Below are positions 1-50,110 of a stretch of 50,110 nucleotides of DNA, one piece after another. Position 1 is the stretch's first letter. Each line of letters opens with the position of its first letter. The translations under genes were made by a program, and so were the position numbers. The notes under the pieces were generated by a model. The model searched no databases, had not been told where the DNA came from, and worked only from the letters and a program-made list of their open reading frames with translations. The stretch covers positions 1-50,110 of the IMG/VR virus record IMGVR_UViG_3300001765_000072. One strand, 5' to 3'. The stretch is from a virus.

Positions 1-46
1 ATTTGGTACAGGGCCTTACTTAATCCTGTGGCTGTATCCGGTACCG
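1..46. repeat. Terminal direct repeat identical to 50065-50110 (assembly overlap of a circular or terminally redundant genome)
   Basis: Same 46-nt string atttggtacagggccttacttaatcctgtggctgtatccggtaccg at both window ends. Confidence 0.9.
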
Positions 47-347
47 TTTTACTTAATTCTACTACTTTGTCGCTTATCCCTTCGAAGTCGTCGGAAACCA
101 TACTAGATATGGTACTTACTTCCTTCATACTATGTTCGAATTCCTGGGAAAACAGGAAGGCTTTTTTAGCAGCCAGTCCGAAGGCCAGGCCAGCGCTTAC
201 CCCTACGCCAGCAAATACCTGTGAAGCCCCTACGCTTTTTTTCAGCCCTTCCAGTATTCCCTTACTTTCAGCGGCCCCGGTGCGAAGCCCTGAATTATCT
301 ACGCCAGTAGCCCAGTATAAAGGCTGGCCTTTTACGTTAACTGCCAT
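1..347 (-). CDS. Tape measure protein, N-terminal part (gene wraps the circular junction and continues at 50064)
   Basis: ATG at 347. Translation MAVNVKGQPLYWATGVDNSGLRTGAAESKGILEGLKK...FSQEFEHSMKEVSTISS...LSKALYQ is open to nt 1. 347 + (50064-46707+1) = 3705 nt = 1235 codons, in frame with the 46707-49949 ORF. Confidence 0.8.
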   Translation of the reverse strand, partial: MAVNVKGQPLYWATGVDNSGLRTGAAESKGILEGLKKSVGASQVFAGVGVSAGLAFGLAAKKAFLFSQEFEHSMKEVSTISSMVSDDFEGISDKVVELSKTVPDTATGLSKALYQ

Positions 348-357
348 AACTTTTAGA

Positions 358-522
358 TTAAATCATATTAAACAATTCAGCAGGGCCTATATCCTTACCC
401 TGGCCTTCCTTACCGGTACCTTCGTCTTTCCCGCGGTTAGCAAAAGGCGCCATTAACATAACCAGGTTTACCCAGCTATACTGCCATAAAACAGCTTCAA
501 AACTTAGGTTTAACGTCTTCAT
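358..522 (-). CDS. Small ORF in the -1 frame after the tail assembly chaperone (possible T-part of a G/GT-type chaperone pair)
   Basis: 54-codon ORF MKTLNLSFEAVLWQYSWVNLVMLMAPFANRGKDEGTGKEGQGKDIGPAELFNMI. Its frame stays open upstream to at least 660, overlapping the end of 531-1043. Confidence 0.4.
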   Translation of the reverse strand: MKTLNLSFEAVLWQYSWVNLVMLMAPFANRGKDEGTGKEGQGKDIGPAELFNMI

Positions 523-530
523 AGTTCCGC

Positions 531-1043
531 TTATAAATCCCCAGGGGTCGGCGGGGCTATTATCTCGGCCGCCTTTAGTAGGCTCATTCCGTTGGTTAGA
601 ATGATAGTACTCGTAAAATTTGAAACATCCATTAAACGTATAACCAGGCCCATTAAATCGAATAGCCTGGCAGAAGTACAGTTTTCCCTTATCTGTTTCT
701 TTATCGCTTCAGGTGCCGGGCCAGGCCGGTTGTGTATAGCCAGGGCTACCACTTCTACCAGGTCTTCGCCGTTCAGTACCGCGAATTTTACCGCGGTATC
801 CATATTACTACGTTCGAAGTCTAGTTTAGTTAGGTTAATTCTATGTAAAACCCTGCAAATTTGGTATAACGTGCCCAGGTTAATAGGTTTTACTGTATAA
901 ACCTTCGCCTTCGGTAAAACGCCTATTTTGCGTAAAAAACCGGGCCTATCGAAAACTATTTCTAGTTCCAGGGTTTCGCCCATTATAGCGGCTACCGCTT
1001 CAGGGGTTTGGTCTACTAGTATCTTTTCTTCTTCTTCTTCCAT
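531..1043 (-). CDS. Tail assembly chaperone (positional call)
   Basis: 170-aa acidic-N-terminus ORF between the major tail protein and the tape measure. Confidence 0.5.
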   Translation of the reverse strand: MEEEEEKILVDQTPEAVAAIMGETLELEIVFDRPGFLRKIGVLPKAKVYTVKPINLGTLYQICRVLHRINLTKLDFERSNMDTAVKFAVLNGEDLVEVVALAIHNRPGPAPEAIKKQIRENCTSARLFDLMGLVIRLMDVSNFTSTIILTNGMSLLKAAEIIAPPTPGDL

Positions 1044-1060
1044 TTTCCGTTTTTATTTTT

Positions 1061-1100
1061 AGTAAAAAGGGCCCAAACTAAAACATTAGCCGGGCCCCTT
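1061..1100 (-). terminator. Hairpin plus T-run after the major tail gene
   Basis: Minus strand AAGGGGCCC-17 nt loop-GGGCCCTTTTT. Confidence 0.45.
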
Positions 1101-1147
1101 CAACTTTAACCTAAAACTTAACCTATGAAAAAACGACTATTAAAAGT

Positions 1148-1675
1148 CTAAGGGTAAACTACCTGGGTTTTGGTGTAAGGCGGCAAAAGTATGCCAGCTG
1201 CACCTTCGGGTATTAGGGCCTTAATCGTAAACCGAATAGTACCGGCGGCGCCGCGTTGTAACGGTGCTACCAGGGCAGCTTTTACGCTGGCCCGCGGTAT
1301 TTCGATTTTTGTATAATACCCATTTACAGGCTTAGTTTTGATTTCTACAGATTTCTCCGTCATAACATCGGTAACAGGTGCTACATACTTTAGCGAAGTA
1401 GAAGCTACACCGCCGAAGGCTAGTACCATATTTTCCGGTGTCACGTTGTACGTTTCGAAGGTAAATACCAGCGCTTTACTGTCGGTAAGTGCTTCAAAAT
1501 CGGGGCTAGTGCTTTCTTCTATAAGAAGTTCGAAGGTTTCAGGTTCTGCCTTTTCGAGGTTTACGCTGTCGCGCTTCAATTTATCTACCGCCGTTAAGCT
1601 GCTTCCCATAGTTCCCAGGGAACCGCAGGCGCCTATCTTAATGGTTTCAATACCGTAAATTCTATTTATTGCCAT
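1148..1675 (-). CDS. Major tail protein (positional call)
   Basis: 175-aa ORF directly upstream of the chaperone/TMP pair and followed by a hairpin. Confidence 0.6.
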   Translation of the reverse strand: MAINRIYGIETIKIGACGSLGTMGSSLTAVDKLKRDSVNLEKAEPETFELLIEESTSPDFEALTDSKALVFTFETYNVTPENMVLAFGGVASTSLKYVAPVTDVMTEKSVEIKTKPVNGYYTKIEIPRASVKAALVAPLQRGAAGTIRFTIKALIPEGAAGILLPPYTKTQVVYP

Positions 1676-1680
1676 TGTGT

Positions 1681-2070
1681 TTACTCCGTATTATTGTCAT
1701 TAAAAACATTTACTAAAATTCTGACTGAATAGTAGGCCCAGCCCGGCCGGTCGTTGTTCATATACACCTGTTCGTCTACCAGGGTTGTACTGTAATTAGC
1801 TTCTATTATCGGTATCAATACTGAAGCCAGGGCCTTCATTCGTTTTTCGTTGGGCTGGCCGTCTTCCAGGTTCTGAAAATGGCAGTTAATAAAAACAGTA
1901 GCTTCCTGTACTTCGCCGTTTACGTTAGCCAGGCTAACTATTTCGACGTCTTCAGCGGCGCTGTTATCCTTCGCTTTGCTTCGGGTAACTTCGCCGGTTA
2001 TAAGGGCCTTTACTGCCTTTACGTTTACCATCCGGTAAACCATCGTTTTTATGTCTAGTATTGACTGCAT
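1681..2070 (-). CDS. Tail terminator / head-tail joining protein (positional)
   Basis: 129-aa ORF in the connector gene string, with overlapping start/stop to its neighbours. Confidence 0.4.
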   Translation of the reverse strand: MQSILDIKTMVYRMVNVKAVKALITGEVTRSKAKDNSAAEDVEIVSLANVNGEVQEATVFINCHFQNLEDGQPNEKRMKALASVLIPIIEANYSTTLVDEQVYMNNDRPGWAYYSVRILVNVFNDNNTE

Positions 2071-2498
2071 ACCTTTTTTAAAAGCTGTTTTACCGCCGCG
2101 TCCGAAGGCGTGGAACCGGTTATAACGTCGTAACCTTTACTTTCTACCGCGGCTGCATAGCCCATACCGGCCATACAGATAAGTACTATACCTTTATTCA
2201 GTTGTATGCTTAATTCAGCGGTTAACTGCTGGTTGTACGAATTAGTCGCGCTGTCGAACGCCTGGGCCCATATGGCGCCATCTATCAGGATTACGTAGCC
2301 TATGCTGCTGCGAAGGTTACCGGTTCTGTCGGTATAGGTTCCGCTGCGCCTGGCCGCGTTTATGAAGGTTTCGCCCATATACTGGAAGACCTGAAGCTGT
2401 TTTTTTACGGCTTCCTTCGCCAGTACCTTATAGGTAGCGGCTAGGTCAGCGTCGGTAAATTTCGGCGTCAGGGTTACGGTATCTTTTAAGCTAGCCAT
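2055..2498 (-). CDS. HK97 gp10-like head-tail joining protein
   Basis: Motif TDRTGNLRSSIGY resembles the tG.Lr.si signature of the HK97 gp10 family; position fits. Confidence 0.5.
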   Translation of the reverse strand: MASLKDTVTLTPKFTDADLAATYKVLAKEAVKKQLQVFQYMGETFINAARRSGTYTDRTGNLRSSIGYVILIDGAIWAQAFDSATNSYNQQLTAELSIQLNKGIVLICMAGMGYAAAVESKGYDVITGSTPSDAAVKQLLKKVCSQY

Positions 2499-2788
2499 AC
2501 TTCGGCGTTCATTTGGTACTGTTGAACAAAAACTACGCGCAGCTGCTTACCGTTAACGGTTACCCTGGCCCCTTCAGGCAGGGTATCGGTAAAACAATCG
2601 GTAAAAAATTTGTATTCCACTTTTACCCTGTCGCCGCCAGCGCCGCCTACTGCTAGGCTGGGCGCTGCGCGATCTAGTCTACCTTCCAGGGCCAGGGTTT
2701 CGGCGGCGTTCGGCTTAGCGTAGCCGTCGTCGTCCTTCCTGGTACTGGCCCAGGTAAATAATAGGGTTATATTCCTAGTGGCTACCAT
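2486..2788 (-). CDS. Head closure / head-tail adaptor protein (positional)
   Basis: 100-aa ORF in the connector string. Confidence 0.4.
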   Translation of the reverse strand: MVATRNITLLFTWASTRKDDDGYAKPNAAETLALEGRLDRAAPSLAVGGAGGDRVKVEYKFFTDCFTDTLPEGARVTVNGKQLRVVFVQQYQMNAEVWLA

Positions 2789-3087
2789 TGTGCGCTACCG
2801 TTAACTGTTGGCCCGCTATACTGGTCAGTAATACCGTTCTTACTAAATAGCCTATCTGCTTCAGCGTTCAGCGTGGCGGCGTCGTACTTAATCCGTAGGC
2901 TGCCTTCTGCGAAGTCGGGAAACATAGCGGCCCGGCGTAATACGTGCGCCGTCGCTACTTCCAGGCTTCCTTTGTCTGCCGCGGTGTATTCTGCCGTCGC
3001 ATTTAGGCCCAGGTCGGTTATAATTTTCAGCAGTAACGCTGGTTTCTTATACTCAACTTCGGCCTGTAAAGCTTCTAAGATATTCAT
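2782..3087 (-). CDS. Head-tail connector protein (positional)
   Basis: 101-aa ORF immediately downstream of the capsid gene. Confidence 0.4.
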   Translation of the reverse strand: MNILEALQAEVEYKKPALLLKIITDLGLNATAEYTAADKGSLEVATAHVLRRAAMFPDFAEGSLRIKYDAATLNAEADRLFSKNGITDQYSGPTVNGSAQW

Positions 3088-3099
3088 TTGAAACAGGTA

Positions 3100-4161
3100 T
3101 TAAGCCCAGGTAGTAACGTTGTTCGTATTCATCAGGTAGGTACGGTTTACGGATTTCCAGGAAGGGAAAGCGTTAATTTCGCCCCTGGTAAACTCGTTTA
3201 CTGGGTCAGTCTTCCGGTATTTCGCTACCAGGATATTATTTTTTACTACCTGCACTTCTTCAGCCGGCGGGTTTGTTACAGAAGCCAGCGGCCCACATAA
3301 CATATCACCGCATCTTAATTCAGGAAGGAAGGTTACCTTATGTTCATCCCAGGGGTTAACGCGAACTATCGTACCGTCGGCCTTTTCTATGCCTATACTT
3401 TGCTTAATAAGCTTGATAGTCGGCAGCCCTTCAGCCAGTAGGAAGGTATTAGTTTCTTCCAGGGTCGGCGCTTTGGTTTTAACCGTTCCGATAACTTCGC
3501 CCTTAACTTCGGTAGTCTTACGCATAGCTTCAAACTGGGCCTGGCGCATTAACATAAACTGTAACATATGTCCGTTAGCGTCAGCCATAGCTACCACTTT
3601 ACGAATGTCTGTTAGTGGTGTAGCGGTCGCCCCGGTGCCCCAGGTAATGGCTACGCCTGTTTTGTTATCTGCCGGTACCTGGAAGTCTACAGCTACTTCT
3701 GTAACTACGCCGTTATTGTTATCTAGCGTCAGGTTCATAGTACCGGTAGAAAGCGCTTGTAAGGTTATCCATTCCAGCCGGGCCTGTACGCTTTCGTAGG
3801 CAAAATCTACGTCGCCAAAAACCAGGTCTAAAATAGTCTTTTGGTCAGGGCTAGCCATAGCCGACAGTATGTTATATTCGTTTATATCGCGTTCTCTCAT
3901 AACGCGTTTAACGCGAATAGGCGGTATTTCGCCTACCAGCTTACCTACGGTCTGCCGGCTTTTTATCGGGGCGCTGCTGTCATACGTTACGACGTCGGCA
4001 GCAATAGCGCTATCCTGGTCGCCTATAATGGTTTCGAAGGTCAAAAACGCTGTTTTCTTCATAGGGAAAAACAGCGGAAAAAGTACAATCGGGAAAGCCC
4101 TAGCGTTTAGGTAGGTTTCCATATTCTTTTTACTCACTTCCTTTAAAATTGAACGTTCCAT
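3100..4161 (-). CDS. Major capsid protein (lambda gpE-like)
   Basis: 353 aa. N-terminal FPIVLFPLFFPMKKTAFLTFETI... resembles the Phage_cap_E family. It follows the scaffold and decoration-like genes in lambda order. Confidence 0.7.
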   Translation of the reverse strand: MERSILKEVSKKNMETYLNARAFPIVLFPLFFPMKKTAFLTFETIIGDQDSAIAADVVTYDSSAPIKSRQTVGKLVGEIPPIRVKRVMRERDINEYNILSAMASPDQKTILDLVFGDVDFAYESVQARLEWITLQALSTGTMNLTLDNNNGVVTEVAVDFQVPADNKTGVAITWGTGATATPLTDIRKVVAMADANGHMLQFMLMRQAQFEAMRKTTEVKGEVIGTVKTKAPTLEETNTFLLAEGLPTIKLIKQSIGIEKADGTIVRVNPWDEHKVTFLPELRCGDMLCGPLASVTNPPAEEVQVVKNNILVAKYRKTDPVNEFTRGEINAFPSWKSVNRTYLMNTNNVTTWA

Positions 4162-4188
4162 TTTGTGTATTCTTTAGGGGTTAAAAAT

Positions 4189-5124
4189 TTAAACGAAGCG
4201 AATAAGGCCTGCCAGCTGCTGCTTCGCGATAACGCCGAAGCTGTAGGGACAAAGGGTTTCCTTAACAGTACCGCGTACTACTACGCTAACGCCGGTGTTT
4301 GCACCGGTAGGAGTATTACCGCAAATTACGCCGTTAACGGTGTATTTGGGTTGAAGGTCTGCAATAGGCACCCCACCGCTAAAGTAGTCGGACGCTATTG
4401 TTAATACGCCGCCTACAGCGGCGGCATCCCAGGTGCCGCCCGCGGTACAGGTAACCTGGGTAAGGTTAGCGGTTCCGGTTACGGTAAGGGCCCGAATAGC
4501 GGCCTGAATTAACGCGGCCGTGTTTTTATTCGCGGTCGTATTTGCCAGTCTGATAAGAAGTACGCCAGTAGTCGGCGTATAGGTAACGGCCAAACTGTCG
4601 CCTGAATTCGCGTTAATGGTTACAGTTTTACCGTTAAGGTTTCCGGTAGCATCGCTTAAGGTCAGCGTGGCTGCTACTATGTCTTCTACTACTGCTACCG
4701 AAGGCGTGGCTGCGGCTACGCTTTCGCTGGTTCCCTGGTAAAGTACTGCGCCGACTAATACCGGTTCCTTCGAATCCAGCGTAGCGGTCAGGGTCAGGGT
4801 GTCGTAACTGGCCTGGGTTGTATTAATACCGGTTATCTCGGTACTTACTTTCCCATTAGTGATAAAGTCGCCTACCTTGAAAAGGTGCGCTTTGGTTACC
4901 CTTACTGAAGTCGCGGCGGCTGCGGCCTGTGCCTGTAATAGCGCGGTTTTAGCTACGTGAACTAAACCGGCTTCCAGTCTTACAGGGGTGCCTTCCAAAA
5001 CTTCAGCCAGGGCTGTAGGAAGTTCGGCAGATACAATAGTACCGCCGCCTACAGCGAATTCCAGTACGTCCAGTATAACTACTGGGTACCGGCTGTCATT
5101 GGTTTTTGTAATTTGAATTCCCAT
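4189..5124 (-). CDS. Head decoration-like protein with inserted T/A/V-rich domain
   Basis: 311-aa ORF between scaffold and capsid gene (the lambda gpD position). Confidence 0.4.
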   Translation of the reverse strand: MGIQITKTNDSRYPVVILDVLEFAVGGGTIVSAELPTALAEVLEGTPVRLEAGLVHVAKTALLQAQAAAAATSVRVTKAHLFKVGDFITNGKVSTEITGINTTQASYDTLTLTATLDSKEPVLVGAVLYQGTSESVAAATPSVAVVEDIVAATLTLSDATGNLNGKTVTINANSGDSLAVTYTPTTGVLLIRLANTTANKNTAALIQAAIRALTVTGTANLTQVTCTAGGTWDAAAVGGVLTIASDYFSGGVPIADLQPKYTVNGVICGNTPTGANTGVSVVVRGTVKETLCPYSFGVIAKQQLAGLIRFV

Positions 5125-5147
5125 TTTTATTAAATGAATAGTGAATA

Positions 5148-5837
5148 TTAAAAATCTGTCGGTACGTTAAAACCGCTGGCAGTCGCTGACGCGGTGCCCC
5201 GGCTCTTAGCTACTTCGATTATAGCGGCATCGGCTACCTGTTCATTGCCTGGTTTTCCCTGGCCCGGCTTACCGCCTGCTGCCAGTATGGCGTTATTAAA
5301 TTCCTGTAGCTGTTCGTTAAAAACGCCTTCTACGCGGGCTACTTCTGCTTCTACCGTTGCTTCGCCTTCCAGGTTCATAAGGTCTACCAGTTTAGGGCTT
5401 AGTTTTTTGGCCGCCAGGGCTGCCAGGGCTGCTGCCTTCTTACCTTCCAGCGCGGCCTTCGCCTGCTGGCCGGTTATCAGGCCCTTAATTTCGCCCAGCA
5501 AAGGGCCTACTACCTTAAGAATTCGGGCTGTTTCAGGGTCAGGGTCTGCGGGGTCTGCCGGGTCGCCTGGTTCCGTTGTAACTTTCCCCTTCTTCAGAAG
5601 TAGGTTAATTCGCCTGTCGGTTTCGCTTTTCAGCGCGGCTTCGTGTGCTGCCTTTAACGTAGGGTCTGCCAGTACTTCGGCTAACGTCGTAGGCGCTTTG
5701 GGCGCCGCCGGCATAAGGGCCGCGAAGGCTGCTACGGCGCCGTCTACTTCTTCAGCAGTCGTAACCGTAATAAACTTCGCCAGGTCTTCGTTATAACCTG
5801 CTTTTTTTAGTGCTGCTTTAATCTGTTCGGTAAACAT
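5148..5837 (-). CDS. Scaffolding protein
   Basis: 229 aa, Ala/Lys/Glu-rich helical protein directly upstream of the capsid genes. Confidence 0.6.
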   Translation of the reverse strand: MFTEQIKAALKKAGYNEDLAKFITVTTAEEVDGAVAAFAALMPAAPKAPTTLAEVLADPTLKAAHEAALKSETDRRINLLLKKGKVTTEPGDPADPADPDPETARILKVVGPLLGEIKGLITGQQAKAALEGKKAAALAALAAKKLSPKLVDLMNLEGEATVEAEVARVEGVFNEQLQEFNNAILAAGGKPGQGKPGNEQVADAAIIEVAKSRGTASATASGFNVPTDF

Positions 5838-5960
5838 TGTAAAAAGTTTTTAGTTTTCAGTTCGGCCCTTCTTCCGCAGCCCTGGGCTTTTAGTGCCCTA
5901 GCTTTTAGCCGGGCCCTATTGGCCCCAGGTTTGCAGAAAACAGGTACGCCCTGTCGGTTT

Positions 5961-5968
5961 CAAAAGTA
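5961..5968 (-). promoter_or_regulatory. Candidate Bacteroidota-type -7 promoter box TACTTTTG
   Basis: Minus strand TACTTTTG fits TAnnTTTG. It lies between the terminator at 6009-6047 and the scaffold gene. Confidence 0.3.
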
Positions 5969-6008
5969 AAAAGTATAAATAGGCGGCTGTCGTACAGTTA
6001 TCAAACAG

Positions 6009-6047
6009 AAAAGGCGGCCCTGGTAACATCAGGAACCGCCTTTTTTT
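6009..6047 (-). terminator. Intrinsic terminator (bidirectional shape)
   Basis: AAAAGGCGG-18 nt loop-CCGCCTTTTTTT; the stem is flanked by an A-run and a T-run. Confidence 0.6.
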
Positions 6048-6060
6048 GTGCGCCAGGGGC

Positions 6061-6282
6061 CTATTTTTCGGTTATTGTTAACCATTGCCTGGGTTTACCG
6101 TATTCGTAAACGTACTGGCCTGTTTGCCCTTCTAAAACGCTTTTATGTTCTACCCGGTTACGTAGTATTTCGCTGGGTATTCTGTCGTACGCTAGGCACC
6201 TGCCGAAGCCCTGGTAGTGGGCGCAGCTGGCGCAGGCTGGCGTAATTAAATAGGGTTCCGCTTGTCTTTCTTCTAGGCTCAT
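6061..6282 (-). CDS. Hypothetical Cys-rich protein
   Basis: 73-aa ORF with PACASCAHYQGFGRC; 4-nt gap to the upstream gene. Confidence 0.5.
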   Translation of the reverse strand: MSLEERQAEPYLITPACASCAHYQGFGRCLAYDRIPSEILRNRVEHKSVLEGQTGQYVYEYGKPRQWLTITEK

Positions 6283-6286
6283 AATG

Positions 6287-8404
6287 TTAAAGTTCTTCTA
6301 GTATAACGTCGTAAATATCAATATCATAATAATCAGGCCGTACTGTTCGCTTCGTAATAGATACTACCCTGAATTCGGTACCGTCAGCAAATAAAAACTC
6401 GTCTTCGTGTTTCAGCCCTACCGGCTTTACGCAGGTACTACTATGGCTGTTACGTATATACAGGTTTACGCTTACCGGCTGGCTGCTGTTCGCCCTGGCG
6501 AAGCTGTCGGCTACTTCCTTCTTAAAACTACTACTCATAAACCCGCTATCTATATGTACGCCAGTTTCGCCCCAGGCTTTCAGGTAGCGGCCTTCCATAC
6601 TTTCGCGCGTCGTTTTAAAGCCCCGGTACAGCTGGCCCTGGTACTTCGGCCCGGTCGCCAGGCCAGCGCGTATAAGGTTCGCGTAGTCGCCCATTTGTTC
6701 AGCCGTAAGCCGGTTCATACCGGCGCCGCCTGTACGTAGGTAGGTATTCAGGTTCGTATAGCCTGAACCGGTGTAATACGTAAACGCGCTTTTCATATCG
6801 GCAGTCATTTTATAACTCCACCACTCCGACAGGGTAAATGCTTCGTCAAAGTTCGTACTTACCGGCCAGCCGCCGGCCTGTACCATATGGTCAAAGTTCA
6901 TACCGGTAGCCTGTTCTACCTTCAGCTTAGCGGCTGCCAGCTTTTCGTTTAGGCCGACGGTTCCCATTTTATCTATGTACGCCTGCTGTTCCTGGGCCTT
7001 CTTCAGCTTTTCGGCCTTCTTAGCGGCCGCCTTCGCTTTCTTTTCGGCTGCCAGTTCCTTCTTTACCTGCTGTTCCCAGGCCAGTTTTTCAGCCTGGTAT
7101 TCGGCTTTCTTCTTTTCTTCGTTCGCCATCCATTTAGCTAGCGCGTCTTCTGAAGCCTTTTTACCGGCCGCGTATTCTGCCTGGGCCTTCTTCAGGTCTG
7201 CCGCTGCCTGGGCCGCCTTCTGTTCTGCCAGTACCTGGGCCTGGGCCGCCTTCTGTTTCGCGGCCAGTTCTTCTGCCAGGTTAGCGTACTGGCCCTTCGC
7301 CATCGGTATAGGCTTCGGTATATTCAGGCTAGCGGAACCGTAGTTAATCAGGCTAACGGCTACCGGGTTTATTAGCTTACTAGCCTGGCCCATAGCGTCG
7401 AAGTTCTGATTAAACCAGTAGGGCTTTTTAGCCATACCCTGTATTTTACCCAGCTTAGCGTTTAGGTAAACCTGGGCCTGCCGCGGTATGTCTTTAATGT
7501 ACTTATTTTCCTTAACATACCCGGCCTTCAGCGAAGCTATAAACTGGTCTTCCTTCAGTAGTATGTTTTCAGTCCAACAGATACAGCGCGGGTGCCAGCC
7601 TGGAAACCTGAAGCCTTTAGGGTATTCGCCGGCCATATAATCACAAATATCCTTCCGCGGGTGCGCTGCGCTTAAGTTTATCCGTACGCCAGTAACGAAG
7701 GGTATAGACTGCCGGCGCTGGTAGTCGCTTTCCCGGTATGCCATATTTATTTCGGTACCGGTCAGCCTTAAGGCGTTCTGAAAACTGCTACGGTATACGC
7801 CGCGGCCAGGGTGAAACGCTTTAGCGGCTTTACTTAGTTCCAGTTTCCCGGTTTCCTTATTTCGTACGCGTCGAAAAAGTTTATCAGGGTATTTTAGGTA
7901 CTGTTTGGTTTGGCTGGCTAGCTGCCTGGCTGGAAGGCCGGCGGCTATGCCTTCTGCTAGCGCTATTTCCAGCTGGGTTTTTGTTTTCGCGGTCAGGGCC
8001 CAAACCCTATCTGATAAATTCATACCGTCTACCTTCCGCTTTAAGAAGGTTTCCAGGGCTTCGCCGTTTCGGCCTAGCATTGCAGCGGCAATAGTCGGCG
8101 GTATATCCATACCGCGGGTATACTTCAGTACCAGCGCGTCGTTTGCCTGGTCTGCCAGGTTCCAGCCGACGTACGTACCCTGCTGTATCTTACTTACCAC
8201 TTCGTCGCCCATTACCCGCAGGCTTTCGTCTATCTGTTTTTCGAAGCCAGGGTTAACAGTCCATATACTTTGGGTCGCGCTTCCTTTAAGCTGGGCGCCG
8301 TAAACGATACCTTCTACTTTCGCCAGGTACTTATTCAGTTCCTTTTTCACCTGGCTAGCGTATGCCGCCTGGGCTTTCTGTAATTTTTCTTCGTACGGCG
8401 TCAT
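6287..8404 (-). CDS. Head morphogenesis protein (SPP1 gp7 / Mu F family) fused to an A/K/E coiled coil and a C-terminal R-S-E ADP-ribosyltransferase domain
   Basis: MuF signature GWHPRCICW. ART motifs YTGSGYTNLNTYLR, LYRG, GFMSSS (STS) and HEDEF (ExE, nt 6398-6406). Confidence 0.8.
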   Translation of the reverse strand: MTPYEEKLQKAQAAYASQVKKELNKYLAKVEGIVYGAQLKGSATQSIWTVNPGFEKQIDESLRVMGDEVVSKIQQGTYVGWNLADQANDALVLKYTRGMDIPPTIAAAMLGRNGEALETFLKRKVDGMNLSDRVWALTAKTKTQLEIALAEGIAAGLPARQLASQTKQYLKYPDKLFRRVRNKETGKLELSKAAKAFHPGRGVYRSSFQNALRLTGTEINMAYRESDYQRRQSIPFVTGVRINLSAAHPRKDICDYMAGEYPKGFRFPGWHPRCICWTENILLKEDQFIASLKAGYVKENKYIKDIPRQAQVYLNAKLGKIQGMAKKPYWFNQNFDAMGQASKLINPVAVSLINYGSASLNIPKPIPMAKGQYANLAEELAAKQKAAQAQVLAEQKAAQAAADLKKAQAEYAAGKKASEDALAKWMANEEKKKAEYQAEKLAWEQQVKKELAAEKKAKAAAKKAEKLKKAQEQQAYIDKMGTVGLNEKLAAAKLKVEQATGMNFDHMVQAGGWPVSTNFDEAFTLSEWWSYKMTADMKSAFTYYTGSGYTNLNTYLRTGGAGMNRLTAEQMGDYANLIRAGLATGPKYQGQLYRGFKTTRESMEGRYLKAWGETGVHIDSGFMSSSFKKEVADSFARANSSQPVSVNLYIRNSHSSTCVKPVGLKHEDEFLFADGTEFRVVSITKRTVRPDYYDIDIYDVILEEL

Positions 8405-8488
8405 TTTTGCATATTATACAGCCCGGCCTTTTGTTTTCCCGGCAGTTTTCGATACTTCTGTATACTTATTCATATCCTGGCTGAATTA

Positions 8489-8728
8489 TTATACGGCTTC
8501 TAGGCATATTTTCTCTAGTCTTACCCATAAATTAGGGTCATATACCAGCTGGAAACATAGCCCGCTTTTCAGGTAAATAAAAATACCGCCCTTATCCAGG
8601 TTAGCGGCGCTTACTTCGCTTTCCCTGAATATAAAATCGGTTACGGCCGGTTCCGGTTCCGGTAGCCCCAGGTTCCTAGCCCGGTCTACCGCCTGTTCGT
8701 CGGCGTTACCCAGTATTTTAGCCTTCAT
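8489..8728 (-). CDS. Hypothetical protein
   Basis: 79-aa ORF overlapping the upstream gene. Confidence 0.45.
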   Translation of the reverse strand: MKAKILGNADEQAVDRARNLGLPEPEPAVTDFIFRESEVSAANLDKGGIFIYLKSGLCFQLVYDPNLWVRLEKICLEAV

Positions 8729-9059
8729 ACGGTTTTATACTGTCAGGATTTACGCCCCAGGAACCGGCCAGGCCGGGCTTATAGGCGTCTACTTCGCAAA
8801 TTAGCCGGCAGGTATAGGTTTTTTTCCCTACTGAAAAAAGAATATCTACCGCGGCTTTACCGGTATTACGTTCGCTTACATAAACCGCCTTCTTCCAGTT
8901 TACCCCATCCGTTAGCCTGGCTATTACCTGCGGTTTGTCGTTATGGTAAATACTTAACCAGGTCTTCTGTATTCGCTTCCTGGCCTTAACGAAGTCGCCC
9001 TGGCTTATGGCCTGGGCGAACTTTACAAAACAGCGTTTTCTTCGGTTAATTAGTTCCAT
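8718..9059 (-). CDS. Hypothetical protein
   Basis: 113-aa ORF after the portal gene. Confidence 0.5.
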   Translation of the reverse strand: MELINRRKRCFVKFAQAISQGDFVKARKRIQKTWLSIYHNDKPQVIARLTDGVNWKKAVYVSERNTGKAAVDILFSVGKKTYTCRLICEVDAYKPGLAGSWGVNPDSIKPYEG

Positions 9060-9069
9060 TTTCGTAGGG

Positions 9070-10455
9070 TTAAATAGTAAAGCTTTCGCCCTTGCTGGCT
9101 TCTTCTTCTATTTCTTCCAGTTCGGCTATAGCGTCTTCTACCATCGGGTTTAACATTACGGCCGTTTTCTTACTCATAATACCAGCCTGTACGGCGCTTA
9201 CCAGGTTACTTATAACTTCGGTTTCGTCTATCGGTAGCGGTTCGTTATAGGCTACTTCTACCTTCAGCTGGCCCAGCGCCAGGGCTTTCTTAGCGTCGAA
9301 GAATGCTAACATTGCTTTTAAAACACTTATTCTGCGCGTCATACCGTCGTCGAACATATCGCGGTTAATTATGGCCTTTTGCGTCGCGCTCATAAATAAG
9401 AAGCGCATAGCTACGCCGCTAAGTTTCCCGGCTACGCCCTGCAATTTGTCAAAACTTAAATCCGGCGTGTCGCTTATACTATGTACGAATTCGCGCAGTA
9501 GTTCTATTTCCAGCTTGATAGCTTCCGGGGTCTGATCCCATGTAAGGTATTCGACGTCGCCCCAGGTGCCGCCGGTTCCCTGTTTCAGTTGAAACAATTT
9601 ACCTACTTCTTCCTTTTCAGGTGCGTTAATTATTTCGCCCCTTATTTTTACAGCCGGGCTGGCAAAGTAGTCGTTAGTATCATCAAATTTACTTAACCGG
9701 TCTTCCAGTTTTTCTATTAGGCCCTGTACGTCGTTCCAGTCAGGCGCCTGTATTTCGTAGTAAACTACCGGTATTTTCTTAAATGGGTTTACTTCCGTTT
9801 TCGTTACCCAGTCGGTACCTTCCAGGGTATTCGTTACCTTCTGTTCAGCGGTGTATATTTCCAGGGTATCTATTTTTACTTCGCTGCCGTCGTCATTAAC
9901 GTCTACCCTGGTAAACCGTCTAGTAAACGCGTCCATATCTCCCAGGTCGTCGAAATGCGGGTAAATGTAGTCGCCATTTTCCAGGCATAACAGCCGGGCC
10001 CTGGTTCTGTAGGCCGGGCCGCCTGGTAGCTTTTCGTTTTCCGGTATCGGCGCCTGGTAGAATAACGTAGCGGCCCTGGTTTCGATCAACAGCCGGCGGG
10101 CCAGGTTTTTGTTTATGGTATCTAGCTTCGCCTTATCCCATTCAGCTACTAGGTAGTCGTAGGCGTCGTTTAATGACTGTTCGGGCGCCAGGTTTTTCAT
10201 AACTAGCCTGGTACCGCCGCCGAATAAGAAAAATACGCTACTGTTAACGATTTTCTTCTGAAGCTTCAATACCAGCTTAGCCTGCGGTATTTCGCGCCTG
10301 TTGTTTTCGGGCCCTGCTATCTTAGGGGCTCTGTTTAAAATCTTATGTTCGCCGTCGTATTCTTTTACCGCGTTTAAAATGGTATCAGGGTAAGCCTTCG
10401 TTAAAATCTTAATTTGATTTTCAACAGGAAGGGTTAAAATATCTGCTATTAACAT
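9070..10455 (-). CDS. Portal protein
   Basis: 461 aa with an acidic C-terminus, immediately downstream of TerL and upstream of the MuF-type protein. Confidence 0.75.
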   Translation of the reverse strand: MLIADILTLPVENQIKILTKAYPDTILNAVKEYDGEHKILNRAPKIAGPENNRREIPQAKLVLKLQKKIVNSSVFFLFGGGTRLVMKNLAPEQSLNDAYDYLVAEWDKAKLDTINKNLARRLLIETRAATLFYQAPIPENEKLPGGPAYRTRARLLCLENGDYIYPHFDDLGDMDAFTRRFTRVDVNDDGSEVKIDTLEIYTAEQKVTNTLEGTDWVTKTEVNPFKKIPVVYYEIQAPDWNDVQGLIEKLEDRLSKFDDTNDYFASPAVKIRGEIINAPEKEEVGKLFQLKQGTGGTWGDVEYLTWDQTPEAIKLEIELLREFVHSISDTPDLSFDKLQGVAGKLSGVAMRFLFMSATQKAIINRDMFDDGMTRRISVLKAMLAFFDAKKALALGQLKVEVAYNEPLPIDETEVISNLVSAVQAGIMSKKTAVMLNPMVEDAIAELEEIEEEASKGESFTI

Positions 10456-10482
10456 AACGCTGTAGTTTTAATTTGCTCAAAA

Positions 10483-11970
10483 TTAGAAAAAACCGTATTC
10501 TGCTTTAGTCTTTTTAACAACAGAAGGCGAAGGCCATACCGGCCAAAAACTTAAGGCCAGGCTATCTGCTTTGTCAGGGCTACAGCCCAGGCGCTTTTTT
10601 ATTTCGTCTTTAGGTTCTATTTGTATTTTCCCGGTACTGTTAAAAAAGTACTTCGGTTCTATAATCTGCGCCGCTAGTTCGTCGTCAGGCGGTAACATAG
10701 CGCCGGTTTCATTGGCCGGGTTTAACCAGTCGCGCAGGGCCCAGTAGCAATACGCCCGCAGGTTTATAAATTCCAGCTGGCCAGTTTGATCTTTGGGCGC
10801 GTCGCCCTGGCTAAATTTAGCGCTTACAGCCCATTCTACGCCCTGTTCGTACAGCCTAGAGTATACGCCAGCCCCTTCGCCTATCGTATCAATAAAGGCC
10901 GGCCCCTGGTTCCTGGTTACCCATTCCTTCAGCCAGCCAGCGGTCGCCATATGTACGCCGGCGTTCAGCGCGGCCAGTTCCGTTAAGTCCGGTACGTATT
11001 CGCCCTGGCGTTCGCAGATTATCGTACGGTCGCGGCCCATACCTGCAATATCGGCGCCCAGGCATTTTTTCCCGGTCAACAGGTACGGCGCCTTATGGAA
11101 GGCTAGCCAGCGCTGCTGCGCCATTTCTACCCAGCGCAGCGGTATTAACTTACTGGCTTCTTCGCGCGGAAATTCGCCCATTACCTTTATCAAAAAAATA
11201 TCATTAGGCCGGTAGTAGGCACCGTTCCAAACAAAATCATATTCTAGCGGGTTATAAACTTCTTCGCTTATCCTGGTAGTCCAGCCCGGCATTTTTACCC
11301 TTTCGTCTACCCAGTTAAAGTCTACCTGTCCTGGGTAAATAATCTTATTAGCCACTACGTTAGGCGCCTTTAAACTGTTCATATGGAATTTAACGTACTG
11401 CGGGCTGGTTTGGCTTTTATAAATTTCACCGCTGCGCTGGTTAGGATTAAATACCAGTACCAGGCGGCTATTACCCTGCAAAATACCTTCTACGGCGTTA
11501 AAAGTTGCCTGGTTTAAACCGCTGGCTTCTGTCATAACTACCATAATATTAGGGCTGTGAAACCCAGACCAGGCTTCGGTATTTTTGTCTTCAGCCTTAA
11601 ATCCAATTAAATAATGGTTTTTTTCCTTAAACCGGATACCGTTATCTAACATTCTACCGCCTACTGGAAAACGTGCATTCCTGTAAAGCCTGTCTATTTC
11701 AGGCATCATAATAAGCTTAACCTGCCTGTCAGTAGGGGCCGTATTTATAACCTTTGCCGGCCAGTTCAGGTATAAAAAGGCGTGGCCTGCTACGGCGGCC
11801 AGGAAGTCTTTACCCCGGCTAGTGCCACTACGTACGCTTACCCTTCGGTTAACCTGTATAGCCTTCAGTATGGCCTGTTGTTCGCTATCCAGGGTTACCC
11901 CTAGCGCTTCTGTAGCGTATAGGTTCCAGTCGCTACGCCATAGCCTTACGCGGTTAGTAATTTCGTTCAT
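10483..11970 (-). CDS. terL: Terminase large subunit
   Basis: Walker A-like SGTSRGKD and Walker B-like IMVVMTEAS. RNaseH-like nuclease motifs LGADIAGMGRDRT, IDTIGEGAGV and SPDKADSLALSF. Confidence 0.85.
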   Translation of the reverse strand: MNEITNRVRLWRSDWNLYATEALGVTLDSEQQAILKAIQVNRRVSVRSGTSRGKDFLAAVAGHAFLYLNWPAKVINTAPTDRQVKLIMMPEIDRLYRNARFPVGGRMLDNGIRFKEKNHYLIGFKAEDKNTEAWSGFHSPNIMVVMTEASGLNQATFNAVEGILQGNSRLVLVFNPNQRSGEIYKSQTSPQYVKFHMNSLKAPNVVANKIIYPGQVDFNWVDERVKMPGWTTRISEEVYNPLEYDFVWNGAYYRPNDIFLIKVMGEFPREEASKLIPLRWVEMAQQRWLAFHKAPYLLTGKKCLGADIAGMGRDRTIICERQGEYVPDLTELAALNAGVHMATAGWLKEWVTRNQGPAFIDTIGEGAGVYSRLYEQGVEWAVSAKFSQGDAPKDQTGQLEFINLRAYCYWALRDWLNPANETGAMLPPDDELAAQIIEPKYFFNSTGKIQIEPKDEIKKRLGCSPDKADSLALSFWPVWPSPSVVKKTKAEYGFF

Positions 11971-12130
11971 ACAGCGCCTGGGTTAGTACCTGGGTTAACT
12001 TGTATACCTGTTCGTCGGTTAGCCTGGTAACTAGGCCCTTTTCGCTGTCTGCTATGCTTATTTCTACTTCGGTAGTATCGGTAGCTACTTCTATGGTTTT
12101 CCCGCGGCATTCGAATATAGTTTTAGGCAT
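11954..12130 (-). CDS. Hypothetical small protein (58 aa, not in the track)
   Basis: ATG at 12130, MPKTIFECRGKTIEVATDTTEVEISIADSEKGLVTRLTDEQVYKLTQVLTQALYERNY. It fills an otherwise empty gap and overlaps the TerL start. Confidence 0.35.
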   Translation of the reverse strand: MPKTIFECRGKTIEVATDTTEVEISIADSEKGLVTRLTDEQVYKLTQVLTQALYERNY

Positions 12131-12332
12131 TCATACAGTTTTTGGTTAACCGGTATACCAGGTAGGCGAAGGCCCAGCTAAATACATAGCAGCCCAAGCC
12201 AGCCCAGGCCAGTACTTTCTTTAACGCTAGCCAGGTTACCCCAGGTACCAGGTCTATAAAAAACAAAAGGGTTACGGCCAGGATAAACCCGGCCATAAAC
12301 CCTATCGTTAAACTTACTGCTGCGCGCTTCAT
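12123..12332 (-). CDS. Small membrane protein (2 TM)
   Basis: Two hydrophobic helices in 69 aa. Confidence 0.5.
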   Translation of the reverse strand: MKRAAVSLTIGFMAGFILAVTLLFFIDLVPGVTWLALKKVLAWAGLGCYVFSWAFAYLVYRLTKNCMNA

Positions 12333-12333
12333 T

Positions 12334-12588
12334 TCAGGCGTTTTTGTTTTTTAACTTCTTAGCCGCCCTGTCGTCTTTTCTTATCGCCTGGTTCCCGGCC
12401 TTGCAGGCGTCGCGCAGGCTGGTAAAATCTTCTTCCATTTCGGTTACCTGCTTACCAGGCTTACCGCTTACCTTCCGCAGAAGCCAGTTTTTCTGTTTTC
12501 CTACCGGTTTCTTAACCTGGTACTGGCCCTTCCGGTAATAAATACCTTCTTCAGTCCAGCCCCTTAAATACAATGGTTTAAAAATCAT
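12334..12588 (-). CDS. Hypothetical basic protein
   Basis: 84-aa ORF with start/stop coupling. Confidence 0.5.
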   Translation of the reverse strand: MIFKPLYLRGWTEEGIYYRKGQYQVKKPVGKQKNWLLRKVSGKPGKQVTEMEEDFTSLRDACKAGNQAIRKDDRAAKKLKNKNA

Positions 12589-12782
12589 CTTTTTAATTCC
12601 TTTCTTAATACTTCTAGGTTATCTACTATATACGCCATAACAGGGGCCAGGTAGGCCGCGTACGGCTTCTTATTTTTGTTTTCGTCGTACAGCCATAGCA
12701 GCCAGGCTGCCGGTACGTCTACCATGGCCTTACCTTTGTGTTTTCCAAAAGGCATAAGGCTAGCATCTATTAAAGTTGTCAT
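12585..12782 (-). CDS. DUF3820-like protein
   Basis: MPFGKHKGKAMVDVPAAWLLWL matches the MPFGKyKGk..dvP..YL.WL signature. Confidence 0.5.
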   Translation of the reverse strand: MTTLIDASLMPFGKHKGKAMVDVPAAWLLWLYDENKNKKPYAAYLAPVMAYIVDNLEVLRKELKR

Positions 12783-12792
12783 TTTCTTTTAA

Positions 12793-12918
12793 TTAGTCAG
12801 CGTGGCAGTCTTCAATTTCAATATATATGCCTTCGCAGCAAGGACAAAAACTTTCGTTTTCGTCGTCAGAATTCCAGGTATGCCCGCAGGTTGCGCAGGT
12901 GTAGATATATGGCTTCAT
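12793..12918 (-). CDS. Zn-ribbon mini-protein (41 aa, not in the track)
   Basis: MKPYIYTCATCGHTWNSDDENESFCPCCEGIYIEIEDCHAD with CxxC...CxxC; ATGA overlap with the upstream stop. Confidence 0.45.
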   Translation of the reverse strand: MKPYIYTCATCGHTWNSDDENESFCPCCEGIYIEIEDCHAD

Positions 12919-13403
12919 TTTCCTAGCTGGTTATAGTCTAAATAAAATTCGTTAGCCAGTATACTACCGCTTTCTATGAAGGGCCCGAAGACTGCGAAAA
13001 CTACGTGAAGCTGCATAGTTACCCAGCCTTCAGCGTCCGTTTTACCAAATATTCCAGGCTTACCTTCGAAATACGCGTTTATCGCTTCTTCAGCCCTGGG
13101 CCCTGGCTTAAATCTTACGTATTTATTCAGGTCAAACTTTACCCAGGCGCCGGGCTTAGTACCGGCTGTTACAGGCGTTCTAATTACGTCGAAGGGGTGC
13201 AAACGTTCTGAAGCTTCGGGCTGGTCTAGCCTGGTAGTAAGGTTCATAATGTGAATAATACGCCAAAGGTTATCTAGGTGCGCCATTCCCAGCGGTATAA
13301 GGTTACCCTGGCCCTGGGCCAGCCCTTCCAGGTAAATAGCCACTTCCTTTAACTGTTGTACGTTCGTAGGTAGGCTTAAATCCAGTTCAGTTTCTCTTTT
13401 CAT
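12915..13403 (-). CDS. Hypothetical protein
   Basis: 162-aa ORF. Confidence 0.55.
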   Translation of the reverse strand: MKRETELDLSLPTNVQQLKEVAIYLEGLAQGQGNLIPLGMAHLDNLWRIIHIMNLTTRLDQPEASERLHPFDVIRTPVTAGTKPGAWVKFDLNKYVRFKPGPRAEEAINAYFEGKPGIFGKTDAEGWVTMQLHVVFAVFGPFIESGSILANEFYLDYNQLGK

Positions 13404-13413
13404 TAGTCGCTTT

Positions 13414-14316
13414 TTATAGGTTGTTTTTTATAAATGGAATTTTTCTAAATATATGCTTTATTACTTCAGTATTCCAGCCATTACCTACCATTATGTAGCG
13501 CTGCTGCGAAGAAGCGCCAGCGGTGTAGTTATCCGGTAAACTTTGCAGGCGTTCGCATTCTAGCGGGCTTAGTTTACGGTAGCCTATTTTTTCGCCTTGC
13601 TGCGCTTTGTATTTCGGGCTAACCGGGGCGCTTCCTTCGGGAAAATGTAGCACACCGTTACCGGCAGCCGTTACCCCTGAAGGTTCCATTACCAGTAAGC
13701 CTGTTTTATTCCGTTTTATCATACTCTTAGCGTTTTCTTTATAAAGGGTCGCTAAGATAGTTTGGCTTTTATCGCGTAAGGCTAGCCCTGATTCTAGTAC
13801 GTCCTGAAGCCTTACGAACTTGTTACCCGGCTGCTTTATCGGTAAATTAGTCCAAAACAATCGTTTCCTACTTTGACCTGATACCCGGCTAGCATCAATT
13901 TCAACAGGTATAACGCCTAGCGTCTTATTTATAACCGCTTCTATACTCTTAGGCATTTTTACATTTTCTAGCATCCAGTAAGTAGGGTTTACCTGCTCTT
14001 TTATCCTTACGAATTCAAAAAACAGCTTACTACGCGGGTCTTCAAAGTTTAAACCATTACCGGCTATACTAAAACCCTGGCAGGGTGAGCCACCTATCAA
14101 TAAATCTACAGGCCCTAATTTACTGGCGTCTAGTTTCGTTACGTCGCCCAGTTGTACGGTAGCGGGAAAATGCTTTTTAACAACATCCATAGAATGTTTA
14201 TGTATTTCGCTAGCGTAGTAAAGGTAATTCGTTAGCCCTAGCTGCTGAAGGGCTAGCTGGCCGGTACTTATACCGTCGAATGAAGACAATACAGTTATTT
14301 GCTTTTCGTTTTTCAT
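13414..14316 (-). CDS. DNA (cytosine-5)-methyltransferase, orphan
   Basis: Motifs SFDGISTG (I), GGSPCQGFS (IV), MLENVK (VI), QSRKRLF (VIII) and GNGW (X). No adjacent endonuclease. Confidence 0.85.
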   Translation of the reverse strand: MKNEKQITVLSSFDGISTGQLALQQLGLTNYLYYASEIHKHSMDVVKKHFPATVQLGDVTKLDASKLGPVDLLIGGSPCQGFSIAGNGLNFEDPRSKLFFEFVRIKEQVNPTYWMLENVKMPKSIEAVINKTLGVIPVEIDASRVSGQSRKRLFWTNLPIKQPGNKFVRLQDVLESGLALRDKSQTILATLYKENAKSMIKRNKTGLLVMEPSGVTAAGNGVLHFPEGSAPVSPKYKAQQGEKIGYRKLSPLECERLQSLPDNYTAGASSQQRYIMVGNGWNTEVIKHIFRKIPFIKNNL

Positions 14317-14349
14317 AAATCAGTTAAAGGTTACTTCCGTTTCTTTTTA

Positions 14350-14520
14350 TTAGGCTTTAGAATTCGGCGTAGAATAGTTTTTATATTCAGTTATCAAGTT
14401 ATCCAGTTCCGCTTCTTCGTTGTTTTCTTCCAGGCCAAACCAAACGCCTTCAGCCTGGCCGGTTGCTTCTACCGATTTTATTAACAATTCTATTAGCCTG
14501 GTTTTTTTTTCTTCGTTCAT
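14350..14520 (-). CDS. Hypothetical acidic small protein (56 aa, not in the track)
   Basis: MNEEKKTRLIELLIKSVEATGQAEGVWFGLEENNEEAELDNLITEYKNYSTPNSKA; ATGA overlap with the upstream mini-ORF. Confidence 0.35.
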   Translation of the reverse strand: MNEEKKTRLIELLIKSVEATGQAEGVWFGLEENNEEAELDNLITEYKNYSTPNSKA

Positions 14521-14642
14521 CTTTTCTTTTTATTTTTTCGGTTTGCTTCAATCAACAGGCGCCGGCGCTTTACTTCTGCTAGCCTGGCGTTTTCTTCCTG
14601 GCTGGCTTCCTGGGCCTGCCTGGGCTTTAGTTTAATTTCCAT
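14517..14642 (-). CDS. Hypothetical basic mini-protein (41 aa, not in the track)
   Basis: MEIKLKPRQAQEASQEENARLAEVKRRRLLIEANRKNKKKR. Confidence 0.3.
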   Translation of the reverse strand: MEIKLKPRQAQEASQEENARLAEVKRRRLLIEANRKNKKKR

Positions 14643-14649
14643 TTATGGT

Positions 14650-15279
14650 TTAGGTTTGGGTATTTTCTTCCAGGGCCTGGGCTTCCTTCGCTTCCTTCTG
14701 CGAAAGTTCCATAACATACTGGTAAAGGGTCATATTCCCGGCCGCTGCTTCGGGCTTTTCTAGGCCCAGCAGCCTAGCGCGCTTTTCTATACACCATTGC
14801 ACCCCTTCCAGGTACCGCGGGTCGCCGTTTCCTACTTCTATGGTAGTCTTAGTACGTCTAAGCCTTACCGGAACAGCGGCGGCCGCTTCTGCCTTGCAGG
14901 TACTTTCAGGTTTCGGTAAAAGTTCGGCCTGGTCTACAGGTGTATATTCCGTTTTACGCTTCGGGCTTTTACTTCGTTCCCAGGCGTTCCAGTATTCGAA
15001 TTCTAGTAGGTTTATCTTACCTAGTTCTAAGCTTAACTGGTCACTTATTAGCGCTTCGTTTTCGCGTTTATACCGGGCCAGTTCCTTCTGAATGTCGTTA
15101 TGTACCTGTATTCTACCTATCGAGTAATTACGGCCTTCTTCCTGGGCCCGCTGGTTTATCTGCCTGGTTATTTCGGTTACCGATATACCCTTAAGAAATA
15201 GAAGCCAGGCGTAACCGCGGTCGCTGGTTATATTACCAGGCGTTCGTTTGCTTACGCCCCTTTCGTCGTTAGCTACCAT
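14650..15279 (-). CDS. Terminase small subunit candidate (HTH protein)
   Basis: N-terminal HTH-like ISVTEITRQINQ and C-terminal RARLLGLEKPE, typical of many TerS. It is the first gene after a promoter-like box. Confidence 0.4.
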   Translation of the reverse strand: MVANDERGVSKRTPGNITSDRGYAWLLFLKGISVTEITRQINQRAQEEGRNYSIGRIQVHNDIQKELARYKRENEALISDQLSLELGKINLLEFEYWNAWERSKSPKRKTEYTPVDQAELLPKPESTCKAEAAAAVPVRLRRTKTTIEVGNGDPRYLEGVQWCIEKRARLLGLEKPEAAAGNMTLYQYVMELSQKEAKEAQALEENTQT

Positions 15280-15314
15280 ACTGTTTTTTTATAATTGTCA
15301 TTTGTGTAGAATTA

Positions 15315-15322
15315 CAAATTTA
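15315..15322 (-). promoter_or_regulatory. Candidate -7 promoter box TAAATTTG
   Basis: Minus strand TAAATTTG fits TAnnTTTG, about 35 nt upstream of the ATG at 15279. Confidence 0.35.
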
Positions 15323-15334
15323 TGTAATATGTCG

Positions 15335-15520
15335 CTAACTTTTGCGAATAAATGCAAAAGTACCAGGGGCTGGATAAAACCGGCCCCTGGTCTTTTTAAT
15401 CTTACGCGGGGCCATTACTTCGGCCAGGCGTTTTAGGTCGCTTTCCTGTTTACGGTATACTTTCCAGGTTTCAGTTAACAGCCTGAAAAATAAACTTATA
15501 ACGGTTTTAAATAGTTTCAT
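15335..15520 (-). CDS. Hypothetical small protein
   Basis: 61-aa ORF with ATGA coupling to the upstream gene. It reads through the hairpin, so it is uncertain. Confidence 0.35.
   Translation of the reverse strand: MKLFKTVISLFFRLLTETWKVYRKQESDLKRLAEVMAPRKIKKTRGRFYPAPGTFAFIRKS
15363..15390. terminator. GC-rich hairpin (terminator-like, but inside the 3' end of ORF 15335-15520)
   Basis: CCAGGGGC-12 nt-GCCCCTGG with T-rich flanks on both strands. Confidence 0.3.
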
Positions 15521-15954
15521 ATAAAAGCTTCGGGTAAAGGTAGCCCTATGGCTACGTAAAAGTCGCTTATGTTTTTCTTACGGTATTCTAAAAACTGGTT
15601 TACTTCAACCAGGGTACGTTTTAACCTGTTGGCTTCTTCGTAGTCTTCCAGCGCTGTAGCCTGGGCTATGCTGTCTTTTAACTGCTGTAGTACGCGGGTC
15701 GCTTCGTCTATACGCCTGGTAAAAACTATAGCTGCCTGTTCTGAATCCGTAAAACTATCCAGGCTTTCGTAGCGTTTTATAATTACTTCGAATTCCGAAG
15801 CCTGCCTAGCCCAGTAGTTCGCCTTCATTATATTACCGCTAGTAATACAGCGCGTACAATTTCGCCGTAACCGCTTAAATTTCAGCTTAGCTTCTATTAA
15901 TTCTGCCGGGGCTTCAGGCTTCAGCCTGGCCGCCTTCTTACTGGCTTTTACCAT
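15517..15954 (-). CDS. Hypothetical helical protein
   Basis: 145-aa ORF; ALEDYEEANRLKRTL is UVR-motif-like. Confidence 0.5.
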   Translation of the reverse strand: MVKASKKAARLKPEAPAELIEAKLKFKRLRRNCTRCITSGNIMKANYWARQASEFEVIIKRYESLDSFTDSEQAAIVFTRRIDEATRVLQQLKDSIAQATALEDYEEANRLKRTLVEVNQFLEYRKKNISDFYVAIGLPLPEAFI

Positions 15955-16145
15955 TGCGGGTTTGCTTTTTTCAGGAAGGTTATATACTTATCACAGGCGG
16001 CCTGGGTATCAAACATTACCCAGTTCTTAGAAGTCTTATTTACTATTACTGGCTTTGGTACAGGCTGGCCCTTTTCGAAGAAAATACTCCATACTATATC
16101 GCCTTCCTTTACCAGTACGTTATCGCGGGTTTTATACAGTTCCAT
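15948..16145 (-). CDS. Hypothetical protein
   Basis: 65-aa ORF in the coupled string. Confidence 0.45.
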   Translation of the reverse strand: MELYKTRDNVLVKEGDIVWSIFFEKGQPVPKPVIVNKTSKNWVMFDTQAACDKYITFLKKANPQW

Positions 16146-16359
16146 TGGCTGCCTTTTTAAGGGTTTCCGAAGCCCTGGTAAGGGTCTTAATGTAGCGCTT
16201 ATGTTTATGCTTCGCTTTCCAGGCGAAGTACTTACCGCCTATCTGCTGGGCCCAGCCCCAGGATAAATACGGCGTTAACCAGTTGCTGTAAATTTCGTAT
16301 CTGACTGCATCCTGTACGCTTATCGGCTGTACGGTATACTTCTTAACGTTCGGTTTCAT
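16132..16359 (-). CDS. Hypothetical basic protein
   Basis: 75-aa ORF. Confidence 0.45.
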   Translation of the reverse strand: MKPNVKKYTVQPISVQDAVRYEIYSNWLTPYLSWGWAQQIGGKYFAWKAKHKHKRYIKTLTRASETLKKAANGTV

Positions 16360-16366
16360 TTTTTTT

Positions 16367-16777
16367 CTATTTTAGGTTTAAATTGTCGCAGGCTTCCTGG
16401 CAGGTTTCGCGCAGTTTGTAAAAACCTTCATAGGTACGCTTGAAGTTAACGGCCTTAAGCTTCTGCGGCTTCCAGGTACCGCATCTAAAAGGCTCGTAAA
16501 CGTCGTCGCTATCGAAAACAGTATAGCCGTCGCGCGTCTTCCTGGGCTGCTGTATTTTATCCCGTATTACCCGGCCCGGTTCCTGGGCCGGTACCATTAC
16601 CAGCGGCGGCGGCGGGTCGCTGGTTCCCAGGGCGCAGCCTTTAGCGGCTTCTGTCGCCCTGGCCCTGTTTTCACTTTCGTAGCTTATACTGTCGAAGACA
16701 ATAAACCCGCAATATTCACATACTACGGTTAACCTTTTGTCAGGGCCTGCGCTGGCTGTAAATTTGTGTCGTTTCAT
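16367..16777 (-). CDS. Zn-ribbon protein, paralog B
   Basis: N-terminus MKRHKFTASAGPDKRLTVVCEYCGFIVFD...AAKGCA aligns with the N-terminus of 16777-17331. Confidence 0.55.
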   Translation of the reverse strand: MKRHKFTASAGPDKRLTVVCEYCGFIVFDSISYESENRARATEAAKGCALGTSDPPPPLVMVPAQEPGRVIRDKIQQPRKTRDGYTVFDSDDVYEPFRCGTWKPQKLKAVNFKRTYEGFYKLRETCQEACDNLNLK

Positions 16778-17331
16778 TATAATAAATCTTCGCGTTTTAA
16801 ATCTAGTACTGCGCTTTCCGCGTTTAATCGGTTTACGTAAAAACCGTATAGGTAATTTGCATTCCTAGCGTAGCTTCTTAAAACTATTTCATATCCATTT
16901 TCGCCCTTTTCAGGTGCAAAAATATCCTGGCCCACTTCTACGCCTTCGCCTATGGTATCGAAGTATTTATACGTCGGCTTCTTACCTGGCTTACCAGGCC
17001 CAGGGGTCGCAGGTAGGGGCCGCGTCTTATTTTCGCCAGGTACCAGGTCGCCAGCGTATATTTTTTCGCCCGCGTTAAAAAATTCCTTCAGCTTATCAGT
17101 ACCAGGTATAGGGTTCGGCGTATACTGGAAGTTCTCTAGCGGGTTAATACTTTCCAGGGTCGCCGGTACCAGGTAACCTTCGTTACAGGCGCAGCCTTTA
17201 CTGGCTTCGGCCTGAAGTACCAGGTTTTCGTCTATAGTTAGCCCATTATCGTAGGCTACCAGGCCGCAAAATTCGCAGAAGACTACTACGGTATCGTAGC
17301 CGCCGCCGCTGTTAAATTTGTGTGCTTTCAT
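16777..17331 (-). CDS. Zn-ribbon protein, paralog A
   Basis: N-terminus MKAHKFNSGGGYDTVVVFCEFCGLVAYD...ASKGCAC followed by a Pro/Gly-rich linker. Shares 1-nt overlaps (TGATG/TAATG) with both neighbours. Confidence 0.55.
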   Translation of the reverse strand: MKAHKFNSGGGYDTVVVFCEFCGLVAYDNGLTIDENLVLQAEASKGCACNEGYLVPATLESINPLENFQYTPNPIPGTDKLKEFFNAGEKIYAGDLVPGENKTRPLPATPGPGKPGKKPTYKYFDTIGEGVEVGQDIFAPEKGENGYEIVLRSYARNANYLYGFYVNRLNAESAVLDLKREDLL

Positions 17332-18125
17332 CAGTTTTTCGTTATGCTTAGTTTGTCAATTTTCCATATTAGAGGTTCCGCTTTCGGGCCATTAACTATA
17401 AGGGTTACCCGAATCCTGTAAGTAAATCCCAGGTTTAACTTCGAAACCATTACCAGGCGGCCGTTTAAATAGCGCCGGGCTTCAGTATTCGTTACGAAAA
17501 GGTCTACCTGCGCTGGCCCGCGGGGCGCCGCGTACAATTCCACTATTCGCGCTAGCCTGTTTTCATAATTCGGCCCGGCGTAATGGTCAGCAAACCATAG
17601 CCTGGGCCGGTTCCATAATTCAGGGATTATTTCCTGGGCTCCGGTTTCGAAAAGGTCTATTTCCCTGGTACTATCCTGGCCGGCTTCTTCGTTTAGCAGC
17701 CATACGCTGGGTAAAATATCCCTACGGTATGGGTACTGGCATTTTACTTGAATATGAAAAGGCGGGCTGTATACGGTATCGCTTTCCAGGCCGCCGGTAC
17801 TGTGATAAAAGGGGTGTATAGGCAAACCATAGGTAACCTGTTCCCTGGTTACCCAGTCTACGTAAATAGGTGTTTCTAGCGGCCAGGTACGAAGTTCCAG
17901 CTGTTCGCCGGTTACGGTATAGGAAGTATCTGTATAAATACCATAGTCACCGGCGTAAAGGCCCAGGGTGCGCCATTTAATCGGGCTGGTAAAAGGTGCA
18001 ATTTCCAGCCGTGGCCCGAAGCCATAAACCCGGTAGTACTTACCGGGCTGCTGGGTTAATTTCAAAGGGTTACAGGCGGCCAGTAGAAGTACTACCAGCA
18101 GGGCCAGGGTTTTCATTTTTTTCAT
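17331..18125 (-). CDS. GH16-like (concanavalin-fold) lipoprotein
   Basis: Lipoprotein signal MKKMKTLALLVVLLLAAC. GH16 catalytic motif EIDLFE (ExDxxE, nt 17646-17663) preceded by LPSVWLL. Confidence 0.65.
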   Translation of the reverse strand: MKKMKTLALLVVLLLAACNPLKLTQQPGKYYRVYGFGPRLEIAPFTSPIKWRTLGLYAGDYGIYTDTSYTVTGEQLELRTWPLETPIYVDWVTREQVTYGLPIHPFYHSTGGLESDTVYSPPFHIQVKCQYPYRRDILPSVWLLNEEAGQDSTREIDLFETGAQEIIPELWNRPRLWFADHYAGPNYENRLARIVELYAAPRGPAQVDLFVTNTEARRYLNGRLVMVSKLNLGFTYRIRVTLIVNGPKAEPLIWKIDKLSITKN

Positions 18126-18360
18126 TATCTACTATTTTTATTTTAGGTAATAGGTTTCTTACCAGGTACTTATTTATCTGTAGCAAAGTAGGCGCCGGCC
18201 CGGTTTTTCGGCCGGTTACTTGTAGCCTTACCGCTTCGGTGTTTCGCATTACTTCAAACCGGGTACTGGTCATAAAACGCGTACATTTTTGGCCCTTCTG
18301 TACGCGTATTTTCGCCGCCTGGGCCTTATCTTCTACGAAATAAAACTTTCCTTTTTTCAT
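18070..18360 (-). CDS. Hypothetical basic protein
   Basis: 96-aa ORF; a 46-56 nt overlap with the lipoprotein gene leaves its 3' end uncertain. Confidence 0.4.
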   Translation of the reverse strand: MKKGKFYFVEDKAQAAKIRVQKGQKCTRFMTSTRFEVMRNTEAVRLQVTGRKTGPAPTLLQINKYLVRNLLPKIKIVDNEKNENPGPAGSTSTGRL

Positions 18361-18527
18361 ATTCCCAGGGTGCCCTGTGGCGTCTTCTGCTGTTCCAGGG
18401 TAATTAACAGGCGGTCTACTATCTGTTCCTGGGCCTTGCTTTTTCTTAGCGTTTCCTGGCTGCGGCTTCGGAAGTATTCTTTTTGCAGGCGTCGCATTTC
18501 TTTTACTGCTTCTATTAGTTCCTTCAT
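18357..18527 (-). CDS. Hypothetical helical mini-protein (56 aa, not in the track)
   Basis: MKELIEAVKEMRRLQKEYFRSRSQETLRKSKAQEQIVDRLL...; ATGA overlaps at both ends. Confidence 0.4.
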   Translation of the reverse strand: MKELIEAVKEMRRLQKEYFRSRSQETLRKSKAQEQIVDRLLITLEQQKTPQGTLGI

Positions 18528-19180
18528 AATTGTATTATTAACTGTGATTTATGTGTATTAAACCGCTGTAAGGCGTCCTGATAGTATTCAGTATCAATTT
18601 CACACCAATCTAAAGAAAAACCTAGATTGTGGCAGGCTATACATATCGAACCACTACCGCCGTGTGTATCTAGTATTTTGTCGCCGGGTTTGGCGTAATT
18701 GTTTAAAATCCAGTGGTATAAATCAACAGGCTTTTCCGTCGGATGAATTCTGTTTATTTGATGCTTTTTCTTAAATCCAGCCCATAAGTAATTGAACATA
18801 TTACACTTAATATCGAAAGAAGACCAAGCTAGTTCAGCCATTGATAAATGTTCTTTAATGTCTGCTTCTTTATTCCATACTATCCAACCGCTTTTAGGTT
18901 TTAGATATTCCGTAAAATAATTCCCACCCCATATAATTTGGTTTTTAGATACTCTAAATAGTTCATTAAAATAGGATTTATCAGGTATTTTACTATCGTC
19001 GAACGTTTTATAATGACGGCTTAATGGGTTTTTCCATTTTACTGTGGGTCTATCACCTGTTGCATTCCTTTGGCCATTTTCACCTATTCCATACTGGGGG
19101 TCAACTATTGCCAGATCATAAAATTTATTTGGCTTGTCCTTCATAAATTCCATACAGTCAGTATTCAGCATATTTATCAT
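18524..19180 (-). CDS. DNA amino-methyltransferase (N6-adenine or N4-cytosine), beta class, orphan
   Basis: DPQYGIG (DPPY-like motif IV) lies N-terminal to HPTEKP and LDTHGGSGS (motif I). Confidence 0.8.
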   Translation of the reverse strand: MINMLNTDCMEFMKDKPNKFYDLAIVDPQYGIGENGQRNATGDRPTVKWKNPLSRHYKTFDDSKIPDKSYFNELFRVSKNQIIWGGNYFTEYLKPKSGWIVWNKEADIKEHLSMAELAWSSFDIKCNMFNYLWAGFKKKHQINRIHPTEKPVDLYHWILNNYAKPGDKILDTHGGSGSICIACHNLGFSLDWCEIDTEYYQDALQRFNTHKSQLIIQL

Positions 19181-19359
19181 TCCTTCAGTTTTTTAAGTTC
19201 GTACTGTTTAGCGTCGCTTTCCATTTGTACCAGGCAGGCGCTATCCTGTCGGGCCTGGCGTTCCTGGTAATGTTTACAGTCATTTAAGTAAACTACCATA
19301 AACAGGCAGATAGCCAGGCCCAGGATATTACCGGCCAGCCTTTTGCTTCTTCTTCCCAT
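19177..19359 (-). CDS. Small single-pass membrane protein
   Basis: 60 aa with one TM (ILGLAICLFMVVYL). Confidence 0.4.
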   Translation of the reverse strand: MGRRSKRLAGNILGLAICLFMVVYLNDCKHYQERQARQDSACLVQMESDAKQYELKKLKE

Positions 19360-19588
19360 TTGTAGGCTTTATTTTTGTGGCTTTTCGCTTTTTAAGCCAT
19401 TTCTTTAACAGGGTAACCCATTTGGGCGCTTCGGTTATAAGGGTGCAAATTTCGGCCTTAAAATACGCCGTTTTTATTTTTTCATCCAGGGTATAGTTTT
19501 CCCAGCGTACCAGGTAATACAGTTCGCCCTTAATGGTTTTTTCACCTACCAGGCGGGCCGGCTTCCAGCCGGGCGCTTTTACTAGCAT
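19328..19588 (-). CDS. Hypothetical protein with Lys-rich tail
   Basis: 86-aa ORF. Confidence 0.45.
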   Translation of the reverse strand: MLVKAPGWKPARLVGEKTIKGELYYLVRWENYTLDEKIKTAYFKAEICTLITEAPKWVTLLKKWLKKRKATKIKPTNGKKKQKAGR

Positions 19589-19589
19589 A

Positions 19590-20165
19590 TCAATAAAATT
19601 TAAAAGGTTTGTTTACTAGGCGCCTTAGCCCTTCTAGCTGGTTCGCTACCAGCGGGGCCCAGGCGTTAAAACCTTCAGCTGAAGGCTTACGGCCGTTATC
19701 CTGGTAATAGCCCTGGTAGTACATTTTATCTGCCGGGCCTAGCTTCAGGTCTACGCCGTAAAAATGTACTTCGGTTCCGATAAGGCTAGCCAGGTGCGCG
19801 GCCGTTACTACTATACTGCTTCCGGTAATTAAATCCAGGTCAGGTATAAAATGAACGCCGGGCGCCTGCGGGTTTAAATCCTGGCCCTTTGTTTCGGCGC
19901 AGTACTGGGTATAAATTAGCTGCGGGCAGTCGTTTTTGTGGAAAACTCTTTCTACTATACCGTAGTGTATCGCTACCGTACAGGTTACCCGGTAATCTAT
20001 GTAATTCCAGTTTACGCCTATCACATAATCGTACTTTTCTGCAAAGTAGTTACGCTTATAACGTTCCATTGTAGGGCCAGCGCCCAGTACAGCTACCGGG
20101 CCCTGGCATTTTTGCCGCTTAATCCACTTTTCAAACTTCAGTATTTTTTCCATTTTAAGTATCAA
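19590..20165 (-). CDS. DUF115 / GT42 (CstII)-like nucleotide-dependent transferase candidate
   Basis: VAVLGAGPT...YDYVIGVNWNY...ITGSSIVVTAAHLASLIGTEVHFYGVDL parallels GNGPS...DVFRCNQFY...TSG..A.A.ALGY.EIYL.GID. Confidence 0.4.
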   Translation of the reverse strand: MILKMEKILKFEKWIKRQKCQGPVAVLGAGPTMERYKRNYFAEKYDYVIGVNWNYIDYRVTCTVAIHYGIVERVFHKNDCPQLIYTQYCAETKGQDLNPQAPGVHFIPDLDLITGSSIVVTAAHLASLIGTEVHFYGVDLKLGPADKMYYQGYYQDNGRKPSAEGFNAWAPLVANQLEGLRRLVNKPFKFY

Positions 20166-20180
20166 TAGCGTTAACTGTAG

Positions 20181-20615
20181 TTACGGTAGCTTAGCGGGCC
20201 ATACAATAGCCTTTATTCTAGCAAAAAAAGACGTTTTAGCTACCGGTAAACCGTTTCGCTTTAACTCTTTCAGGCTTTCCTGGCTTAAGGCTACATTATA
20301 TAAACCCTGCCGGCCTTTTACCTTAAATGGGGTTTTCCAGGCGTGGGAAAATTCGATTTCCCAGGCGTATAACCCTTCTGTTTTAGTTGTCCTGGCTAGC
20401 CTGGCGTCTTTCTTAGTGGCTTTCCTTACGTTTACCAGGCGGCATACGCCCAGGCATACGCCCAGGGGTTCCGTTTCGCTGCCTGGGAACGCCTTCGCGC
20501 TACTACATAGCAAAAATTCGCCCCGGTGTTTAGTCTGCCAGGTGCGAAGTTCTACCGTCTTTTCGCCGCTGGCTATCCAGCTGGCGTATGGTTGTTTTAC
20601 GCTTAGCGCCTTCAT
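20181..20615 (-). CDS. ASCH domain protein
   Basis: MKALSVKQPYASWIASGEKTVELRTWQTKHRGEFLL matches the ASCH N-terminal signature. Confidence 0.6.
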   Translation of the reverse strand: MKALSVKQPYASWIASGEKTVELRTWQTKHRGEFLLCSSAKAFPGSETEPLGVCLGVCRLVNVRKATKKDARLARTTKTEGLYAWEIEFSHAWKTPFKVKGRQGLYNVALSQESLKELKRNGLPVAKTSFFARIKAIVWPAKLP

Positions 20616-20896
20616 TAGCCCTGTTTTTTACCAGTCTTAACTTCCATCGGGTTAAAACCGTGAAGGGCTATAAAATCGGCCAGTACTTGATCTTTCCTGG
20701 CTTCCAGCGCGGCCTGCGCTTCTTCATTCAGCAGGCCATGGTAGTGCCCGGTTATAGCCGGCGCCTGCGCGGTTAACGCCTTACCCAAAAGGTCGCCGCG
20801 GTCAATAGTGCCGCCGGTTTCTACTCTTAAATCGAAGGCGCCAGGTCTTTCGTCTACTGGCGTACAAAAAACGGTCTTAAATACTAAAGGTTTCAT
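20615..20896 (-). CDS. Hypothetical protein
   Basis: 93-aa ORF. Confidence 0.45.
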   Translation of the reverse strand: MKPLVFKTVFCTPVDERPGAFDLRVETGGTIDRGDLLGKALTAQAPAITGHYHGLLNEEAQAALEARKDQVLADFIALHGFNPMEVKTGKKQG

Positions 20897-21317
20897 AGTT
20901 TTTTATTTGATATTCACAGGTTAGCAAATCTATTATAAAACAATTCCAGGGCCATATATTAAGGCCCTTTTTTAGTGACAGTTCGCCGGTTTCCCATAAA
21001 TTATGCACCTGGTAAATTACCAGGTTTACGTTTCGCGGGTCATAGCGAAGTTCGGTATTAGCGCCCCGGCTTATTATATGGCTAATGTTTACGGCGCTGT
21101 AAAAGGGTATAGGCTGGCCGGTTTCTTCGCAATAGTGCGGTTTATGGTCGTATACCCATCTATAAAAAATAGCGTCATTTTCGGGGCTTGCAGGCCCAAA
21201 ATAAAGGGCCTGAATTTTTCGCCGCAGGTTTATAGCCATATTAAACCGGCTATCTATTAGCGGTTCGAAACCCAGGCCCTTTAGCCTGTCGTAGTCTTCG
21301 GCAGTTTTTACTAGCAT
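20877..21317 (-). CDS. Hypothetical protein (possible His-Me finger/HNH-like nuclease)
   Basis: SHIISRG...DPRNVNLV...VHNLWE loosely resembles H-N-H spacing. The function call is weak. Confidence 0.45.
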   Translation of the reverse strand: MLVKTAEDYDRLKGLGFEPLIDSRFNMAINLRRKIQALYFGPASPENDAIFYRWVYDHKPHYCEETGQPIPFYSAVNISHIISRGANTELRYDPRNVNLVIYQVHNLWETGELSLKKGLNIWPWNCFIIDLLTCEYQIKNYETFSI

Positions 21318-21857
21318 CTAGTTTTTAAAAACTTCCAGCTGGCTTTCGCCGCGGATTATTACGAAATTATAAGCTTCCGTTTCCAGGTCTTCTGCCAGCT
21401 GTAAAAGGGCTTCTTCGTAGCCCAGGCCGTCGCGGTCTACGCGTACAGATAGGTTTATACTGGTTCCAATACCGCCGGGCCCCTTCCAGTAACAGGTAAC
21501 GGTTAAAACCTGCGGCGTTCCTTCGTTCCACTTCAGGCTTATTTTCTTTACCGTTAAGTCGTTCATTACGGCCTGGTTGTTACTCATAATGAAGGTATGA
21601 ATTTCCTTCGGTACGGTATTCTGTTCGTTCATACTCTTAAGGTCGCGGTTAACGCCCAGTATCTCTACTACGTGGGCTTTAAAGGCATCCAGCGCGTTAA
21701 TTAGCGCGTCAGGCGGTACAAAAGGCCCACCAAAGGAACCGTTAGGGTAAGTTACTGCGCCGTCGGTTCCGCTTACAACGTTCTGCCAGGATACCTGTAC
21801 GTCGCTTTCGCCCCTGTTATAAGTCAGGCTGGTAAGGTTAAAAGTTTCTCTACTCAT
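21318..21857 (-). CDS. Hypothetical protein
   Basis: 179-aa ORF. Confidence 0.55.
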   Translation of the reverse strand: MSRETFNLTSLTYNRGESDVQVSWQNVVSGTDGAVTYPNGSFGGPFVPPDALINALDAFKAHVVEILGVNRDLKSMNEQNTVPKEIHTFIMSNNQAVMNDLTVKKISLKWNEGTPQVLTVTCYWKGPGGIGTSINLSVRVDRDGLGYEEALLQLAEDLETEAYNFVIIRGESQLEVFKN

Positions 21858-21900
21858 TTTTTGATAAATTAAGGTTATAAATTAAAATTAAAAAAGTCAG

Positions 21901-22632
21901 TTATAAGCCCAGTATCTTACGTATATGGGCCTTCGTATCGCTGCTAAAATCATTGTTTAACATCCAGTTAGCGAAACCCTTATCTGAAGTTACCGGCTGG
22001 CCTTTTACTTTGCCAATGTTAAACACTATTACGCCGTCTTCGCGCTTAAGAAGTTTCCCGGCCCAGTCTACCATATCGGCGCTGGCCTTTTCTACTATGG
22101 TTTCTACGTCGGTTACCGTTTCCAGCTGCTGAATTAATACGCGGGCCGTTATCCTGGCGTCATTTTCCGCGCGGTGCCCTTCGGTATAGTCTTCGTTCAG
22201 GAAGTAGGAAGCTGCGCCGGCCAGGGTATGGGGCAATACCTGCCTGAATATGTCGCAGGTATCGTAAACCTTGCAGGGCCAGGCCGGGAAAACTAGCCCT
22301 ACCCGGCTAAATTCTTCCAGTATAAAAGGTATATCAAAACCTTTAATGTTATGGCCTGCCAGGTCGCAGCCGTTCATAAACGCGTAAATATCCTGGGCCT
22401 GGTCTGCAAAAGGTAAACAGTCTTTTACGTCGAAGTCAGTTATACCGTGTATCGCTGTCGCTGTCGCCGGTATGGCCCTACCAGGGTTTACCAGGCGGGT
22501 TAGCGTCCTATCTATTACGTACTGGCCTTCTTCCATAACCAGCCGTACTGCTGAAAATTCTACTAATTTATCTAGCCCGGTATTTAGGCCAGTTGTTTCA
22601 ATGTCAAAAACTACTATTTTTTTCATTTTCAA
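21901..22632 (-). CDS. DnaQ-like 3'-5' exonuclease (DEDDh)
   Basis: ExoI VVFDIETTGL, ExoII AGHNIKGFDIPFI, ExoIII HRAENDARITARV. Confidence 0.8.
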   Translation of the reverse strand: MKMKKIVVFDIETTGLNTGLDKLVEFSAVRLVMEEGQYVIDRTLTRLVNPGRAIPATATAIHGITDFDVKDCLPFADQAQDIYAFMNGCDLAGHNIKGFDIPFILEEFSRVGLVFPAWPCKVYDTCDIFRQVLPHTLAGAASYFLNEDYTEGHRAENDARITARVLIQQLETVTDVETIVEKASADMVDWAGKLLKREDGVIVFNIGKVKGQPVTSDKGFANWMLNNDFSSDTKAHIRKILGL

Positions 22633-23033
22633 AGGTTATTTATTATTTGCGAATGCTCTAAAATCAGGTGTAAATTTTCACCGGCGTAAACGCGTAAATC
22701 TTCCAGGTAAAATATCCAGGTTTCCCGGTCTATTTCACCCAGCTGTTCAGGCGTCAGGTGTTCAGTCAAAGGGCAAATTTTAAGAAGGCGCTGCTGTATG
22801 TCGCGGGCGCTGTAACGGTGCCCCAGTTCATAGAAGGCCCTGTATATACGCGGCAATACTACGCCGACGTAATAACCTATAAATCGCTGGCAGGGTTCCT
22901 GGCTTAGCCCGGTTATGGTAATGGTTACCGGCCGGCCAGCCATTTCTTTTAGTTCGGCGCAAACCTGGCGCCAGCCGGCAAAGGTCAGCTGGCCCAGGTT
23001 ATCTACCTTACCGTAGGCGTTTACCTGTTTCAT
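22629..23033 (-). CDS. Hypothetical protein
   Basis: 134-aa ORF, coupled. Confidence 0.5.
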   Translation of the reverse strand: MKQVNAYGKVDNLGQLTFAGWRQVCAELKEMAGRPVTITITGLSQEPCQRFIGYYVGVVLPRIYRAFYELGHRYSARDIQQRLLKICPLTEHLTPEQLGEIDRETWIFYLEDLRVYAGENLHLILEHSQIINNL

Positions 23034-23302
23034 ACGCCTATATGGCCTAGCGCGTTTTTAATCGCTAGCATAAAATCGTTACCATCTACGGTAAATACCG
23101 GGCCGTCGTCTACCTGTACGTTTACCTGCCTGGCGTAGCGCCCTTGCTGGCTTATTTTTACTACCTGGGCTTCGCCCCTTATAACAGATAGCGTACTTAT
23201 GGTTTCTACTACCAGGCCGCGCGGCCGGCTTTGCCTTTTAAAGGTAAACCTGCCGCGCTTTGGTGTTTCAGGAAAAAACTCTAATAGTTTAGCTTCAGGC
23301 AT
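23030..23302 (-). CDS. Hypothetical protein
   Basis: 90-aa ORF, coupled. Confidence 0.5.
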   Translation of the reverse strand: MPEAKLLEFFPETPKRGRFTFKRQSRPRGLVVETISTLSVIRGEAQVVKISQQGRYARQVNVQVDDGPVFTVDGNDFMLAIKNALGHIGV

Positions 23303-24698
23303 TTTCTATGAGTTCTACGGTTAACATTTCTTTACCCCGGCGTACTTCTTCGATAAAGCCCTGTAACTTGTTTTCTTTAGCGAAGGCTATAATACCGGCC
23401 ATTTTTTCGGTTCCTAAGTCCTGGCCGTTCAGTATCTTAAATACGCCGGTTTTCTTATTGCTGGCTATCTGAAGCGCGCAAGCTACCTGGGTCATATCCG
23501 AAGTCGAAACCGTGGCGAAGTTAAAAGGCAGGCCGTTCAAATAAAGGCCGTCTTCGTCGAAGGTAAGGCCATTTACCGGCATATCTGCCGAAGTAATTAA
23601 CGCCTTCCTGGCTGCGGTTTTTTCTTCCAGTTCCTTCGTCTTAACCTGGTAAGCTGCCGTAGTGACGTTAAGCTGTTCGGTACGCTGCTTTAACGTAATA
23701 ACCTTGCTGAAGTCCTGGTTATGTTTAGTAGACGTTTCTAGCGCGTTTTTAATCACTTCTACCTGGTCAGCCAGGCCGTCGTAGGTTTTAACTACCGCGG
23801 CGCCATTTTCATTACGTTTTTGAAGTTCTGCCTTCGCGGTTATCCGGTTATCCAGGCCGTCTTTCTTCGCCTGGGTTTTAGCGCGCTGCTTACTTTTAGC
23901 TTCCAGTAACTGGCGTTCCAGTTCCAGTACCGCGTCGTCGGCTGCCTTTATATCGGCGTCGTAAACTTTGGTTAATTCTGCCGTCATTCCATCCCAGCCG
24001 GCGGCTTCGCTTTTCAGGTTCGCCAGCAGGGTTTCGGCCGCTTCCTTCGCCGCTTCCTTCTTCAGAAGCGCCTGTAGGGCCTGGGTTTGTTCTACCGGGT
24101 TAATTTCACCTTTTGCGGCCAGGGCTTCTATGTACAGGCCGTCGGTAGCGGTTAAAGCTTCCTGGTAGTTAACCTGGTTGTTAGCCAGCTGCACGTTTAA
24201 CGAAGTTCTTAACTGCTGAATATTGGTAATTTCCTGGGCCAGTTCCGCGGCCTTCTGCCTTACTTCGGGCGCCAGCAGAAGCTTTACGGTTTCTACCTGC
24301 TTACGCCTACCGTCAGCCGTTTCACTCCATCTTAAAAATTCGTTAGCGTCGAAGTCGGTATGCTGGCATAGGCTATGAAGGAAGCCTAGTTTATCGGAAA
24401 ACATACCGGTTTCCAGGTCGGTTATTTTCAGGGTTCCGCGCGGGTTTTTTTCGCTGTACTTCAGGTTAAATTCGTAGTCTTTACCGTTAATTTCGTACTT
24501 CGTTACTACTTCGCCGTCGGTAGCGCCCTGGCTTAAAATTTCGCCGGCTCTTTCGCCGGTAAAGCCCATTATAATAGCTTCGATTAAATGGCTTTTCCCT
24601 ACGTTGTTTTCACCGGTTATTAAGTATACCCCGGCTACCAGGTCTAGGTCTACCTGCTTTACGTTTTTAAAATTTCGAATGTGTACCTGCTTAATCAT
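23295..24698 (-). CDS. P-loop ATPase with central coiled coil (SMC/RecF/SbcC-like N-terminus)
   Basis: IRNFKNVKQVDLDLVAGVYLITGENNVGKSHLIEAI followed by a long A/E/K/Q coiled coil. No clear LSGG signature was seen. Confidence 0.55.
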   Translation of the reverse strand: MIKQVHIRNFKNVKQVDLDLVAGVYLITGENNVGKSHLIEAIIMGFTGERAGEILSQGATDGEVVTKYEINGKDYEFNLKYSEKNPRGTLKITDLETGMFSDKLGFLHSLCQHTDFDANEFLRWSETADGRRKQVETVKLLLAPEVRQKAAELAQEITNIQQLRTSLNVQLANNQVNYQEALTATDGLYIEALAAKGEINPVEQTQALQALLKKEAAKEAAETLLANLKSEAAGWDGMTAELTKVYDADIKAADDAVLELERQLLEAKSKQRAKTQAKKDGLDNRITAKAELQKRNENGAAVVKTYDGLADQVEVIKNALETSTKHNQDFSKVITLKQRTEQLNVTTAAYQVKTKELEEKTAARKALITSADMPVNGLTFDEDGLYLNGLPFNFATVSTSDMTQVACALQIASNKKTGVFKILNGQDLGTEKMAGIIAFAKENKLQGFIEEVRRGKEMLTVELIENA

Positions 24699-24747
24699 TA
24701 CGTTTCAGTTTTTAAAATTAAAGTTCGTTAAAAGTATAAAATTTGCG

Positions 24748-25191
24748 TTATTCTACAAAAATTTGTTTTTTATCGCTATGGTTGAATAGCCTGGTTTGCC
24801 GGTATTCGGCCTGGTAACATTTGATAAGGGCCAGCATATACTTAGGCTGGTTCCTTACCGTGGCCCGGTGTTCCCAAAAATAATCTGAAAAACCTATTAT
24901 AAAGTCGCCAGGAAGGCCGCAAAGGTTACAAATGTTTACTACGTCCTGCCTGGTTTCTTTATATATCCGTATTTCGCCTATCACTTTGGTAAATGTTTGC
25001 ACTACAGCGCAGCGCTTTATTCCATAGGTAGCGCCTACCATAGCGTCGCTTTCTGTAGCAAATAGCCGGCTTATGGTTACGCCTATCTGCCGCGGGTGCC
25101 TTACTTCCTTATGCCTGTTACGGCCGCTTACTTCTTCGGCTTCCTGGCCGAAGTAGTTACTAACTACCAGTAAAATAGTTTCCGAATTCAT
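24748..25191 (-). CDS. DnaA domain IV-like HTH protein
   Basis: EEVSGRNRHKEVRHPRQIGVTISR...VGATYGIKRCAVVQTFTKV parallels the DnaA C-terminal DNA-binding domain. Confidence 0.5.
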   Translation of the reverse strand: MNSETILLVVSNYFGQEAEEVSGRNRHKEVRHPRQIGVTISRLFATESDAMVGATYGIKRCAVVQTFTKVIGEIRIYKETRQDVVNICNLCGLPGDFIIGFSDYFWEHRATVRNQPKYMLALIKCYQAEYRQTRLFNHSDKKQIFVE

Positions 25192-25203
25192 ATTTATTTC
25201 AGG

Positions 25204-25779
25204 TTAAAATAGTTTCAGTTCGGGCTTATCCGGTAGTATCAGTTTACCGTTAAACCAGGCCGGTTCTATTTGCATTTTTCGCCGGCCGAATTCCATCAGG
25301 CAAACCGCGTCCTGGGTCTTCAGGGTAACGTTTATACCTGGGTAAATCCCCTTCGCGTAGGCCCGGTACCGGCCTTTACGGTCGGTAACTGTTTCGCCTG
25401 GTATCTTATTTCCCAGCCCTAGAAAGGTTTGCCAGCTGCGGGGCGCTACCGGGCAAACCGGCAGCTTACATATCCTGGCAATAGTTACGGCCTGTACGTG
25501 GCTGGCTATCATTGTTTGAAGCCTGTAAATAATACCCAGGTTTCCCTTATTTTCAGGGTCGCCGGGTTTTATTTTTTCGTCGCTTTTCATTTCAGCCATA
25601 TGCAAGCCTACGCGTTCTATTAATACGGTTATCTGTTCGCCGGCGGCTTTTTCTTTTACTTCGTTCAGCAGGTCAAATAACCATACCGGGTTTTCTTCCA
25701 GCGGTGCCGCTGTCGCATTGGTTCCGTTCCATATTGAAACGCCGCCGCTGGCGCCTGGGTCTATTCCGATTATAAACAT
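25204..25779 (-). CDS. RuvC-like Holliday junction resolvase
   Basis: MFIIGIDPGASGG, LIERVG and TQDAVCL at the positions of the RuvC catalytic acidic residues. Confidence 0.65.
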   Translation of the reverse strand: MFIIGIDPGASGGVSIWNGTNATAAPLEENPVWLFDLLNEVKEKAAGEQITVLIERVGLHMAEMKSDEKIKPGDPENKGNLGIIYRLQTMIASHVQAVTIARICKLPVCPVAPRSWQTFLGLGNKIPGETVTDRKGRYRAYAKGIYPGINVTLKTQDAVCLMEFGRRKMQIEPAWFNGKLILPDKPELKLF

Positions 25780-25994
25780 TCGGCTGCTGTTATTTGGTAC
25801 TGGCGAAGCTGTAGACGTTTCAGTAAAACGTTTTCCGCTTTGGCCGTTTCCATTTTATCGCACTTCCTGAAGTTCCATAATCTTACGGCCAGTTCCAGGT
25901 AGGTAATGGCCGCTATGGCCTGTTCGTTCGTACGGCAGCTATTTATAACGGCCGCCGCCTTGTTTTTTTCTGCTTTAAACTTGCTTTCTTCCAT
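25770..25994 (-). CDS. Hypothetical protein
   Basis: 74-aa ORF. Confidence 0.45.
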   Translation of the reverse strand: MEESKFKAEKNKAAAVINSCRTNEQAIAAITYLELAVRLWNFRKCDKMETAKAENVLLKRLQLRQYQITAAECL

Positions 25995-26247
25995 CTTTGA
26001 AGCCTTTAGGGTAAATAAAAGGGTTTTCTACTACCAGGGCAACCGGCGGCGGCGGGGCGCCGTAACATACCTGGGTTAAATAAATCCGCTTAGTGTTTTG
26101 AATTAAAAGTAAATCCGCTTCGCTTAGTTCCCAGCAGCTGGTCACTTCGCCCAGGGGCCCACCGTTTAAATGGGCCGGTAATGGTATAACGCCTTCCTGG
26201 TCTTTGCCTAGAATAACATTCTGCGCTTTAAATGGTATCGCTTTCAT
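25975..26247 (-). CDS. Hypothetical protein
   Basis: 90-aa ORF. Confidence 0.45.
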   Translation of the reverse strand: MKAIPFKAQNVILGKDQEGVIPLPAHLNGGPLGEVTSCWELSEADLLLIQNTKRIYLTQVCYGAPPPPVALVVENPFIYPKGFKDGRKQV

Positions 26248-27109
26248 TGGTTTTAAGGTATAAAATTAAAGGTTTGTCTTCGGCTATTAGCCTGTCAAAA
26301 ACTGCCATTATTAGCAGCTGGTTCTGTTTAGAAATAGCCCTGGCGTTCAGTAAATCTAAATTACTACCTTCTATAAGGTCTTCCAGTACTTTTACTTTAT
26401 GTTCGCGTCTTAAGTCCTTATCGGCCCATAATTCGCGCTTCGCTTCAGCTATAGCCTGTTCGCCTGGCGCCAGGTCTTCTTCGGCTATATAACCGTTTTC
26501 GCCCAGTATTTCGACTACGCGGCCGCTGGCAGTAAACCAGGGCTTTACGTCCTGTTCGCGGTACTGTTCGAAAGCTTCTATAATAAGCTTTAAAAACTGG
26601 GCCCTTATAAAAAGTACCTGCGGCCCGGTTAGTTCCTTTTCTTCTACTTTCTTCTTCTGTTCGGCTTTATACCAGGCGGCGTTTTTCCGCTTCTTATAGG
26701 CCACTATTACCCGGTCGAAAAATTCTATGGAAAGTTCCCGGTAGTGGTTTCGTTCCGGTTCGCCCCTTCCATTTTTCGGTAAAAATTGATCTAATTCGCC
26801 CTGGTACAAAAGTTCGAAGGCTAGCTTTAATTCAGGCCAGCTTAAGGTAGGGTAAAATTTCAGGGTGTGCTTAAATAGCATTTCTGCTTCCACCTGGGTA
26901 ACCGGCCGGCCCAGGCCAATTACCATATGAAGGGCGCCGAAGTACTTTCTGCTAAATTCCGTATTCTGCGGTACCGTTAACTGCTCTATAGGTTGTTCCA
27001 GGCTAGTTTCGCATACCATACGGTCTATAGTGGGCAAACCTTCTACCAGGCTTAATACCTGGCGCCGGTATAGCACTATTTGCGGCGGGGTGTATAAAGT
27101 TAGTTCCAT
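26228..27109 (-). CDS. Hypothetical protein (replication-module associated)
   Basis: 293-aa ORF with a 1-nt overlap to the initiator-like gene. Confidence 0.55.
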   Translation of the reverse strand: MELTLYTPPQIVLYRRQVLSLVEGLPTIDRMVCETSLEQPIEQLTVPQNTEFSRKYFGALHMVIGLGRPVTQVEAEMLFKHTLKFYPTLSWPELKLAFELLYQGELDQFLPKNGRGEPERNHYRELSIEFFDRVIVAYKKRKNAAWYKAEQKKKVEEKELTGPQVLFIRAQFLKLIIEAFEQYREQDVKPWFTASGRVVEILGENGYIAEEDLAPGEQAIAEAKRELWADKDLRREHKVKVLEDLIEGSNLDLLNARAISKQNQLLIMAVFDRLIAEDKPLILYLKTNESDTI

Positions 27110-27834
27110 TACCAGCTTATTTTTTCGTTAGTAGTCATTACAAGCTTACCAGCCTGCCGGTCGCGGCGCAGCCAGTTACGTACAGTTAGCGCCCAGTCTG
27201 CCTTTTTTTTCGGCGCCGTTCCAGTTTTCCCGCGGGCCCAGTCGCTTACCTGGTTAAAATAATAAACCAGGTCTATACCGGCTTCGGCTTCCTGGTTAAA
27301 CATTGTTTCCCAGGCTTCATACGTACCTATAGGGCTACTTATAAAAGTATGAAGCTTCGCCGGCTGGGCCGCGGGCCCTGCTTCTTCAAATAATAAATTA
27401 TGGTATACTTTATTATTATTCTTATACTGTAAACTTTCGTTTACACTACCTGTAAACTGTGGTTTACAGCCCTGTAAACTTTGGTTTACAGGTTCAACGT
27501 CGTTAAAAAACAACTTTGTATAACTGGGCCCTATCCGGTACAGGGTCTTCGTCATTTTTTGGCAGTCCTGGCTTTTTTCCAGCAGGCCGGCGGCTAGCAG
27601 GTTTTCCATACGCTTTATAATACCCTGCCGCGTCGTTATTCTAAGTAAAGGAAGCCCCTTCATTATCAGGGTATGGCTTACCCAGTAAAAAATACCAGCC
27701 GGCGTTTCTACCGGCTGGCAGCCGCCGCTGGCTATAAATTCCTTTACGTAGTCCAATATAGCCAGGTCGGTAAAGTCAATATCCCAGCCGTTCTCTATAG
27801 CAGCCCTTTGGTCTATTAGAATAGTGTACTTCAT
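27109..27834 (-). CDS. Winged-helix replication initiator-like protein
   Basis: N-terminal wHTH-like TRQGIIKRMENLLAAGLLEK; position in the replication module. Confidence 0.4.
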   Translation of the reverse strand: MKYTILIDQRAAIENGWDIDFTDLAILDYVKEFIASGGCQPVETPAGIFYWVSHTLIMKGLPLLRITTRQGIIKRMENLLAAGLLEKSQDCQKMTKTLYRIGPSYTKLFFNDVEPVNQSLQGCKPQFTGSVNESLQYKNNNKVYHNLLFEEAGPAAQPAKLHTFISSPIGTYEAWETMFNQEAEAGIDLVYYFNQVSDWARGKTGTAPKKKADWALTVRNWLRRDRQAGKLVMTTNEKISW

Positions 27835-28526
27835 TGGCCTAGCTGTTTTAAACCATGCGGCTGGTTAAACGTATCTACTATAGCCATATTGGTAGGGTCT
27901 GCATTCGGTACCAGGGTAACTACCGGAAACCTGGAAGCTTCGCCGGGGTGTTGGCTTTTAGCGAAGTTTACTACCAGGTCGAAGGGCTGGAAGGCTAAAG
28001 TTTTACGTACCTGTAAAACCGTATCGAAGGCCCCTATTATCTGCGGTATACTGCTTTCTTTGCCGCGGGTTGTAAACTGCCAAAAACCCATAACGCTACG
28101 TACTTTAGGAAGTAGGAAGTTTAGGGTTAATTCGTGAAGCCAGCCGTACTTTGTCGGCCATTTTTTCGCTATTTCTTCTAACAGCGCCGGCCGTTCTGCC
28201 AGGGTAATAGTTAGGTATTTACTTTCCTTTTCGTTCCATACTTCGAAGGTTTCACCGTCGCCCCTGGCGCAAACTTTACCCTGGTCGTTATAGTATACCA
28301 TCCTTTCCCTACAGCTTTGGTTTTGGTCGTCGCTTATGAAGACTACCGTTATACGGTTCTGCTTCACATAAACAGCGTCGAAGTAGCTGGCGTAGTCGCC
28401 GGTAGCTATAAAGTAGTCTAAGCTTCGCGGGTAACCGTTGGCCGTCTTTTCGCCTATCTTAATCTTACCTATACGCGGTAACCGCAGGCTGGTAGGTTCC
28501 TGCGGTCTTATTATTCTGCCGTTCAT
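27831..28526 (-). CDS. Hypothetical protein next to the exonuclease (possible annealase or RDF-like family)
   Basis: N-terminal LRLPRIGKIKIGEKTANGYPRSLDYF motif. The function is not established. Confidence 0.5.
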   Translation of the reverse strand: MNGRIIRPQEPTSLRLPRIGKIKIGEKTANGYPRSLDYFIATGDYASYFDAVYVKQNRITVVFISDDQNQSCRERMVYYNDQGKVCARGDGETFEVWNEKESKYLTITLAERPALLEEIAKKWPTKYGWLHELTLNFLLPKVRSVMGFWQFTTRGKESSIPQIIGAFDTVLQVRKTLAFQPFDLVVNFAKSQHPGEASRFPVVTLVPNADPTNMAIVDTFNQPHGLKQLGQ

Positions 28527-28535
28527 ATTTTAGGG

Positions 28536-29642
28536 TTAAATAGGTAAATCTTCGGGGTCGTCTTCCATATCTAGCATAGCGTCGAAGTCGGCCTGGCCTG
28601 GCGCCGGTGCCGGTTCGTTTTCCTTTTGGAACCGTTCAACAGCCATAAGTACTACCTGGTCTACGCCCAGGGTCTTTACGTTCGCTTCCAGCGGTTTGTT
28701 TAATTCCATTACGCCGCTTACCAGGGTCGTTTCTACGTCGCGTTCTGCCGCTTCTATTTGTGCTATAGCTAGTAAATGGTCAAACTTGAAGCTTTTAGCG
28801 GTATCGGTTTGGTCTTTCAGTTTGTAACCAGGGTTCGTACGCCAGTCAGAAGGCGCCCAGTTAAAACACTTCTGTACCGGGTATTCCGTAAAATAGTTAT
28901 TCCATATGGTACGGTATGCCTTCAGCTGTACTTCGTGGCTTTCATAAAAACCGTTACGGCCGCTTTTAATGTCAACTATGGCGCGTACCCGGCGCGTCAT
29001 TTTCGTTTCCTTCGGTTTCCCGGCGTTCGCCCCGGTTTTATAAACTTCGCCGTAAAACCCGCTTTCTTCTATGTTCATTTCGCCCACTATATCAATAGCG
29101 CCGCCCAGCCCTAGCTTTTCGTCTAGTAACATCATTTCTATAGCTATGGGCTTAAAATCGACGTCTACACAAAACTGCGCGAAGGCTGCCAGGTCGCGCT
29201 TTAACTTTTCAGTCCATTTAAGGCATTTAAAAGCCAGTTTTTCGGCTTCGACGTACGCGGCCACTACATTAACTACCTGGTCTAAGTCATAGCGTTTATT
29301 GATAAGGAAAGTACCAATTTCCCTATGTAAAAGGGTGCCATACGCCGCTGCTTCGTCGCGCAGTTCATTAGCACGTTCCCGGCCGTGTTGCGCTATCCAG
29401 TCAATAAGGTAAGGGCTGGTAGGTAGGCTGGCTGCTATGAAGCTGGTAACGCTTATAGCAAACTTCGGTTTATTGTTTTCGTCGAAGACAAAGTAAAACC
29501 GGCGGCCGCGGTTATCCATCCGGTATACCGTTCGCGGTTTCAATAAAATAGCGTCTTCGTCGAAGTACTGGGCTTTGATCTGCTCTATAGTCAGGTCTTC
29601 GCCGTAAGTTAATTTTTTCGCTTCCATCGTTTCAGTTTTCAT
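28536..29642 (-). CDS. PD-(D/E)XK (RecB/YqaJ-like) exonuclease
   Basis: GTLLHREI..., GGAIDIVGE, AIVDIKSG and HEVQLKAY fit the H...D...(D/E)xK...QxxxY pattern. Confidence 0.65.
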   Translation of the reverse strand: MKTETMEAKKLTYGEDLTIEQIKAQYFDEDAILLKPRTVYRMDNRGRRFYFVFDENNKPKFAISVTSFIAASLPTSPYLIDWIAQHGRERANELRDEAAAYGTLLHREIGTFLINKRYDLDQVVNVVAAYVEAEKLAFKCLKWTEKLKRDLAAFAQFCVDVDFKPIAIEMMLLDEKLGLGGAIDIVGEMNIEESGFYGEVYKTGANAGKPKETKMTRRVRAIVDIKSGRNGFYESHEVQLKAYRTIWNNYFTEYPVQKCFNWAPSDWRTNPGYKLKDQTDTAKSFKFDHLLAIAQIEAAERDVETTLVSGVMELNKPLEANVKTLGVDQVVLMAVERFQKENEPAPAPGQADFDAMLDMEDDPEDLPI

Positions 29643-29653
29643 TTAAATTAAAA

Positions 29654-29917
29654 TTAGTTCCAGTCGAATAAAAAATTCGGGTCGCACTTCGTTACGGTGC
29701 AAATTTTAACGATTATTTCAGGCGTAATACTGGTAAGCTGTTTACCGTTTATCCAGCGGCTTAACAGCTGGCGTTTTCGGGCCAGCTGCTGTTTACGGTT
29801 CGGGTTAACGTTATCAGGTATTACCTGGTCTGCGAATTCGCCCTTAGTTAGCCTGGCTTCCTTTGGGGCCTGTTCATTGTAGCGGCTTAGCGCGCTTTCG
29901 ATACGTAGCGTTTTCAT
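29654..29917 (-). CDS. XRE/Cro-like HTH regulator
   Basis: 87 aa; LTKGEFADQV...LLSRWINGKQ...IIVKICTVTKCDPNFLF. Confidence 0.5.
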   Translation of the reverse strand: MKTLRIESALSRYNEQAPKEARLTKGEFADQVIPDNVNPNRKQQLARKRQLLSRWINGKQLTSITPEIIVKICTVTKCDPNFLFDWN

Positions 29918-29942
29918 AAATACTTTTTTTTAAAATGTTGCC

Positions 29943-29974
29943 GCAAATTACAAACTTTTGCAATATGTAGCAAA
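29943..29974 (-). promoter_or_regulatory. Candidate promoter: TTTG, 20 nt, TAATTTGC
   Basis: Minus strand aggTTTGctacatattgcaaaagtttgTAATTTGCgg, between a terminator and the HTH gene. Confidence 0.35.
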
Positions 29975-29993
29975 CCTTTGTTAAATAACAGAT

Positions 29994-30022
29994 AAAAACC
30001 GGGGCGCCGGTGAAGGCGCCCC
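29994..30022 (-). terminator. Intrinsic terminator (hairpin copy A)
   Basis: GGGGCGCC-ggtgaa-GGCGCCCC, followed on the minus strand by GGTTTTTAT. Confidence 0.65.
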
Positions 30023-30028
30023 TGGTTC

Positions 30029-30490
30029 TTATTCTTTACCCGCGATTAGCATTTTTACGGCGTCGTCTTTTAACAGGCCGTTTTCTGCCAGTTTCTGTAC
30101 TACGTGCGCGGCAAATGTCATATCGTACCGGGCTTTAAATTCTGCGGCGTGGCCCTGGGCTATTTTCTTAATCTGTTCAGGTATTCCATTCCAGCCGCCC
30201 TGGTATTCCAGTTCCTGTTTTATGTAGTTTTCTACGGTTAACATTTCGCTATTATTTCGGGCCTTTATTTTAGCAGTTTTTACGCCTTCTTCAATAGCAG
30301 AAGATATAACCCGGTAAAGGGTTTTTTCTACCTGTTCCTTAACTTCCATTACTATCTGCTTTTCTACCCTGGCCTTAATACTTTCGTTTATAGCCTGAAT
30401 AGTTCTACCTATAATAAACGTTTTTAAACCTGCTTCTAGGTCTTCGTCATTTTCCAGGTAAAAATCTTCTACTTCAATTACTATTTTCAT
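30029..30490 (-). CDS. Hypothetical helical protein flanked by duplicated terminators
   Basis: 153-aa ORF. Confidence 0.55.
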   Translation of the reverse strand: MKIVIEVEDFYLENDEDLEAGLKTFIIGRTIQAINESIKARVEKQIVMEVKEQVEKTLYRVISSAIEEGVKTAKIKARNNSEMLTVENYIKQELEYQGGWNGIPEQIKKIAQGHAAEFKARYDMTFAAHVVQKLAENGLLKDDAVKMLIAGKE

Positions 30491-30506
30491 CTTTTAAATA
30501 TATAAG

Positions 30507-30539
30507 GTTAAAAATTAGGGGCACCGGTGAAGGCGCCCC
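30507..30539 (-). terminator. Intrinsic terminator (hairpin copy B)
   Basis: GGGGCACC-ggtgaa-GGCGCCCC, followed on the minus strand by TAATTTTTAA. It is 26/27 identical to copy A. Confidence 0.55.
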
Positions 30540-30547
30540 TGGTTAAA

Positions 30548-31630
30548 TTATCGGGTTAAAATGTTTCCGCTTATTGCCATCAGTTCGCGGCCGCGTTCCG
30601 GTTCCAGGTCGCGGGCTACAGCCCCTACAGCCTGGGCCATCTTCCATAACGAAGAAGCCCCTACTACGCCGTCGTCGGGCCGGTTATTCATAAATACCTT
30701 TTCTACCTGGTCTACTTCAGCCTTCAGCAGGCCAAGGGCCGGCAGCGCCTTTATTTCGGCTACGGCGTCTATTTCGGTAGCGCTGGCCTTTTCTACTTTG
30801 GCCTTAAATTCCTGTACGTATTCGGGCTTAAAAAACCCTTCCATTACGTCGGTAACCAGGCTGGCCTGGGTATCGGTATCTAGGTCGTAGGTACGCTGGC
30901 TTAACTTCAGGTCTTCCGGTAACTGCCGGCCCAAGTGTACCTGCTTCAGGCTGCTATCTATTACCATACCGTTTAAACAAACCGCCTGCATTCCGAATAA
31001 ATTTACTTCCAGTTTCCCGGCCCCGAAGTCGCTATTTTTCAGCTGGGCGCCCAGTACCATATAAACGGTTCCGTTATTCGGCGTTTCAATCTTAATAAGG
31101 TCGGGCCGTATCACTTCTACGAAAAACCGGGTTTCGCTAGTGTGTGCGTCTACCAGTACTGCCTGCTGGCTGCTGGCCGCGGTCAGGAAGTTACCGACTA
31201 TCTGCCGGCTATCCAGGCGCCGGTACCGGTCGCTTAATACGCCGCGTAGCTGGCCGCCTACGGTGCGAAGTAATACCTTTTCCCGGCCGCTGTTAAAGGT
31301 ATGTTTGTTCAGTATCTGTACCGCCAGTTCCTTCTTCCAGGCTTCGCCTTCTGCCAGGTCTTTAAGGTACCGGGCCGGTACTTTGTTTCGTTCGGCCAGC
31401 TGGCCCAGCGCGTGGCTGTTCAGGGCCTTATCTTCGGCCCAGTTTTGGTTTACCAGGTTAGCCTTAATCTGTTCGCCTGCTACCAGGAAGGCTAACATTC
31501 TGAAGGGCGCTACGTAGTCCTGTAGCAGGTTCAGGTCGTTATCCAAAGTTTCAAAACTAATTTTAGCTACTTCTACGCCTTTAGCGATACGCTTAGCTAC
31601 GCGTTCCTGTAAAATCTGTTCGTATTCCAT
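30548..31630 (-). CDS. DUF932-like protein
   Basis: LSDRYRRLDSRQIV, LKNSDFGAGKLEV and AVCLNGMV resemble DUF932 signatures (SDrY, NSHDGS, C.NGM). Confidence 0.5.
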   Translation of the reverse strand: MEYEQILQERVAKRIAKGVEVAKISFETLDNDLNLLQDYVAPFRMLAFLVAGEQIKANLVNQNWAEDKALNSHALGQLAERNKVPARYLKDLAEGEAWKKELAVQILNKHTFNSGREKVLLRTVGGQLRGVLSDRYRRLDSRQIVGNFLTAASSQQAVLVDAHTSETRFFVEVIRPDLIKIETPNNGTVYMVLGAQLKNSDFGAGKLEVNLFGMQAVCLNGMVIDSSLKQVHLGRQLPEDLKLSQRTYDLDTDTQASLVTDVMEGFFKPEYVQEFKAKVEKASATEIDAVAEIKALPALGLLKAEVDQVEKVFMNNRPDDGVVGASSLWKMAQAVGAVARDLEPERGRELMAISGNILTR

Positions 31631-31648
31631 AGTCGTTATAAATAAAAA

Positions 31649-31894
31649 TTAACTAATTAAAAAATAAGGGTCTGAATTTTCTACTGCTATTAAGGCGGCC
31701 AGCTTTAAAGCTTCGGCCAGGGTTACTATTTCAACCGGTCTAAAAATAATGTCCGATCCTTTGTAAATACCTTCGGGCTGGGCCGCTGTCTTTACCTTTA
31801 TGTAGTGTGCGCAGTCGGTAACCGCGTATCTACCTGGGTACATTTCGCTAAGTACCTGCTTAAATAGTTCCAGTCGGTTATTCATATAAATCAT
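31649..31894 (-). CDS. Hypothetical protein (start may be the ATG at 31885)
   Basis: 81-aa ORF. Confidence 0.45.
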   Translation of the reverse strand: MIYMNNRLELFKQVLSEMYPGRYAVTDCAHYIKVKTAAQPEGIYKGSDIIFRPVEIVTLAEALKLAALIAVENSDPYFLIS

Positions 31895-32333
31895 TTATAA
31901 GGTTTTCTATTTGCTTTTCGAATTCGCCCAGCTGGGCTGTAGTAAATAAATCCATAGCCTGGCCGTCGTTATCGTACTGGCCCCAGGTGTAAAATGTTAC
32001 CCTGGTTTCGTCTTCCATAGGGCCCCAGCCTTCGGTTATTTCGTAGTTAACTTCTACCAGGAAGTCTACGTATTCGAATATATGGCTATGTGTACCGTGT
32101 TCGTCGAAGGGCTGCCAGGCTTCTACCTGGTCTTTTATAGCCTTCCGTACCTGGGCCATAAACCAAAGGGCCAGGGCCGGGTTTTTCAACTTCGAACGCT
32201 GGGCCTTACTTACGCAGGTTTTGTAAATGTTCAAATGTGAACCGTCGGCCTTGTTCAGGGTTTCCAGCCAGGTACTGCGGGCTGCCAGGCGCCTAAAGAA
32301 TTCTCCGCCTAGATAAAATTCTAACTGTTTCAT
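31878..32333 (-). CDS. Hypothetical protein
   Basis: 151-aa ORF. Confidence 0.55.
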   Translation of the reverse strand: MKQLEFYLGGEFFRRLAARSTWLETLNKADGSHLNIYKTCVSKAQRSKLKNPALALWFMAQVRKAIKDQVEAWQPFDEHGTHSHIFEYVDFLVEVNYEITEGWGPMEDETRVTFYTWGQYDNDGQAMDLFTTAQLGEFEKQIENLINDLYE

Positions 32334-32387
32334 TTTTTTAAAAGTTATGGCCGGCGCCCAGGGTTCCAGGCGCCCGGCCGGTTTATA

Positions 32388-32633
32388 CTATTGGAATAGT
32401 GCACTAAATTCTGCTTCTGCTTTATGGCTGCTTATCCAGGTATTAAGATTTTCATACTGGAAGGTTAGCCACTTCGCGAAGTTCAGGCGCTGCCGGTTCT
32501 GTTCGTTCAGGTCTGCCTGGGCCTTTTCGTCGGCCATTTTCCAGCCTATTGTTTCCTGTACGTCGGATAACAAACTAGCTACTAACATACCTACGCGGGT
32601 ATCTTCGAAGTCGTAAAGTTCTTCAGTTGTCAT
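32388..32633 (-). CDS. Hypothetical acidic protein (start moved to MTTEELYDF)
   Basis: The internal ATG at 32633 avoids a 52-nt overlap with the upstream ORF. Confidence 0.45.
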   Translation of the reverse strand: MTTEELYDFEDTRVGMLVASLLSDVQETIGWKMADEKAQADLNEQNRQRLNFAKWLTFQYENLNTWISSHKAEAEFSALFQ

Positions 32634-32644
32634 TTTCTTATATA

Positions 32645-32902
32645 TTAGCGTGAAACAAAAATAAATTCTATACCGCGGCGCAGCTTTACGCTGCATTCAT
32701 CCAGGCCCTTATTATAAACGCGTTCTATCAGGCTACAGGCCAGCGGCCAGTTACCTACCAGGTCTACGAAGTTTTCAGTACTTACCATACCGTTACGGTC
32801 GGCAGACTTTACCCGAATAATAAAATCTTTGTCTACAGTAGTGTAGCTTACCTGGCGTCTTTCTTTACGCCTGGTATCATTATAATAAAAACAGTTTTCC
32901 AT
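32645..32902 (-). CDS. Hypothetical protein, first gene after the non-coding hub
   Basis: 85-aa ORF. Confidence 0.5.
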   Translation of the reverse strand: MENCFYYNDTRRKERRQVSYTTVDKDFIIRVKSADRNGMVSTENFVDLVGNWPLACSLIERVYNKGLDECSVKLRRGIEFIFVSR

Positions 32903-32924
32903 TGTGTGAAGTTTTTAAGTTTAG

Positions 32925-32977
32925 CAGCCTGGTAGCGAATCGAACGCTACGCCTTCAGTATTTCAACCGTTCAGGCT
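32925..32977 (-). other. tRNA-like 3' half (T-arm plus acceptor strand), not a complete tRNA
   Basis: Minus strand AGCCTGA-N21-TAGCG TTCGATT CGCTA CCAGGCT G: canonical T-loop TTCGATT with a 5-bp stem and 6/7 acceptor pairing. No D arm or anticodon arm. Confidence 0.35.
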
Positions 32978-32992
32978 TCCTATTTCAACCGT
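32959..32992. repeat. Two 12-bp direct repeats TATTTCAACCGT, 22 bp apart
   Basis: Copies at 32959-32970 and 32981-32992, 57-90 nt upstream of the first early gene. Confidence 0.7.
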
Positions 32993-33180
32993 GTTATTTA
33001 TTTTACGCTTCCAGTTAGCATTTTTTCAGTTCGTGATTTACTACCCGGCCAGTACTCGCTATTTCTGTTCTAGCGTGGTTGTCTATAACCTTGTAATGTA
33101 CTGGCTACCATTGCCTTTAGCCTTTCTAACACTCGGATTTCCCTATCAATACGTCAATGAACAGGTACAAATATCGGGCT

Positions 33181-33305
33181 TTTGCGCTATTTCGCAAACA
33201 TTTGCGCGGTTATTTTTGCGTATGTTCGCAAATATCTACGTAACTATCTGAATTACTGGCAGATTATTTTTAATTCTAGCGAACATTTCGTAAAACATTC
33301 GCAAA
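33181..33305. promoter_or_regulatory. Array of six TTTGCG / CGCAAA half-sites (operator, tandem promoter or origin candidates)
   Basis: TTTGCG at 33181, 33201 and 33215; CGCAAA at 33193, 33227 and 33300. The minus strand reads nAnnTTTGCGAA three times. Confidence 0.4.
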
Positions 33306-33367
33306 AGTTCGGGCCGGGTATTTTCACCTTCCAGCGCCAGGCTGTCTAAAATCGCCTGAAAATGGGC

Positions 33368-33398
33368 AAAAAAAAGGGGCACCTGTTTAGGGTGCCCC
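33368..33398 (-). terminator. Intrinsic terminator ending the late/lysis transcription unit
   Basis: GGGGCACC-tgtttag-GGTGCCCC, followed on the minus strand by T8. Confidence 0.7.
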
Positions 33399-33427
33399 GG
33401 AAAACTGAAACGATTAACGAAACGAAG

Positions 33428-33835
33428 CTAGGCTAGGCCGCTTTTTTGGAAAACTGTAAGTACAGCCTTCGCCTTAACTGAAATTAGCTTTAACTGGATT
33501 GTTATGGTTTTAAGTTCGGCTTCTGTCACTTTATTGTCTTCCAGGGTCGCCGGTACCATATCAATTAAGATTTTAATTTCGAAAAACAACGCCTGAAGGT
33601 TTCCAATAGCGCCGCCTATTTGGCCCGCGCCGCTTTCCAGCGCCTTCTTCGCGTTGTTATATTTCACTCCAAAAACTATGGAAGCTACCAGCAGAAGGCC
33701 ACTAACTACCATAGCAGCGGTACCCTGCCAGCCGCCGCCGGGGTCTACAGTTGTCGCTGTACTGTCTACCTGGGCCATAACCGGTACGGCCACAAACAGG
33801 GCCAGGGTTAAAAGGGCAAAAATTAGTTTTTTCAT
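33428..33835 (-). CDS. Secreted/membrane protein (signal peptide plus one TM)
   Basis: The ATG at 33835 gives MKKLIFALLTLALFVAVPVMAQ. The track start at 33859 is a TTG. Confidence 0.55.
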   Translation of the reverse strand: MKKLIFALLTLALFVAVPVMAQVDSTATTVDPGGGWQGTAAMVVSGLLLVASIVFGVKYNNAKKALESGAGQIGGAIGNLQALFFEIKILIDMVPATLEDNKVTEAELKTITIQLKLISVKAKAVLTVFQKSGLA

Positions 33836-34086
33836 TGTACTATAAATTTTATTAAACAAATAACCAGCAAACCGCCGGCTGAATAGGTTACAATAGTACG
33901 ACGCCTTAATTGTTTTTGCAATGCTTCAGCCTGTCGATTAGCAACAGTTACGGCCAGGGCCTGTTTACTGTAGGCTGTCTGCCAGTACTTCGCCGCGCTA
34001 TCCTGGGCCGCCGCCTGGCCCTGGTACTGCTGGCTTAGTTTATACAGGGTCGCGTTTTTTTGCGTCAGGCGCCAAGGCGCCAGTTT
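33832..34086 (-). other. 84-codon open frame without an ATG/GTG/TTG start, encoding a coiled segment plus C-terminal TM
   Basis: KLAPWRLTQKNATLYKLSQQYQGQAAAQDSAAKYWQTAYSKQALAVTVANRQAEALQKQLRRRTIVTYSAGGLLVICLIKFIVQ. Its TGA overlaps the next ATG (ATGA). It sits in the -1 frame relative to 34065-34253. Confidence 0.35.
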
Positions 34087-34253
34087 TCAGCGCTTAAAAA
34101 ACCGCGTTCCGCTAGCAGTTCATTAGCCCGGCGCAGGTTTTCTACCGGTATGGTATAAAGGGTATCCTTACCTATTACTACGCGTGAATTCTGAGAAAAC
34201 AGCATAGGTACTATCAGCGCTAAGAAGCTTAATACGGTTACTAGCCTTTTCAT
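34065..34253 (-). CDS. Small secreted protein (signal peptide, no lipobox Cys)
   Basis: The ATG at 34253 gives MKRLVTVLSFLALIVPMLFSQNS. It overlaps the 3' end of 34168-34554 in another frame. Confidence 0.45.
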   Translation of the reverse strand: MKRLVTVLSFLALIVPMLFSQNSRVVIGKDTLYTIPVENLRRANELLAERGFLSAENWRLGA

Positions 34254-34554
34254 ATTTTTTCCTTTCGTTATATATCTCAATATCCTGAAGGGTTAACTGG
34301 TACTTCAGTTCCAGGGCTACCTTACCCATTTCGTCAGCCTGGCGCTTGTAGTGCGCGGCGCTGTCTGCCATTGCTTTAGTATTAGCGTTAAGACTATCGG
34401 CCTGTACCTGGTAGTCTACCGCGGCTGTTTTTACCTGTTTGGATTGAACGTAAATATATACGCCCATACCTATAACCAATAACAGAAGGAAGGCGTTAAC
34501 GTATACGCCCAGCTTTTCCGTAAAGGTCTTCGACTCTTTTAATTGTATTTGCAT
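34168..34554 (-). CDS. N-terminal-TM coiled-coil protein (i-spanin-like architecture)
   Basis: One TM (VNAFLLLLVIGMGVYIYV) followed by a helical region; lies downstream of the endolysin. Confidence 0.45.
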   Translation of the reverse strand: MQIQLKESKTFTEKLGVYVNAFLLLLVIGMGVYIYVQSKQVKTAAVDYQVQADSLNANTKAMADSAAHYKRQADEMGKVALELKYQLTLQDIEIYNERKKYEKASNRIKLLSADSTYAVFSEFTRSNR

Positions 34555-35113
34555 ATGCTTTAACCATTTGTTGTTTTCCGCTGGCGCTTAACATTAGCCG
34601 GCAGTCCTTCGGGTTATCCATAAAAAAATTCTCCAACAGCAGGGCCGGGCATTTCGTTTTCGGCAGTATAGAAAAGGCGTCGCTTTCTTTATCCGCGTCG
34701 CCGTCGAAAAAATCGGTACGCATTTTTTCACCTGGAAACGCTAGGCTGAATTCCGTAAAGAAAAAAGGTACTAGTTTATCGCTGGCCGTTTCGCCCTTCG
34801 AAGTCCAAATTTCCCAGCCAGTACCGCCGCCGGCGTTACCGTGGAAGCTTAACAATATACAGGGTTCCGCTTTGGCTAGCCGGTTAACGCGTATAATCCT
34901 TTCGGTTATACTTATGTCTTCCTGTTCCGGTACCAGTATGGTATATTTAACGCCCATGGTTTTAAGTTCCAGGCCCAAAAGGTAAACTACCTGCCTGTTA
35001 AAAACGCCTTCAAATAACTGCGGTAAATCAGGCCATACAGGCGAACGCTTACCAGGTGTTACGTATACCCCATTAACTAGGCCGCCGTGGCCGTTGTCTA
35101 GTATCCAGTTCAT
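34496..35113 (-). CDS. N-acetylmuramoyl-L-alanine amidase (Amidase_3) endolysin
   Basis: LDNGHGG...GKRSP, ERIIRVN and LLSFHGNAGGGTGWEIW match Amidase_3 Zn-ligand regions. Confidence 0.8.
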   Translation of the reverse strand: MNWILDNGHGGLVNGVYVTPGKRSPVWPDLPQLFEGVFNRQVVYLLGLELKTMGVKYTILVPEQEDISITERIIRVNRLAKAEPCILLSFHGNAGGGTGWEIWTSKGETASDKLVPFFFTEFSLAFPGEKMRTDFFDGDADKESDAFSILPKTKCPALLLENFFMDNPKDCRLMLSASGKQQMVKAYANTIKRVEDLYGKAGRIR

Positions 35114-35433
35114 TTTTTCAATGGATTAAAAAGGTTAATACTCTTACTTATATTTTTTCCCAGGCTACCGCAGCCCAGGCCAATAAACAGGCCCAGTATA
35201 TCAGGCGGGGCTGGCTTAGTGAAAATATTATAACCGCGTACGCTTATGTACGCGGCCAGGGTAATTAATAACCAGGCTAAAACCCAGCCCAGGGCCTGGC
35301 GCTTTATAAACTCTACCAGGGTAAACCCTTTAACTTTCTTAGCCAGTACTATTTTAGTTACCAGGTGTATCAGGAAACCATAAGCGCAAAAGGGTAACAT
35401 TCCAAAAAACAGCGCCCAGTTTATCGCTTCCAT
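35110..35433 (-). CDS. Holin candidate (3 TM)
   Basis: 107 aa with three hydrophobic helices and a basic C-terminus, immediately upstream of the endolysin. Confidence 0.5.
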   Translation of the reverse strand: MEAINWALFFGMLPFCAYGFLIHLVTKIVLAKKVKGFTLVEFIKRQALGWVLAWLLITLAAYISVRGYNIFTKPAPPDILGLFIGLGCGSLGKNISKSINLFNPLKK

Positions 35434-35436
35434 ATG

Positions 35437-35844
35437 CTAAAATTTAAAGATTATTTTAACTAAAACACTCACTAGAATAGCTACGACGCCGGCAGCTATA
35501 GAATAAAAAAGGGCCCTGTTACTCATAGCGTTCTTTAGTTTTTCTTCCAGGGTCGCCAGCGCGGTACTGTTTTCGCCGCCGTGTTTAACGCTAGATAATT
35601 GGCAGTTACCAAACTCTTTTTTTAAGTCAGATAGGCTTTTATTATAGCTTTCTAGCGCACTTTTTAACTGCGAAAGTTCAGATACCAGGGTTTGTACCGT
35701 TGCTGTCATTTTTTGGATTTCTTCTATTTGTCCGCGCATTCTCTCTACTTCGTCCTGTAACATTTCTAAGCCTTGCAATACAGCTCTACCGTACTCATTC
35801 CATTCGAATACTACCGGTTGCGTGTTTAGTGTTTTCTTCGCCAT
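35437..35844 (-). CDS. Coiled-coil protein with C-terminal TM anchor
   Basis: 135 aa, ending ...LFYSIAAGVVAILVSVLVKIIFKF. Confidence 0.5.
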   Translation of the reverse strand: MAKKTLNTQPVVFEWNEYGRAVLQGLEMLQDEVERMRGQIEEIQKMTATVQTLVSELSQLKSALESYNKSLSDLKKEFGNCQLSSVKHGGENSTALATLEEKLKNAMSNRALFYSIAAGVVAILVSVLVKIIFKF

Positions 35845-36244
35845 TTGCTAAAGGTAAATTTGGGGAAAAAGGCATAGTTACTACTATAGTTACAGTTTTA
35901 CTATCTGCCGTAATTACGTGCCTTATCCAGGGTTTTAACTCATATACGCCGTGTTGTTCCAGGGTAACTACTTTTTTACTTCGTTGTTCCCAGGTGTAAA
36001 TAGTTAGGCTTCCGGTTAAAACGTGGTAAGTTTCTACCTGTTCGTGCGATTCTTTAGGTGTTCTGGTTCCTGGCTGGAAAGTTACTTTAGCTACGCTTCC
36101 GTTTATATCGCTATAAACGCCTACCGCTTCAGCGTACCCTGTTTCGCAAGCTAATGATTTTCTACGTGTTTCGTTAAAATACCAGGGGTTATTAGGCGGC
36201 ATTACTTCAGTATATCGTTTAACTTTTTTAATGTAGTCTTCCAT
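35795..36244 (-). CDS. Cupin-like small beta-barrel protein
   Basis: ESHEQVETYHVLTGSLTIY...GVYELKPWIRHVI resembles cupin motifs. Confidence 0.4.
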   Translation of the reverse strand: MEDYIKKVKRYTEVMPPNNPWYFNETRRKSLACETGYAEAVGVYSDINGSVAKVTFQPGTRTPKESHEQVETYHVLTGSLTIYTWEQRSKKVVTLEQHGVYELKPWIRHVITADSKTVTIVVTMPFSPNLPLANGEENTKHATGSIRME

Positions 36245-36291
36245 AGGTTTATGTTTTTTATGCTAAAAGGTTCCCTGCAAGTTGTCAAACA

Positions 36292-37563
36292 TTAAGCCAG
36301 GCCATTAATGTTAAGTATACTACTAACAGCTAGCCCTTTAATATTACTAATACTAGATAAAGCTAAACCGTTCCTATTTGAAACAGAAGCTGGGCCCGAA
36401 GGGGTGTAGGTGCAATACAAACTTAACCTTAAGGTGTCGTATCCTTCCGGCACCAAAGGGTTAGGCCAGGTAGGGTATGTTATCCCTGATTGATCCCAGG
36501 TATCAGATCCACTAACGCCGCCGGTATCCATTTTAATTTCGTATAAATTACCGTTATCTATAAGCGCTACGTAATAATTAGTAGCTGTTATGGTAGGCCC
36601 TGAAGTTATAGTAAAATCTTTCCAGCTATAGGTAGTACTGGAAGTACTAATAGCGCCCGACTGCGGGGAAAGTGGGGCTAGCGTGGAAAGTAAATAAATT
36701 GCTGCTCTTACTTCTACCGTCATACCGTAAGCGCTTCTATAATGGGCGCTAATACTATTAACTACACCGCCGGCCGCGGCAGTTCCCTTTTGTGCGAATA
36801 TACCAGGGCCGCCGAATATTGTACTACTAGCCCCTATACTACTATACCCCAAAGTTAACCCGGCCGCGTGTTTTACCGGGTAAACGGCCTTTTTTAAAAA
36901 GCTTTCCGGTATGGTAACCGTTAAAAGCCCTTTTACTTCATCAATATTTAAAACGCCATAAACCCATGCCCCGGTAGCGTCTTCAATCCTGGGCCGGTAA
37001 ATATGGAAAGCCTTACCATTTTTATACAACTTACCGCCCGCTATGTTTTCGGGGCAATCTTTATAATAAACAGCGTAACTACCTACTACGCCTTCGGGCC
37101 TGTTATGGCCCTTTAAAACATCTGATTTACTTAATGGCCCCTGGTATAGAAATTCCAGCCCTTTAGTTTGTAAGGTAAAGGCCACTACATTACTGGCCGG
37201 GGCTTCGTTTAATATTACTTCGAATTCGTAACCGCCTTCGGGTAAAATTTCGCTGGCTGGAAGTTCGTAAAATCTTATTTCCCTTTTATCTGTTTTCCAG
37301 GTAATGGCATCGTTTAAGGTTCCTACTATTGGTACCCCTAAATTTTCATCTATTAGCCTGGCTGAAAAATTTACTTCGTTATCCCACCGTTGCAGCTTAA
37401 CCTGCGGGTAAAAATCTGCCTGTTTAGCGTCGCCTACTTCTACGGTAAGTAAATTCCTGGCGTCGCTTAATACCGTTTTAGAAAAGGTGTTTTCTACTAT
37501 TTGGTAATTTTCTTTTACCTGCTGGCCTATCCTGGTCAGGTCTATAGCTGTATTTAATCCCAT
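36292..37563 (-). CDS. Distal tail fibre / receptor-binding protein candidate
   Basis: 423 aa, last gene of the fibre string, AT-richer than its flanks. C-terminal short repeats NGLALSSISNIKGLAVSSILNINGLA. Confidence 0.5.
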   Translation of the reverse strand: MGLNTAIDLTRIGQQVKENYQIVENTFSKTVLSDARNLLTVEVGDAKQADFYPQVKLQRWDNEVNFSARLIDENLGVPIVGTLNDAITWKTDKREIRFYELPASEILPEGGYEFEVILNEAPASNVVAFTLQTKGLEFLYQGPLSKSDVLKGHNRPEGVVGSYAVYYKDCPENIAGGKLYKNGKAFHIYRPRIEDATGAWVYGVLNIDEVKGLLTVTIPESFLKKAVYPVKHAAGLTLGYSSIGASSTIFGGPGIFAQKGTAAAGGVVNSISAHYRSAYGMTVEVRAAIYLLSTLAPLSPQSGAISTSSTTYSWKDFTITSGPTITATNYYVALIDNGNLYEIKMDTGGVSGSDTWDQSGITYPTWPNPLVPEGYDTLRLSLYCTYTPSGPASVSNRNGLALSSISNIKGLAVSSILNINGLA

Positions 37564-37567
37564 ATTT

Positions 37568-38365
37568 TTAAGTATGCGCCATCCAGTCAGGCGAAGGGTT
37601 AAAATAAATTTCGTCGGCTGTTATTGCCTGGCCCAGTATCCTTATAACCGCGCTGGCTGTTGTCGGCTGTGCTACCACTATTAGCCCGGCAGTTTCAGAA
37701 GCATAATAAGGGGCGCCTATTGTCATAGTCGTAAATTTAGCGTCCGCGCGAATAGTGCCTATTAATAACATTTTCGTAGCGCTACCATTAGCGGCCGCTG
37801 CTAAAACACACATACCCAGCAAACCCCTGGTATCGCCGTCGTTTCCGGCCGCCGCGTTCGGGTTTGTTTTTTCCCACCTGCTATCTGTAGGGTCTAGGTA
37901 ACAAAGGTCGCCGAAGGCCAGGGCCGCCCCAGCTGTTCCGGTTCTACAGATACCGCAGTACTTACCGTCGGCGCTTAGTGCCGAATCTAAATCTATACTG
38001 GTATTTTCTCCAAGCGTTATATTACCGGTTAAAGTACCGCCCGCGAAAGTCATATAAAGGGTATCGAAGTAGCTTTTTAAGGTAGCCTTTAGGTTCGCCC
38101 AGGTAAGTTTTTTCTTCGCGTTACTGGCCGCGCTATCTTCTATTATAGTTACGTCGGCGTCTACCGGCGTGGCCTTATCGGTTAGCCCGGATATTTGCCC
38201 GGTTTTACCTGTCGCCATTATATTACTTCCACTAATCGCCGCGGGTGTCGCGAACTTACCCGCTTCCGTTCCGGTATTAATTTCGGCAGCCGTGGCATTT
38301 GCTACCACTTCGTCGAAGGAAGCGCCGGCGTTTTCCCGGTGTACTTTTATGTCGTTTAAAGCCAT
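37568..38365 (-). CDS. Tail fibre protein
   Basis: KKKLTWANLKATLKSYFDTLY...GGTLTGNITL is typical of phage fibre shafts. Confidence 0.55.
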   Translation of the reverse strand: MALNDIKVHRENAGASFDEVVANATAAEINTGTEAGKFATPAAISGSNIMATGKTGQISGLTDKATPVDADVTIIEDSAASNAKKKLTWANLKATLKSYFDTLYMTFAGGTLTGNITLGENTSIDLDSALSADGKYCGICRTGTAGAALAFGDLCYLDPTDSRWEKTNPNAAAGNDGDTRGLLGMCVLAAAANGSATKMLLIGTIRADAKFTTMTIGAPYYASETAGLIVVAQPTTASAVIRILGQAITADEIYFNPSPDWMAHT

Positions 38366-38381
38366 AAGTCTGAAATGTTAA

Positions 38382-38405
38382 AGGCGCCCCGGTTTCAGGG
38401 CGCCT
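38382..38405 (-). terminator. GC hairpin between fibre genes (weak terminator/attenuator)
   Basis: AGGCGCCC-8 nt-GGGCGCCT with a poor T-run. Confidence 0.3.
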
Positions 38406-38420
38406 GTAATAAAAGAGTTT

Positions 38421-39707
38421 TTAAGTCCAGTTTGTAGCCAGCGGCGTACGGCGCCAGCTGTTGGTAGCGTAGCAATGGTACCAGTAATTACCGTCGCAGG
38501 CAATTTGTCCAGCTACCCCGGTACTATTATAAGCTGCCGGCGCTGCTACTAAAATTACGCTCATAATGTCGGCAGGTGTAAGGGCTACGATATTACCAGT
38601 AGCCTTACGCCCTACTATCGTACTAGCGCCGACGGTCAGGGCTGCCGGTGTATTATCGGTAGTCGCGTAAAGTATGGTATTCGCGTCGTACAGGGCCTTC
38701 GTTACGTAAGTAGCGCTAAGGTCAGGAATATCACCGGCGGCCAGGGCCAGTACTGCTTTAGCTTCCGCTGCACTCATAGCGGATACGCCGCCGGTAGCTT
38801 TACGCCCTACGAAGGTACTGGCGCCTATGGATAACATAGCCGGCGTGTTATCCGTATCCGCGTAAATCATACTATACGCGTCAAATAATGACTTAGGTAC
38901 GTAATTAGTCGCCGTTTCGTAAGCCATAGTACCAGGGGCCCCGGTACCGGCTTTAATCAGTTTACCTGTTATTCCATCGAATAACGCCAGGTATCCGTCG
39001 GTTGCCGAAGCTGGGCCGGTTACTATACCGTCTTTATTAGTCTGTAATACAATCCAATCTGCATCTAAATTGCCGCTTCCGCTTCTGTCTATTATAGCTA
39101 CCAGTAAATCGCTTATTTCGCAAACCTGGCCCTTAATAGTGCCGGCTGTTTTTACGCTATAAGCCCAGCCTGCTTGATAGGTAGCCAGCGCGTTAAAAGC
39201 TGCAATTTCATACGTACCGCTGGTTCCTACGGTACCCTTAAATACCATAGCGTCGTTAGCAGACAGCAAACCGTCTACGTAGGTCTTATTCGTTAGGTCA
39301 GTTCCAGCAGAAGGCGCAGTACTCACAGATACTTTGTTAAACGTGGCATCTTTAGCCTGAATATCGGCATAGGTAGCGCCGCCGTTAACTTTTACGCCTA
39401 GCTTGCTGGCGCTTTCTGCCGTTAGTTCTATGTCGTAGCCGTCGGTATCAATACCAAAAACTGTAGACGTAGTACCCATGTCGGTACCCTGGGTATGGCC
39501 GGCGCTTATAGCCTGCCATTTTAAACCTGTCGCGCTAGCCGCGTCAGCTACTAACATATAGCCGTCAGTTCCCACGGCCAAAATCGTAGGTACGCTGCTA
39601 GCGTCAGCAGATAGTAACGCCCCTTTTGCCAGGTTTACCTTCCTTTCGGTAAACTCTACACCTGAAGGCGCTACGTTTTGGGAAATGTGAAGATCATACT
39701 GTGCCAT
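38421..39707 (-). CDS. Tail fibre protein with two internal ~55-aa repeats
   Basis: GTDGYMLVADAASATGLKW motif. Duplicated Y(V)xKxLxDAxxxxYAxTDNTPAxLxxGASTxVGRKATG. Confidence 0.55.
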   Translation of the reverse strand: MAQYDLHISQNVAPSGVEFTERKVNLAKGALLSADASSVPTILAVGTDGYMLVADAASATGLKWQAISAGHTQGTDMGTTSTVFGIDTDGYDIELTAESASKLGVKVNGGATYADIQAKDATFNKVSVSTAPSAGTDLTNKTYVDGLLSANDAMVFKGTVGTSGTYEIAAFNALATYQAGWAYSVKTAGTIKGQVCEISDLLVAIIDRSGSGNLDADWIVLQTNKDGIVTGPASATDGYLALFDGITGKLIKAGTGAPGTMAYETATNYVPKSLFDAYSMIYADTDNTPAMLSIGASTFVGRKATGGVSAMSAAEAKAVLALAAGDIPDLSATYVTKALYDANTILYATTDNTPAALTVGASTIVGRKATGNIVALTPADIMSVILVAAPAAYNSTGVAGQIACDGNYWYHCYATNSWRRTPLATNWT

Positions 39708-39719
39708 TTTTTTAAAATA

Positions 39720-40100
39720 TTAATTTGTGTTTTGTTCTACTGCCGGCTTTTCGGGTTTATCTACCGGTTGGCCGTCGGTTTCTTTTACCAGGTCGCTATC
39801 TGTAAAATATAGCCTAAAAGGTACTTTTACGTTTTGTTTACTGTTTCCCATAAGGGTAACAATTTCGCCCAGGTCTTCAGGTGTAAAGATTATACCACAG
39901 AAGAAACCGTTAACTTCAGCTTCGCGCTCTATGTTTTTAGCTACCGTTTCTACCAGGGCCAGGTCTTCCGCTTCGGCTTCCTGGGCTAGTCTTTGGGTTT
40001 CCTGAAATTTCGCCAGGGCTTTAACAACTTCTAGTTGTAAAATTTTCGCTTTTTTCATTTTCGTTAAAATTAGGTTGTAAACATTAAAATCTTTCGCCAT
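39720..40100 (-). CDS. Hypothetical protein (start uncertain: 40100 or 40058)
   Basis: The track ORF starts at 40169 but overlaps the upstream ORF by 100 nt; the internal ATGs are more plausible. Confidence 0.4.
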   Translation of the reverse strand: MAKDFNVYNLILTKMKKAKILQLEVVKALAKFQETQRLAQEAEAEDLALVETVAKNIEREAEVNGFFCGIIFTPEDLGEIVTLMGNSKQNVKVPFRLYFTDSDLVKETDGQPVDKPEKPAVEQNTN

Positions 40101-40345
40101 TGCGCGTAACCGGCAGCGCCAGCTACTACACATAAATACATATAGTCGTCTTCTACGCTCATTTCCCATAACTTACCGGCGTGGGTATCGCTTCGCCTTA
40201 CCCCTGTACCGAAGTTCCCGGCTAACCAGGCTAAAAATACCGGTTCCAGGCTTTCTATTACCTGTACCTGTATGGCCCCTACAGCGGTTATTTTTAGCCG
40301 CTTTGGCAGTATTGCCGTTATTTTTAATTTAATAGGGTCAGGCAT
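40070..40345 (-). CDS. Hypothetical protein
   Basis: 91-aa ORF. Confidence 0.4.
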   Translation of the reverse strand: MPDPIKLKITAILPKRLKITAVGAIQVQVIESLEPVFLAWLAGNFGTGVRRSDTHAGKLWEMSVEDDYMYLCVVAGAAGYAQWRKILMFTT

Positions 40346-40347
40346 CC

Positions 40348-40728
40348 TTACAATTTTTTAGCGTTTTCCTTCAGCAGAATAAACTTACCGCGGCCTACCG
40401 TTACGTCTATGGCATCAGGGCCGCCGTCTACAGATAGTTCCCAGGTGTAATGTTCGCCAAAATAGCCCCTGGTATCCATCTTTTCAAAGTTCATTGTTAC
40501 GTTATTCCCTACTATGTCGATTTCACCGGTTACCAGGCTATTTTTTGTAAGTACCAGGTTTTCGTCTTCTTCTTCGTTTTTGTCGTCGTCGCGTACCTGG
40601 AAGAAGGCATTTAAACCAGTCATACTTATTTGTTCGTCTACTTCCAGGGTTATACTACCAGTATCGCCTTCCTGGAAAGGTAAATCCAGTTCGTCGGCCT
40701 TTTCGATTATGTACGCCTGCTTCGCCAT
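40348..40728 (-). CDS. Hypothetical acidic protein (baseplate region)
   Basis: 126-aa ORF. Confidence 0.5.
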   Translation of the reverse strand: MAKQAYIIEKADELDLPFQEGDTGSITLEVDEQISMTGLNAFFQVRDDDKNEEEDENLVLTKNSLVTGEIDIVGNNVTMNFEKMDTRGYFGEHYTWELSVDGGPDAIDVTVGRGKFILLKENAKKL

Positions 40729-40735
40729 TGTATTT

Positions 40736-41089
40736 TTATTTACGTGTTAACTGCTTCGCTTCCTGTCCGGCCGCTTCGCCGTTTATTAACTTGCAAAATT
40801 GAACGCTGGCAAATGGTAATAAACTAGGCTCTATAGCGTCCTGTATTAGCTTTAGTTCGTCTACGGTTAGGGCAACTTCGCCGGCCGTTTGACTGCCTTT
40901 AATTTTGTCAGCTATGGCTACCATTTCAGCCTTTTTTTCCTTACTGGCGCCCTGTAGGTCGGCTGTATACAAACCTGGTATAATCAGGTTAAAAAGGGTT
41001 AAAGGGGCTTGCTGTTCGCCATTACTGGCCGGCTTGATAGTCGGCCTGCCGTTCCAGTCTAAAATCTGCGCGTTTAAGTTTAATTTCAT
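40736..41089 (-). CDS. Hypothetical protein (baseplate region)
   Basis: 117-aa ORF. Confidence 0.5.
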   Translation of the reverse strand: MKLNLNAQILDWNGRPTIKPASNGEQQAPLTLFNLIIPGLYTADLQGASKEKKAEMVAIADKIKGSQTAGEVALTVDELKLIQDAIEPSLLPFASVQFCKLINGEAAGQEAKQLTRK

Positions 41090-41114
41090 TTCGTTTTTTT
41101 TGTTGGTTACGCTT

Positions 41115-41122
41115 CAAAAGTA
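41115..41122 (-). promoter_or_regulatory. Candidate -7 promoter box TACTTTTG
   Basis: The same octamer as at 5961-5968 and 15355-15362, in the gap after the 1565-aa gene. Confidence 0.3.
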
Positions 41123-41162
41123 GCCAGCTTATCTTAATGTTTAAAATGTACTTAACAACAGT

Positions 41163-44100
41163 TTAAGGTGTAGAATAACTTAACTGTCGTTCGTTTCCAG
41201 CATCGTTTTTGTAATACAGGTTACCGTCGGTTTTAAAATACAGCCTTCCGTACCCGCTGCCTGGCGTTCCCGGCGCCGTTTGTTCCGCTATTTCGACGTA
41301 GGAAGCTGTTTTTAGATAGCCTGCCGCGTAAATATAACCGGTTGCATCCAGGTAGTTATTTGCTATCGTTAGCCGCCTGGTTCCTTCTACAAAAAATTCT
41401 ATCTGCGCCGTTTGGTACATTTTTAAAAATGTGTAGGAACTACTTAAAGCCCCTAAGTATATGTAATTATTAGCACCATCGTAATACATTATACAATCGG
41501 GGCTATACCCGGTACCTGTTCCCATACCCAGGTAATTACCGTCTAAAATATGGGGGCCAGGGTTACTACTGTAGGTATTATACACAAAACCACTATTCCC
41601 AGCGAAGGTACTAGCGCCGCCCCTGTATTGTATTTCGGTACTGCTTCCAGCCGGGCTACCGCCGCCGCTAGGCGCTGCCGCCCAGGCCGGGTAACCGCTT
41701 ACCATTGTCAGTATTTGGCCGTCGGTACCCTTTGCTAACCTGGCCCATTTCGGCGTAGCGTTCCCTATTATCAGGTCGCCTGCCACTACGGTACCGGCCA
41801 GGGTATCGCTATGGGTCGCGCTTAAAAGGTTGTGGTTAGAAGACGCCGCGGCCGCCCAGGCCGGGTAACCTGCTACCATCGTTAAAATATACCCATTGGT
41901 ACCTTTTGCTAGCCTGGCCCATTTCGGCGTAGAATTTCCATAAATTAAATCACCGGCTACGCAAGCGCTGCCTGCTACGTCGCTATGGGTGCTACTAAGT
42001 AAGTTATGGGCTACTGCTATAGCCGGTGACCAAACAGGGAAACCGCTTACTAGCTTTAAATAATGGCCGTCGGTACCTTTTGCAAGCCTGGCCCATTTCG
42101 GCGTAGAATTACCGTAAATAAGGTCGCCAGCTACTACCGTACCGGCCAGGGTGTCGCCGTGGCTAGCGCTTAGTAAATTATGACTAGCTGGCGCCGCCCA
42201 GGCTACTAAACCGGCTACGACTGTTAAAACGTGCCCGGTACTTCCTATAGCTAACCGTTCCCATAAATTAGCGGCGTTCGCGGCTATTATACTACCTGCT
42301 ACGCAAGCGCTGCCGCTAACGTCGCTATGGGTGCTACTTAAAAGGTTATGGCCTGCCGAAGGTAAAGACGCCCAGGCCGGGTAACCTGATACCATTTTTA
42401 GGTAATAACCGTCGGTACCGGCGGCTAACTTCGCCCAGGCTGGCGTAGCGTTACCGTAGATTAAAGCCCCGGCGCTAGGCGCTGAAGCGCTTACGTCGTT
42501 ATGACTGCTTCCTAGTAACGCGTGGCCCGCTGGCGCTGCCGGCGTGGCCCAGGCTGGTAAACCGGCTACCATCGTTAAAATATGCCCATTGGTACCCGCT
42601 GCTATTCGCTGCCAGTTGGCGCTACCGTTCCCGGCTATAAGGTCACCGGCTACGCACGCGCTACCGCTAACGTCGCCGTGTGTGCTACTTAAAAGGTTAT
42701 GGCTAACTGCTACAGCTGGTGACCAAACAGGAAACCCTGTTACCAGTTTCAAAAAATGGCCGTCGGTTCCCTTCGCCAGGCGGGCCCAGGCCGGCGTAGT
42801 GTTCGCGTAAATCAGGTCGCCGGCTACCGGGCTGGCTGCTAGCGTATCGGTATGGGTTGCACTCAATAAGGCCGAAGTACCAGCGCTGGCCGCTATCCAG
42901 CTACGTACGCCAGCGGCCGTACTACTCAATACGTGGCCGTCGCTTGCCGGGTTCCCTAGCGCCGGTTCCGCTGCTATGTCTGCCAGTACCTGGGCCCCGG
43001 TTCTGTACTTTAACAGGCCCGCGTCAGATACTATGAACTTATCGAAGTCACTACCGCCGGCCGGTATGCTTCCTACCTTCAGCTGGCCGTAAACTTCCAC
43101 TTCATTTACGGTAACATTCCTGAAGGCTATAACGTCGGCGCTGTTCGCGTATACGCGTAGTTCATTTGTCGCCTGCGGGTATATTCCATAGACGCCGGTA
43201 CCGAAGGCCAGGCCGTTAGCCAGGGCCCCTGCGCCGCGGTTAATATGTACCGCGCTGGTAGGTGTTCCGGTGCCTATTACGACGTTACCCAGGTAGTCTA
43301 TAAACAGCTGCTGGGTCGCCCCGGCCGCTGCGCCCAGTACCTGTACGCCGCTTCCGCTAGCCTGGGTTTCAGCCGTGGCCTGAAGTACCAGTTTATCGGT
43401 AGCTGCGGTACCGCCTTTAAAGACCTGGCCGCCGGCCCGGCCTGCCAGGTAGGCGTACTGGCTATGATCGTCGCCTACTGCCAGGTTAGCTAAGTCAGAA
43501 TGATTAGTACCTAGCGAAGCTGTAAACTTGTTTCCGTAAACAGTTTCTACCTGGCTGGCAGTACTGGCGCCTTTTTGGAAGACCAGGCGGCCTATTAGAA
43601 AACCGTGGCTGGTTATCCTGGCGGGTAAAGTAGTAGGGGCCGCTTCGGTTTGGGCCTGGGTTACGCTGGTAGCGTTCGAAGTTCCGTAAACCATTACCAG
43701 GCCGCCGTCGGCTTCCATATAAAACCATAAAACGCCGTACCTGTTTACTATTAACGCGGTAAGGGTGCCGGCGTTATTGTAGTTTTGGTTATCCCAGGTA
43801 GCCTGCGCCGCTGCCTGAAGTACTGCGCCCAGGTAGGTAGTAAACCGGTCAGTACCCGAAGTATCTATAGCCGGCGTCGTAAATTCGTTTAGCTTATTGT
43901 ATAATTCGCCAGCGGTTACGGTTATGTACCGGCCGGCTTTATCTCCTATTAACAGCCCTTCTACGCGTTCAAACCCATTATGGCGCAGCCGTTCGTTTAC
44001 TAGGCTTACGCCTTCGGTTACCAGGTCGGGGTTATTCAGAATATGTAAGGCGGTGCCTTCGCGCACTACTGAACCTAGATAAAATTCGGTATGGCGGTTA

Positions 44101-45860
44101 TTCGTAAAACTGGTCTTAACCAGTACCTGCGGGCTACCGGCGTTATAGTCTATGAAGACGTACTTTATTTGGCCGTCGGTTATAGCCTGGCCGGTTACCG
44201 CGGCCCATTCGAACGAAAACAGCCCAGCGCCGCTGCTGTTGGTATCCCGAATAAACCCGGCCCCGGTCGCTACGTTAAATGTTTGGCTGCCGGCGTCAGT
44301 AATAGCGCCGCCTGAAACATACCCAGCGGAACCGAAGACGTTTTTATAGTCGCGTTCCGTATACAGGGCCGCGGTACCTATCCGCTGTATATCTACGTTT
44401 TCGTCGCTTACCCTGGCCTGGCCGGGGGCGCCGCCGCCTACGTGGCCGGTCTTCAAACCGCCGGCCCCTACTATAATCTGTAGGCGCTTTACGTCGGTTA
44501 CTAGCTGCCTGGTTACCTGCTGCTGTAGGTATTCGCTTACTTCTAGCCGGTATTCCCAGTTATTTACTAGGCTCTGTTCCAGGTTAACAATTCGCAGAAG
44601 GTTATTTACGCCCAGGTCAGTATCTACCAGGGTAACCTTTTGCCCTACCAGTAGGTTTACCGCGTTCGTCTTAAAATACGGCCAGTCGGGGTTTACGGTA
44701 TATTTTACCCGCGGGTAACAGTAGTTTTCTAGCGCCGCTTCCGTAGCGTCTTCCAGTTCTGCTTCAGCCAGGGCTATATAGTTAGTAGTTCCTTCTATGC
44801 CTGGCATCTTAATATCTAACAGTACGAAGTCGTCGCCTATTGCCGGCCGGCTGTCTACGTCCGGTAAATTCCTGTCCTGTTCCTGTAATAACTTTAACTC
44901 TATACGCTTGCTGGCGTGAACGTAGTATAGTATTTCGAATTCATAGCCGGCCAGGGCCCCGGTGTTAAAAACTATTTTAGCGGTTACCCCGGCCATAAGA
45001 TAGGCGTTTAAATCGAAGTCAATAGCCGAAGACTGAAGTATAGCCGGGTTTGTATTGTCTACCCAGGTTACACTACCTACGAAGCGCGGGTAAATGTCTT
45101 CAAAAATTATCGTTTTTTCCAGCCGGCCGTATAAATCCATATTCTTAACAGCGGCCCCGAATATGGCAGTTTTACCCTGGAAAACTAGCCTGGGCAAACC
45201 GCCTTTATAGTCGCTGGGTATGTTTCGCGTGGAACCGAAGCCATATAGTACGGTAGCCATATTTTCGCTTCCTACTATGTCGCGTTCCAGGTCGCGCAGC
45301 CCGGCCTTGTATTCCAGGCTTAAGCCACTATCCGCGCCGCCGGCTACTACCAGGTTTATAGTATAACCATTAAACTCATATTCTAGCCCGAATTCGTCGG
45401 CTACGTAGCGCAGCGCTTCCATACAGTTAGCGTTACTAAACGTTAACAGCTTCGAAGAAGTACTAGGCGCTGTTCCTTCAGCCCAGGCGCTGTTTACCCG
45501 CTTTAAATTGTCTACCAGGAAGCCCAGGAAAAAACCGGCGTCGCCCATTAGCGTTATGTCGCTGGTAGCTTCGTTACTATCCAAAACTACCACTTTTGTA
45601 AGGTCGTAAACGTAGCTTTCGAAGGTTACCTGGTAGGTAAATAGGTTCGTAGCCAGCTTCTTTATTTTCGGCAGCTGGTTTAAATAAAATACCCGGCTTC
45701 TGTAGGTTATTTCGTCGCCTATTGCCAGGTCTACCAGGGTATCGCTACTAAAGCTTATCCTTACCAGGTCTTCAGCGAAAAGGCGCTGTATAAAACTACT
45801 ACCGCCTTCAGGTACAATATCTACCACTTTTACAGCGGCCCTGTAGATTGAAATTGTCAT
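41163..45860 (-). CDS. Tail-associated (Tal-like) protein fused to a long fibre
   Basis: 1565 aa directly after Dit (ATGA overlap). N-terminal ~470 aa are tail-tip-like; the C-terminal part carries tandem repeats and a G/Y-rich tip. Confidence 0.7.
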   Translation of the reverse strand: MTISIYRAAVKVVDIVPEGGSSFIQRLFAEDLVRISFSSDTLVDLAIGDEITYRSRVFYLNQLPKIKKLATNLFTYQVTFESYVYDLTKVVVLDSNEATSDITLMGDAGFFLGFLVDNLKRVNSAWAEGTAPSTSSKLLTFSNANCMEALRYVADEFGLEYEFNGYTINLVVAGGADSGLSLEYKAGLRDLERDIVGSENMATVLYGFGSTRNIPSDYKGGLPRLVFQGKTAIFGAAVKNMDLYGRLEKTIIFEDIYPRFVGSVTWVDNTNPAILQSSAIDFDLNAYLMAGVTAKIVFNTGALAGYEFEILYYVHASKRIELKLLQEQDRNLPDVDSRPAIGDDFVLLDIKMPGIEGTTNYIALAEAELEDATEAALENYCYPRVKYTVNPDWPYFKTNAVNLLVGQKVTLVDTDLGVNNLLRIVNLEQSLVNNWEYRLEVSEYLQQQVTRQLVTDVKRLQIIVGAGGLKTGHVGGGAPGQARVSDENVDIQRIGTAALYTERDYKNVFGSAGYVSGGAITDAGSQTFNVATGAGFIRDTNSSGAGLFSFEWAAVTGQAITDGQIKYVFIDYNAGSPQVLVKTSFTNNRHTEFYLGSVVREGTALHILNNPDLVTEGVSLVNERLRHNGFERVEGLLIGDKAGRYITVTAGELYNKLNEFTTPAIDTSGTDRFTTYLGAVLQAAAQATWDNQNYNNAGTLTALIVNRYGVLWFYMEADGGLVMVYGTSNATSVTQAQTEAAPTTLPARITSHGFLIGRLVFQKGASTASQVETVYGNKFTASLGTNHSDLANLAVGDDHSQYAYLAGRAGGQVFKGGTAATDKLVLQATAETQASGSGVQVLGAAAGATQQLFIDYLGNVVIGTGTPTSAVHINRGAGALANGLAFGTGVYGIYPQATNELRVYANSADVIAFRNVTVNEVEVYGQLKVGSIPAGGSDFDKFIVSDAGLLKYRTGAQVLADIAAEPALGNPASDGHVLSSTAAGVRSWIAASAGTSALLSATHTDTLAASPVAGDLIYANTTPAWARLAKGTDGHFLKLVTGFPVWSPAVAVSHNLLSSTHGDVSGSACVAGDLIAGNGSANWQRIAAGTNGHILTMVAGLPAWATPAAPAGHALLGSSHNDVSASAPSAGALIYGNATPAWAKLAAGTDGYYLKMVSGYPAWASLPSAGHNLLSSTHSDVSGSACVAGSIIAANAANLWERLAIGSTGHVLTVVAGLVAWAAPASHNLLSASHGDTLAGTVVAGDLIYGNSTPKWARLAKGTDGHYLKLVSGFPVWSPAIAVAHNLLSSTHSDVAGSACVAGDLIYGNSTPKWARLAKGTNGYILTMVAGYPAWAAAASSNHNLLSATHSDTLAGTVVAGDLIIGNATPKWARLAKGTDGQILTMVSGYPAWAAAPSGGGSPAGSSTEIQYRGGASTFAGNSGFVYNTYSSNPGPHILDGNYLGMGTGTGYSPDCIMYYDGANNYIYLGALSSSYTFLKMYQTAQIEFFVEGTRRLTIANNYLDATGYIYAAGYLKTASYVEIAEQTAPGTPGSGYGRLYFKTDGNLYYKNDAGNERQLSYSTP
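41665..42875 (-). repeat. Seven tandem in-frame repeats of ~58 aa (174 nt) inside the Tal/fibre gene
   Basis: Consensus HNLLSxTHxDxxGSxxVAGDLIYGNxTPxWARLAKGTDGxxLxxVSGxPxWxxx. The 20-mer cctggcccatttcggcgtag recurs at 41739, 41913 and 42087. Confidence 0.85.
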
Positions 45861-46720
45861 ACTATACGCAAATTAAGGTTAAACATTGCTACCGCCTTCG
45901 GGGCCGTCGGTTTCGTTACCATTTCAACGCGGCCGCCGTCTTTACAATAAACAGTATAATTACCGTCGCCTGGTACCGTTAGCGTTCGGGTATTAGCCTG
46001 AAAAATTATATACTTTAAAACGCCCAGGTTAGTTACTAAAGCTTCCTGGGTATTCGCTACCATATGGCCCCTTACCACTATGTCGCGGGCTTCATAGTGC
46101 CTGTTTTCCACTTCCGTAAAAACCCTTTCACCGTTGGCCCATATATCGCTGAACTTAGGGTATTGCTTTACGGCGGGCTTTCCATACAGGTTATCTATAC
46201 TGGTAACTGTCATTCCTAGCAGGCCGCGCAGGTCGTAACCATCCAGGCCGTAACGGCCGGCAGCCAGGGCCGGTATCGGGTCAGGAAGGGCCGGCGGCGT
46301 TCCTGGTATGTCGTCGGTTACCGGTTCCGTAAAATGAAGCTGGAAACGTATAACGCGCTTTTCTGCCAGGCGCCCTGTTAACATAGCTACGTTAATCGCT
46401 GTATTCAGGTAAACGCTGTAAGCTTTCGTACTGTAAGGCGTTACCAGGCTACGCATTCCAGGCGCCGCTAAAAGGTCTATAAAGGCGTTCCAGTCGGCCT
46501 TAAAATCTGCCTGGTCAGCCCTGAAATGGCAAAATAGGGTAATATCCCTGGCCTGAAATTTAATAAGGTCGCTACTTACGTACGCCTGCTGGCCGTCTTC
46601 ATCAAACCAGCCGAAGGCGCCCAGGTCTTTACGCGTGCAAAAATCCAGGGCCCCTTCTGAACGTTCTACGCCTACGCCGTAGGTTCGAAGTTCGGTACCG
46701 TCTATACTATACGTTCCCAT
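45857..46720 (-). CDS. Distal tail protein (Dit) candidate
   Basis: 287-aa ORF between the tape measure and the Tal-like gene. Confidence 0.55.
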   Translation of the reverse strand: MGTYSIDGTELRTYGVGVERSEGALDFCTRKDLGAFGWFDEDGQQAYVSSDLIKFQARDITLFCHFRADQADFKADWNAFIDLLAAPGMRSLVTPYSTKAYSVYLNTAINVAMLTGRLAEKRVIRFQLHFTEPVTDDIPGTPPALPDPIPALAAGRYGLDGYDLRGLLGMTVTSIDNLYGKPAVKQYPKFSDIWANGERVFTEVENRHYEARDIVVRGHMVANTQEALVTNLGVLKYIIFQANTRTLTVPGDGNYTVYCKDGGRVEMVTKPTAPKAVAMFNLNLRIV

Positions 46721-49700
46721 TTGCGCGAAGTTGGTTTGCTGTTTCGTTCGTTCCCAGGCGCTGGTTAATCTCTACCAGCAGCTTTAAATAGGCCGTATTG
46801 CTAGCTATCTGCTTAAGTACTACCAGGCTGTCTTTATTTACTTCCAGCTGGTTCTGAATGTTTATCCGCATATTACCCAGCTGGCCGGCCATAAGGTTAG
46901 CGGTATCTTCGGTTATGCCTTTAATGGCACCGGCCAGGCCCTGGCCGTTACTACCGGTAGCGTCAGCTGCTGCCAGGCTTAGCCCGCTTATTTTTTCCAG
47001 CTGGGCGAAGTTGTCGCCTGCTGTTTGCAGGGCTGCCATATACTGCGCGCGAAGGGCCGTAATTTCATCAGGCGTTAATTCATTACCGCTTACGCTAGCT
47101 TCCGTAAAAGCCTTGTAAAAGTCGTCTATACCAGCCAGCAGTACCTTCTGTTTAAAGCTTTCTAGTAGCGCGTTTTTCATTAGCCCTTCGAAGGTATCGG
47201 CGAAAACTTCTGAAGGGTTTTTGCCGGCTGCGAAGCCCTGTATAATACCGTCGGCTATGCTTTCGGCCGTCGTTTTCGTCAGGCTTTCCGCTAGCCTGTC
47301 GTACGTGGCCTTCGCGTCGGCGTAACTTTGGGCCAGGTCGTCTTTTTTACCCTGGCGTCTTTCGGTATTCCGCTTTTCGGCTAGTTTGTCGTATTCAGCC
47401 TGGTAAAGCTTCATTTTTTCTAATTCCAGTTCCATTAACAGCGCCGTACTAGCAGACTGTTCAGCGTAACCTAGCGCTATTTCATTCTGCGCCTTCGAAG
47501 AAGCTACACTTAACCGAAGTAGGCCCATTTGGTATTTATCGAATAAACTAGATAGCTGGCTTACCATAGTAGACCATTTTTTTACCTGGCTGGTTCCAGC
47601 GTCGGCCAAACCGCCCAGTATATCACCGCTTAAAACCTTACCGGCGGCCCCTGTCATTTCGCTAAACTGCGAAAAAAGGCTATCTATAGCGGGGCTATCT
47701 ACGCCTAAACTATCCATCGTTGCCTTTATACTGTTGGCTATTACCTGGGCCCCTACTAAAATGGTTTGTATGTTCGCCAGGTGTAGCCGTTCTGTCGCTT
47801 CTAGTTTCGCCTTTTGGGTCTTAGCGTCTTCAATTTCTTTTTTTAATACCTGCCTGTGGTTAACCAGCTGGGTAATATTCATACCCTGAAGGTACCGCTG
47901 GTACTGGCTGGCGTTTTTTTGCTGCTTTTCGTACCAGTCAATCTGTATATTTTCCAGCCTGCTAACGTATTCGAAATAGTCAATTTCACCGGTGCTATAA
48001 CTCTTAAGAAGGGCCTGGCGCTGTTGTTCCAGCTGGCCGTCCTGGGCCGCCTGGGCCATTTTTACCCGCTTCTTCTGCGCTTCTTCAGCTAGTGTAAGTT
48101 CGTCTTTTAACAGGGTATCCCAGCTAGCGCGCTTTTCTTTATTAGCGGTATCGGTTATAACCTTTTCGCTTTCTACTATCTGCTGTTCCTGGGCTAGCTG
48201 CCTGTCTGCCTTCGTTTTTTCCAGGGTAACTTCTTCCAGGCTGGCGTCTTTACCGTACTTCTTCAGTAGGGCTATTAGTTTTTCCTGGGCTTCTACTTCA
48301 ATGTCGAATAAATCGCGCTCTAGTTTTATCTTACTGGCTCTTTCCTGTTCCGCGCTAATTTGTTCCAGTACCTTTTCAACTTCTATTTTTTTCTTACCCA
48401 GTTCCAGGGCTTTATCCAGGTCTACTTCGGCTTTGGGTTTATCCGGTGTAATGTTGTCAGCGCTAGATTTTATTTGTATTTCGGTTATGGAAGCCAGTAT
48501 TTTTTCATACGCCGCGTTTAACTGGCCCAGTTCCGCGTCAGTTTTAGCTATTTCGGCGGGTAAATTACGGTTTTCCTTCGGGGCGAAGGCGTCGGTTACC
48601 AGCCCCACTTTTTTAAGCCTGGACTGCTGGTCTTCCAGTTCCATTTGCTTAGTGGTTATCTGTTCGTAAAGCTTAGCGGCTACGCGTTCGCGGGCCATCA
48701 GTTCTATACGTTCCCTTACCCTTTTGTTTATAACCGCGTAGGCTTCTGCGCTGGCCTGTATGTAATTCGTTTCGGTTAACAGGTTCGGTAAGAATTCGCC
48801 GTAGCTGCTGTTTATTTCGTCTATGGTTTTCTTCCGGTCTTCCTGGCTGGTCTTCGCGTTCCGCAGGCGTTCAAAAAGTATATCCAGTTTTGAAATTTCG
48901 TTACCTATTTCCTGGTTCGCTTCGCGCTGGGTTTCCTTCAGTACTTCATTCGTATTTATGTATTCCTTATGCCTTTTGGTAAGGGCTGCTATAGCCATAC
49001 CCAGGGCCACTACTACGCCTATCGCTGCGCCGACTACGTTAGCCTTCATAGCGACGTTCGCGGCCTTCTGCGCGGCTGTCATAGTTACCATGGAAGCTGT
49101 TAGCTTTTTAGTGGTGTTACTAAGGGCTTCTTCCGCTAACATTATACGCCAGGTAACCGCTTCCTTAATCTTAGCTATAATTATACCAGCGTTCATAATA
49201 CCGTTAAAAAGAATAGCGGCCGCCTTCGAAGTCGCCCAGGCTATACCCAGTATTTTTATAACCGTCGCCAGGGCGCCCAGGCTCTTAACTATTTTGGTTA
49301 CGGTGCCGTCGTCGAAGGCTTTATTTAGGCTTACCAGTAACTTACTGGCCTGGCCTAGCAGCGCGTCGCCCAGGGGCTTAAGTTCAGCGTTTACGTTATT
49401 GGCTAGTACCTTCCGCTGGTTGGTAAAGCTTTCCATCATTTTTTTATATGCCACTTCCGCGCTACCGGTGCCCGCTTTGATATTCGCCAGGGCTTCCGCG
49501 AACTTTTCGCCGTTTTCGCCTGCTATAGAAAGTACGCCAGCCAGCCCTTCTACGTTCGGGAAAAGTTTAGCTATCGTATCTATGTTACCGCCGGTTTTCT
49601 TCATCAGGTCGGCCATAAAACCGCCCAGGCCCTTAGTTTTTATGGCTGCTACGTCAAACTGAATTCCTAGCTTTTCGGCCTGTTCTGTCGCTTCCTTCGC

Positions 49701-50110
49701 CGGCTTAATTACGCTGGTTAACATACCGCGCATAGCTGAAGTAAAAATATCGGTTTTCAGGGTTTTGGTTCCCAGCGCGTAGGCCGCTGCCAGGTCGTCG
49801 AAGGCCAGGCCAGCCTGCGCCGCTATACCGGTTACGTTCGTAATGGCCGGCGCTATTTCTCTCATACTGGTTTTACCCAGGCGAACAATGGTAAAAAGCC
49901 TATCCATTATGTCGGCCGTGTTACCCGCGCTGGCGCCGTAGGCGTTCATAATTCCAGTTAACGCGTCGGCCGTGGTAAAGGTATCAGTTACGCCTGCTAC
50001 AGCTCCGTGGGCTGATACCGTTAGTATATCTAAAGCCTGGGCGCTATCGTACCCGGCGCTTACTATTTGGTACAGGGCCTTACTTAATCCTGTGGCTGTA
50101 TCCGGTACCG
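46707..50110 (-). CDS. Tape measure protein, main body (total 1234 aa when joined to 1-347)
   Basis: Very long alpha-helical, coiled-coil-rich ORF with hydrophobic segments, sitting between the tail chaperones and Dit. The frame stays open upstream of the M at 49949 to the window end. Confidence 0.85.
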   Translation of the reverse strand, partial: VPDTATGLSKALYQIVSAGYDSAQALDILTVSAHGAVAGVTDTFTTADALTGIMNAYGASAGNTADIMDRLFTIVRLGKTSMREIAPAITNVTGIAAQAGLAFDDLAAAYALGTKTLKTDIFTSAMRGMLTSVIKPAKEATEQAEKLGIQFDVAAIKTKGLGGFMADLMKKTGGNIDTIAKLFPNVEGLAGVLSIAGENGEKFAEALANIKAGTGSAEVAYKKMMESFTNQRKVLANNVNAELKPLGDALLGQASKLLVSLNKAFDDGTVTKIVKSLGALATVIKILGIAWATSKAAAILFNGIMNAGIIIAKIKEAVTWRIMLAEEALSNTTKKLTASMVTMTAAQKAANVAMKANVVGAAIGVVVALGMAIAALTKRHKEYINTNEVLKETQREANQEIGNEISKLDILFERLRNAKTSQEDRKKTIDEINSSYGEFLPNLLTETNYIQASAEAYAVINKRVRERIELMARERVAAKLYEQITTKQMELEDQQSRLKKVGLVTDAFAPKENRNLPAEIAKTDAELGQLNAAYEKILASITEIQIKSSADNITPDKPKAEVDLDKALELGKKKIEVEKVLEQISAEQERASKIKLERDLFDIEVEAQEKLIALLKKYGKDASLEEVTLEKTKADRQLAQEQQIVESEKVITDTANKEKRASWDTLLKDELTLAEEAQKKRVKMAQAAQDGQLEQQRQALLKSYSTGEIDYFEYVSRLENIQIDWYEKQQKNASQYQRYLQGMNITQLVNHRQVLKKEIEDAKTQKAKLEATERLHLANIQTILVGAQVIANSIKATMDSLGVDSPAIDSLFSQFSEMTGAAGKVLSGDILGGLADAGTSQVKKWSTMVSQLSSLFDKYQMGLLRLSVASSKAQNEIALGYAEQSASTALLMELELEKMKLYQAEYDKLAEKRNTERRQGKKDDLAQSYADAKATYDRLAESLTKTTAESIADGIIQGFAAGKNPSEVFADTFEGLMKNALLESFKQKVLLAGIDDFYKAFTEASVSGNELTPDEITALRAQYMAALQTAGDNFAQLEKISGLSLAAADATGSNGQGLAGAIKGITEDTANLMAGQLGNMRINIQNQLEVNKDSLVVLKQIASNTAYLKLLVEINQRLGTNETANQLRANGNV
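50065..50110. repeat. Second copy of the 46-nt terminal repeat
   Basis: Exact match to 1-46. Confidence 0.9.

Follow-up and report, generated by a model that had tools for sequence, protein, structure and literature searches.

Near-elimination of many short restriction-like sequences in the genome of an uncultivated tailed phage

Results

The window analysed, 50,110 nucleotides in length (1..50110), is the complete, circularly closed genome of an uncultivated tailed phage from a microbial mat, with a 46-bp terminal overlap and ~50,064 bp of unique sequence. Nearly all genes are carried by the minus strand, and no tRNA genes are carried by the phage. Annotated genes include exonucleases, an SbcC-like ATPase, a resolvase and two methyltransferases, and many ORFs are without annotation. 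The features needed below are:

10483..11970, minus strand: large terminase
13414..14316, minus strand: predicted C5-cytosine DNA methyltransferase, 300 aa (PF00145, E 2e-39; TIGR00675)
18524..19180, minus strand: predicted beta-class N6/N4 DNA methyltransferase, 218 aa (PF01555, E 3e-12)
35437..35844, minus strand: coiled-coil protein of 135 aa encoded in the lysis cassette, TM segment at its C terminus (from the sequence and its ORFs)

The terminase served to place the phage. Its homologues at 45-54% identity are found mainly in Bacteroidota genomes, and no isolated phage has more than 31% identity to it; Bacteroidota are probably the host group. The chance that the sequence is mis-assembled, chimeric or non-natural is practically negligible: no support for this was found, a JGI assembly that occurs in 3 samples has essentially the same sequence (1 mismatch in 21.5 kb), an independent Logan assembly is identical across 6 kb, the contig ends join via the overlap, and the phage modules are intact and syntenic, with homologues elsewhere.

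A preliminary description had reported, from a manual scan, only 13 GATC and 8 CATG sites. Exact counting gave the same positions, with none missed or extra:

GATC (13): 2671, 9534, 10084, 10788, 19114, 20689, 26788, 29577, 31755, 36492, 36506, 39692, 43466
CATG (8): 9539, 12723, 20737, 27854, 34955, 36965, 39477, 49089

Base composition predicts 194.6 of each (observed/expected 0.07 for GATC, 0.04 for CATG), so that the proposed depletion of more than 10-fold holds on this expectation, but it does not carry over to stricter nulls. Maximal-order Markov models yielded 13 vs 36.0 for GATC (0.36, z about -3.8) and 8 vs 69.6 for CATG (0.11, z about -7.4). Permutation of synonymous codons, which leaves all proteins and the codon usage exactly as they are, yielded 13 vs about 60.5 (0.21, z -8.8) and 8 vs about 98 (0.08, z -12.3). 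Much of the GATC deficit arises because GA/TC (0.59) and GAT/ATC (0.38) are low in general. Words sharing the same trinucleotides were nevertheless reduced far less, their codon-preserving ratios ranging from 0.42 to 1.08 (GATA 1.08, GATT 0.72, CGAT 0.71, TGAT 0.63 and GATG 0.42 for GATC; CATA 1.05, CATT 0.93, CCAT 0.91 and GCAT 0.47 for CATG). The 3.8 kb of intergenic DNA contain neither site, vs 13.8 expected each. The earlier contrast between site-specific loss and dinucleotide bias is thus right for GATC and CATG, but not for the genome, where GA/TC, CA/TG, GAG/CTC and CAC/GTG are strongly skewed. Nine of the ten other palindromes said to be common are so (GGCC 493, CCGG 380, GCGC 315, CGCG 253, GTAC 305, AGCT 223, ACGT 163, TTAA 459, AATT 262), but TCGA (99, 0.51) is lower than implied; TGCA is also reduced (58 sites, 0.30). 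CATATG is indeed normal (11 vs 13.5).

All 13 residual GATC lie in coding sequence, 9 of them formed by an Asp GAT codon followed by a codon starting with C. On the sense strand the 8 residual CATG all read CATGG, and 4 of them CCATGG. Every one of these GATC and CATG sites is synonymously removable, and avoidance is therefore incomplete.

Restricting the phenomenon to two sites proved too narrow, since near-elimination extends to at least 15-18 contiguous words and over 20 gapped motifs, a set in which GATC and CATG play a minor part. The bare trinucleotide GAG/CTC stands at 6% of expectation (~1.9 per kb vs ~31 expected), uniformly over 71 ORFs, with all 16 NGAGN contexts between 0.00 and 0.17; GAGG, CGAG and GGAG are reduced even more than the others. 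Under the codon-preserving null its ratio is 0.23. With the same null, observed/expected counts were 0/45.6 for GGWCC, 0/19.4 for CYCGRG, 2/94.6 for CCTC, 1/63 for CCCGT, 1/52 for CASTG, 1/51 for CTCAG, 1/39.7 for GGGAC and 3/80 for CCAGA. Maximal-order Markov expectations likewise left CCAGA at 3 vs 95, CCCGT at 1 vs 50 and TGGCCA at 2 vs 24, and 420 of the 4096 hexamers (about 10%) are absent. Other classic sites (AGCT, GTAC, ACGT, GCWGC, GTNAC, CAGCAG, AGACC) are at a normal 0.9-1.3, a bimodal distribution such as the presence of only some specificities would give.

Asymmetric words are gone from the sense strand in both orientations (observed/expected: CCAGA 1/38 and TCTGG 2/42; CCCGT 0/19 and ACGGG 1/44; GAGG 0/52 and CCTC 2/42), meaning that duplex DNA is targeted, and not mRNA. 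Word avoidance spans every gene and the intergenic DNA, where CTC was observed once vs 38 expected.

More than 20 gapped motifs, such as CAGN4CTG, GAAN5CTG, CGAN6CTG and GAAN6TGG, are avoided at a single spacing. Thus CCAN6TGG has 1 site vs 11.9 expected, and CCAN5TGG 19 vs 12.8. For CAGN4CTG the gap profile, in both-strand counts, reads 62 40 62 [2] 62 54 44 54 36 36 48 80, the bracketed value being that of the avoided spacing; ~25 sites are expected from the half-sites at other spacings, and one survives:

9741..9750, unstranded: sole surviving CAGN4CTG site (CAGGCGCCTG)

At P<1e-6, 37 bipartite hits were obtained in the phage, vs 0-1 in its codon-permuted copies and 0 in lambda. Read toward the spacer, the half-sites are GAA (8 hits), CAG (7), AAG (4) and CCA (3), the complementary TTC, CTG, CTT and TGG having 0 hits; the hits conform to the rule that Type I-like sites with adenine methylation have an A...T orientation. 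Such spacing specificity means that mutation or codon bias cannot account for gapped avoidance.

Codon usage is extreme, and consistently so in all genes. Glu is encoded by GAA (97%), Ile by ATA (62%), Val by GTA (69%) and Ser by AGC/AGT, while CTC makes up 0.1% of Leu codons; GAG, CTC, ATC, GTC, TCN and NGA codons have nearly vanished, and ATA, GTA and GAA are preferred. Third-base C is preferred in most codon families (GCC 39%, GGC 49%, ACC 48%, AAC 66%), and CAG is preferred while GAG is avoided. Codon choice obeys dinucleotide rules across the codon boundary, T being shunned ahead of C or G, and A after C or G. The junctions are depleted of TC (0.27), CA (0.52), TG (0.53) and GA (0.73) and enriched in TA (1.66), TT (1.60) and AA (1.13). 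The trinucleotides TTC/GAA (1.35) and CAG/CTG (1.51) are enriched, and overall GC is 47%. A sense-strand asymmetry, TC<GA, was also found (CTC 9/176 vs GAG 87/250; intergenic TC 0.36 vs GA 0.65). No Shine-Dalgarno sequences were found in the phage genome.

For comparison, 71 loci from Bacteroidota phages and prophages of the same terminase family were examined. Each avoids its own set of 4-bp palindromes; ratios below 0.2 were seen for GATC in 29 of the 71, CGCG in 27, GGCC in 15, CCGG in 10 and CATG in 8. As in the phage, multi-palindrome avoidance is the norm, with up to 9 four-mers lost per locus, but the phage spares CTAG, CGCG, GGCC and CCGG, which its relatives commonly avoid. In the terminase relatives L003-L005 (51-57% identity) both sites are normal or mildly low (GATC 0.59-1.22, CATG 0.78-1.30). 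The relatives differ from the phage in their minima for GAG/CTC (0.55), CCTC (0.61) and CAC/GTG (0.62) and in their TA maximum (1.00), the GAG/CTC purge being unique to the phage among the relatives examined. Bacteroides phage B40-8 (NC_011222), taken as a control, also shows spacing-specific avoidance, in its case of the gapped palindrome TCAN7TGA (0 vs 24), with 7 bipartite hits at P<1e-6 vs 37 in our phage. An isolated Bacteroidota phage thus avoids bipartite sites as well.

Discussion

Restriction-site avoidance in bacteriophage genomes was reportedly described by Sharp in 1986 and by Karlin in 1992. For GATC and CATG it is the best explanation, as the preliminary description had proposed: the deficit exceeds codon and trinucleotide bias, extends to intergenic DNA and is lineage-specific, and many related Bacteroidota phages or prophages have lost these two words independently. 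For the genome as a whole, we consider it likely that prolonged selection against sequences recognised by very many host restriction-type nucleases has shaped it. Each unmethylated target in incoming DNA would be an independent chance of cleavage, so that loss of a target by mutation, usually synonymous, would multiply the survival probability in a non-modifying host. The purged targets would comprise 4-bp palindromes (GATC, CATG), 5-6-bp palindromes (GGWCC, CYCGRG, CASTG, GANTC, AGGCCT, TGGCCA, CCTNAGG, CCWWGG), asymmetric Type IIS/IIG/III-like words (CCTC, CCAGA, CCCGT, CTCAG, GGGAC, GAGTC, GGCGGA, GACCGA) and spacing-specific Type I-like bipartite motifs (CAGN4CTG, GAAN5CTG, CGAN6CTG, GAAN6TGG, GAAN4-7TTC, CCAN6TGG). 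Extreme codon usage, TA excess, over-representation of CCWGG and GGCC, and loss of the Shine-Dalgarno-like GGAG/GAGG would be by-products of the shrunken word space. Direct observations are the depletion statistics, the structure of the motifs, the symmetry of the clear ones between strands, and the specificity for spacing and lineage. Restriction-modification systems as the selective agents, and the identity of those systems, we infer as the best explanation. MboI, NlaIII, MnlI, AvaI/II and TspRI, which we take to be the REBASE prototypes for such sites, are labels and not host matches.

Avoiding sites is a well-established way for phages to counter restriction (PMC6286503; PMC12707154), and in the passage of PMC12707154 that cites Pleska & Guet 2017, escape probability increases with each site removed. 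The principle is well known; the scale in this phage is exceptional. As in known cases, selection removes short palindromic Type II targets, GATC and CATG among them, in a lineage-specific manner, from duplex DNA, and from coding and non-coding sequence alike; known avoidance is stronger in phages without lysogeny functions. Unlike known cases, the phage has lost at least 15-18 contiguous words and over 20 gapped motifs, asymmetric and Type I-like bipartite ones included, with bare GAG/CTC at 6%, ~10% of hexamers absent, and codon usage and translation-initiation regions visibly remodelled. In the systematic survey of Rusinov et al. 2018, phages did not avoid Type I/IIG sites and hardly ever avoided Type III sites, the Type I-like/asymmetric classes being not avoided or eliminated in <0.5% of cases (PMC6286503), which makes a Type I-like reading contrary to precedent. 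In Bacteroidetes, Type I systems that are phase-variable and have half-sites of 3-4 bp occur widely (PMC7641763).

Three other observations weigh against a pure restriction-site reading: GATC and CATG sites persist that synonymous changes could remove, the sense-strand TC<GA asymmetry is not predicted by selection on duplex sites, and GAG/CTC is lost in all 16 contexts. Most economically, this loss would reflect a target or half-site common to many systems or specificity variants. We know of no restriction enzyme that recognises bare GAG/CTC, nor of any bacterial restriction activity specific for 3 bp. Depletion of at least 6-fold in 16 of 16 contexts points to a 3-bp unit, and counts for a short-specificity nuclease or other motif-reading defence outside classical restriction-modification: a 3-bp frequent cutter or nicking enzyme, BREX/DISARM/phosphorothioate-type systems, or a phage-encoded nuclease degrading host DNA, to which the phage itself is necessarily immune. 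The asymmetric CCAGA, CCCGT, GGCGGA and GACCGA resemble BREX or Type III/IIG-type motifs, and chlorella viruses have nicking enzymes that recognise 3 bases. We give this a small chance, as the annotated phage genes offer no candidate (many ORFs being without annotation) and the bacterial precedent that we would need is, to our knowledge, lacking. Depletion of CRISPR PAMs, acting on the shortest words only (GAG/CTC, perhaps CAC/GTG) beside restriction avoidance for longer ones, would leave fewer targetable or acquirable protospacers. PAMs are duplex motifs of 2-5 nt in either orientation, which fits a both-strand 3-mer deficit and an immune-evasion footprint, and their depletion in phages has been reported (Kupczok & Bollback 2014, PMC4246573). 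It is modest as reported, against a 16-fold loss here within a restriction-like motif spectrum; losing one of ~1,500 PAM copies would gain little, restriction escape being presumably multiplicative per site, and the extra depletion of GAGG, CGAG and GGAG suggests longer nuclease-type targets superimposed. We hold it to be very unlikely.

With no selection acting on sites, context-dependent mutation could make TC, GA, CA and TG rare and TT, AA and TA common, through a cytosine deaminase-like process (TC to TT and CA to TA, read on the opposite strand as GA to AA and TG to TA), possibly biased by transcription or replication strand. A single transition (C>T or G>A) separates each of the four depleted dinucleotides from enriched ones, and strand-biased deamination would yield the sense-strand TC<GA and TT>AA. 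We regard it as unlikely all the same, because spacing-specific avoidance is impossible under such a process, which cannot remove 5-6-mers relative to maximal-order Markov expectations either (CCAGA, CCCGT, TGGCCA); TTC/GAA and CAG/CTG are enriched despite containing the supposed target dinucleotides, the third-base C preference is opposite to strong C>T pressure, and GC is 47%. Adaptation to an unusual host tRNA pool or preference, with word deficits as side-effects, would suit a codon bias that is extreme and uniform over genes in a phage without tRNAs. It is highly improbable, given that words remain depleted with codons and proteins fixed (GATC 0.21, CATG 0.08, GGWCC 0/46, GAG/CTC 0.23), that intergenic DNA has the same deficits, that asymmetric words are lost in both orientations, that codon choice follows cross-boundary rules and not family-wise tRNA logic (CAG preferred, GAG avoided), and that related phages of Bacteroidota genomes lack the pattern.

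Under restriction avoidance, the C5 methyltransferase, whose best solved-structure matches are the DNMT3A/B catalytic domains (5e-27), then M.HhaI and M.HaeIII, may explain the non-avoidance of GGCC, CCGG, GCGC, CGCG and CCWGG. The N6/N4 enzyme resembles M.MboIIA, CcrM and M1.HpyAVI in its C-terminal part, and its gene stands out in the genome by the lowest GC (0.35) and by the highest density of CAC/GTG and GA; it holds one GATC. Recent import had been suggested for this gene and for the fibre-position ORF at 36292-37563, which together hold three GATC; the case is weak, since the former, in spite of its GC, is purged of GAG/CTC, and the latter has an ordinary density of forbidden words. Residual forbidden words form a real patch only in the lysis gene 35437-35844, which lies next to genes for a 107-aa multi-TM protein (35110-35433) and an amidase (34496-35113; Amidase_3). 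There they are densest, with 8 per 500 bp vs 1.5 expected (P 2e-4), mostly sense-strand GAG, with no GATC or CATG, and this segment is probably the least ameliorated and most recently exchanged one.

Depletion of GATC and CATG

Exact counting gave 13 GATC and 8 CATG in the window, in perfect agreement, site by site, with the hand scan of the preliminary description, where base composition leads to an expectation of 194.6 for each (observed/expected 0.07 and 0.04, respectively). With maximal-order Markov expectations, which are far under 195 (36.0 for GATC, 69.6 for CATG) because short words are strongly skewed in the background of the window, the ratios are 0.36 and 0.11. A stricter null was obtained by permuting synonymous codons genome-wide, every protein and the exact codon usage being retained. 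It predicts 60.5 GATC and 98 CATG, meaning ratios of 0.21 (z −8.8) and 0.08 (z −12.3), and words having the same trinucleotides lie at 0.42-1.08 under this codon-preserving null. Neither site is present in the 3.8 kb of intergenic DNA, for 13.8 expected in each case. The site-specificity initially proposed for this loss thus withstood the Markov null, the codon null and the comparison with trinucleotide-sharing words. The announced depletion of more than 10-fold holds relative to base composition only. The 4-bp palindromes cited as common are indeed common, and CATATG is at a normal level (11 vs 13.5).

All 8 surviving CATG (9539, 12723, 20737, 27854, 34955, 36965, 39477 and 49089) read CATGG on the sense strand, i.e. 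the − strand, which carries nearly all genes, and 4 of them are CCATGG; RCATGY, ACATGT, TCATGA and GCATGC are at zero in the window. A dependence of residual CATG on flanking bases was considered and rejected, the CATGG uniformity being just marginally non-random after allowing for codon preferences.

Longer contiguous words

GATC and CATG are a minor share of a far larger avoidance pattern. Under composition-, Markov- and codon-aware expectations alike, under-representation was confirmed, and many further words were found at 0-0.1 of expectation. When about 140 classic recognition sequences were scored by the codon-preserving null, the distribution was bimodal, with a near-zero group and a normal group (see table). 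Enzyme names given here to avoided sites (e.g. AvaI, AvaII, NspI-type) refer to REBASE prototypes and are no more than labels.

Table. Contiguous words in the window, observed versus expected.
Depleted, maximal-order Markov expectation: CCAGA/TCTGG 3 vs 95; CCCGT/ACGGG 1 vs 50; CASTG 1 vs 32; GAWTC 7 vs 30; TGGCCA 2 vs 24; AGGCCT 1 vs 20; CCCGGG 0 vs 12
Near-zero palindromes, codon-preserving null: CYCGRG 0 vs 19.4; GGWCC 0 vs 45.6; CCTNAGG 0 vs 9.2; CCWWGG 6 vs 39.8; GANTC 8 vs 56.6
Near-zero asymmetric words, codon-preserving null: CCTC 2 vs 94.6; CTCAG 1 vs 51; GGGAC 1 vs 39.7; GAGTC 1 vs 20.5; GGCGGA 1 vs 19.8; GACCGA 0 vs 14.4
Normal (0.9-1.3), codon-preserving null: AGCT, GTAC, ACGT, CTAG, GCWGC, GTNAC, ACNGT, CAGCAG, AGACC, CCCGC
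Over-represented: CCWGG, RCCGGY, RGCGCY, GGCC

Missing hexamers give a global measure: 420 of the 4,096 (about 10% of hexamer space) are absent from 44 kb of the window, compared to 19 in lambda, 152 in the Bacteroides phage B40-8 taken as a control, and 21 in the codon-permuted window.

CCWGG is found 533 times, once per 94 bp, which is 6.5 fold the base composition expectation and 2 fold that of the codon-preserving null. GCCGGC (70), GGCGCC (58), RCCGGY (208) and GGCC (493) are also in excess. This excess is probably due to a squeeze by neighbouring forbidden words (the near-eliminated words of the window), or to protection of these sites by the methyltransferase encoded by the phage:

13414-14316, − strand: C5-cytosine methyltransferase, 300 aa, matching the solved structures of the DNMT3A/3B catalytic domains (E 5e-27)

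Among solved structures, eukaryotic DNMT3A/3B are better matches for this protein than bacterial M.HhaI or M.HaeIII, and its activity may be the reason why C/G-rich palindromes are tolerated.

Gapped motifs

Avoidance at a single spacing was detected with the codon-preserving null: GAAN4TTC is found once for 15.5 expected and CCAN6TGG once for 11.9, yet CCAN5TGG is found 19 times for 12.8. Every 3-mer-gap-3-mer combination was scanned, with a null derived from the counts of identical half-sites at different gaps. At P<1e-6, 37 hits were obtained in the window, 20 of them with a gap of at least 4, against 0-1 in codon-permuted copies, 0 in lambda and 7 in B40-8. CAGN4CTG exhibits a sharp one-gap minimum (62, 40, 62, 2 at N4, 62, 54, 44, 54, 36, 36, 48, 80 along the gap profile), and so do GAAN5CTG (5 for 47 expected), CGAN6CTG (1 for 27), GAAN6TGG (3 for 32) and GACN4CTG (0 for 16). 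Inward reading, toward the spacer, gives the half-sites GAA (8 hits), CAG (7), AAG (4) and CCA (3), and their complements TTC, CTG, CTT and TGG gave no inward hit among the bipartite matches. GAA and CAG behave as hubs with many partners.

As a definition of a Type I target, we used two half-sites of 3-5 bp separated by a fixed spacer of about 5-8 bp, with an A in the 5′ half and a T in the 3′ half, the layout of known Type I sites. The gapped motifs of the window have this bipartite architecture and this orientation, some hits having a 4-bp spacer, under the typical Type I length. Type I sites are generally composed of two 3-4-bp half-sites with adenine methylation, and Bacteroidetes frequently carry Type I loci that are phase-variable (PMC7641763), which would make the Type I-like reading of the gapped motifs plausible. 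In B40-8 (NC_011222), an isolated Bacteroides phage, the Type I-like gapped palindrome TCAN7TGA is wholly missing, where its counts at other spacings predict 24 sites.

Short words, codon usage and initiation regions

Dinucleotide ratios in the window are 0.59 for GA/TC, 0.67 for CA/TG and 1.35 for TA, and among trinucleotides 0.38 for GAT/ATC, 0.53 for CAT/ATG, 0.26 for CAC/GTG and 0.06 for GAG/CTC. The GAG/CTC purge affects all 16 NGAGN contexts (0.00-0.17 of expectation). No depletion is seen for TTC/GAA (1.35) and CAG/CTG (1.51), despite the TC/GA and CA/TG that they carry. In the codon table, GAA accounts for 97% of Glu codons and CTC for 2 of 1,427 Leu codons. Ile is encoded by ATA at 62% and ATC at 5%, Val by GTA at 69%, GTG at 5% and GTC at 3%; the Ser TCN codons are at about 6% each, NGA codons are scarce, and C-ending codons are favoured in the remaining families. 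GGAG/GAGG is almost missing genome-wide, and among all ORF upstream regions no Shine-Dalgarno sequence precedes a start codon on the − strand. These regions are A-rich, with about 60% A at positions −14 to −11.

The motifs are avoided in duplex DNA

On the sense strand, asymmetric motifs are missing in both orientations: CCAGA (1 for 38 expected) and TCTGG (2 for 42), CCCGT (0 for 19) and ACGGG (1 for 44), CTCAG (1 for 25) and CTGAG (0 for 25), GAGG (0 for 52) and CCTC (2 for 42), GGGAC being likewise near zero in both orientations. The target of the clear asymmetric motifs is therefore duplex DNA, not mRNA, and an RNA-level target (mRNA interferase or Cas13-type) was rejected for them. Depletion concerns coding and non-coding DNA, and some short words show an additional sense-strand bias. 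At codon junctions of the sense strand, TC is at 0.27 and GA at 0.73, TT at 1.60 and AA at 1.13, while CA (0.52) and TG (0.53) are equal. Among longer words, CTC is found 9 times for 176 expected versus 87 for 250 for GAG, CATC 2 for 30 versus GATG 70 for 142, and CTACCC 0 for 8.6 versus GGGTAG 10 for 11.7. The TC<GA asymmetry has the same direction in intergenic DNA. It exceeds what avoidance of duplex sites gives; unequal coding constraint, a Type III-like escape by orientation, strand-biased deamination or an RNA-level nuclease are possible causes, the last as a contributor to this asymmetry only.

Depletion is even across all 71 ORFs. A recent import of part of the genome had been put forward, and we found no such islands, with the sole exception of a modest patch of forbidden words:

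35437-35844, − strand: lysis-cassette gene, 135 aa, coiled coil and transmembrane segment, densest in residual forbidden words

In this gene, GAG and other forbidden words are found at 8 per 500 bp (1.5 expected). Amelioration seems to have advanced less here than in any other segment of the genome, and the gene may result from a recent module exchange.

Host and related phages

Terminase homologues at 45-54% identity are mostly found in Bacteroidota genomes. Together with the A-rich initiation regions deprived of Shine-Dalgarno sequence, this distribution indicates a likely affiliation to a Bacteroidota host. A cyanobacterial host was considered, from the sample code 'MIS' (Middle Island Sinkhole mat) and the avoided AvaI, AvaII and NspI-type sites. 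It was rejected as the leading hypothesis and is held to be less likely: the terminase family is mainly Bacteroidota, with 0 cyanobacteria among 80 loci, the Phormidium phages published from MIS have other genomes, and the mode of initiation speaks against it. The Bacteroidota −7 promoter motif TAnnTTTG is not enriched in the window (29 vs 46).

No isolated phage was matched by megablast, and the best protein identity to isolated phages is 31%. The closest protein among 5.8 billion is 61% identical, and is encoded on a 4-kb contig with a faint version of the skew. In IMG/VR, none of the approximately 75 further viral loci collected with fibre and endolysin homologues has the GAG/CTC purge. Population polymorphism could not be used either, since the independent assemblies of the genome are essentially identical and yield no usable SNPs.

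In 71 related loci, a ratio below 0.2 was found for GATC in 29 and for CATG in 8, so that losing these two words is ordinary for this phage family. The other palindromes avoided by these relatives are CGCG (27 loci), GGCC (15) and CCGG (10), and the set differs by lineage. CTAG is below 0.2 in 57 of these 71 Bacteroidota loci and at 0.86 in the window, which avoids none of CTAG, CGCG, GGCC and CCGG. Conversely, GAG/CTC is at 0.06 in the window and at least 0.55 in the 71 loci, CCTC at 0.01 and at least 0.61, CAC/GTG at 0.26 and at least 0.62, and TA at 1.35 and at most 1.00 in every relative. Avoidance is thus specific both of the site and of the lineage, relatives being normal or avoiding different sets.

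Strong avoidance of multiple sites, with different sets, is also seen in other uncultivated phages or prophages (L152, L063, L046 and L049). L152 (IMGVR_UViG_3300045988_043865) has GATC at 0.02, GGWCC at 0, CCAGA at 0.05, CCWGG at 0, GGCC at 0.07 and CTAG at 0; L063 has lost 9 four-mers, among them CCAG, CCGG and GGCC.

Origin of the missing words

The deficits are structured as motifs, depend on spacing, are symmetric in the duplex, extend to non-coding DNA and differ by lineage, all of which are marks of selection against restriction targets. An assembly artefact is excluded, as the same genome is present in a JGI metagenome contig (3300002026, MIS_10000245) and in the independent SRR931349 assembly, and closes into a circle. 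A mutation bias of deaminase type, acting in TC and CA contexts, fits the dinucleotide arithmetic, the enrichment of TT and TA and the strand asymmetry, but fails elsewhere. It does not account for spacing-specific motifs nor for the favoured C-ending codons, and its target dinucleotides are not depleted in all contexts, TTC/GAA and CAG/CTG being spared. Adaptation to the tRNA pool fails as the source of the deficits as well, since these persist under the codon-preserving null and in intergenic DNA. For the 3-mer deficit, depletion of CRISPR PAMs (PMC4246573) or a short-motif nuclease could contribute. What agrees with a PAM is the length of the motif (3 nt, both strands).

We retain selection against restriction targets as the probable explanation. 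Avoiding restriction sites is textbook biology. It is an established anti-restriction strategy of phages (PMC6286503, PMC12707154), and there is a precedent for site loss leading to better plating on restricting hosts (Pleska & Guet 2017, as related in PMC12707154). Every site lost would multiply the chance of escaping cleavage ahead of methylation. Confinement to allowed words would have shaped the codon table and, as further by-products, brought TA, CCWGG and GGCC into excess: with TCTGG forbidden, for instance, C, A or G would have to precede CTGG. The purge of GAG/CTC is best interpreted as the loss of a target or half-site common to many systems, and points to modular Type I/III specificity families or to an undescribed short-motif nuclease. 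We conjecture that the partners of GAG, as a hub, were numerous enough for its wholesale removal to pay.

The phenomenon is known, and the two 4-mers of the initial observation are ordinary for this phage family; the scale is extreme. A survey reported that phages practically do not avoid Type I or IIG sites, and neither the breadth of the avoided set, nor asymmetric and Type I-like bipartite targets, nor a trinucleotide purge with effects on codon usage and initiation signals is described in it (PMC6286503). That the window is the first clear case of a phage adapted to the entire restriction repertoire of its host population at once, including Type I-like targets and a GAG/CTC purge at the half-site level, is a proposal which we regard as somewhat unlikely. 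If true, it would imply a hypervariable adenine-methylating restriction family sharing a GAG-reading domain, or an undescribed defence nuclease with a 3-bp specificity; the missing words would be a readable imprint of the pan-immune specificities of the host, and immune evasion could override codon usage, the choice of amino acids and ribosome-binding sequences alike. A correct Type I-like reading would overturn the view that phages do not avoid such targets. Should the missing words match methylation motifs of co-occurring Bacteroidota, a host restriction repertoire could be deduced from phage sequence alone, which would aid host assignment of uncultivated viruses. The window illustrates how far avoidance can go, with dozens of motifs, several enzyme classes and a rewritten codon table. 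It also offers engineering a natural case of a fully functional genome nearly without restriction sites.

Other features of the genome

A 46-bp direct repeat is present at the ends (1-46 and 50065-50110), and the genome is therefore circularly closed and complete, at about 50,064 bp. It is that of a siphovirus-like phage, with terminase, SPP1-type portal, E-type capsid protein, tape measure and tail proteins, an Amidase_3 endolysin, and recombination and exonuclease genes. Among the window genes, no integrase was seen and no anti-restriction or base-modification gene was recognised; no tRNA or Rfam element was matched. Many starts have a TTTAACC-like motif at about −20 nt, with 23 of 29 copies on the sense strand, and its overall count is not significant. 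Two further genes are worth mentioning:

18524-19180, − strand: small beta-class N6/N4-methyltransferase, lowest GC in the genome (0.35)
6287-8404, − strand: 705-aa head-module protein, C-terminal ADP-ribosyltransferase exotoxin-like domain (PF03496, E 1e-11)

CAC/GTG and GA reach their top density of the genome in the N6/N4-methyltransferase gene, which is nonetheless purged of GAG/CTC. The 705-aa protein may be an injected effector. The same head-protein and ADP-ribosyltransferase architecture is found in a relative with 57% terminase identity (L005).

Follow-up and report, generated by a model that had tools for sequence, protein, structure and literature searches.

What does a phage gain by encoding a 705-aa protein in its head module that seems to join a MuF-like head domain to an ADP-ribosyltransferase (ART), and is the enzymatic part likely to be active? 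A sequence-only reading of the window (the whole stretch of 50,110 nt analyzed here) had described a three-part protein: a MuF-type domain, an A/K/E coiled coil, and a C-terminal ART domain. The two terminal parts were borne out by HMM, profile and structure evidence, while the coiled coil in the middle was not. The ORF itself is present as claimed and, upon recomputation, every motif was found at the position given for it (Table 1). In the source metagenome, too, the gene was called, with an identical protein (P0001) on the JGI/NCBI contig MIS_10000245.

Judging from its sequence, the phage protein apparently consists of a MuF-like minor head domain and an active C-terminal ADP-ribosylating toxin domain. 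We consider it likely that a tailed phage encodes here a MuF polymorphic toxin whose mono-ADP-ribosyltransferase, of the C2/C3/Vis type (R-S-E, ExE), is catalytically competent and probably specific for arginine.

Genome and Gene Order

The phage genome is complete and circular, with a length of 50,064 bp. The fusion gene lies in a canonical head module, in the order TerL, portal, two small ORFs, the MuF-ART gene, scaffold, and major capsid protein. In SPP1, gene 6 (portal) is likewise followed by gene 7, though here two small ORFs intervene. The portal is the expected docking partner of the MuF protein.

No integrase, recombinase or repressor was found among all ORFs of at least 200 aa and the precomputed Pfam matches for all called genes. 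A prophage or temperate reading was rejected, since this set of ORFs and Pfam matches contained neither an integrase nor a repressor. A megablast search with half of the genome against 50,697 phage records produced no match. The lone opposite-strand 'gene' of the source annotation (~32991-33349) did not convince us: it is a hydrophobic ORF within 525 bp of intergenic sequence. Overall, the phage is apparently virulent, integrase-less and environmental, and it looks Bacteroidota-like.

Table 1. Features of the head module and of the fusion gene, with positions in the window.
Feature	Residues (aa)	Position (nt)	Strand	Basis
Terminase large subunit (TerL)		10483..11970	minus	PHROG 2 E 2e-24; tblastn to annotated TerL genes
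Portal protein (SPP1 gp6-like)		9070..10455	minus	PF05133 E 6e-48, PHROG 64
113-aa ORF between portal and fusion gene		8718..9059	minus	39% identical to uncalled ORF L002:4681-4995
79-aa ORF just upstream of fusion gene		8489..8728	minus	similar to 82-aa ORF upstream of P0002 (L002)
MuF-like::linker::ART fusion gene, 705 aa		6287..8404, stop codon included	minus	ORF list
MuF-like head-morphogenesis / minor capsid domain	1-340	7385..8404	minus	PHROGs, tblastn, hhalign, Foldseek
GWHPRCICW	269-277	7574-7600	minus	recomputed from ORF
HPRCIC motif, end of MuF-like core	271-276	7577..7594	minus	N-domain homologue alignment
A/K/E/Q-rich low-complexity linker, probably helical	375-500	6905..7282	minus	composition
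C-terminal ART domain	520-705	6290..6847	minus	PF03496, AF2 model, fold matches
Pfam PF03496 envelope	528-686	6347-6823	minus	44.6 bits
YTGSGYTNLNTYLR motif	544-557		minus	recomputed from ORF
LYRG, with catalytic Arg R594	592-595	6623..6625 (R594)	minus	conservation, Vis YRG alignment
GFMSSS, with S-S-S (STS motif) at aa 624-626	621-626	6527..6535 (S-S-S)	minus	conservation, Vis STS alignment
HEDEF, with E-D-E (ExE) at aa 667-669	666-670	6398..6406 (E-D-E)	minus	conservation, Vis E-A-E alignment
73-aa ORF, candidate immunity/inhibitor		6061..6282	minus	start 4 nt past toxin stop; junction TAA-CATT-ATG
Head scaffolding protein		5148..5837	minus	PHROG 172 E 1.4e-7
Major capsid protein (MCP)		3100..4161	minus	PF03864 E 3e-18, PHROG 29 E 1e-45

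ADP-Ribosyltransferase Domain at the C-Terminus

The Pfam family PF03496 (ADPrib_exo_Tox) matched the C-terminal part of the protein with an E-value of 1.4e-11; the score was 44.6 bits, where the gathering score is 23.4, and the match covers profile positions 11-179 of 196. The structure of the Vis toxin was matched by sequence at E 3e-8, with the catalytic arginine, the STS motif and the ExE motif all aligned. At the sequence level, the ART match is far beyond chance. The span 6290-6850, named in the sequence-only reading, corresponds to aa 519-705 and is indeed the ART domain.

An R-S-E triad in the right order, with the ExE motif at nt 6398-6406, had also been noted earlier; both were borne out by the motif recomputation, by an alignment of 70 ART domains and by the Vis alignment. 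We found that R594 is conserved in all 70 domains (and in 27 out of 27 in alignment A1), as are E667 and E669. Serine 624 is present in 69 of the 70, while position 626 is serine or threonine in every one.

A structural comparison with ART folds had been proposed as a check, and the Foldseek search of the PDB with an AF2 model of the domain (pLDDT 91.1, pTM 0.86) did find ART matches. There were 139 fold matches at E<=1e-3, and the best 50 of the 139 were all ARTs. The modelled domain thus has the ART fold, in which a helical N-subdomain is combined with a split beta-sandwich. The top of the list was made of Vis, Plx2A, Certhrax, Tre1, C2-I, and C3, with Vis in the first place (E 2e-12, TM 0.68, ~25% identity). 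Among the best matches, Vis, Certhrax, Tre1, C2-I, iota, and ExoS are ExE arginine-modifying enzymes. In BFVD, the best fold match was a phage protein with a head-morphogenesis domain fused to an ART (TMq 0.82); phage MuF-ART fusions other than the present one that were found by fold search are A0A6J5SW33, Percival, and RP180.

The ART lineage is divergent: among 1.84 billion cluster representatives only 12 were detected at E<=1e-10, the nearest being ~27-37% identical. The catalytic residues are intact, and the domain would be an NAD+-dependent transferase, probably with specificity for arginine.

The N-Terminal Domain and the Linker

The description of the N-terminal domain as MuF-type held by remote homology and not by Pfam or NCBIfam models. 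PF04233 (Phage_Mu_F) did not match the N-domain even at E<=10, compared to 114 bits for SPP1 gp7 in the same search. NCBIfam models did not match it either, and when its profile was run against PDB sequences only noise came back. Aligned by hhalign to the N-domain profile, SPP1 gp7 had a probability of 0.5%, which is not significant.

On the other hand, the N-domain matched PHROG 35295 (E 1.8e-72), PHROG 115 'minor head protein' (E 3e-14), and the 'head morphogenesis' PHROGs 7625 (E 1e-36) and 1657 (E 6e-31); the protein also matched PHROG 16625 'Bxa ADP-ribosyl transferase' (E 1e-54). The hits of a tblastn search included phages of Porphyromonas, Riemerella, and Bacteroides, where the matched proteins are annotated with head morphogenesis or as minor capsid proteins, and the N-domain relatives come mostly from Bacteroidota phages. 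A transitive link to the MuF family was provided by the hhalign comparison with the MuF-like gp13 of Microbacterium phage Hiddenleaf (probability 98.6%, E 1e-15, 246 columns). This protein in turn aligns to PF04233 over profile positions 3-111 of 112, with a score of 24 bits that is below the cut-off of 29.6, and its homologue in phage DannyDe is annotated as 'capsid maturation protease and MuF-like fusion protein'. For the N-domain model (pLDDT 72.8), 52 BFVD matches were found at E<=1e-3, with TM only 0.2-0.47; nearly all the named ones are MuF-like, minor capsid or head morphogenesis proteins.

The HPxCxC motif adds to this picture. In 16 N-domain homologues H271 and C274 are invariant, while P272 and C276 are kept in at least 90%. 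HPRCIC was aligned by hhalign with HPNCYC of the Hiddenleaf protein, as well as with DCNCRC of SPP1 gp7 in an alignment that was not significant overall. Remote homology, fold neighbors, the motif and the gene position after the portal support the identification of the first 340 residues as a divergent MuF-like head-morphogenesis domain.

We identified more than 2,400 N-domain homologues with differing C-termini. For example, homologues 36-51% identical over the N-domain end in PF03496/PF01129, PF15644, PF18798, PF07591, a JAB-like domain (HNHPSG..D), or no known domain. Close N-domain homologues swap their C-terminal domains, and many phages have the N-domain alone, with the toxin absent.

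Between the two domains, the A/K/E-rich composition claimed earlier was observed (A 27%, K 22%, and E 13% in aa 391-500). Fourier analysis of the hydrophobic positions in aa 375-500, however, showed no 3.5-residue periodicity, and the coiled-coil reading of this segment was rejected as stated because it has no heptad signal. Only three of the 126 residues are proline or glycine. Given this scarcity and the lack of hydrophobic periodicity, the segment is a probable helical low-complexity linker and no demonstrated coiled coil. A 27-bp tandem repeat (2.4 copies) is located inside the linker at 7177-7242. The closest relative of the protein, encoded by gene P0002 of the syntenic locus L002, has a P/K-rich linker in the same place.

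Small Neighboring ORFs and Candidate Immunity

MuF polymorphic toxins have a small ORF (<150 aa) directly downstream as a putative immunity gene, and such an ORF, of 73 aa, is present here. Its product is a CxxC protein with conserved residues C17, C20, C29, and H46. In a profile search among 5.8 billion proteins its sole homologue was a 63-aa ORF in L002, which overlaps the stop of P0002; a search for its relatives in IMG/VR found none. Small ORFs at the same downstream position in MuF relatives with other toxin domains are unrelated to it. Comparing the L002 phage with the present one, we see that the ART (31% identity) and the small downstream ORF (29%) are the fastest-diverging parts, while TerL, MCP, portal, and the MuF N-domain are 48-63% identical.

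We regard the 73-aa protein as a candidate for immunity in view of its 4-nt spacing from the toxin gene, its conservation only beside the related ART and its fast divergence. This role is based on one homologous pair from two related phages, in which a link to the ART is inseparable from general relatedness. The 79-aa ORF, whose counterpart is missing in L004 and L005, is a weaker immunity or accessory candidate. Searches of Pfam, PHROGs, NCBIfam, PADLOC, and PDB sequences with the 73-, 79-, and 113-aa neighbors gave no match. Also, no member of the ARH, Macro or NADAR families was found among the called genes of the genome.

A more far-reaching idea is possible, though we hold it as doubtful. 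The 73-aa CxxC protein, possibly zinc-binding, could be a new non-enzymatic inhibitor of R-S-E ARTs, so that an apparently virulent phage of the environment would need no ADP-ribosylhydrolase to produce a lethal ART and pack it into its heads. The divergent ART lineage may have a host target new for phage ARTs, such as a defense protein.

Proposed Mode of Action and Its Alternatives

In SPP1, the portal directs gp7 into procapsids (PMC6316719). By extension from gp7 and from the published model of MuF toxins, the N-domain of the present protein would bind the portal during procapsid assembly, so that a few copies would be enclosed per head. Binding to the portal is an extrapolation over a large distance because SPP1 gp7 itself is not significantly matched by the N-domain profile. 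The A/K/E linker, if flexible, would let the ART domain hang within the capsid. When the virion infects its next cell, the fusion protein would exit with the DNA, and the ART would modify arginines of host proteins using host NAD+; transcription or translation factors, division proteins and defense proteins are possible targets. Upon late expression in the producing cell, the ART would probably be restrained by the 73-aa protein encoded just downstream, a role that we assign to it because the genome encodes no ADP-ribosylhydrolase.

We infer a packaged and injected effector from the anatomy of the protein, which this reading fits. It is the published hypothesis for the MuF-toxin class (PMC5576092, PMC9503650, PMC6316719), and packaging of MuF-ART proteins in the head in particular has been proposed (PMC9503650).

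The strongest alternative is that of a late-made toxin or fitness factor, set loose at lysis either free or virion-associated, that ADP-ribosylates neighboring bacteria or eukaryotic cells, as Bxa does, rather than being injected. The tripartite architecture is that of Bxa and the match to PHROG 16625 points in the same direction; Bxa has effects on epithelial cells as well as a broad toxicity to bacteria (PMC11699363), and the preponderance of Bacteroidota phages among the N-domain relatives is in line with this reading as well. We nevertheless think it unlikely. The phage comes from an environmental metagenome and has no integrase, therefore the logic of a lysogen fitness factor is not obviously applicable. 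Beyond the MuF domain and the linker the protein has no signal peptide or translocation domain, and encapsidation is the simplest reason for its being joined to a head protein that binds the portal (PMC6316719, PMC9503650).

It is quite improbable that the ART domain is chiefly an NAD+ glycohydrolase that would deplete NAD+, be it of the host metabolism or of an NAD-dependent defense, with no specific protein modified. The R-S-E triad with ExE, together with a conserved helix (YxxxN..LR) and a second glutamate of the ARTT type, make up the signature of protein-arginine transferases, and the best structural matches are all protein-modifying toxins. Still, Vis also has NAD+ glycohydrolase activity. 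The PDB entry titles show that Vis, the closest solved relative, was crystallized with NAD as well as with agmatine, an analogue of arginine, and ART-fold NADases do exist, e.g., the Tne families (PMC13285283).

Modification of a nucleic acid or a small molecule (of DNA or RNA bases as by pierisin/ScARP or DarT/CmdT, or RNAylation as by T4 ModB) appears very improbable to us. Guanine-modifying enzymes occur among R-S-E ARTs, a general argument for such a target, and the divergence of the present ART lineage adds to it. T4 ModB attaches NAD-capped RNA (PMC9503650). However, pierisin, ScARP, and DarT are absent from the top 50 fold matches, a list headed by Vis, Certhrax, Tre1, and C2-I.

Finally, decay of the ART domain to an inactive remnant, in a purely structural minor head protein, is hardly credible, since nothing specific speaks for it beyond the toxin-free N-domains of many phages, while no change was seen at the four catalytic positions or in the NAD-binding motifs, all in near-invariant columns, and the domain is modelled at pLDDT 91.

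If the MuF toxin proposed here is active and packaged, this would be another phage that brings a ready-made enzyme to rewire or disarm its host before phage gene expression. T4 Alt is a proven case of such a strategy, whereas it is a hypothesis only for MuF toxins, a very large class. Conceptually, the locus adds little because the fusion, the polymorphism, the location in the head module and the injection hypothesis have all been published. With this locus, the MuF N-domain family of the Bacteroidales type now includes an integrase-less environmental phage, and a sequence-divergent ART lineage is represented. The compact pair of toxin and candidate inhibitor, with no hydrolase, may reflect a new mode of ART inhibition.

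Comparison with Known Systems

The fusion had been treated as fairly novel in the sequence-only reading, but MuF-ART proteins are an already described family. Both the fusions and the idea of injection are published (Jamet 2017; the Aravind lab in 2017 and 2022; Bxa in 2021 and 2024; Microbacterium phages).

In the MuF-toxin survey of Jamet 2017, ARTs made up 14% of toxin domains; an example is the EFV toxin of an Enterococcus faecalis V583 prophage (PMC5576092). The present protein resembles these polymorphic toxins in its MuF-like N-domain, its variable C-terminal toxin and the small ORF directly downstream, as well as in the position of its gene in the head module near the portal and in the hypothesized delivery with the DNA (PMC5576092). 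The toxins of that survey come from temperate phages or prophages only, mostly of Firmicutes (PMC5576092), whereas the present genome is Bacteroidota-like, with no integrase or repressor. The present N-domain is also too divergent for the Pfam Phage_Mu_F model.

A temperate lifestyle is not strictly defining, as lytic Microbacterium phages also have MuF-ART fusions (PMC7302621). The MuF-like-VIP2 ART fusions of actinobacteriophages (Microbacterium phages Percival, Goodman, and Johann; PMC7302621) are similar to the present one in being siphovirus head-module fusions, carried by strictly lytic phages among others, and differ in the host phylum. The Percival protein was at rank 39 among the fold matches of the ART model, and the structural alignment gave only ~16% identity between the ART domains.

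The only well-studied Bacteroidales example of a MuF-ART is Bxa of Bacteroides stercoris (Brown 2021; Alexei 2024, PMC11699363), an arginine-specific antibacterial protein that is neutralized by a neighboring small protein (PMC11699363). By its description and by PHROG 16625, the present protein can be likened to Bxa in having a MuF domain (Bxa aa 1-322), a middle region and a C-terminal ExE ART of the arginine-specific type. In both cases the N-domain belongs to a family that occurs across Bacteroidales and has its toxin domains exchanged, and small ORFs adjoin. What is documented for Bxa concerns epithelial cells, and bacteria that were made to express it, rather than effects after virion injection (PMC11699363). 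We also see several differences. Bxa is longer (869 aa) with a larger middle domain, while the present protein has 705 aa and a low-complexity linker. The Bxa locus has an adjacent ADP-ribosylhydrolase as immunity enzyme (BAH, ARH1-like) with no equivalent among the called genes of the present genome, and the small ORF downstream of the present gene has one detectable relative only. Between the Bsi inhibitor of the Bxa locus and the 73-, 79-, and 113-aa neighbors the likeness appears to be positional only. Besides, Bxa belongs to a gut prophage, compared to the environmental, apparently non-integrating phage described here.

T4 Alt provides a functional analogy with no family membership: it is an RNA-polymerase ADP-ribosyltransferase without a MuF fusion, and T4 is a myovirus. 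A capsid-targeting sequence brings Alt into the prohead, and Alt is processed by the prohead protease. Being packaged in the head and injected, Alt is an R-S-E ART that modifies host arginines early (PMC9503650), and the present protein would act likewise if injected. In the fold search with the ART model, Alt-like proteins were found at rank 44.

The closest solved catalytic domains are those of Vis from Vibrio splendidus (PDB 4xzj, 4y1w) and Tre1 from Serratia proteamaculans (6dre, 6drh; 24% identity). Each of the two is an arginine transferase of the ExE type, and Tre1, which acts against bacteria, has a cognate immunity protein. Unlike the present fusion, Vis is a stand-alone toxin and Tre1 is delivered by a T6SS, and neither has a phage head domain. 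Since the MuF-toxin arrangement is already well documented, e.g., by Bxa, we see the present locus not as a new kind of system, but as a new divergent example of a known one.

The C-terminal domain

We found that residues 528-686 of the fusion protein matched the Pfam family ADPrib_exo_Tox (PF03496) with 44.6 bits (E 1.4e-11), where the gathering score is 23.4. Among solved structures, the closest in sequence was the Vis toxin of Vibrio splendidus (E 3e-8), whose YRG, STS and E-A-E were aligned to LYRG, SSS and E-D-E of the fusion protein. Across the 70 best ADP-ribosyltransferase (ART) domains, aligned with MAFFT, R594, E667 and E669 were kept in 70 of 70 sequences and S624 in 69 of 70; the same four columns were invariant in a second ART-domain alignment (A1).

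The AlphaFold2 model of residues 500-705 was confident (pLDDT 91.1, pTM 0.86). A Foldseek search of the PDB with this model produced 139 matches at E<=1e-3, and the best 50 of the 139 were all ARTs. The top match was Vis (E 2e-12, TM 0.68), while others included Plx2A, Certhrax, Tre1, C2-I, C3bot, VIP2, iota-like toxins, CDTa and ExoS. On profile and model evidence, the C-terminus forms an ADP-ribosyltransferase whose active site is intact, as the sequence-only reading had claimed from the R-S-E triad. That observation was confirmed: all motif positions were recomputed, and the location of E-D-E agreed exactly. The span named there, 6290-6850, corresponds to residues 519-705. An identical protein was called on a JGI/NCBI metagenome contig of equal length (3300002026, MIS_10000245).

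When 1.84 billion cluster representatives were scanned exhaustively with HMMER, 218 relatives of the ART domain were detected at E<=1e-3 and only 12 at E<=1e-10. Since the closest of them were only ~27-37% identical, the domain represents a divergent lineage of the family. In ARTs, ExE as opposed to QxE points to arginine specificity; the ExE motif seen here, together with nearest relatives that are arginine transferases, suggests the same specificity for this domain.

The best-scoring ART-domain relatives in the representative library (P0121 and P0122) were giant proteins with several ART-like stretches each (5 in 1,636 aa, 7 in 7,334 aa). These may be polyvalent or multi-ART effectors.

The N-terminal domain and the linker

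The MuF/SPP1-gp7 assignment of the N-domain held up in part. Neither Pfam Phage_Mu_F (PF04233) nor the NCBIfam models matched the N-domain, although the same search gave SPP1 gp7 a PF04233 score of 114 bits, and a profile of 16 N-domains gave no significant match to gp7. On the other hand, the fusion protein strongly matched PHROG families of 'head morphogenesis' and 'minor head protein', as well as PHROG 16625, 'Bxa ADP-ribosyl transferase'. By tblastn, the matches were proteins of Porphyromonas, Riemerella and Bacteroides phages named as head morphogenesis or minor capsid proteins, along with Microbacterium phage proteins, some of which carried the annotation 'MuF-like fusion protein'.

By hhalign, the N-domain matched the MuF-like protein of Microbacterium phage Hiddenleaf (probability 98.6%, E 1e-15, 246 columns), which itself has an end-to-end, sub-threshold match of 24 bits to PF04233. 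The HPxCxC motif was conserved, and nearly all names among BFVD fold neighbours were MuF-like, minor capsid or head morphogenesis, at a pLDDT of only 73 and low TM scores. The fusion gene is located downstream of the portal gene; in SPP1, gene 7 directly follows portal gene 6. The N-domain is best read as MuF-like by remote evidence, with a negative outcome on the curated models.

Residues ~375-500 were enriched in A, K, E and Q, with Pro or Gly at 3 of 126 positions. The ~100-aa coiled coil proposed for this part was not borne out: no 3.5-residue hydrophobic periodicity was found in the linker. In the closest relative, the corresponding place is taken by a P/K-rich linker. A variable spacer, probably helical, is the best description of this part, and its length may vary through repeat expansion.

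Features of the fusion gene and of the genome
Feature	Position	Strand	Remark
Fusion ORF, 705 aa	6287..8404	minus	ORF list
GWHPRCICW	aa 269-277	minus	position recomputed
YTGSGYTNLNTYLR	aa 544-557	minus	position recomputed
LYRG	aa 592-595	minus	position recomputed
GFMSSS	aa 621-626	minus	position recomputed
HEDEF	aa 666-670 (E-D-E, nt 6398-6406)	minus	position recomputed
27-bp tandem repeat	7177-7242		2.4 copies, 79% matches; inside A/K/E linker of fusion gene
Direct terminal repeat, 46 bp, exact	1-46 and 50065-50110		
311-aa protein	4189-5124		rich in A, T, G, V; between scaffold and major capsid genes
Two DNA methyltransferases	13414-14316 and 18524-19180		one C5-cytosine (PF00145), one N6/N4 (PF01555)
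467-aa AAA_15/AAA_23 (SMC/RecF-like) ATPase	23295-24698		early region
'Recombination directionality factor-like' protein, phiC31 Gp3-like	27831-28526		PF18897, E 7e-30
Gene-free stretch, ~525 bp	32903-33427		divides lysis/structural from early/replication genes

Relatives and the candidate immunity gene

The N-domain was common to more than 2,400 proteins at ~36-51% identity, and the C-termini behind it were ART (PF03496/PF01129), PF15644, PF18798, PF07591/HINT, JAB-like HNHPSG..D, or nothing recognisable. Judged from these domain matches, the family shows the pattern of polymorphic toxins. Synteny was seen with the closest phage, L002, which encodes a MuF::ART protein of 598 aa. Identity to L002 was 61% for TerL, 63% for MCP, 50% for MuF-N and 48% for the portal, down to 31% for the ART domain and 29% for the downstream small ORF; therefore, the toxin end of the locus evolves fastest.

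The 73-aa ORF starts 4 nt downstream of the toxin stop codon. Its sole homologue in a profile search of 5.8 billion proteins was a 63-aa ORF of L002 that overlaps the toxin-gene stop, with C17, C20, C29 and H46 conserved between the two. L004 and L005, relatives with an equally related MuF domain and a JAB-like C-terminus, carry unrelated small ORFs at this position, and the upstream 79-aa and 113-aa ORFs were common to L002 only. Such an arrangement agrees with the toxin-immunity layout of MuF toxins and Bxa/Bsi (PMC5576092, PMC11699363). By this analogy the 73-aa ORF is a candidate immunity gene, a role kept as a hypothesis because it rests on one homologous pair.

Inside the head modules of L004 (3214-7628) and L005 (3217-7510), UDP-glucose dehydrogenase and glycosyltransferase genes flank the MuF::JAB-like gene. 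L004 has a methyltransferase gene there too; the counterpart place in L005 is taken by a 191-aa ORF without a Pfam hit.

Genome context

The exact terminal repeat indicates that the genome was assembled as a circle of 50,064 bp and is probably complete. A megablast search with half of the genome against 50,697 phage records gave no DNA-level similarity. Every convincing gene lies on the minus strand. The head module runs in the order TerL, portal, 113-aa ORF, 79-aa ORF, MuF::ART, 73-aa ORF, scaffold, 311-aa protein and major capsid protein. For the 311-aa protein, 53% identical to its L002 counterpart, PHROG 20501 (unknown function) was the sole match; the protein may decorate the head or be accessory to it. 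The two methyltransferases probably have anti-restriction functions.

No called gene carried an integrase, recombinase or repressor, nor an ADP-ribosylhydrolase, Macro or NADAR domain. The directionality factor-like ORF is present in a genome without a detectable integrase. The gene-free stretch may contain an origin or early promoter region. The lone opposite-strand gene of the source annotation within it, a hydrophobic ORF, was unconvincing.

Proposed mechanism

In SPP1, the portal draws a few copies of gp7 into the procapsid, and gp7 supports the start of infection (PMC6316719); a gp7-like packaging and delivery with the DNA was proposed for MuF toxins (PMC5576092, PMC9503650). Our proposal builds on the observed domain identities, intact catalytic residues, head-module location, C-terminal domain swapping and coupled small ORF. 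By analogy, the N-domain would dock at the portal and the linker would tether the ART domain within the head; once ejected, the ART would transfer ADP-ribose from host NAD+ to host arginines. Because the genome encodes no hydrolase, self-protection late in infection would be the task of the 73-aa protein.

Alternatively, the protein could be a toxin set free by lysis, and extracellular effects have been shown for Bxa. The ART domain could also act as an NADase, or target nucleic acid. An inactive remnant is hard to reconcile with the conserved active site. To the extent that sequence and structure can tell, the sequence-only reading is supported, with injection, enzymatic activity and a host target as its predictions.

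Comparison with known systems

MuF toxins were defined by Jamet et al., with ART domains in 14% of them, for example the E. faecalis EFV toxin (PMC5576092). Many Alt/VIP2 ARTs fused to MuF were described by the Aravind group, who predicted head packaging (PMC9503650), and 'ADP-ribosyltransferase domain and MuF-like fusion protein' is a routine label in actinobacteriophages, lytic ones included (PMC7302621). The Bacteroides MuF::ART protein Bxa, characterised experimentally, is Arg-specific and has two immunity proteins (PMC11699363). MuF::ART fusions also appeared at ranks 1, 16 and 39 among the fold-search matches of our ART model.

Since such fusions are already well documented, the present protein is a sequence-divergent addition to a described class, and its novelty is low. 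The differences worth noting are that the genome has neither integrase nor ARH and the locus has an orphan CxxC mini-ORF, and that both domains of the protein are divergent from the curated family models.

What the first reader, a model, noticed from the sequence alone, without database searches (positions are those of the whole stretch)
17331..18125. Phage-encoded GH16-like lipoprotein expressed from the early/accessory region
The 264-aa product starts with a textbook lipoprotein signal (LALLVVLLLAAC). It contains the GH16 catalytic signature ExDxxE as EIDLFE (17646-17663), preceded by the conserved hydrophobic LPSVWLL strand. Its size also matches a single GH16 (laminarinase/agarase/beta-glucanase) domain. 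It sits among early genes, not in the tail or lysis modules. It is therefore unlikely to be a virion depolymerase or an endolysin. Possible roles are remodelling of host surface glycan (superinfection exclusion or release), or an auxiliary metabolic function in polysaccharide use, as is typical of Bacteroidota.
Basis: partly seen in the sequence, partly recalled or inferred. Interest (0 to 1): 0.65.

Follow-up and report, generated by a model that had tools for sequence, protein, structure and literature searches.

The report
Divergent phage GH16-fold lipoprotein glycanase
A complete phage genome, probably of a Bacteroidota host, carries a real gene for a lipid-anchored sugar-cutting enzyme of the well-known GH16 type; it belongs to a small, very divergent, phage-only branch that standard databases miss, and its target sugar and its purpose are still unknown.

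Summary
Window 17331-18125 (minus strand) is a 264-aa ORF with a signal peptide and lipobox (LAAC, Cys18) and the motif EIDLFE (E155/D157/E160) at 17646-17663.

The GH16 reading is supported by three lines of evidence:
- An AlphaFold model (pLDDT 87) whose 50 best PDB matches are all GH16 enzymes (E about 3e-11).
- A profile of the homologues that hits GH16 structures by sequence (2vy0, E 2e-8) and places ExDxxE on the laminarinase EIDIME.
- hhalign probability of 98% to a Pfam-positive cellular GH16.

W142, E155, D157 and E160 are the only invariant columns across 30 homologues. Pfam and PHROGs do not detect the protein directly.

The family is tiny: 24 clusters among 1.84 billion proteins. 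It was found only on phage-like contigs, always among small replication or accessory genes, with no conserved neighbour.

In this phage the gene lies about 17 kb from the amidase endolysin and outside the tail module. It is the only predicted lipoprotein on the coding strand.

It lacks the acidic Bacteroidota surface-export signal, and most distant relatives have no signal peptide. Both points argue against a nutrient-harvesting role.

The best reading is an active periplasm-facing endo-beta-glycanase that acts on a host envelope glycan. Substrate and role are inferred, not shown. I classify it as a new member of a known kind, of moderate interest.

The parts
17331..18125 (-). Gene for the 264-aa GH16-fold lipoprotein (P0001). 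The mature protein is predicted to be Cys18-Asn264.
   Evidence: ORF. Homologues. AF2 model with pLDDT 87. The top 50 Foldseek PDB hits are all GH16.
18072..18125 (-). Signal peptide with lipobox (residues 1-18): n-region MKKMK, h-region TLALLVVLLLAA, lipobox L-A-A-C with Cys18 as the predicted lipidated residue.
   Evidence: Meets the PROSITE PS51257 rule, as do 8 of the 10 closest homologues. It is the only match on the coding strand of the window. Weak Pfam LPAM_1 hit, E 0.069.
18048..18071 (-). Residues +2 to +9 after the lipidated Cys (NPLKLTQQ). There is no acidic cluster, so no Bacteroidota lipoprotein export signal.
   Evidence: Sequence. Export-signal rule from PMC5080379.
17694..17714 (-). 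Strand LPSVWLL (residues 138-144). W142 is invariant and aligns to the Trp of P-A-F-W-M-L in GH16 laminarinases (the -1 subsite aromatic platform).
   Evidence: Invariant in 30 sequences. Alignments to 2vy0, 4dfs and 3azx and to the cellular GH16 P0029.
17646..17663 (-). Catalytic strand E155-I-D157-L-F-E160 (beta-bulge type ExDxxE). Predicted roles: E155 nucleophile, D157 helper, E160 acid/base.
   Evidence: Invariant in 30 homologues. Lies in the predicted strand 153-164. Aligned to EIDIME of 2vy0 and to EVDLLE of P0029.
17583..17585 (-). His181 on the strand next to the catalytic strand. It aligns with the conserved His of GH16 subfamilies that carry ExDxxE.
   Evidence: Invariant in the 10 close homologues, and H or N in distant ones. 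Aligned to the H of GTVH in 2vy0. Feature described in PMC6827312.
17329..17333 (-). TGATG overlap: the stop codon of the GH16 gene overlaps the start codon of the downstream 184-aa CxxC ORF (16777-17331), which suggests translational coupling.
   Evidence: Sequence.
15362..15391 (-). Context: a 12-bp-stem hairpin. On the minus strand it is followed by a T-rich tract and a TAAATTTG element about 45 nt upstream of the small-terminase-like gene (14650-15279). This is a likely boundary between the block holding the GH16 gene and the packaging/structural operon.
   Evidence: Its function as a terminator and promoter is inferred.
34496..35113 (-). Context: the phage's own endolysin (Amidase_3, phrog_435), about 17 kb from the GH16 gene.

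Best explanation
The gene encodes an exported, lipid-anchored endo-beta-glycanase with the GH16 beta-jelly-roll fold.

Mechanism, step by step:
- The pre-protein enters the Sec pathway through its N-terminal signal peptide. Cys18 is lipidated, and signal peptidase II cleaves before it. This follows from a rule-based sequence match and is otherwise inferred.
- There is no acidic export signal after Cys18. In a Bacteroidota host the enzyme should therefore stay on the periplasmic side of the envelope, tethered by a short flexible linker (inferred).
- The catalytic domain presents E155 (nucleophile), D157 and E160 (acid/base) on one beta-strand, with W142 as the sugar platform and H181 alongside. 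It should cleave a beta-linked glycan by the retaining double-displacement mechanism of GH16. Fold, homology and residue conservation are shown here. Activity is inferred.

Biology: it is a self-contained accessory (moron-like) gene that moves between unrelated phages. It sits at the end of the replication/accessory block, just before the packaging genes.

Most likely role (inferred, about 0.35 on its own): it cuts a polysaccharide of the host's own envelope, such as nascent capsule, EPS or O-antigen-like polymer passing through the periplasm. That would edit the surface of the infected cell, excluding other phages or keeping progeny from sticking to the cell and its debris. A role in harvesting nutrient polysaccharide is less likely.
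For: Fold: AF2 pLDDT 87, pTM 0.82. All top 50 Foldseek PDB hits are GH16 (laminarinases, carrageenases, agarases, porphyranases, lichenases), with E down to 2.8e-11 and TM about 0.6. The best viral-library hits are chlorovirus, pithovirus and phage GH16/laminarinase-like proteins.

Homology by sequence:
- The 28-sequence profile of the phage family, with Pfam-positive members removed, hits 2vy0 at E 2.2e-8, kappa-carrageenase at 6e-6, and further GH16 chains.
- hhalign against the cellular Pfam-GH16 protein P0029 gives probability 98%, E 2.6e-13.

Active site: W142, E155, D157 and E160 are the only invariant columns in 30 sequences that go down to 17% identity. The motif aligns on EIDIME of 2vy0.

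Lipoprotein: PS51257 rule met; 8 of the 10 closest homologues also meet it.

Periplasmic topology: there are no two consecutive acidic residues at +2 to +6 in any lipoprotein member, against the rule in PMC5080379.

Accessory-gene behaviour:
- Every context examined is phage-like, among small ORFs next to replication or nucleotide-metabolism genes: DnaB, RNA ligase, RNR, ThyX-like, ERF, MazG.
- No neighbouring gene is shared between loci.
- The gene's GC is typical of the genome.

Not lysis or tail.

Phage-restricted: no relative was found in 185,579 species genomes with the two motif patterns used. Only one cellular protein appears among the 24 hits in 1.84 billion representatives.
Against: - No enzymatic, localisation or expression data exist.
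- Pfam PF00722 and PHROGs do not detect the protein itself. The profile of the 10 closest homologues alone found no GH16 structure.
- Identity to solved GH16 enzymes is only 10-16%, so substrate specificity cannot be read off.
- The host phylum is inferred indirectly. If the host is not Bacteroidota, the export-signal argument does not apply.
- 19 of the 30 aligned sequences (29 phage-family members plus the cellular GH16 P0029) have no signal peptide. The family as a whole therefore cannot share a periplasmic mode of action before lysis. This fits a release-time depolymerase about as well.
- No host envelope glycan is known for this phage.
Confidence: 0.45

Rival explanations
1. Release or dispersal depolymerase. 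The enzyme degrades extracellular matrix, capsule or an outer envelope glycan at or after lysis, so that progeny escape and diffuse. Signal-less relatives would be freed by lysis, and the lipoprotein forms would be pre-positioned in the envelope.
For: The family mixes signal-less members (19 of the 30 aligned sequences) with Sec-exported members, as lysis enzymes do. In one relative (L009) the gene lies about 1.7 kb from a Peptidase_M15 endolysin. The catalytic triad is invariant.
Against: - In the window the gene is about 17 kb from the amidase endolysin and its neighbours.
- In most loci it sits among replication or nucleotide-metabolism genes.
- A membrane-tethered, periplasm-facing enzyme is poorly placed to clear extracellular matrix.
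- A soil-virome survey found that GH16 genes are not enriched next to holins or spanins: 3/10, against 85-90% for endolysin families.
Confidence: 0.25
2. Auxiliary metabolic gene. A laminarinase-type enzyme helps the infected Bacteroidota cell degrade environmental beta-glucan, like the surface GH16 lipoproteins of polysaccharide utilisation loci.
For: - The best structural matches are laminarinases, and they include the Bacteroides ovatus mixed-linkage-glucan PUL enzyme 5nbo/7kr6.
- The host is probably Bacteroidota.
- Viral GH16 genes are widely annotated as carbon-cycling AMGs.
Against: - There is no acidic surface-export signal after the lipidated Cys in any member, so the enzyme is not predicted to reach the cell surface.
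- No SusC/SusD or other PUL genes lie nearby.
- The family is phage-restricted and far from cellular GH16, unlike recently captured host genes.
- Most relatives lack any signal peptide.
Confidence: 0.15
3. Non-catalytic lipoprotein that uses the jelly-roll as a binding module. It would block a receptor or transporter, as T5 Llp or Cor do, for superinfection exclusion, or act as a pseudo-glucanase.
For: Phage lipoproteins in early regions are typically exclusion factors. There is a weak PHROG hit of the signal region to Cor, E 0.46. Catalytically dead GH16 folds exist (4wzf Rv0315, listed).
Against: E155, D157, E160 and W142 are the only invariant positions across 30 very divergent homologues, which is the signature of retained catalysis. 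The PHROG hits cover only residues 1-25.
Confidence: 0.07
4. Chance motif in an unrelated beta-sandwich protein; not GH16 at all.
For: ExDxxE alone occurs in 3.5% of shuffles and in four other proteins of the window. There is no direct Pfam hit.
Against: Foldseek, profile-versus-PDB and hhalign results all converge on GH16, with the motif aligned on the catalytic residues.
Confidence: 0.03

Closest known systems
GH16 laminarinases (endo-beta-1,3-glucanases, subfamily GH16_3), e.g. Pyrococcus furiosus LamA (2vy0), Thermotoga maritima (3azx), Zobellia galactanivorans LamA (4bq1)
   Same: Beta-jelly-roll fold of about 250 aa. Beta-bulge catalytic strand ExDxxE (EIDLFE versus EIDIME). Trp platform in the preceding xxFW/VWLL strand. 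His on the neighbouring strand. WY(V/L)(D/N)G strand. These are the best structural and profile matches.
   Different: Only 13-16% identity. Below the Pfam PF00722 threshold. The conserved S-x-R of the YTSxR strand is T-G-G here. P0001 and P0002 share a 5-6 residue insertion right after the acid/base residue. Substrate is unknown. The gene is phage-encoded.
Bacteroides ovatus BoGH16MLG (5nbo, 7kr6), the GH16 endo-glucanase of the mixed-linkage-glucan PUL; that it is a surface lipoprotein is from my own knowledge
   Same: GH16 catalytic domain preceded by a lipoprotein signal in a Bacteroidota setting. Good structural match (ranks 16 and 22).
   Different: The PUL enzymes are surface-exposed and work with SusC/SusD. 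The phage protein has no acidic export signal and no PUL partners. BoGH16MLG is detected by standard GH16 models, and the phage protein is not.
PBCV-1 A94L beta-1,3-glucanase, the only biochemically characterised viral GH16 as of the 2019 GH16 roadmap (PMC6827312)
   Same: A virus-encoded GH16 that is not a virion component (PMC8145301) and whose biological role is unclear. Chlorovirus-type accessions are among the best viral structural matches. My own recollection, not verified here, is that A94L is expressed early.
   Different: It comes from a virus of a eukaryotic alga, has no lipoprotein anchor, and is recognisable as GH16 close to GH16_3. There is no detectable direct sequence relationship to the phage family.
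Metagenomic phage GH16 / 'laminarinase-like' proteins annotated as AMGs (e.g. A0A8S5N0Z9, A0A8S5SMD8; 133 GH16 genes in the Global Soil Virus Atlas)
   Same: Phage-encoded GH16-fold proteins that are not associated with lysis cassettes.
   Different: Those proteins are found by standard CAZy/Pfam models. This family is missed by them and forms a separate clade of about 28 clusters seen only on phage contigs.
Phage exclusion lipoproteins (T5 Llp, phi80/N15 Cor); functional analogy only, from my own knowledge
   Same: Phage-encoded lipoproteins made from non-structural regions and acting in the host envelope.
   Different: They are small, non-enzymatic receptor blockers. There is no homology: the PHROG Cor hit has E 0.46 and covers the signal peptide only.

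Membership tests
Glycoside hydrolase family 16 (clan GH-B) | Beta-jelly-roll (ConA-like) fold of about 200-300 aa | tested here: met
   AF2 model with pLDDT 87, nearly all-beta. The top 50 PDB matches are all GH16, probability 1.00, TM 0.52-0.63.
Glycoside hydrolase family 16 (clan GH-B) | Catalytic ExDxxE (or ExDxE) motif on one beta-strand of the cleft | tested here: met
   E155-I-D157-L-F-E160 lies in the predicted strand 153-164. It is invariant in 30 homologues. It aligns to EIDIME of 2vy0, 4dfs and 3azx and to EVDLLE of the Pfam-positive P0029. Side-chain geometry and the beta-bulge were not inspected because no coordinates were accessible.
Glycoside hydrolase family 16 (clan GH-B) | Statistically significant sequence similarity to established members | tested here: met
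   Met at profile level only. The family profile without Pfam-positive members versus PDB gives 2vy0 E 2.2e-8 and 1dyp 6e-6. hhalign to P0029 gives 98%, E 2.6e-13. The single sequence versus PDB gives only E 0.2, and the 10-sequence profile gives no GH16 hit.
Glycoside hydrolase family 16 (clan GH-B) | Detection by the curated family model (Pfam PF00722 at gathering score). This is an operational criterion, not a biological one. | tested here: not met
   No PF00722 hit for P0001 even at E<=10. Of the 30 aligned sequences only 3 match at E<=1. The only hit above the cutoff that I saw individually is the cellular outgroup P0029 (8e-17); P0026 is sub-threshold (E 0.028) and I did not identify the third. 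dbCAN/CAZy subfamily assignment was not available.
Glycoside hydrolase family 16 (clan GH-B) | [quoted passage not shown] | tested here: met
   W142 is invariant and aligns to the W of AFWML. H181 aligns to the conserved His. This is alignment-level evidence only.
Glycoside hydrolase family 16 (clan GH-B) | Retaining hydrolysis or transglycosylation of a beta-glycosidic bond | not testable with these tools
   Needs an enzyme assay.
Bacterial lipoprotein (signal peptidase II substrate) | Basic n-region, hydrophobic h-region, and lipobox [LVI][ASTVI][GAS]C with Cys at positions 15-35 (PROSITE PS51257) | tested here: met
   MKKMK / TLALLVVLLLAA / L-A-A-C18. The rule is met with either Met1 or Met4 as the start. 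8 of 10 close homologues also meet it. It is the only match on the coding strand.
Bacterial lipoprotein (signal peptidase II substrate) | Lipid modification and globomycin-sensitive cleavage | not testable with these tools
   Experimental.
Bacteroidota surface-exposed lipoprotein (SusG/BoGH16-like) | Lipoprotein export signal: a polar or basic residue followed by at least 2 acidic residues within +2 to +6 of the Cys (PMC5080379) | tested here: not met
   The +2 to +9 sequence is NPLKLTQQ. None of the 8 lipoprotein homologues has two consecutive acidic residues there.
Phage lysis cassette component (endolysin or spanin) | Adjacent to holin, endolysin or spanin genes; peptidoglycan-hydrolase or spanin architecture | tested here: not met
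   The endolysin (Amidase_3) is at 34496-35113, about 17 kb away. The PHROG Rz-like hit has E 0.034 and covers the signal region only. The sequence ends ...LIWKIDKLSITKN, with no hydrophobic C-terminal stretch as a u-spanin would have.
Virion-associated depolymerase (tail spike or fibre) | Encoded in the tail module, with a virion-attachment domain, usually a large trimeric beta-helix | tested here: not met
   The tail module is at 36.3-49.9 kb. The protein is a single 247-aa jelly-roll with a Sec/lipoprotein signal.
Auxiliary metabolic gene recently captured from the host | Close cellular homologues | tested here: not met
   No relative was found in 185,579 species genomes with the two motif patterns used. 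Only one cellular protein, at E 6.6e-6, appears among the 24 hits in 1.84 billion representatives.

The most novel reading that the evidence does not exclude
These proteins are a phage-specific clade of GH16-fold enzymes used as a receptor-destroying or glycan-editing device from inside the cell. The lipoprotein form sits in the periplasm of the infected cell and cleaves nascent surface polysaccharide (capsule, EPS or O-antigen-like polymer). This would strip the phage receptor or barrier from the infected cell and its debris. It would be an enzymatic form of superinfection exclusion or progeny protection that I do not know to have been described for phages.
Probability: 0.15. Interest if true: 0.7.

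Novelty: new member of a known kind. Interest (0 to 1): 0.4.

Why it matters
If the enzyme is active, it defines a GH16 branch that current CAZyme and Pfam models miss and that appears confined to phages. Surveys of viral carbohydrate-active genes would therefore undercount this class.

Its placement raises a testable question about why phages of Bacteroidota-like hosts make a glycanase before or during replication. It is in the accessory region, it has a lipoprotein anchor without a surface-export signal, and it has signal-less relatives. These features point away from the usual 'nutrient AMG' label.

The candidate answers are surface-glycan editing, exclusion of competing phages, and release of progeny. 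Each would be new biology for this enzyme family, but none is shown here.

Tried and rejected
- Direct searches with the single protein were negative or insignificant. Pfam gave only LPAM_1 at E 0.069. PHROGs gave signal-peptide-only hits to Rz-like spanin and Cor. PDB phmmer gave 2vy0 at E 0.2 with the motif misaligned.
- The profile of the 10 closest homologues against PDB gave only spurious hits: farnesyltransferase alpha at E 0.024 and Rv0793 at 0.03. GH16 appeared only after distant family members from the exhaustive representative search were added.
- tblastn of the protein against 50,697 GenBank phage records found no match.
- The search for related loci with the wide alignment failed because no conserved stretch was available. 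With the close alignment it found one IMG/VR locus and nothing in genome contigs.
- A genome-contig scan with the portal protein, meant to find prophage relatives and a host, found nothing. The window has no tRNAs.
- A search for a conserved partner gene around the homologues found none.
- The sigma-70 promoter scan was at background level. The combined Bacteroidota motif TTTG-N17-23-TAnnTTTG was also at chance level (2 found, 1.7 expected).
- The cluster look-up gave no names or taxonomy.
- A literature search for 'A94L' plus 'glucanase' found nothing in the library.
- A u-spanin reading was rejected, because there is no C-terminal transmembrane segment. A pseudo-enzyme reading was rejected, because the catalytic triad is invariant.
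Full report
**1. The observation**

Window 17331-18125 holds a 264-aa ORF on the minus strand with an ATG start.
- LALLVVLLLAAC is residues 7-18.
- LPSVWLL is residues 138-144.
- EIDLFE is residues 155-160, which maps to 17646-17663.

The N-terminus satisfies the PROSITE PS51257 lipoprotein rule with Cys18. Across every possible start codon of ORFs of at least 30 aa on the coding strand, this gene is the only match to that rule.

The bare pattern E.D..E is not significant. It occurs in 3.5% of shuffles of this protein and in four other proteins of the window. The weight of the finding therefore rests on homology and conservation, not on the motif alone.

**2. It has the GH16 fold and descends from GH16**

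The single sequence is invisible to standard models.
- Pfam finds no glycosidase family.
- PHROGs match only the signal peptide.
- PDB phmmer gives 2vy0 at E 0.2.

The word-indexed search found nine homologues at 41-55% identity, none with a Pfam domain. Their profile alone still did not reach GH16 structures.

An exhaustive HMMER search of 1.84 billion cluster representatives with that profile found only 24 proteins at E<=1e-3. The family is therefore small. Three independent lines then converge on GH16.

(a) Structure. An AlphaFold2 model (pLDDT 87, pTM 0.82, almost all beta-strand) has as its 50 best PDB matches only GH16 enzymes. These are laminarinases, kappa- and beta-carrageenases, agarases, porphyranases, lichenases and a mucin O-glycanase, with E down to 2.8e-11, probability 1.00 and TM about 0.6. 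In the viral structure library the best matches are chlorovirus-type, pithovirus and phage proteins named GH16 or laminarinase-like.

(b) Profile versus PDB. I built a 28-sequence profile of the family after removing P0029 and P0026, the two Pfam-positive members I had identified individually. It hits P. furiosus endo-beta-1,3-glucanase 2vy0 at E 2.2e-8, kappa-carrageenase 1dyp at 6e-6, and a series of other GH16 chains.

(c) Profile versus a canonical GH16. hhalign between that profile and P0029 gives 98% probability, E 2.6e-13. P0029 is a cellular protein that matches Pfam PF00722 at 8e-17 and sits next to ribosomal protein genes.

**3. The active site is conserved**

The 30-sequence alignment goes down to 17% identity. 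Its only invariant columns are W142, E155, D157 and E160. Each sequence has exactly one ExDxxE, at the aligned position.

The HMM alignments place several elements on known GH16 features:
- E-x-D-x-x-E falls on EIDIME of 2vy0, 4dfs and 3azx.
- xSVWLL falls on PAFWML.
- ADH falls on the conserved His of the neighbouring strand.
- WYLNG falls on WYVDG.

These are the features the GH16 subfamily roadmap lists for the beta-bulge (ExDxxE) half of the family: a Trp platform at subsite -1 and a His beside the catalytic strand (PMC6827312). The motif lies inside the predicted strand 153-164.

I could not inspect coordinates, so side-chain geometry is not verified. The natural reading is a catalytically competent retaining endo-glycanase or transglycosylase, with E155 as nucleophile and E160 as acid/base.

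Specificity cannot be assigned. Identity to any solved enzyme is 10-16%. The laminarinase S-x-R strand reads T-G-G here. P0001 and P0002 carry a private 5-6 residue insertion just after E160.

**4. Export and topology**

The n-region is MKKMK, the h-region is TLALLVVLLLAA, and the lipobox is L-A-A-C18. Eight of the ten closest homologues and the IMG/VR relative have an equivalent signal and Cys. P0008 starts at a position that aligns just after the Cys of its relatives and comes from a 903-nt contig, so it is probably truncated.

In Bacteroidota, surface exposure of lipoproteins needs a polar or basic residue followed by at least two acidic residues within +2 to +6 of the Cys (PMC5080379). Here +2 to +9 is NPLKLTQQ, and no lipoprotein member of the family has two consecutive acidic residues there. 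If the host is a Bacteroidota, the enzyme is predicted to stay periplasm-facing. This is an inference from a published rule, not a measurement.

More distant members (P0011-P0026, P0028, P0031) have no signal peptide. Where checked, there is no upstream in-frame room for one.

**5. The genome and the host**

The window has a 46-bp terminal direct repeat, so it is a complete, circularly assembled genome of about 50.06 kb. All genes are on the minus strand. Read in the direction of transcription, the order is as follows.
- Small-terminase-like gene: 14650-15279
- DNA methyltransferase: 13414-14316
- Large terminase: 10483-11970
- Portal: 9070-10455
- Head morphogenesis: 6287-8404
- Scaffold and capsid: 3100-5837
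- Head-tail genes, then (wrapping around the circle) tape measure: 46707-49949
- Tail proteins: 36292-46720
- Lysis region with an Amidase_3 endolysin: 34496-35113
- Replication/recombination block: about 21.3-31.6 kb
- Accessory stretch: 15.5-21.3 kb. It holds an HNH protein, an ASCH protein, a second methyltransferase (18524-19180), the GH16-like gene and small ORFs.

The gene is therefore about 17 kb from the endolysin and outside the tail module. It lies at the distal end of the replication/accessory block.

A 12-bp-stem hairpin at 15362-15391 sits between this block and the small-terminase-like gene. On the coding strand it is followed by a T-rich tract and a TAAATTTG element. It is a plausible terminator-promoter boundary before the late operon, but this is inferred. 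Timing of expression is not shown.

The host is inferred from two observations. Only 1 of 58 genes has a Shine-Dalgarno-like motif, and upstream regions are A-rich. The closest cultured relatives of the portal and capsid proteins are Riemerella, Bacteroides, Cellulophaga and Porphyromonas phages, at 28-35% identity. Both point to Bacteroidota. No prophage relative or tRNA gave a direct link.

**6. Distribution of the family**

Every context retrieved is phage-like. The gene sits among runs of small ORFs next to replication or nucleotide-metabolism genes.
- L001: RNA ligase/PNKP, an adenylosuccinate-synthetase-like gene and MazG, on a 105-kb contig.
- L002: DnaB, RNA ligase and a dATP/dGTP pyrophosphohydrolase.
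- L004 and L005: a faint ThyX match.
- L006: ribonucleotide reductase.
- L008: ERF recombinase.
- L009: DUF551 and many small ORFs, with an M15 endolysin 1.7 kb away on the other strand.
- L012: an RNase H-like gene.
- L003: a methyltransferase, then a 598-aa ORF that I did not identify (possibly a terminase).

An all-against-all BLAST of the neighbourhoods found no other gene shared with the window, except a methyltransferase fragment. The GH16-like gene thus behaves as a self-contained accessory gene exchanged between otherwise unrelated phages. Its GC content (0.49) is typical for this genome (0.467 +/- 0.038).

No close relative was found in 185,579 species genomes with the two motif patterns used, nor in 50,697 GenBank phage records.

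**7. What it most likely does**

Shown: fold, homology, conserved catalytic residues, a lipoprotein-type signal, position in the genome, and phage-restricted distribution.

Inferred: activity, periplasmic topology, time of expression, substrate and role.

I put the probabilities as follows.
- GH16 descent: about 0.9.
- Retained catalysis: about 0.8.
- Lipoprotein: about 0.75.

Three roles remain for the biology.

(i) Editing of a host envelope glycan from the periplasm, for example cleavage of nascent capsule, EPS or O-antigen-like polymer. This would exclude other phages or keep progeny from readsorbing to the cell and its debris. It fits the exported-but-not-surface topology and the non-lysis, non-tail position.

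(ii) A release or dispersal depolymerase. This fits the mix of signal-less and exported members, a pattern familiar from lysis enzymes, but fits the genomic position less well.

(iii) A nutrient-harvesting AMG. This fits least, for four reasons: there is no export signal to the surface, there are no PUL partners, the clade is phage-restricted and deeply divergent rather than a recent host capture, and most relatives lack any signal peptide.

A soil-virome survey also found that viral GH16 genes are not associated with lysis cassettes. A non-catalytic blocker is unlikely, because the catalytic residues are the only invariant positions.

**8. Comparison with what is known**

By fold and active site it works like a GH16 laminarinase-type enzyme. 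Membership of GH16 is supported at profile and structure level, but the curated Pfam model does not detect it. CAZy/dbCAN assignment could not be run. It would probably be an unclassified or new subfamily on the ExDxxE side.

Phage and giant-virus GH16 proteins are already known as annotations. As of the 2019 GH16 roadmap, the only characterised viral GH16 was PBCV-1 A94L, which is not packaged in virions.

GH16 lipoproteins are standard in Bacteroidota PULs. What is new here is the divergent phage-only clade and its combination with a lipoprotein anchor that lacks a surface-export signal.

**9. Verdict**

This is a new, divergent member of a known enzyme kind in a moderately unusual setting. 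The function is plausible but untested. Interest is 0.4.

The most novel reading not excluded is an enzymatic, periplasm-based receptor-destroying or exclusion device. I give it about 0.15.

Noticed in passing
window 1-46 and 50065-50110: A 46-bp terminal direct repeat shows that the window is a complete, circularly assembled phage genome of about 50.06 kb. All 58 called genes are on the minus strand.
   Followed up: partly
window 18070-18360 (-): A 96-aa ORF lies immediately upstream of the GH16 gene and overlaps its first 56 nt. It shares 39% identity over 49 aa (pairwise E 3e-8) with an internal segment (residues 204-252) of the phage's own major capsid protein at 3100-4161. It has no Pfam or PHROG hit. 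Its meaning is unknown.
   Followed up: partly
window 16777-17331 (-) and 16367-16777 (-): Two tandem paralogous ORFs lie directly downstream. The first is coupled to the GH16 gene by a TGATG stop/start overlap. They share a 49-aa N-terminal CxxC-containing domain (43% identity, E 1e-11) and have no family match. They are not conserved next to the GH16 homologues elsewhere.
   Followed up: partly
window 18524-19180 (-): This DNA methyltransferase gene has GC 0.346, against a genome mean of 0.467 (sd 0.038), which suggests recent acquisition. A second methyltransferase lies at 13414-14316.
   Followed up: no
window 15362-15391: A strong 12-bp-stem hairpin is followed on the coding strand by a T-rich tract and a TAAATTTG element upstream of the small-terminase-like gene. 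It is a possible boundary between the early/middle unit and the late transcription unit.
   Followed up: partly
whole window, coding strand: No other ORF with a lipobox exists on the coding strand, so no recognisable o-spanin or u-spanin is present. The GH16-like protein is the phage's only predicted lipoprotein.
   Followed up: partly
window 6287-8404 (-): This 705-aa head-morphogenesis (SPP1 gp7 / Mu F-like) protein also matches the PHROG annotated as Bxa ADP-ribosyltransferase at E 1e-54. It may be a capsid-delivered toxin or effector fusion.
   Followed up: no
L001 4964-6151 and 9846-10175; L002 6385-7149: Phage contigs carrying GH16-like homologues also encode an adenylosuccinate-synthetase-like protein (PF00709) with MazG, or a dATP/dGTP pyrophosphohydrolase (PF04447). 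These are marker genes of 2-aminoadenine (Z-base) DNA phages.
   Followed up: no
L009 11379-12735: The relative's contig carries a reverse transcriptase (RVT_1) next to a 973-aa Laminin_G_3 protein. This looks like a diversity-generating retroelement.
   Followed up: no
window 14650-15279 (-): The gene just upstream of the packaging module, probably the small terminase by position, matches only a PHROG labelled 'RNase E' (E 8e-10). The label looks unreliable.
   Followed up: no
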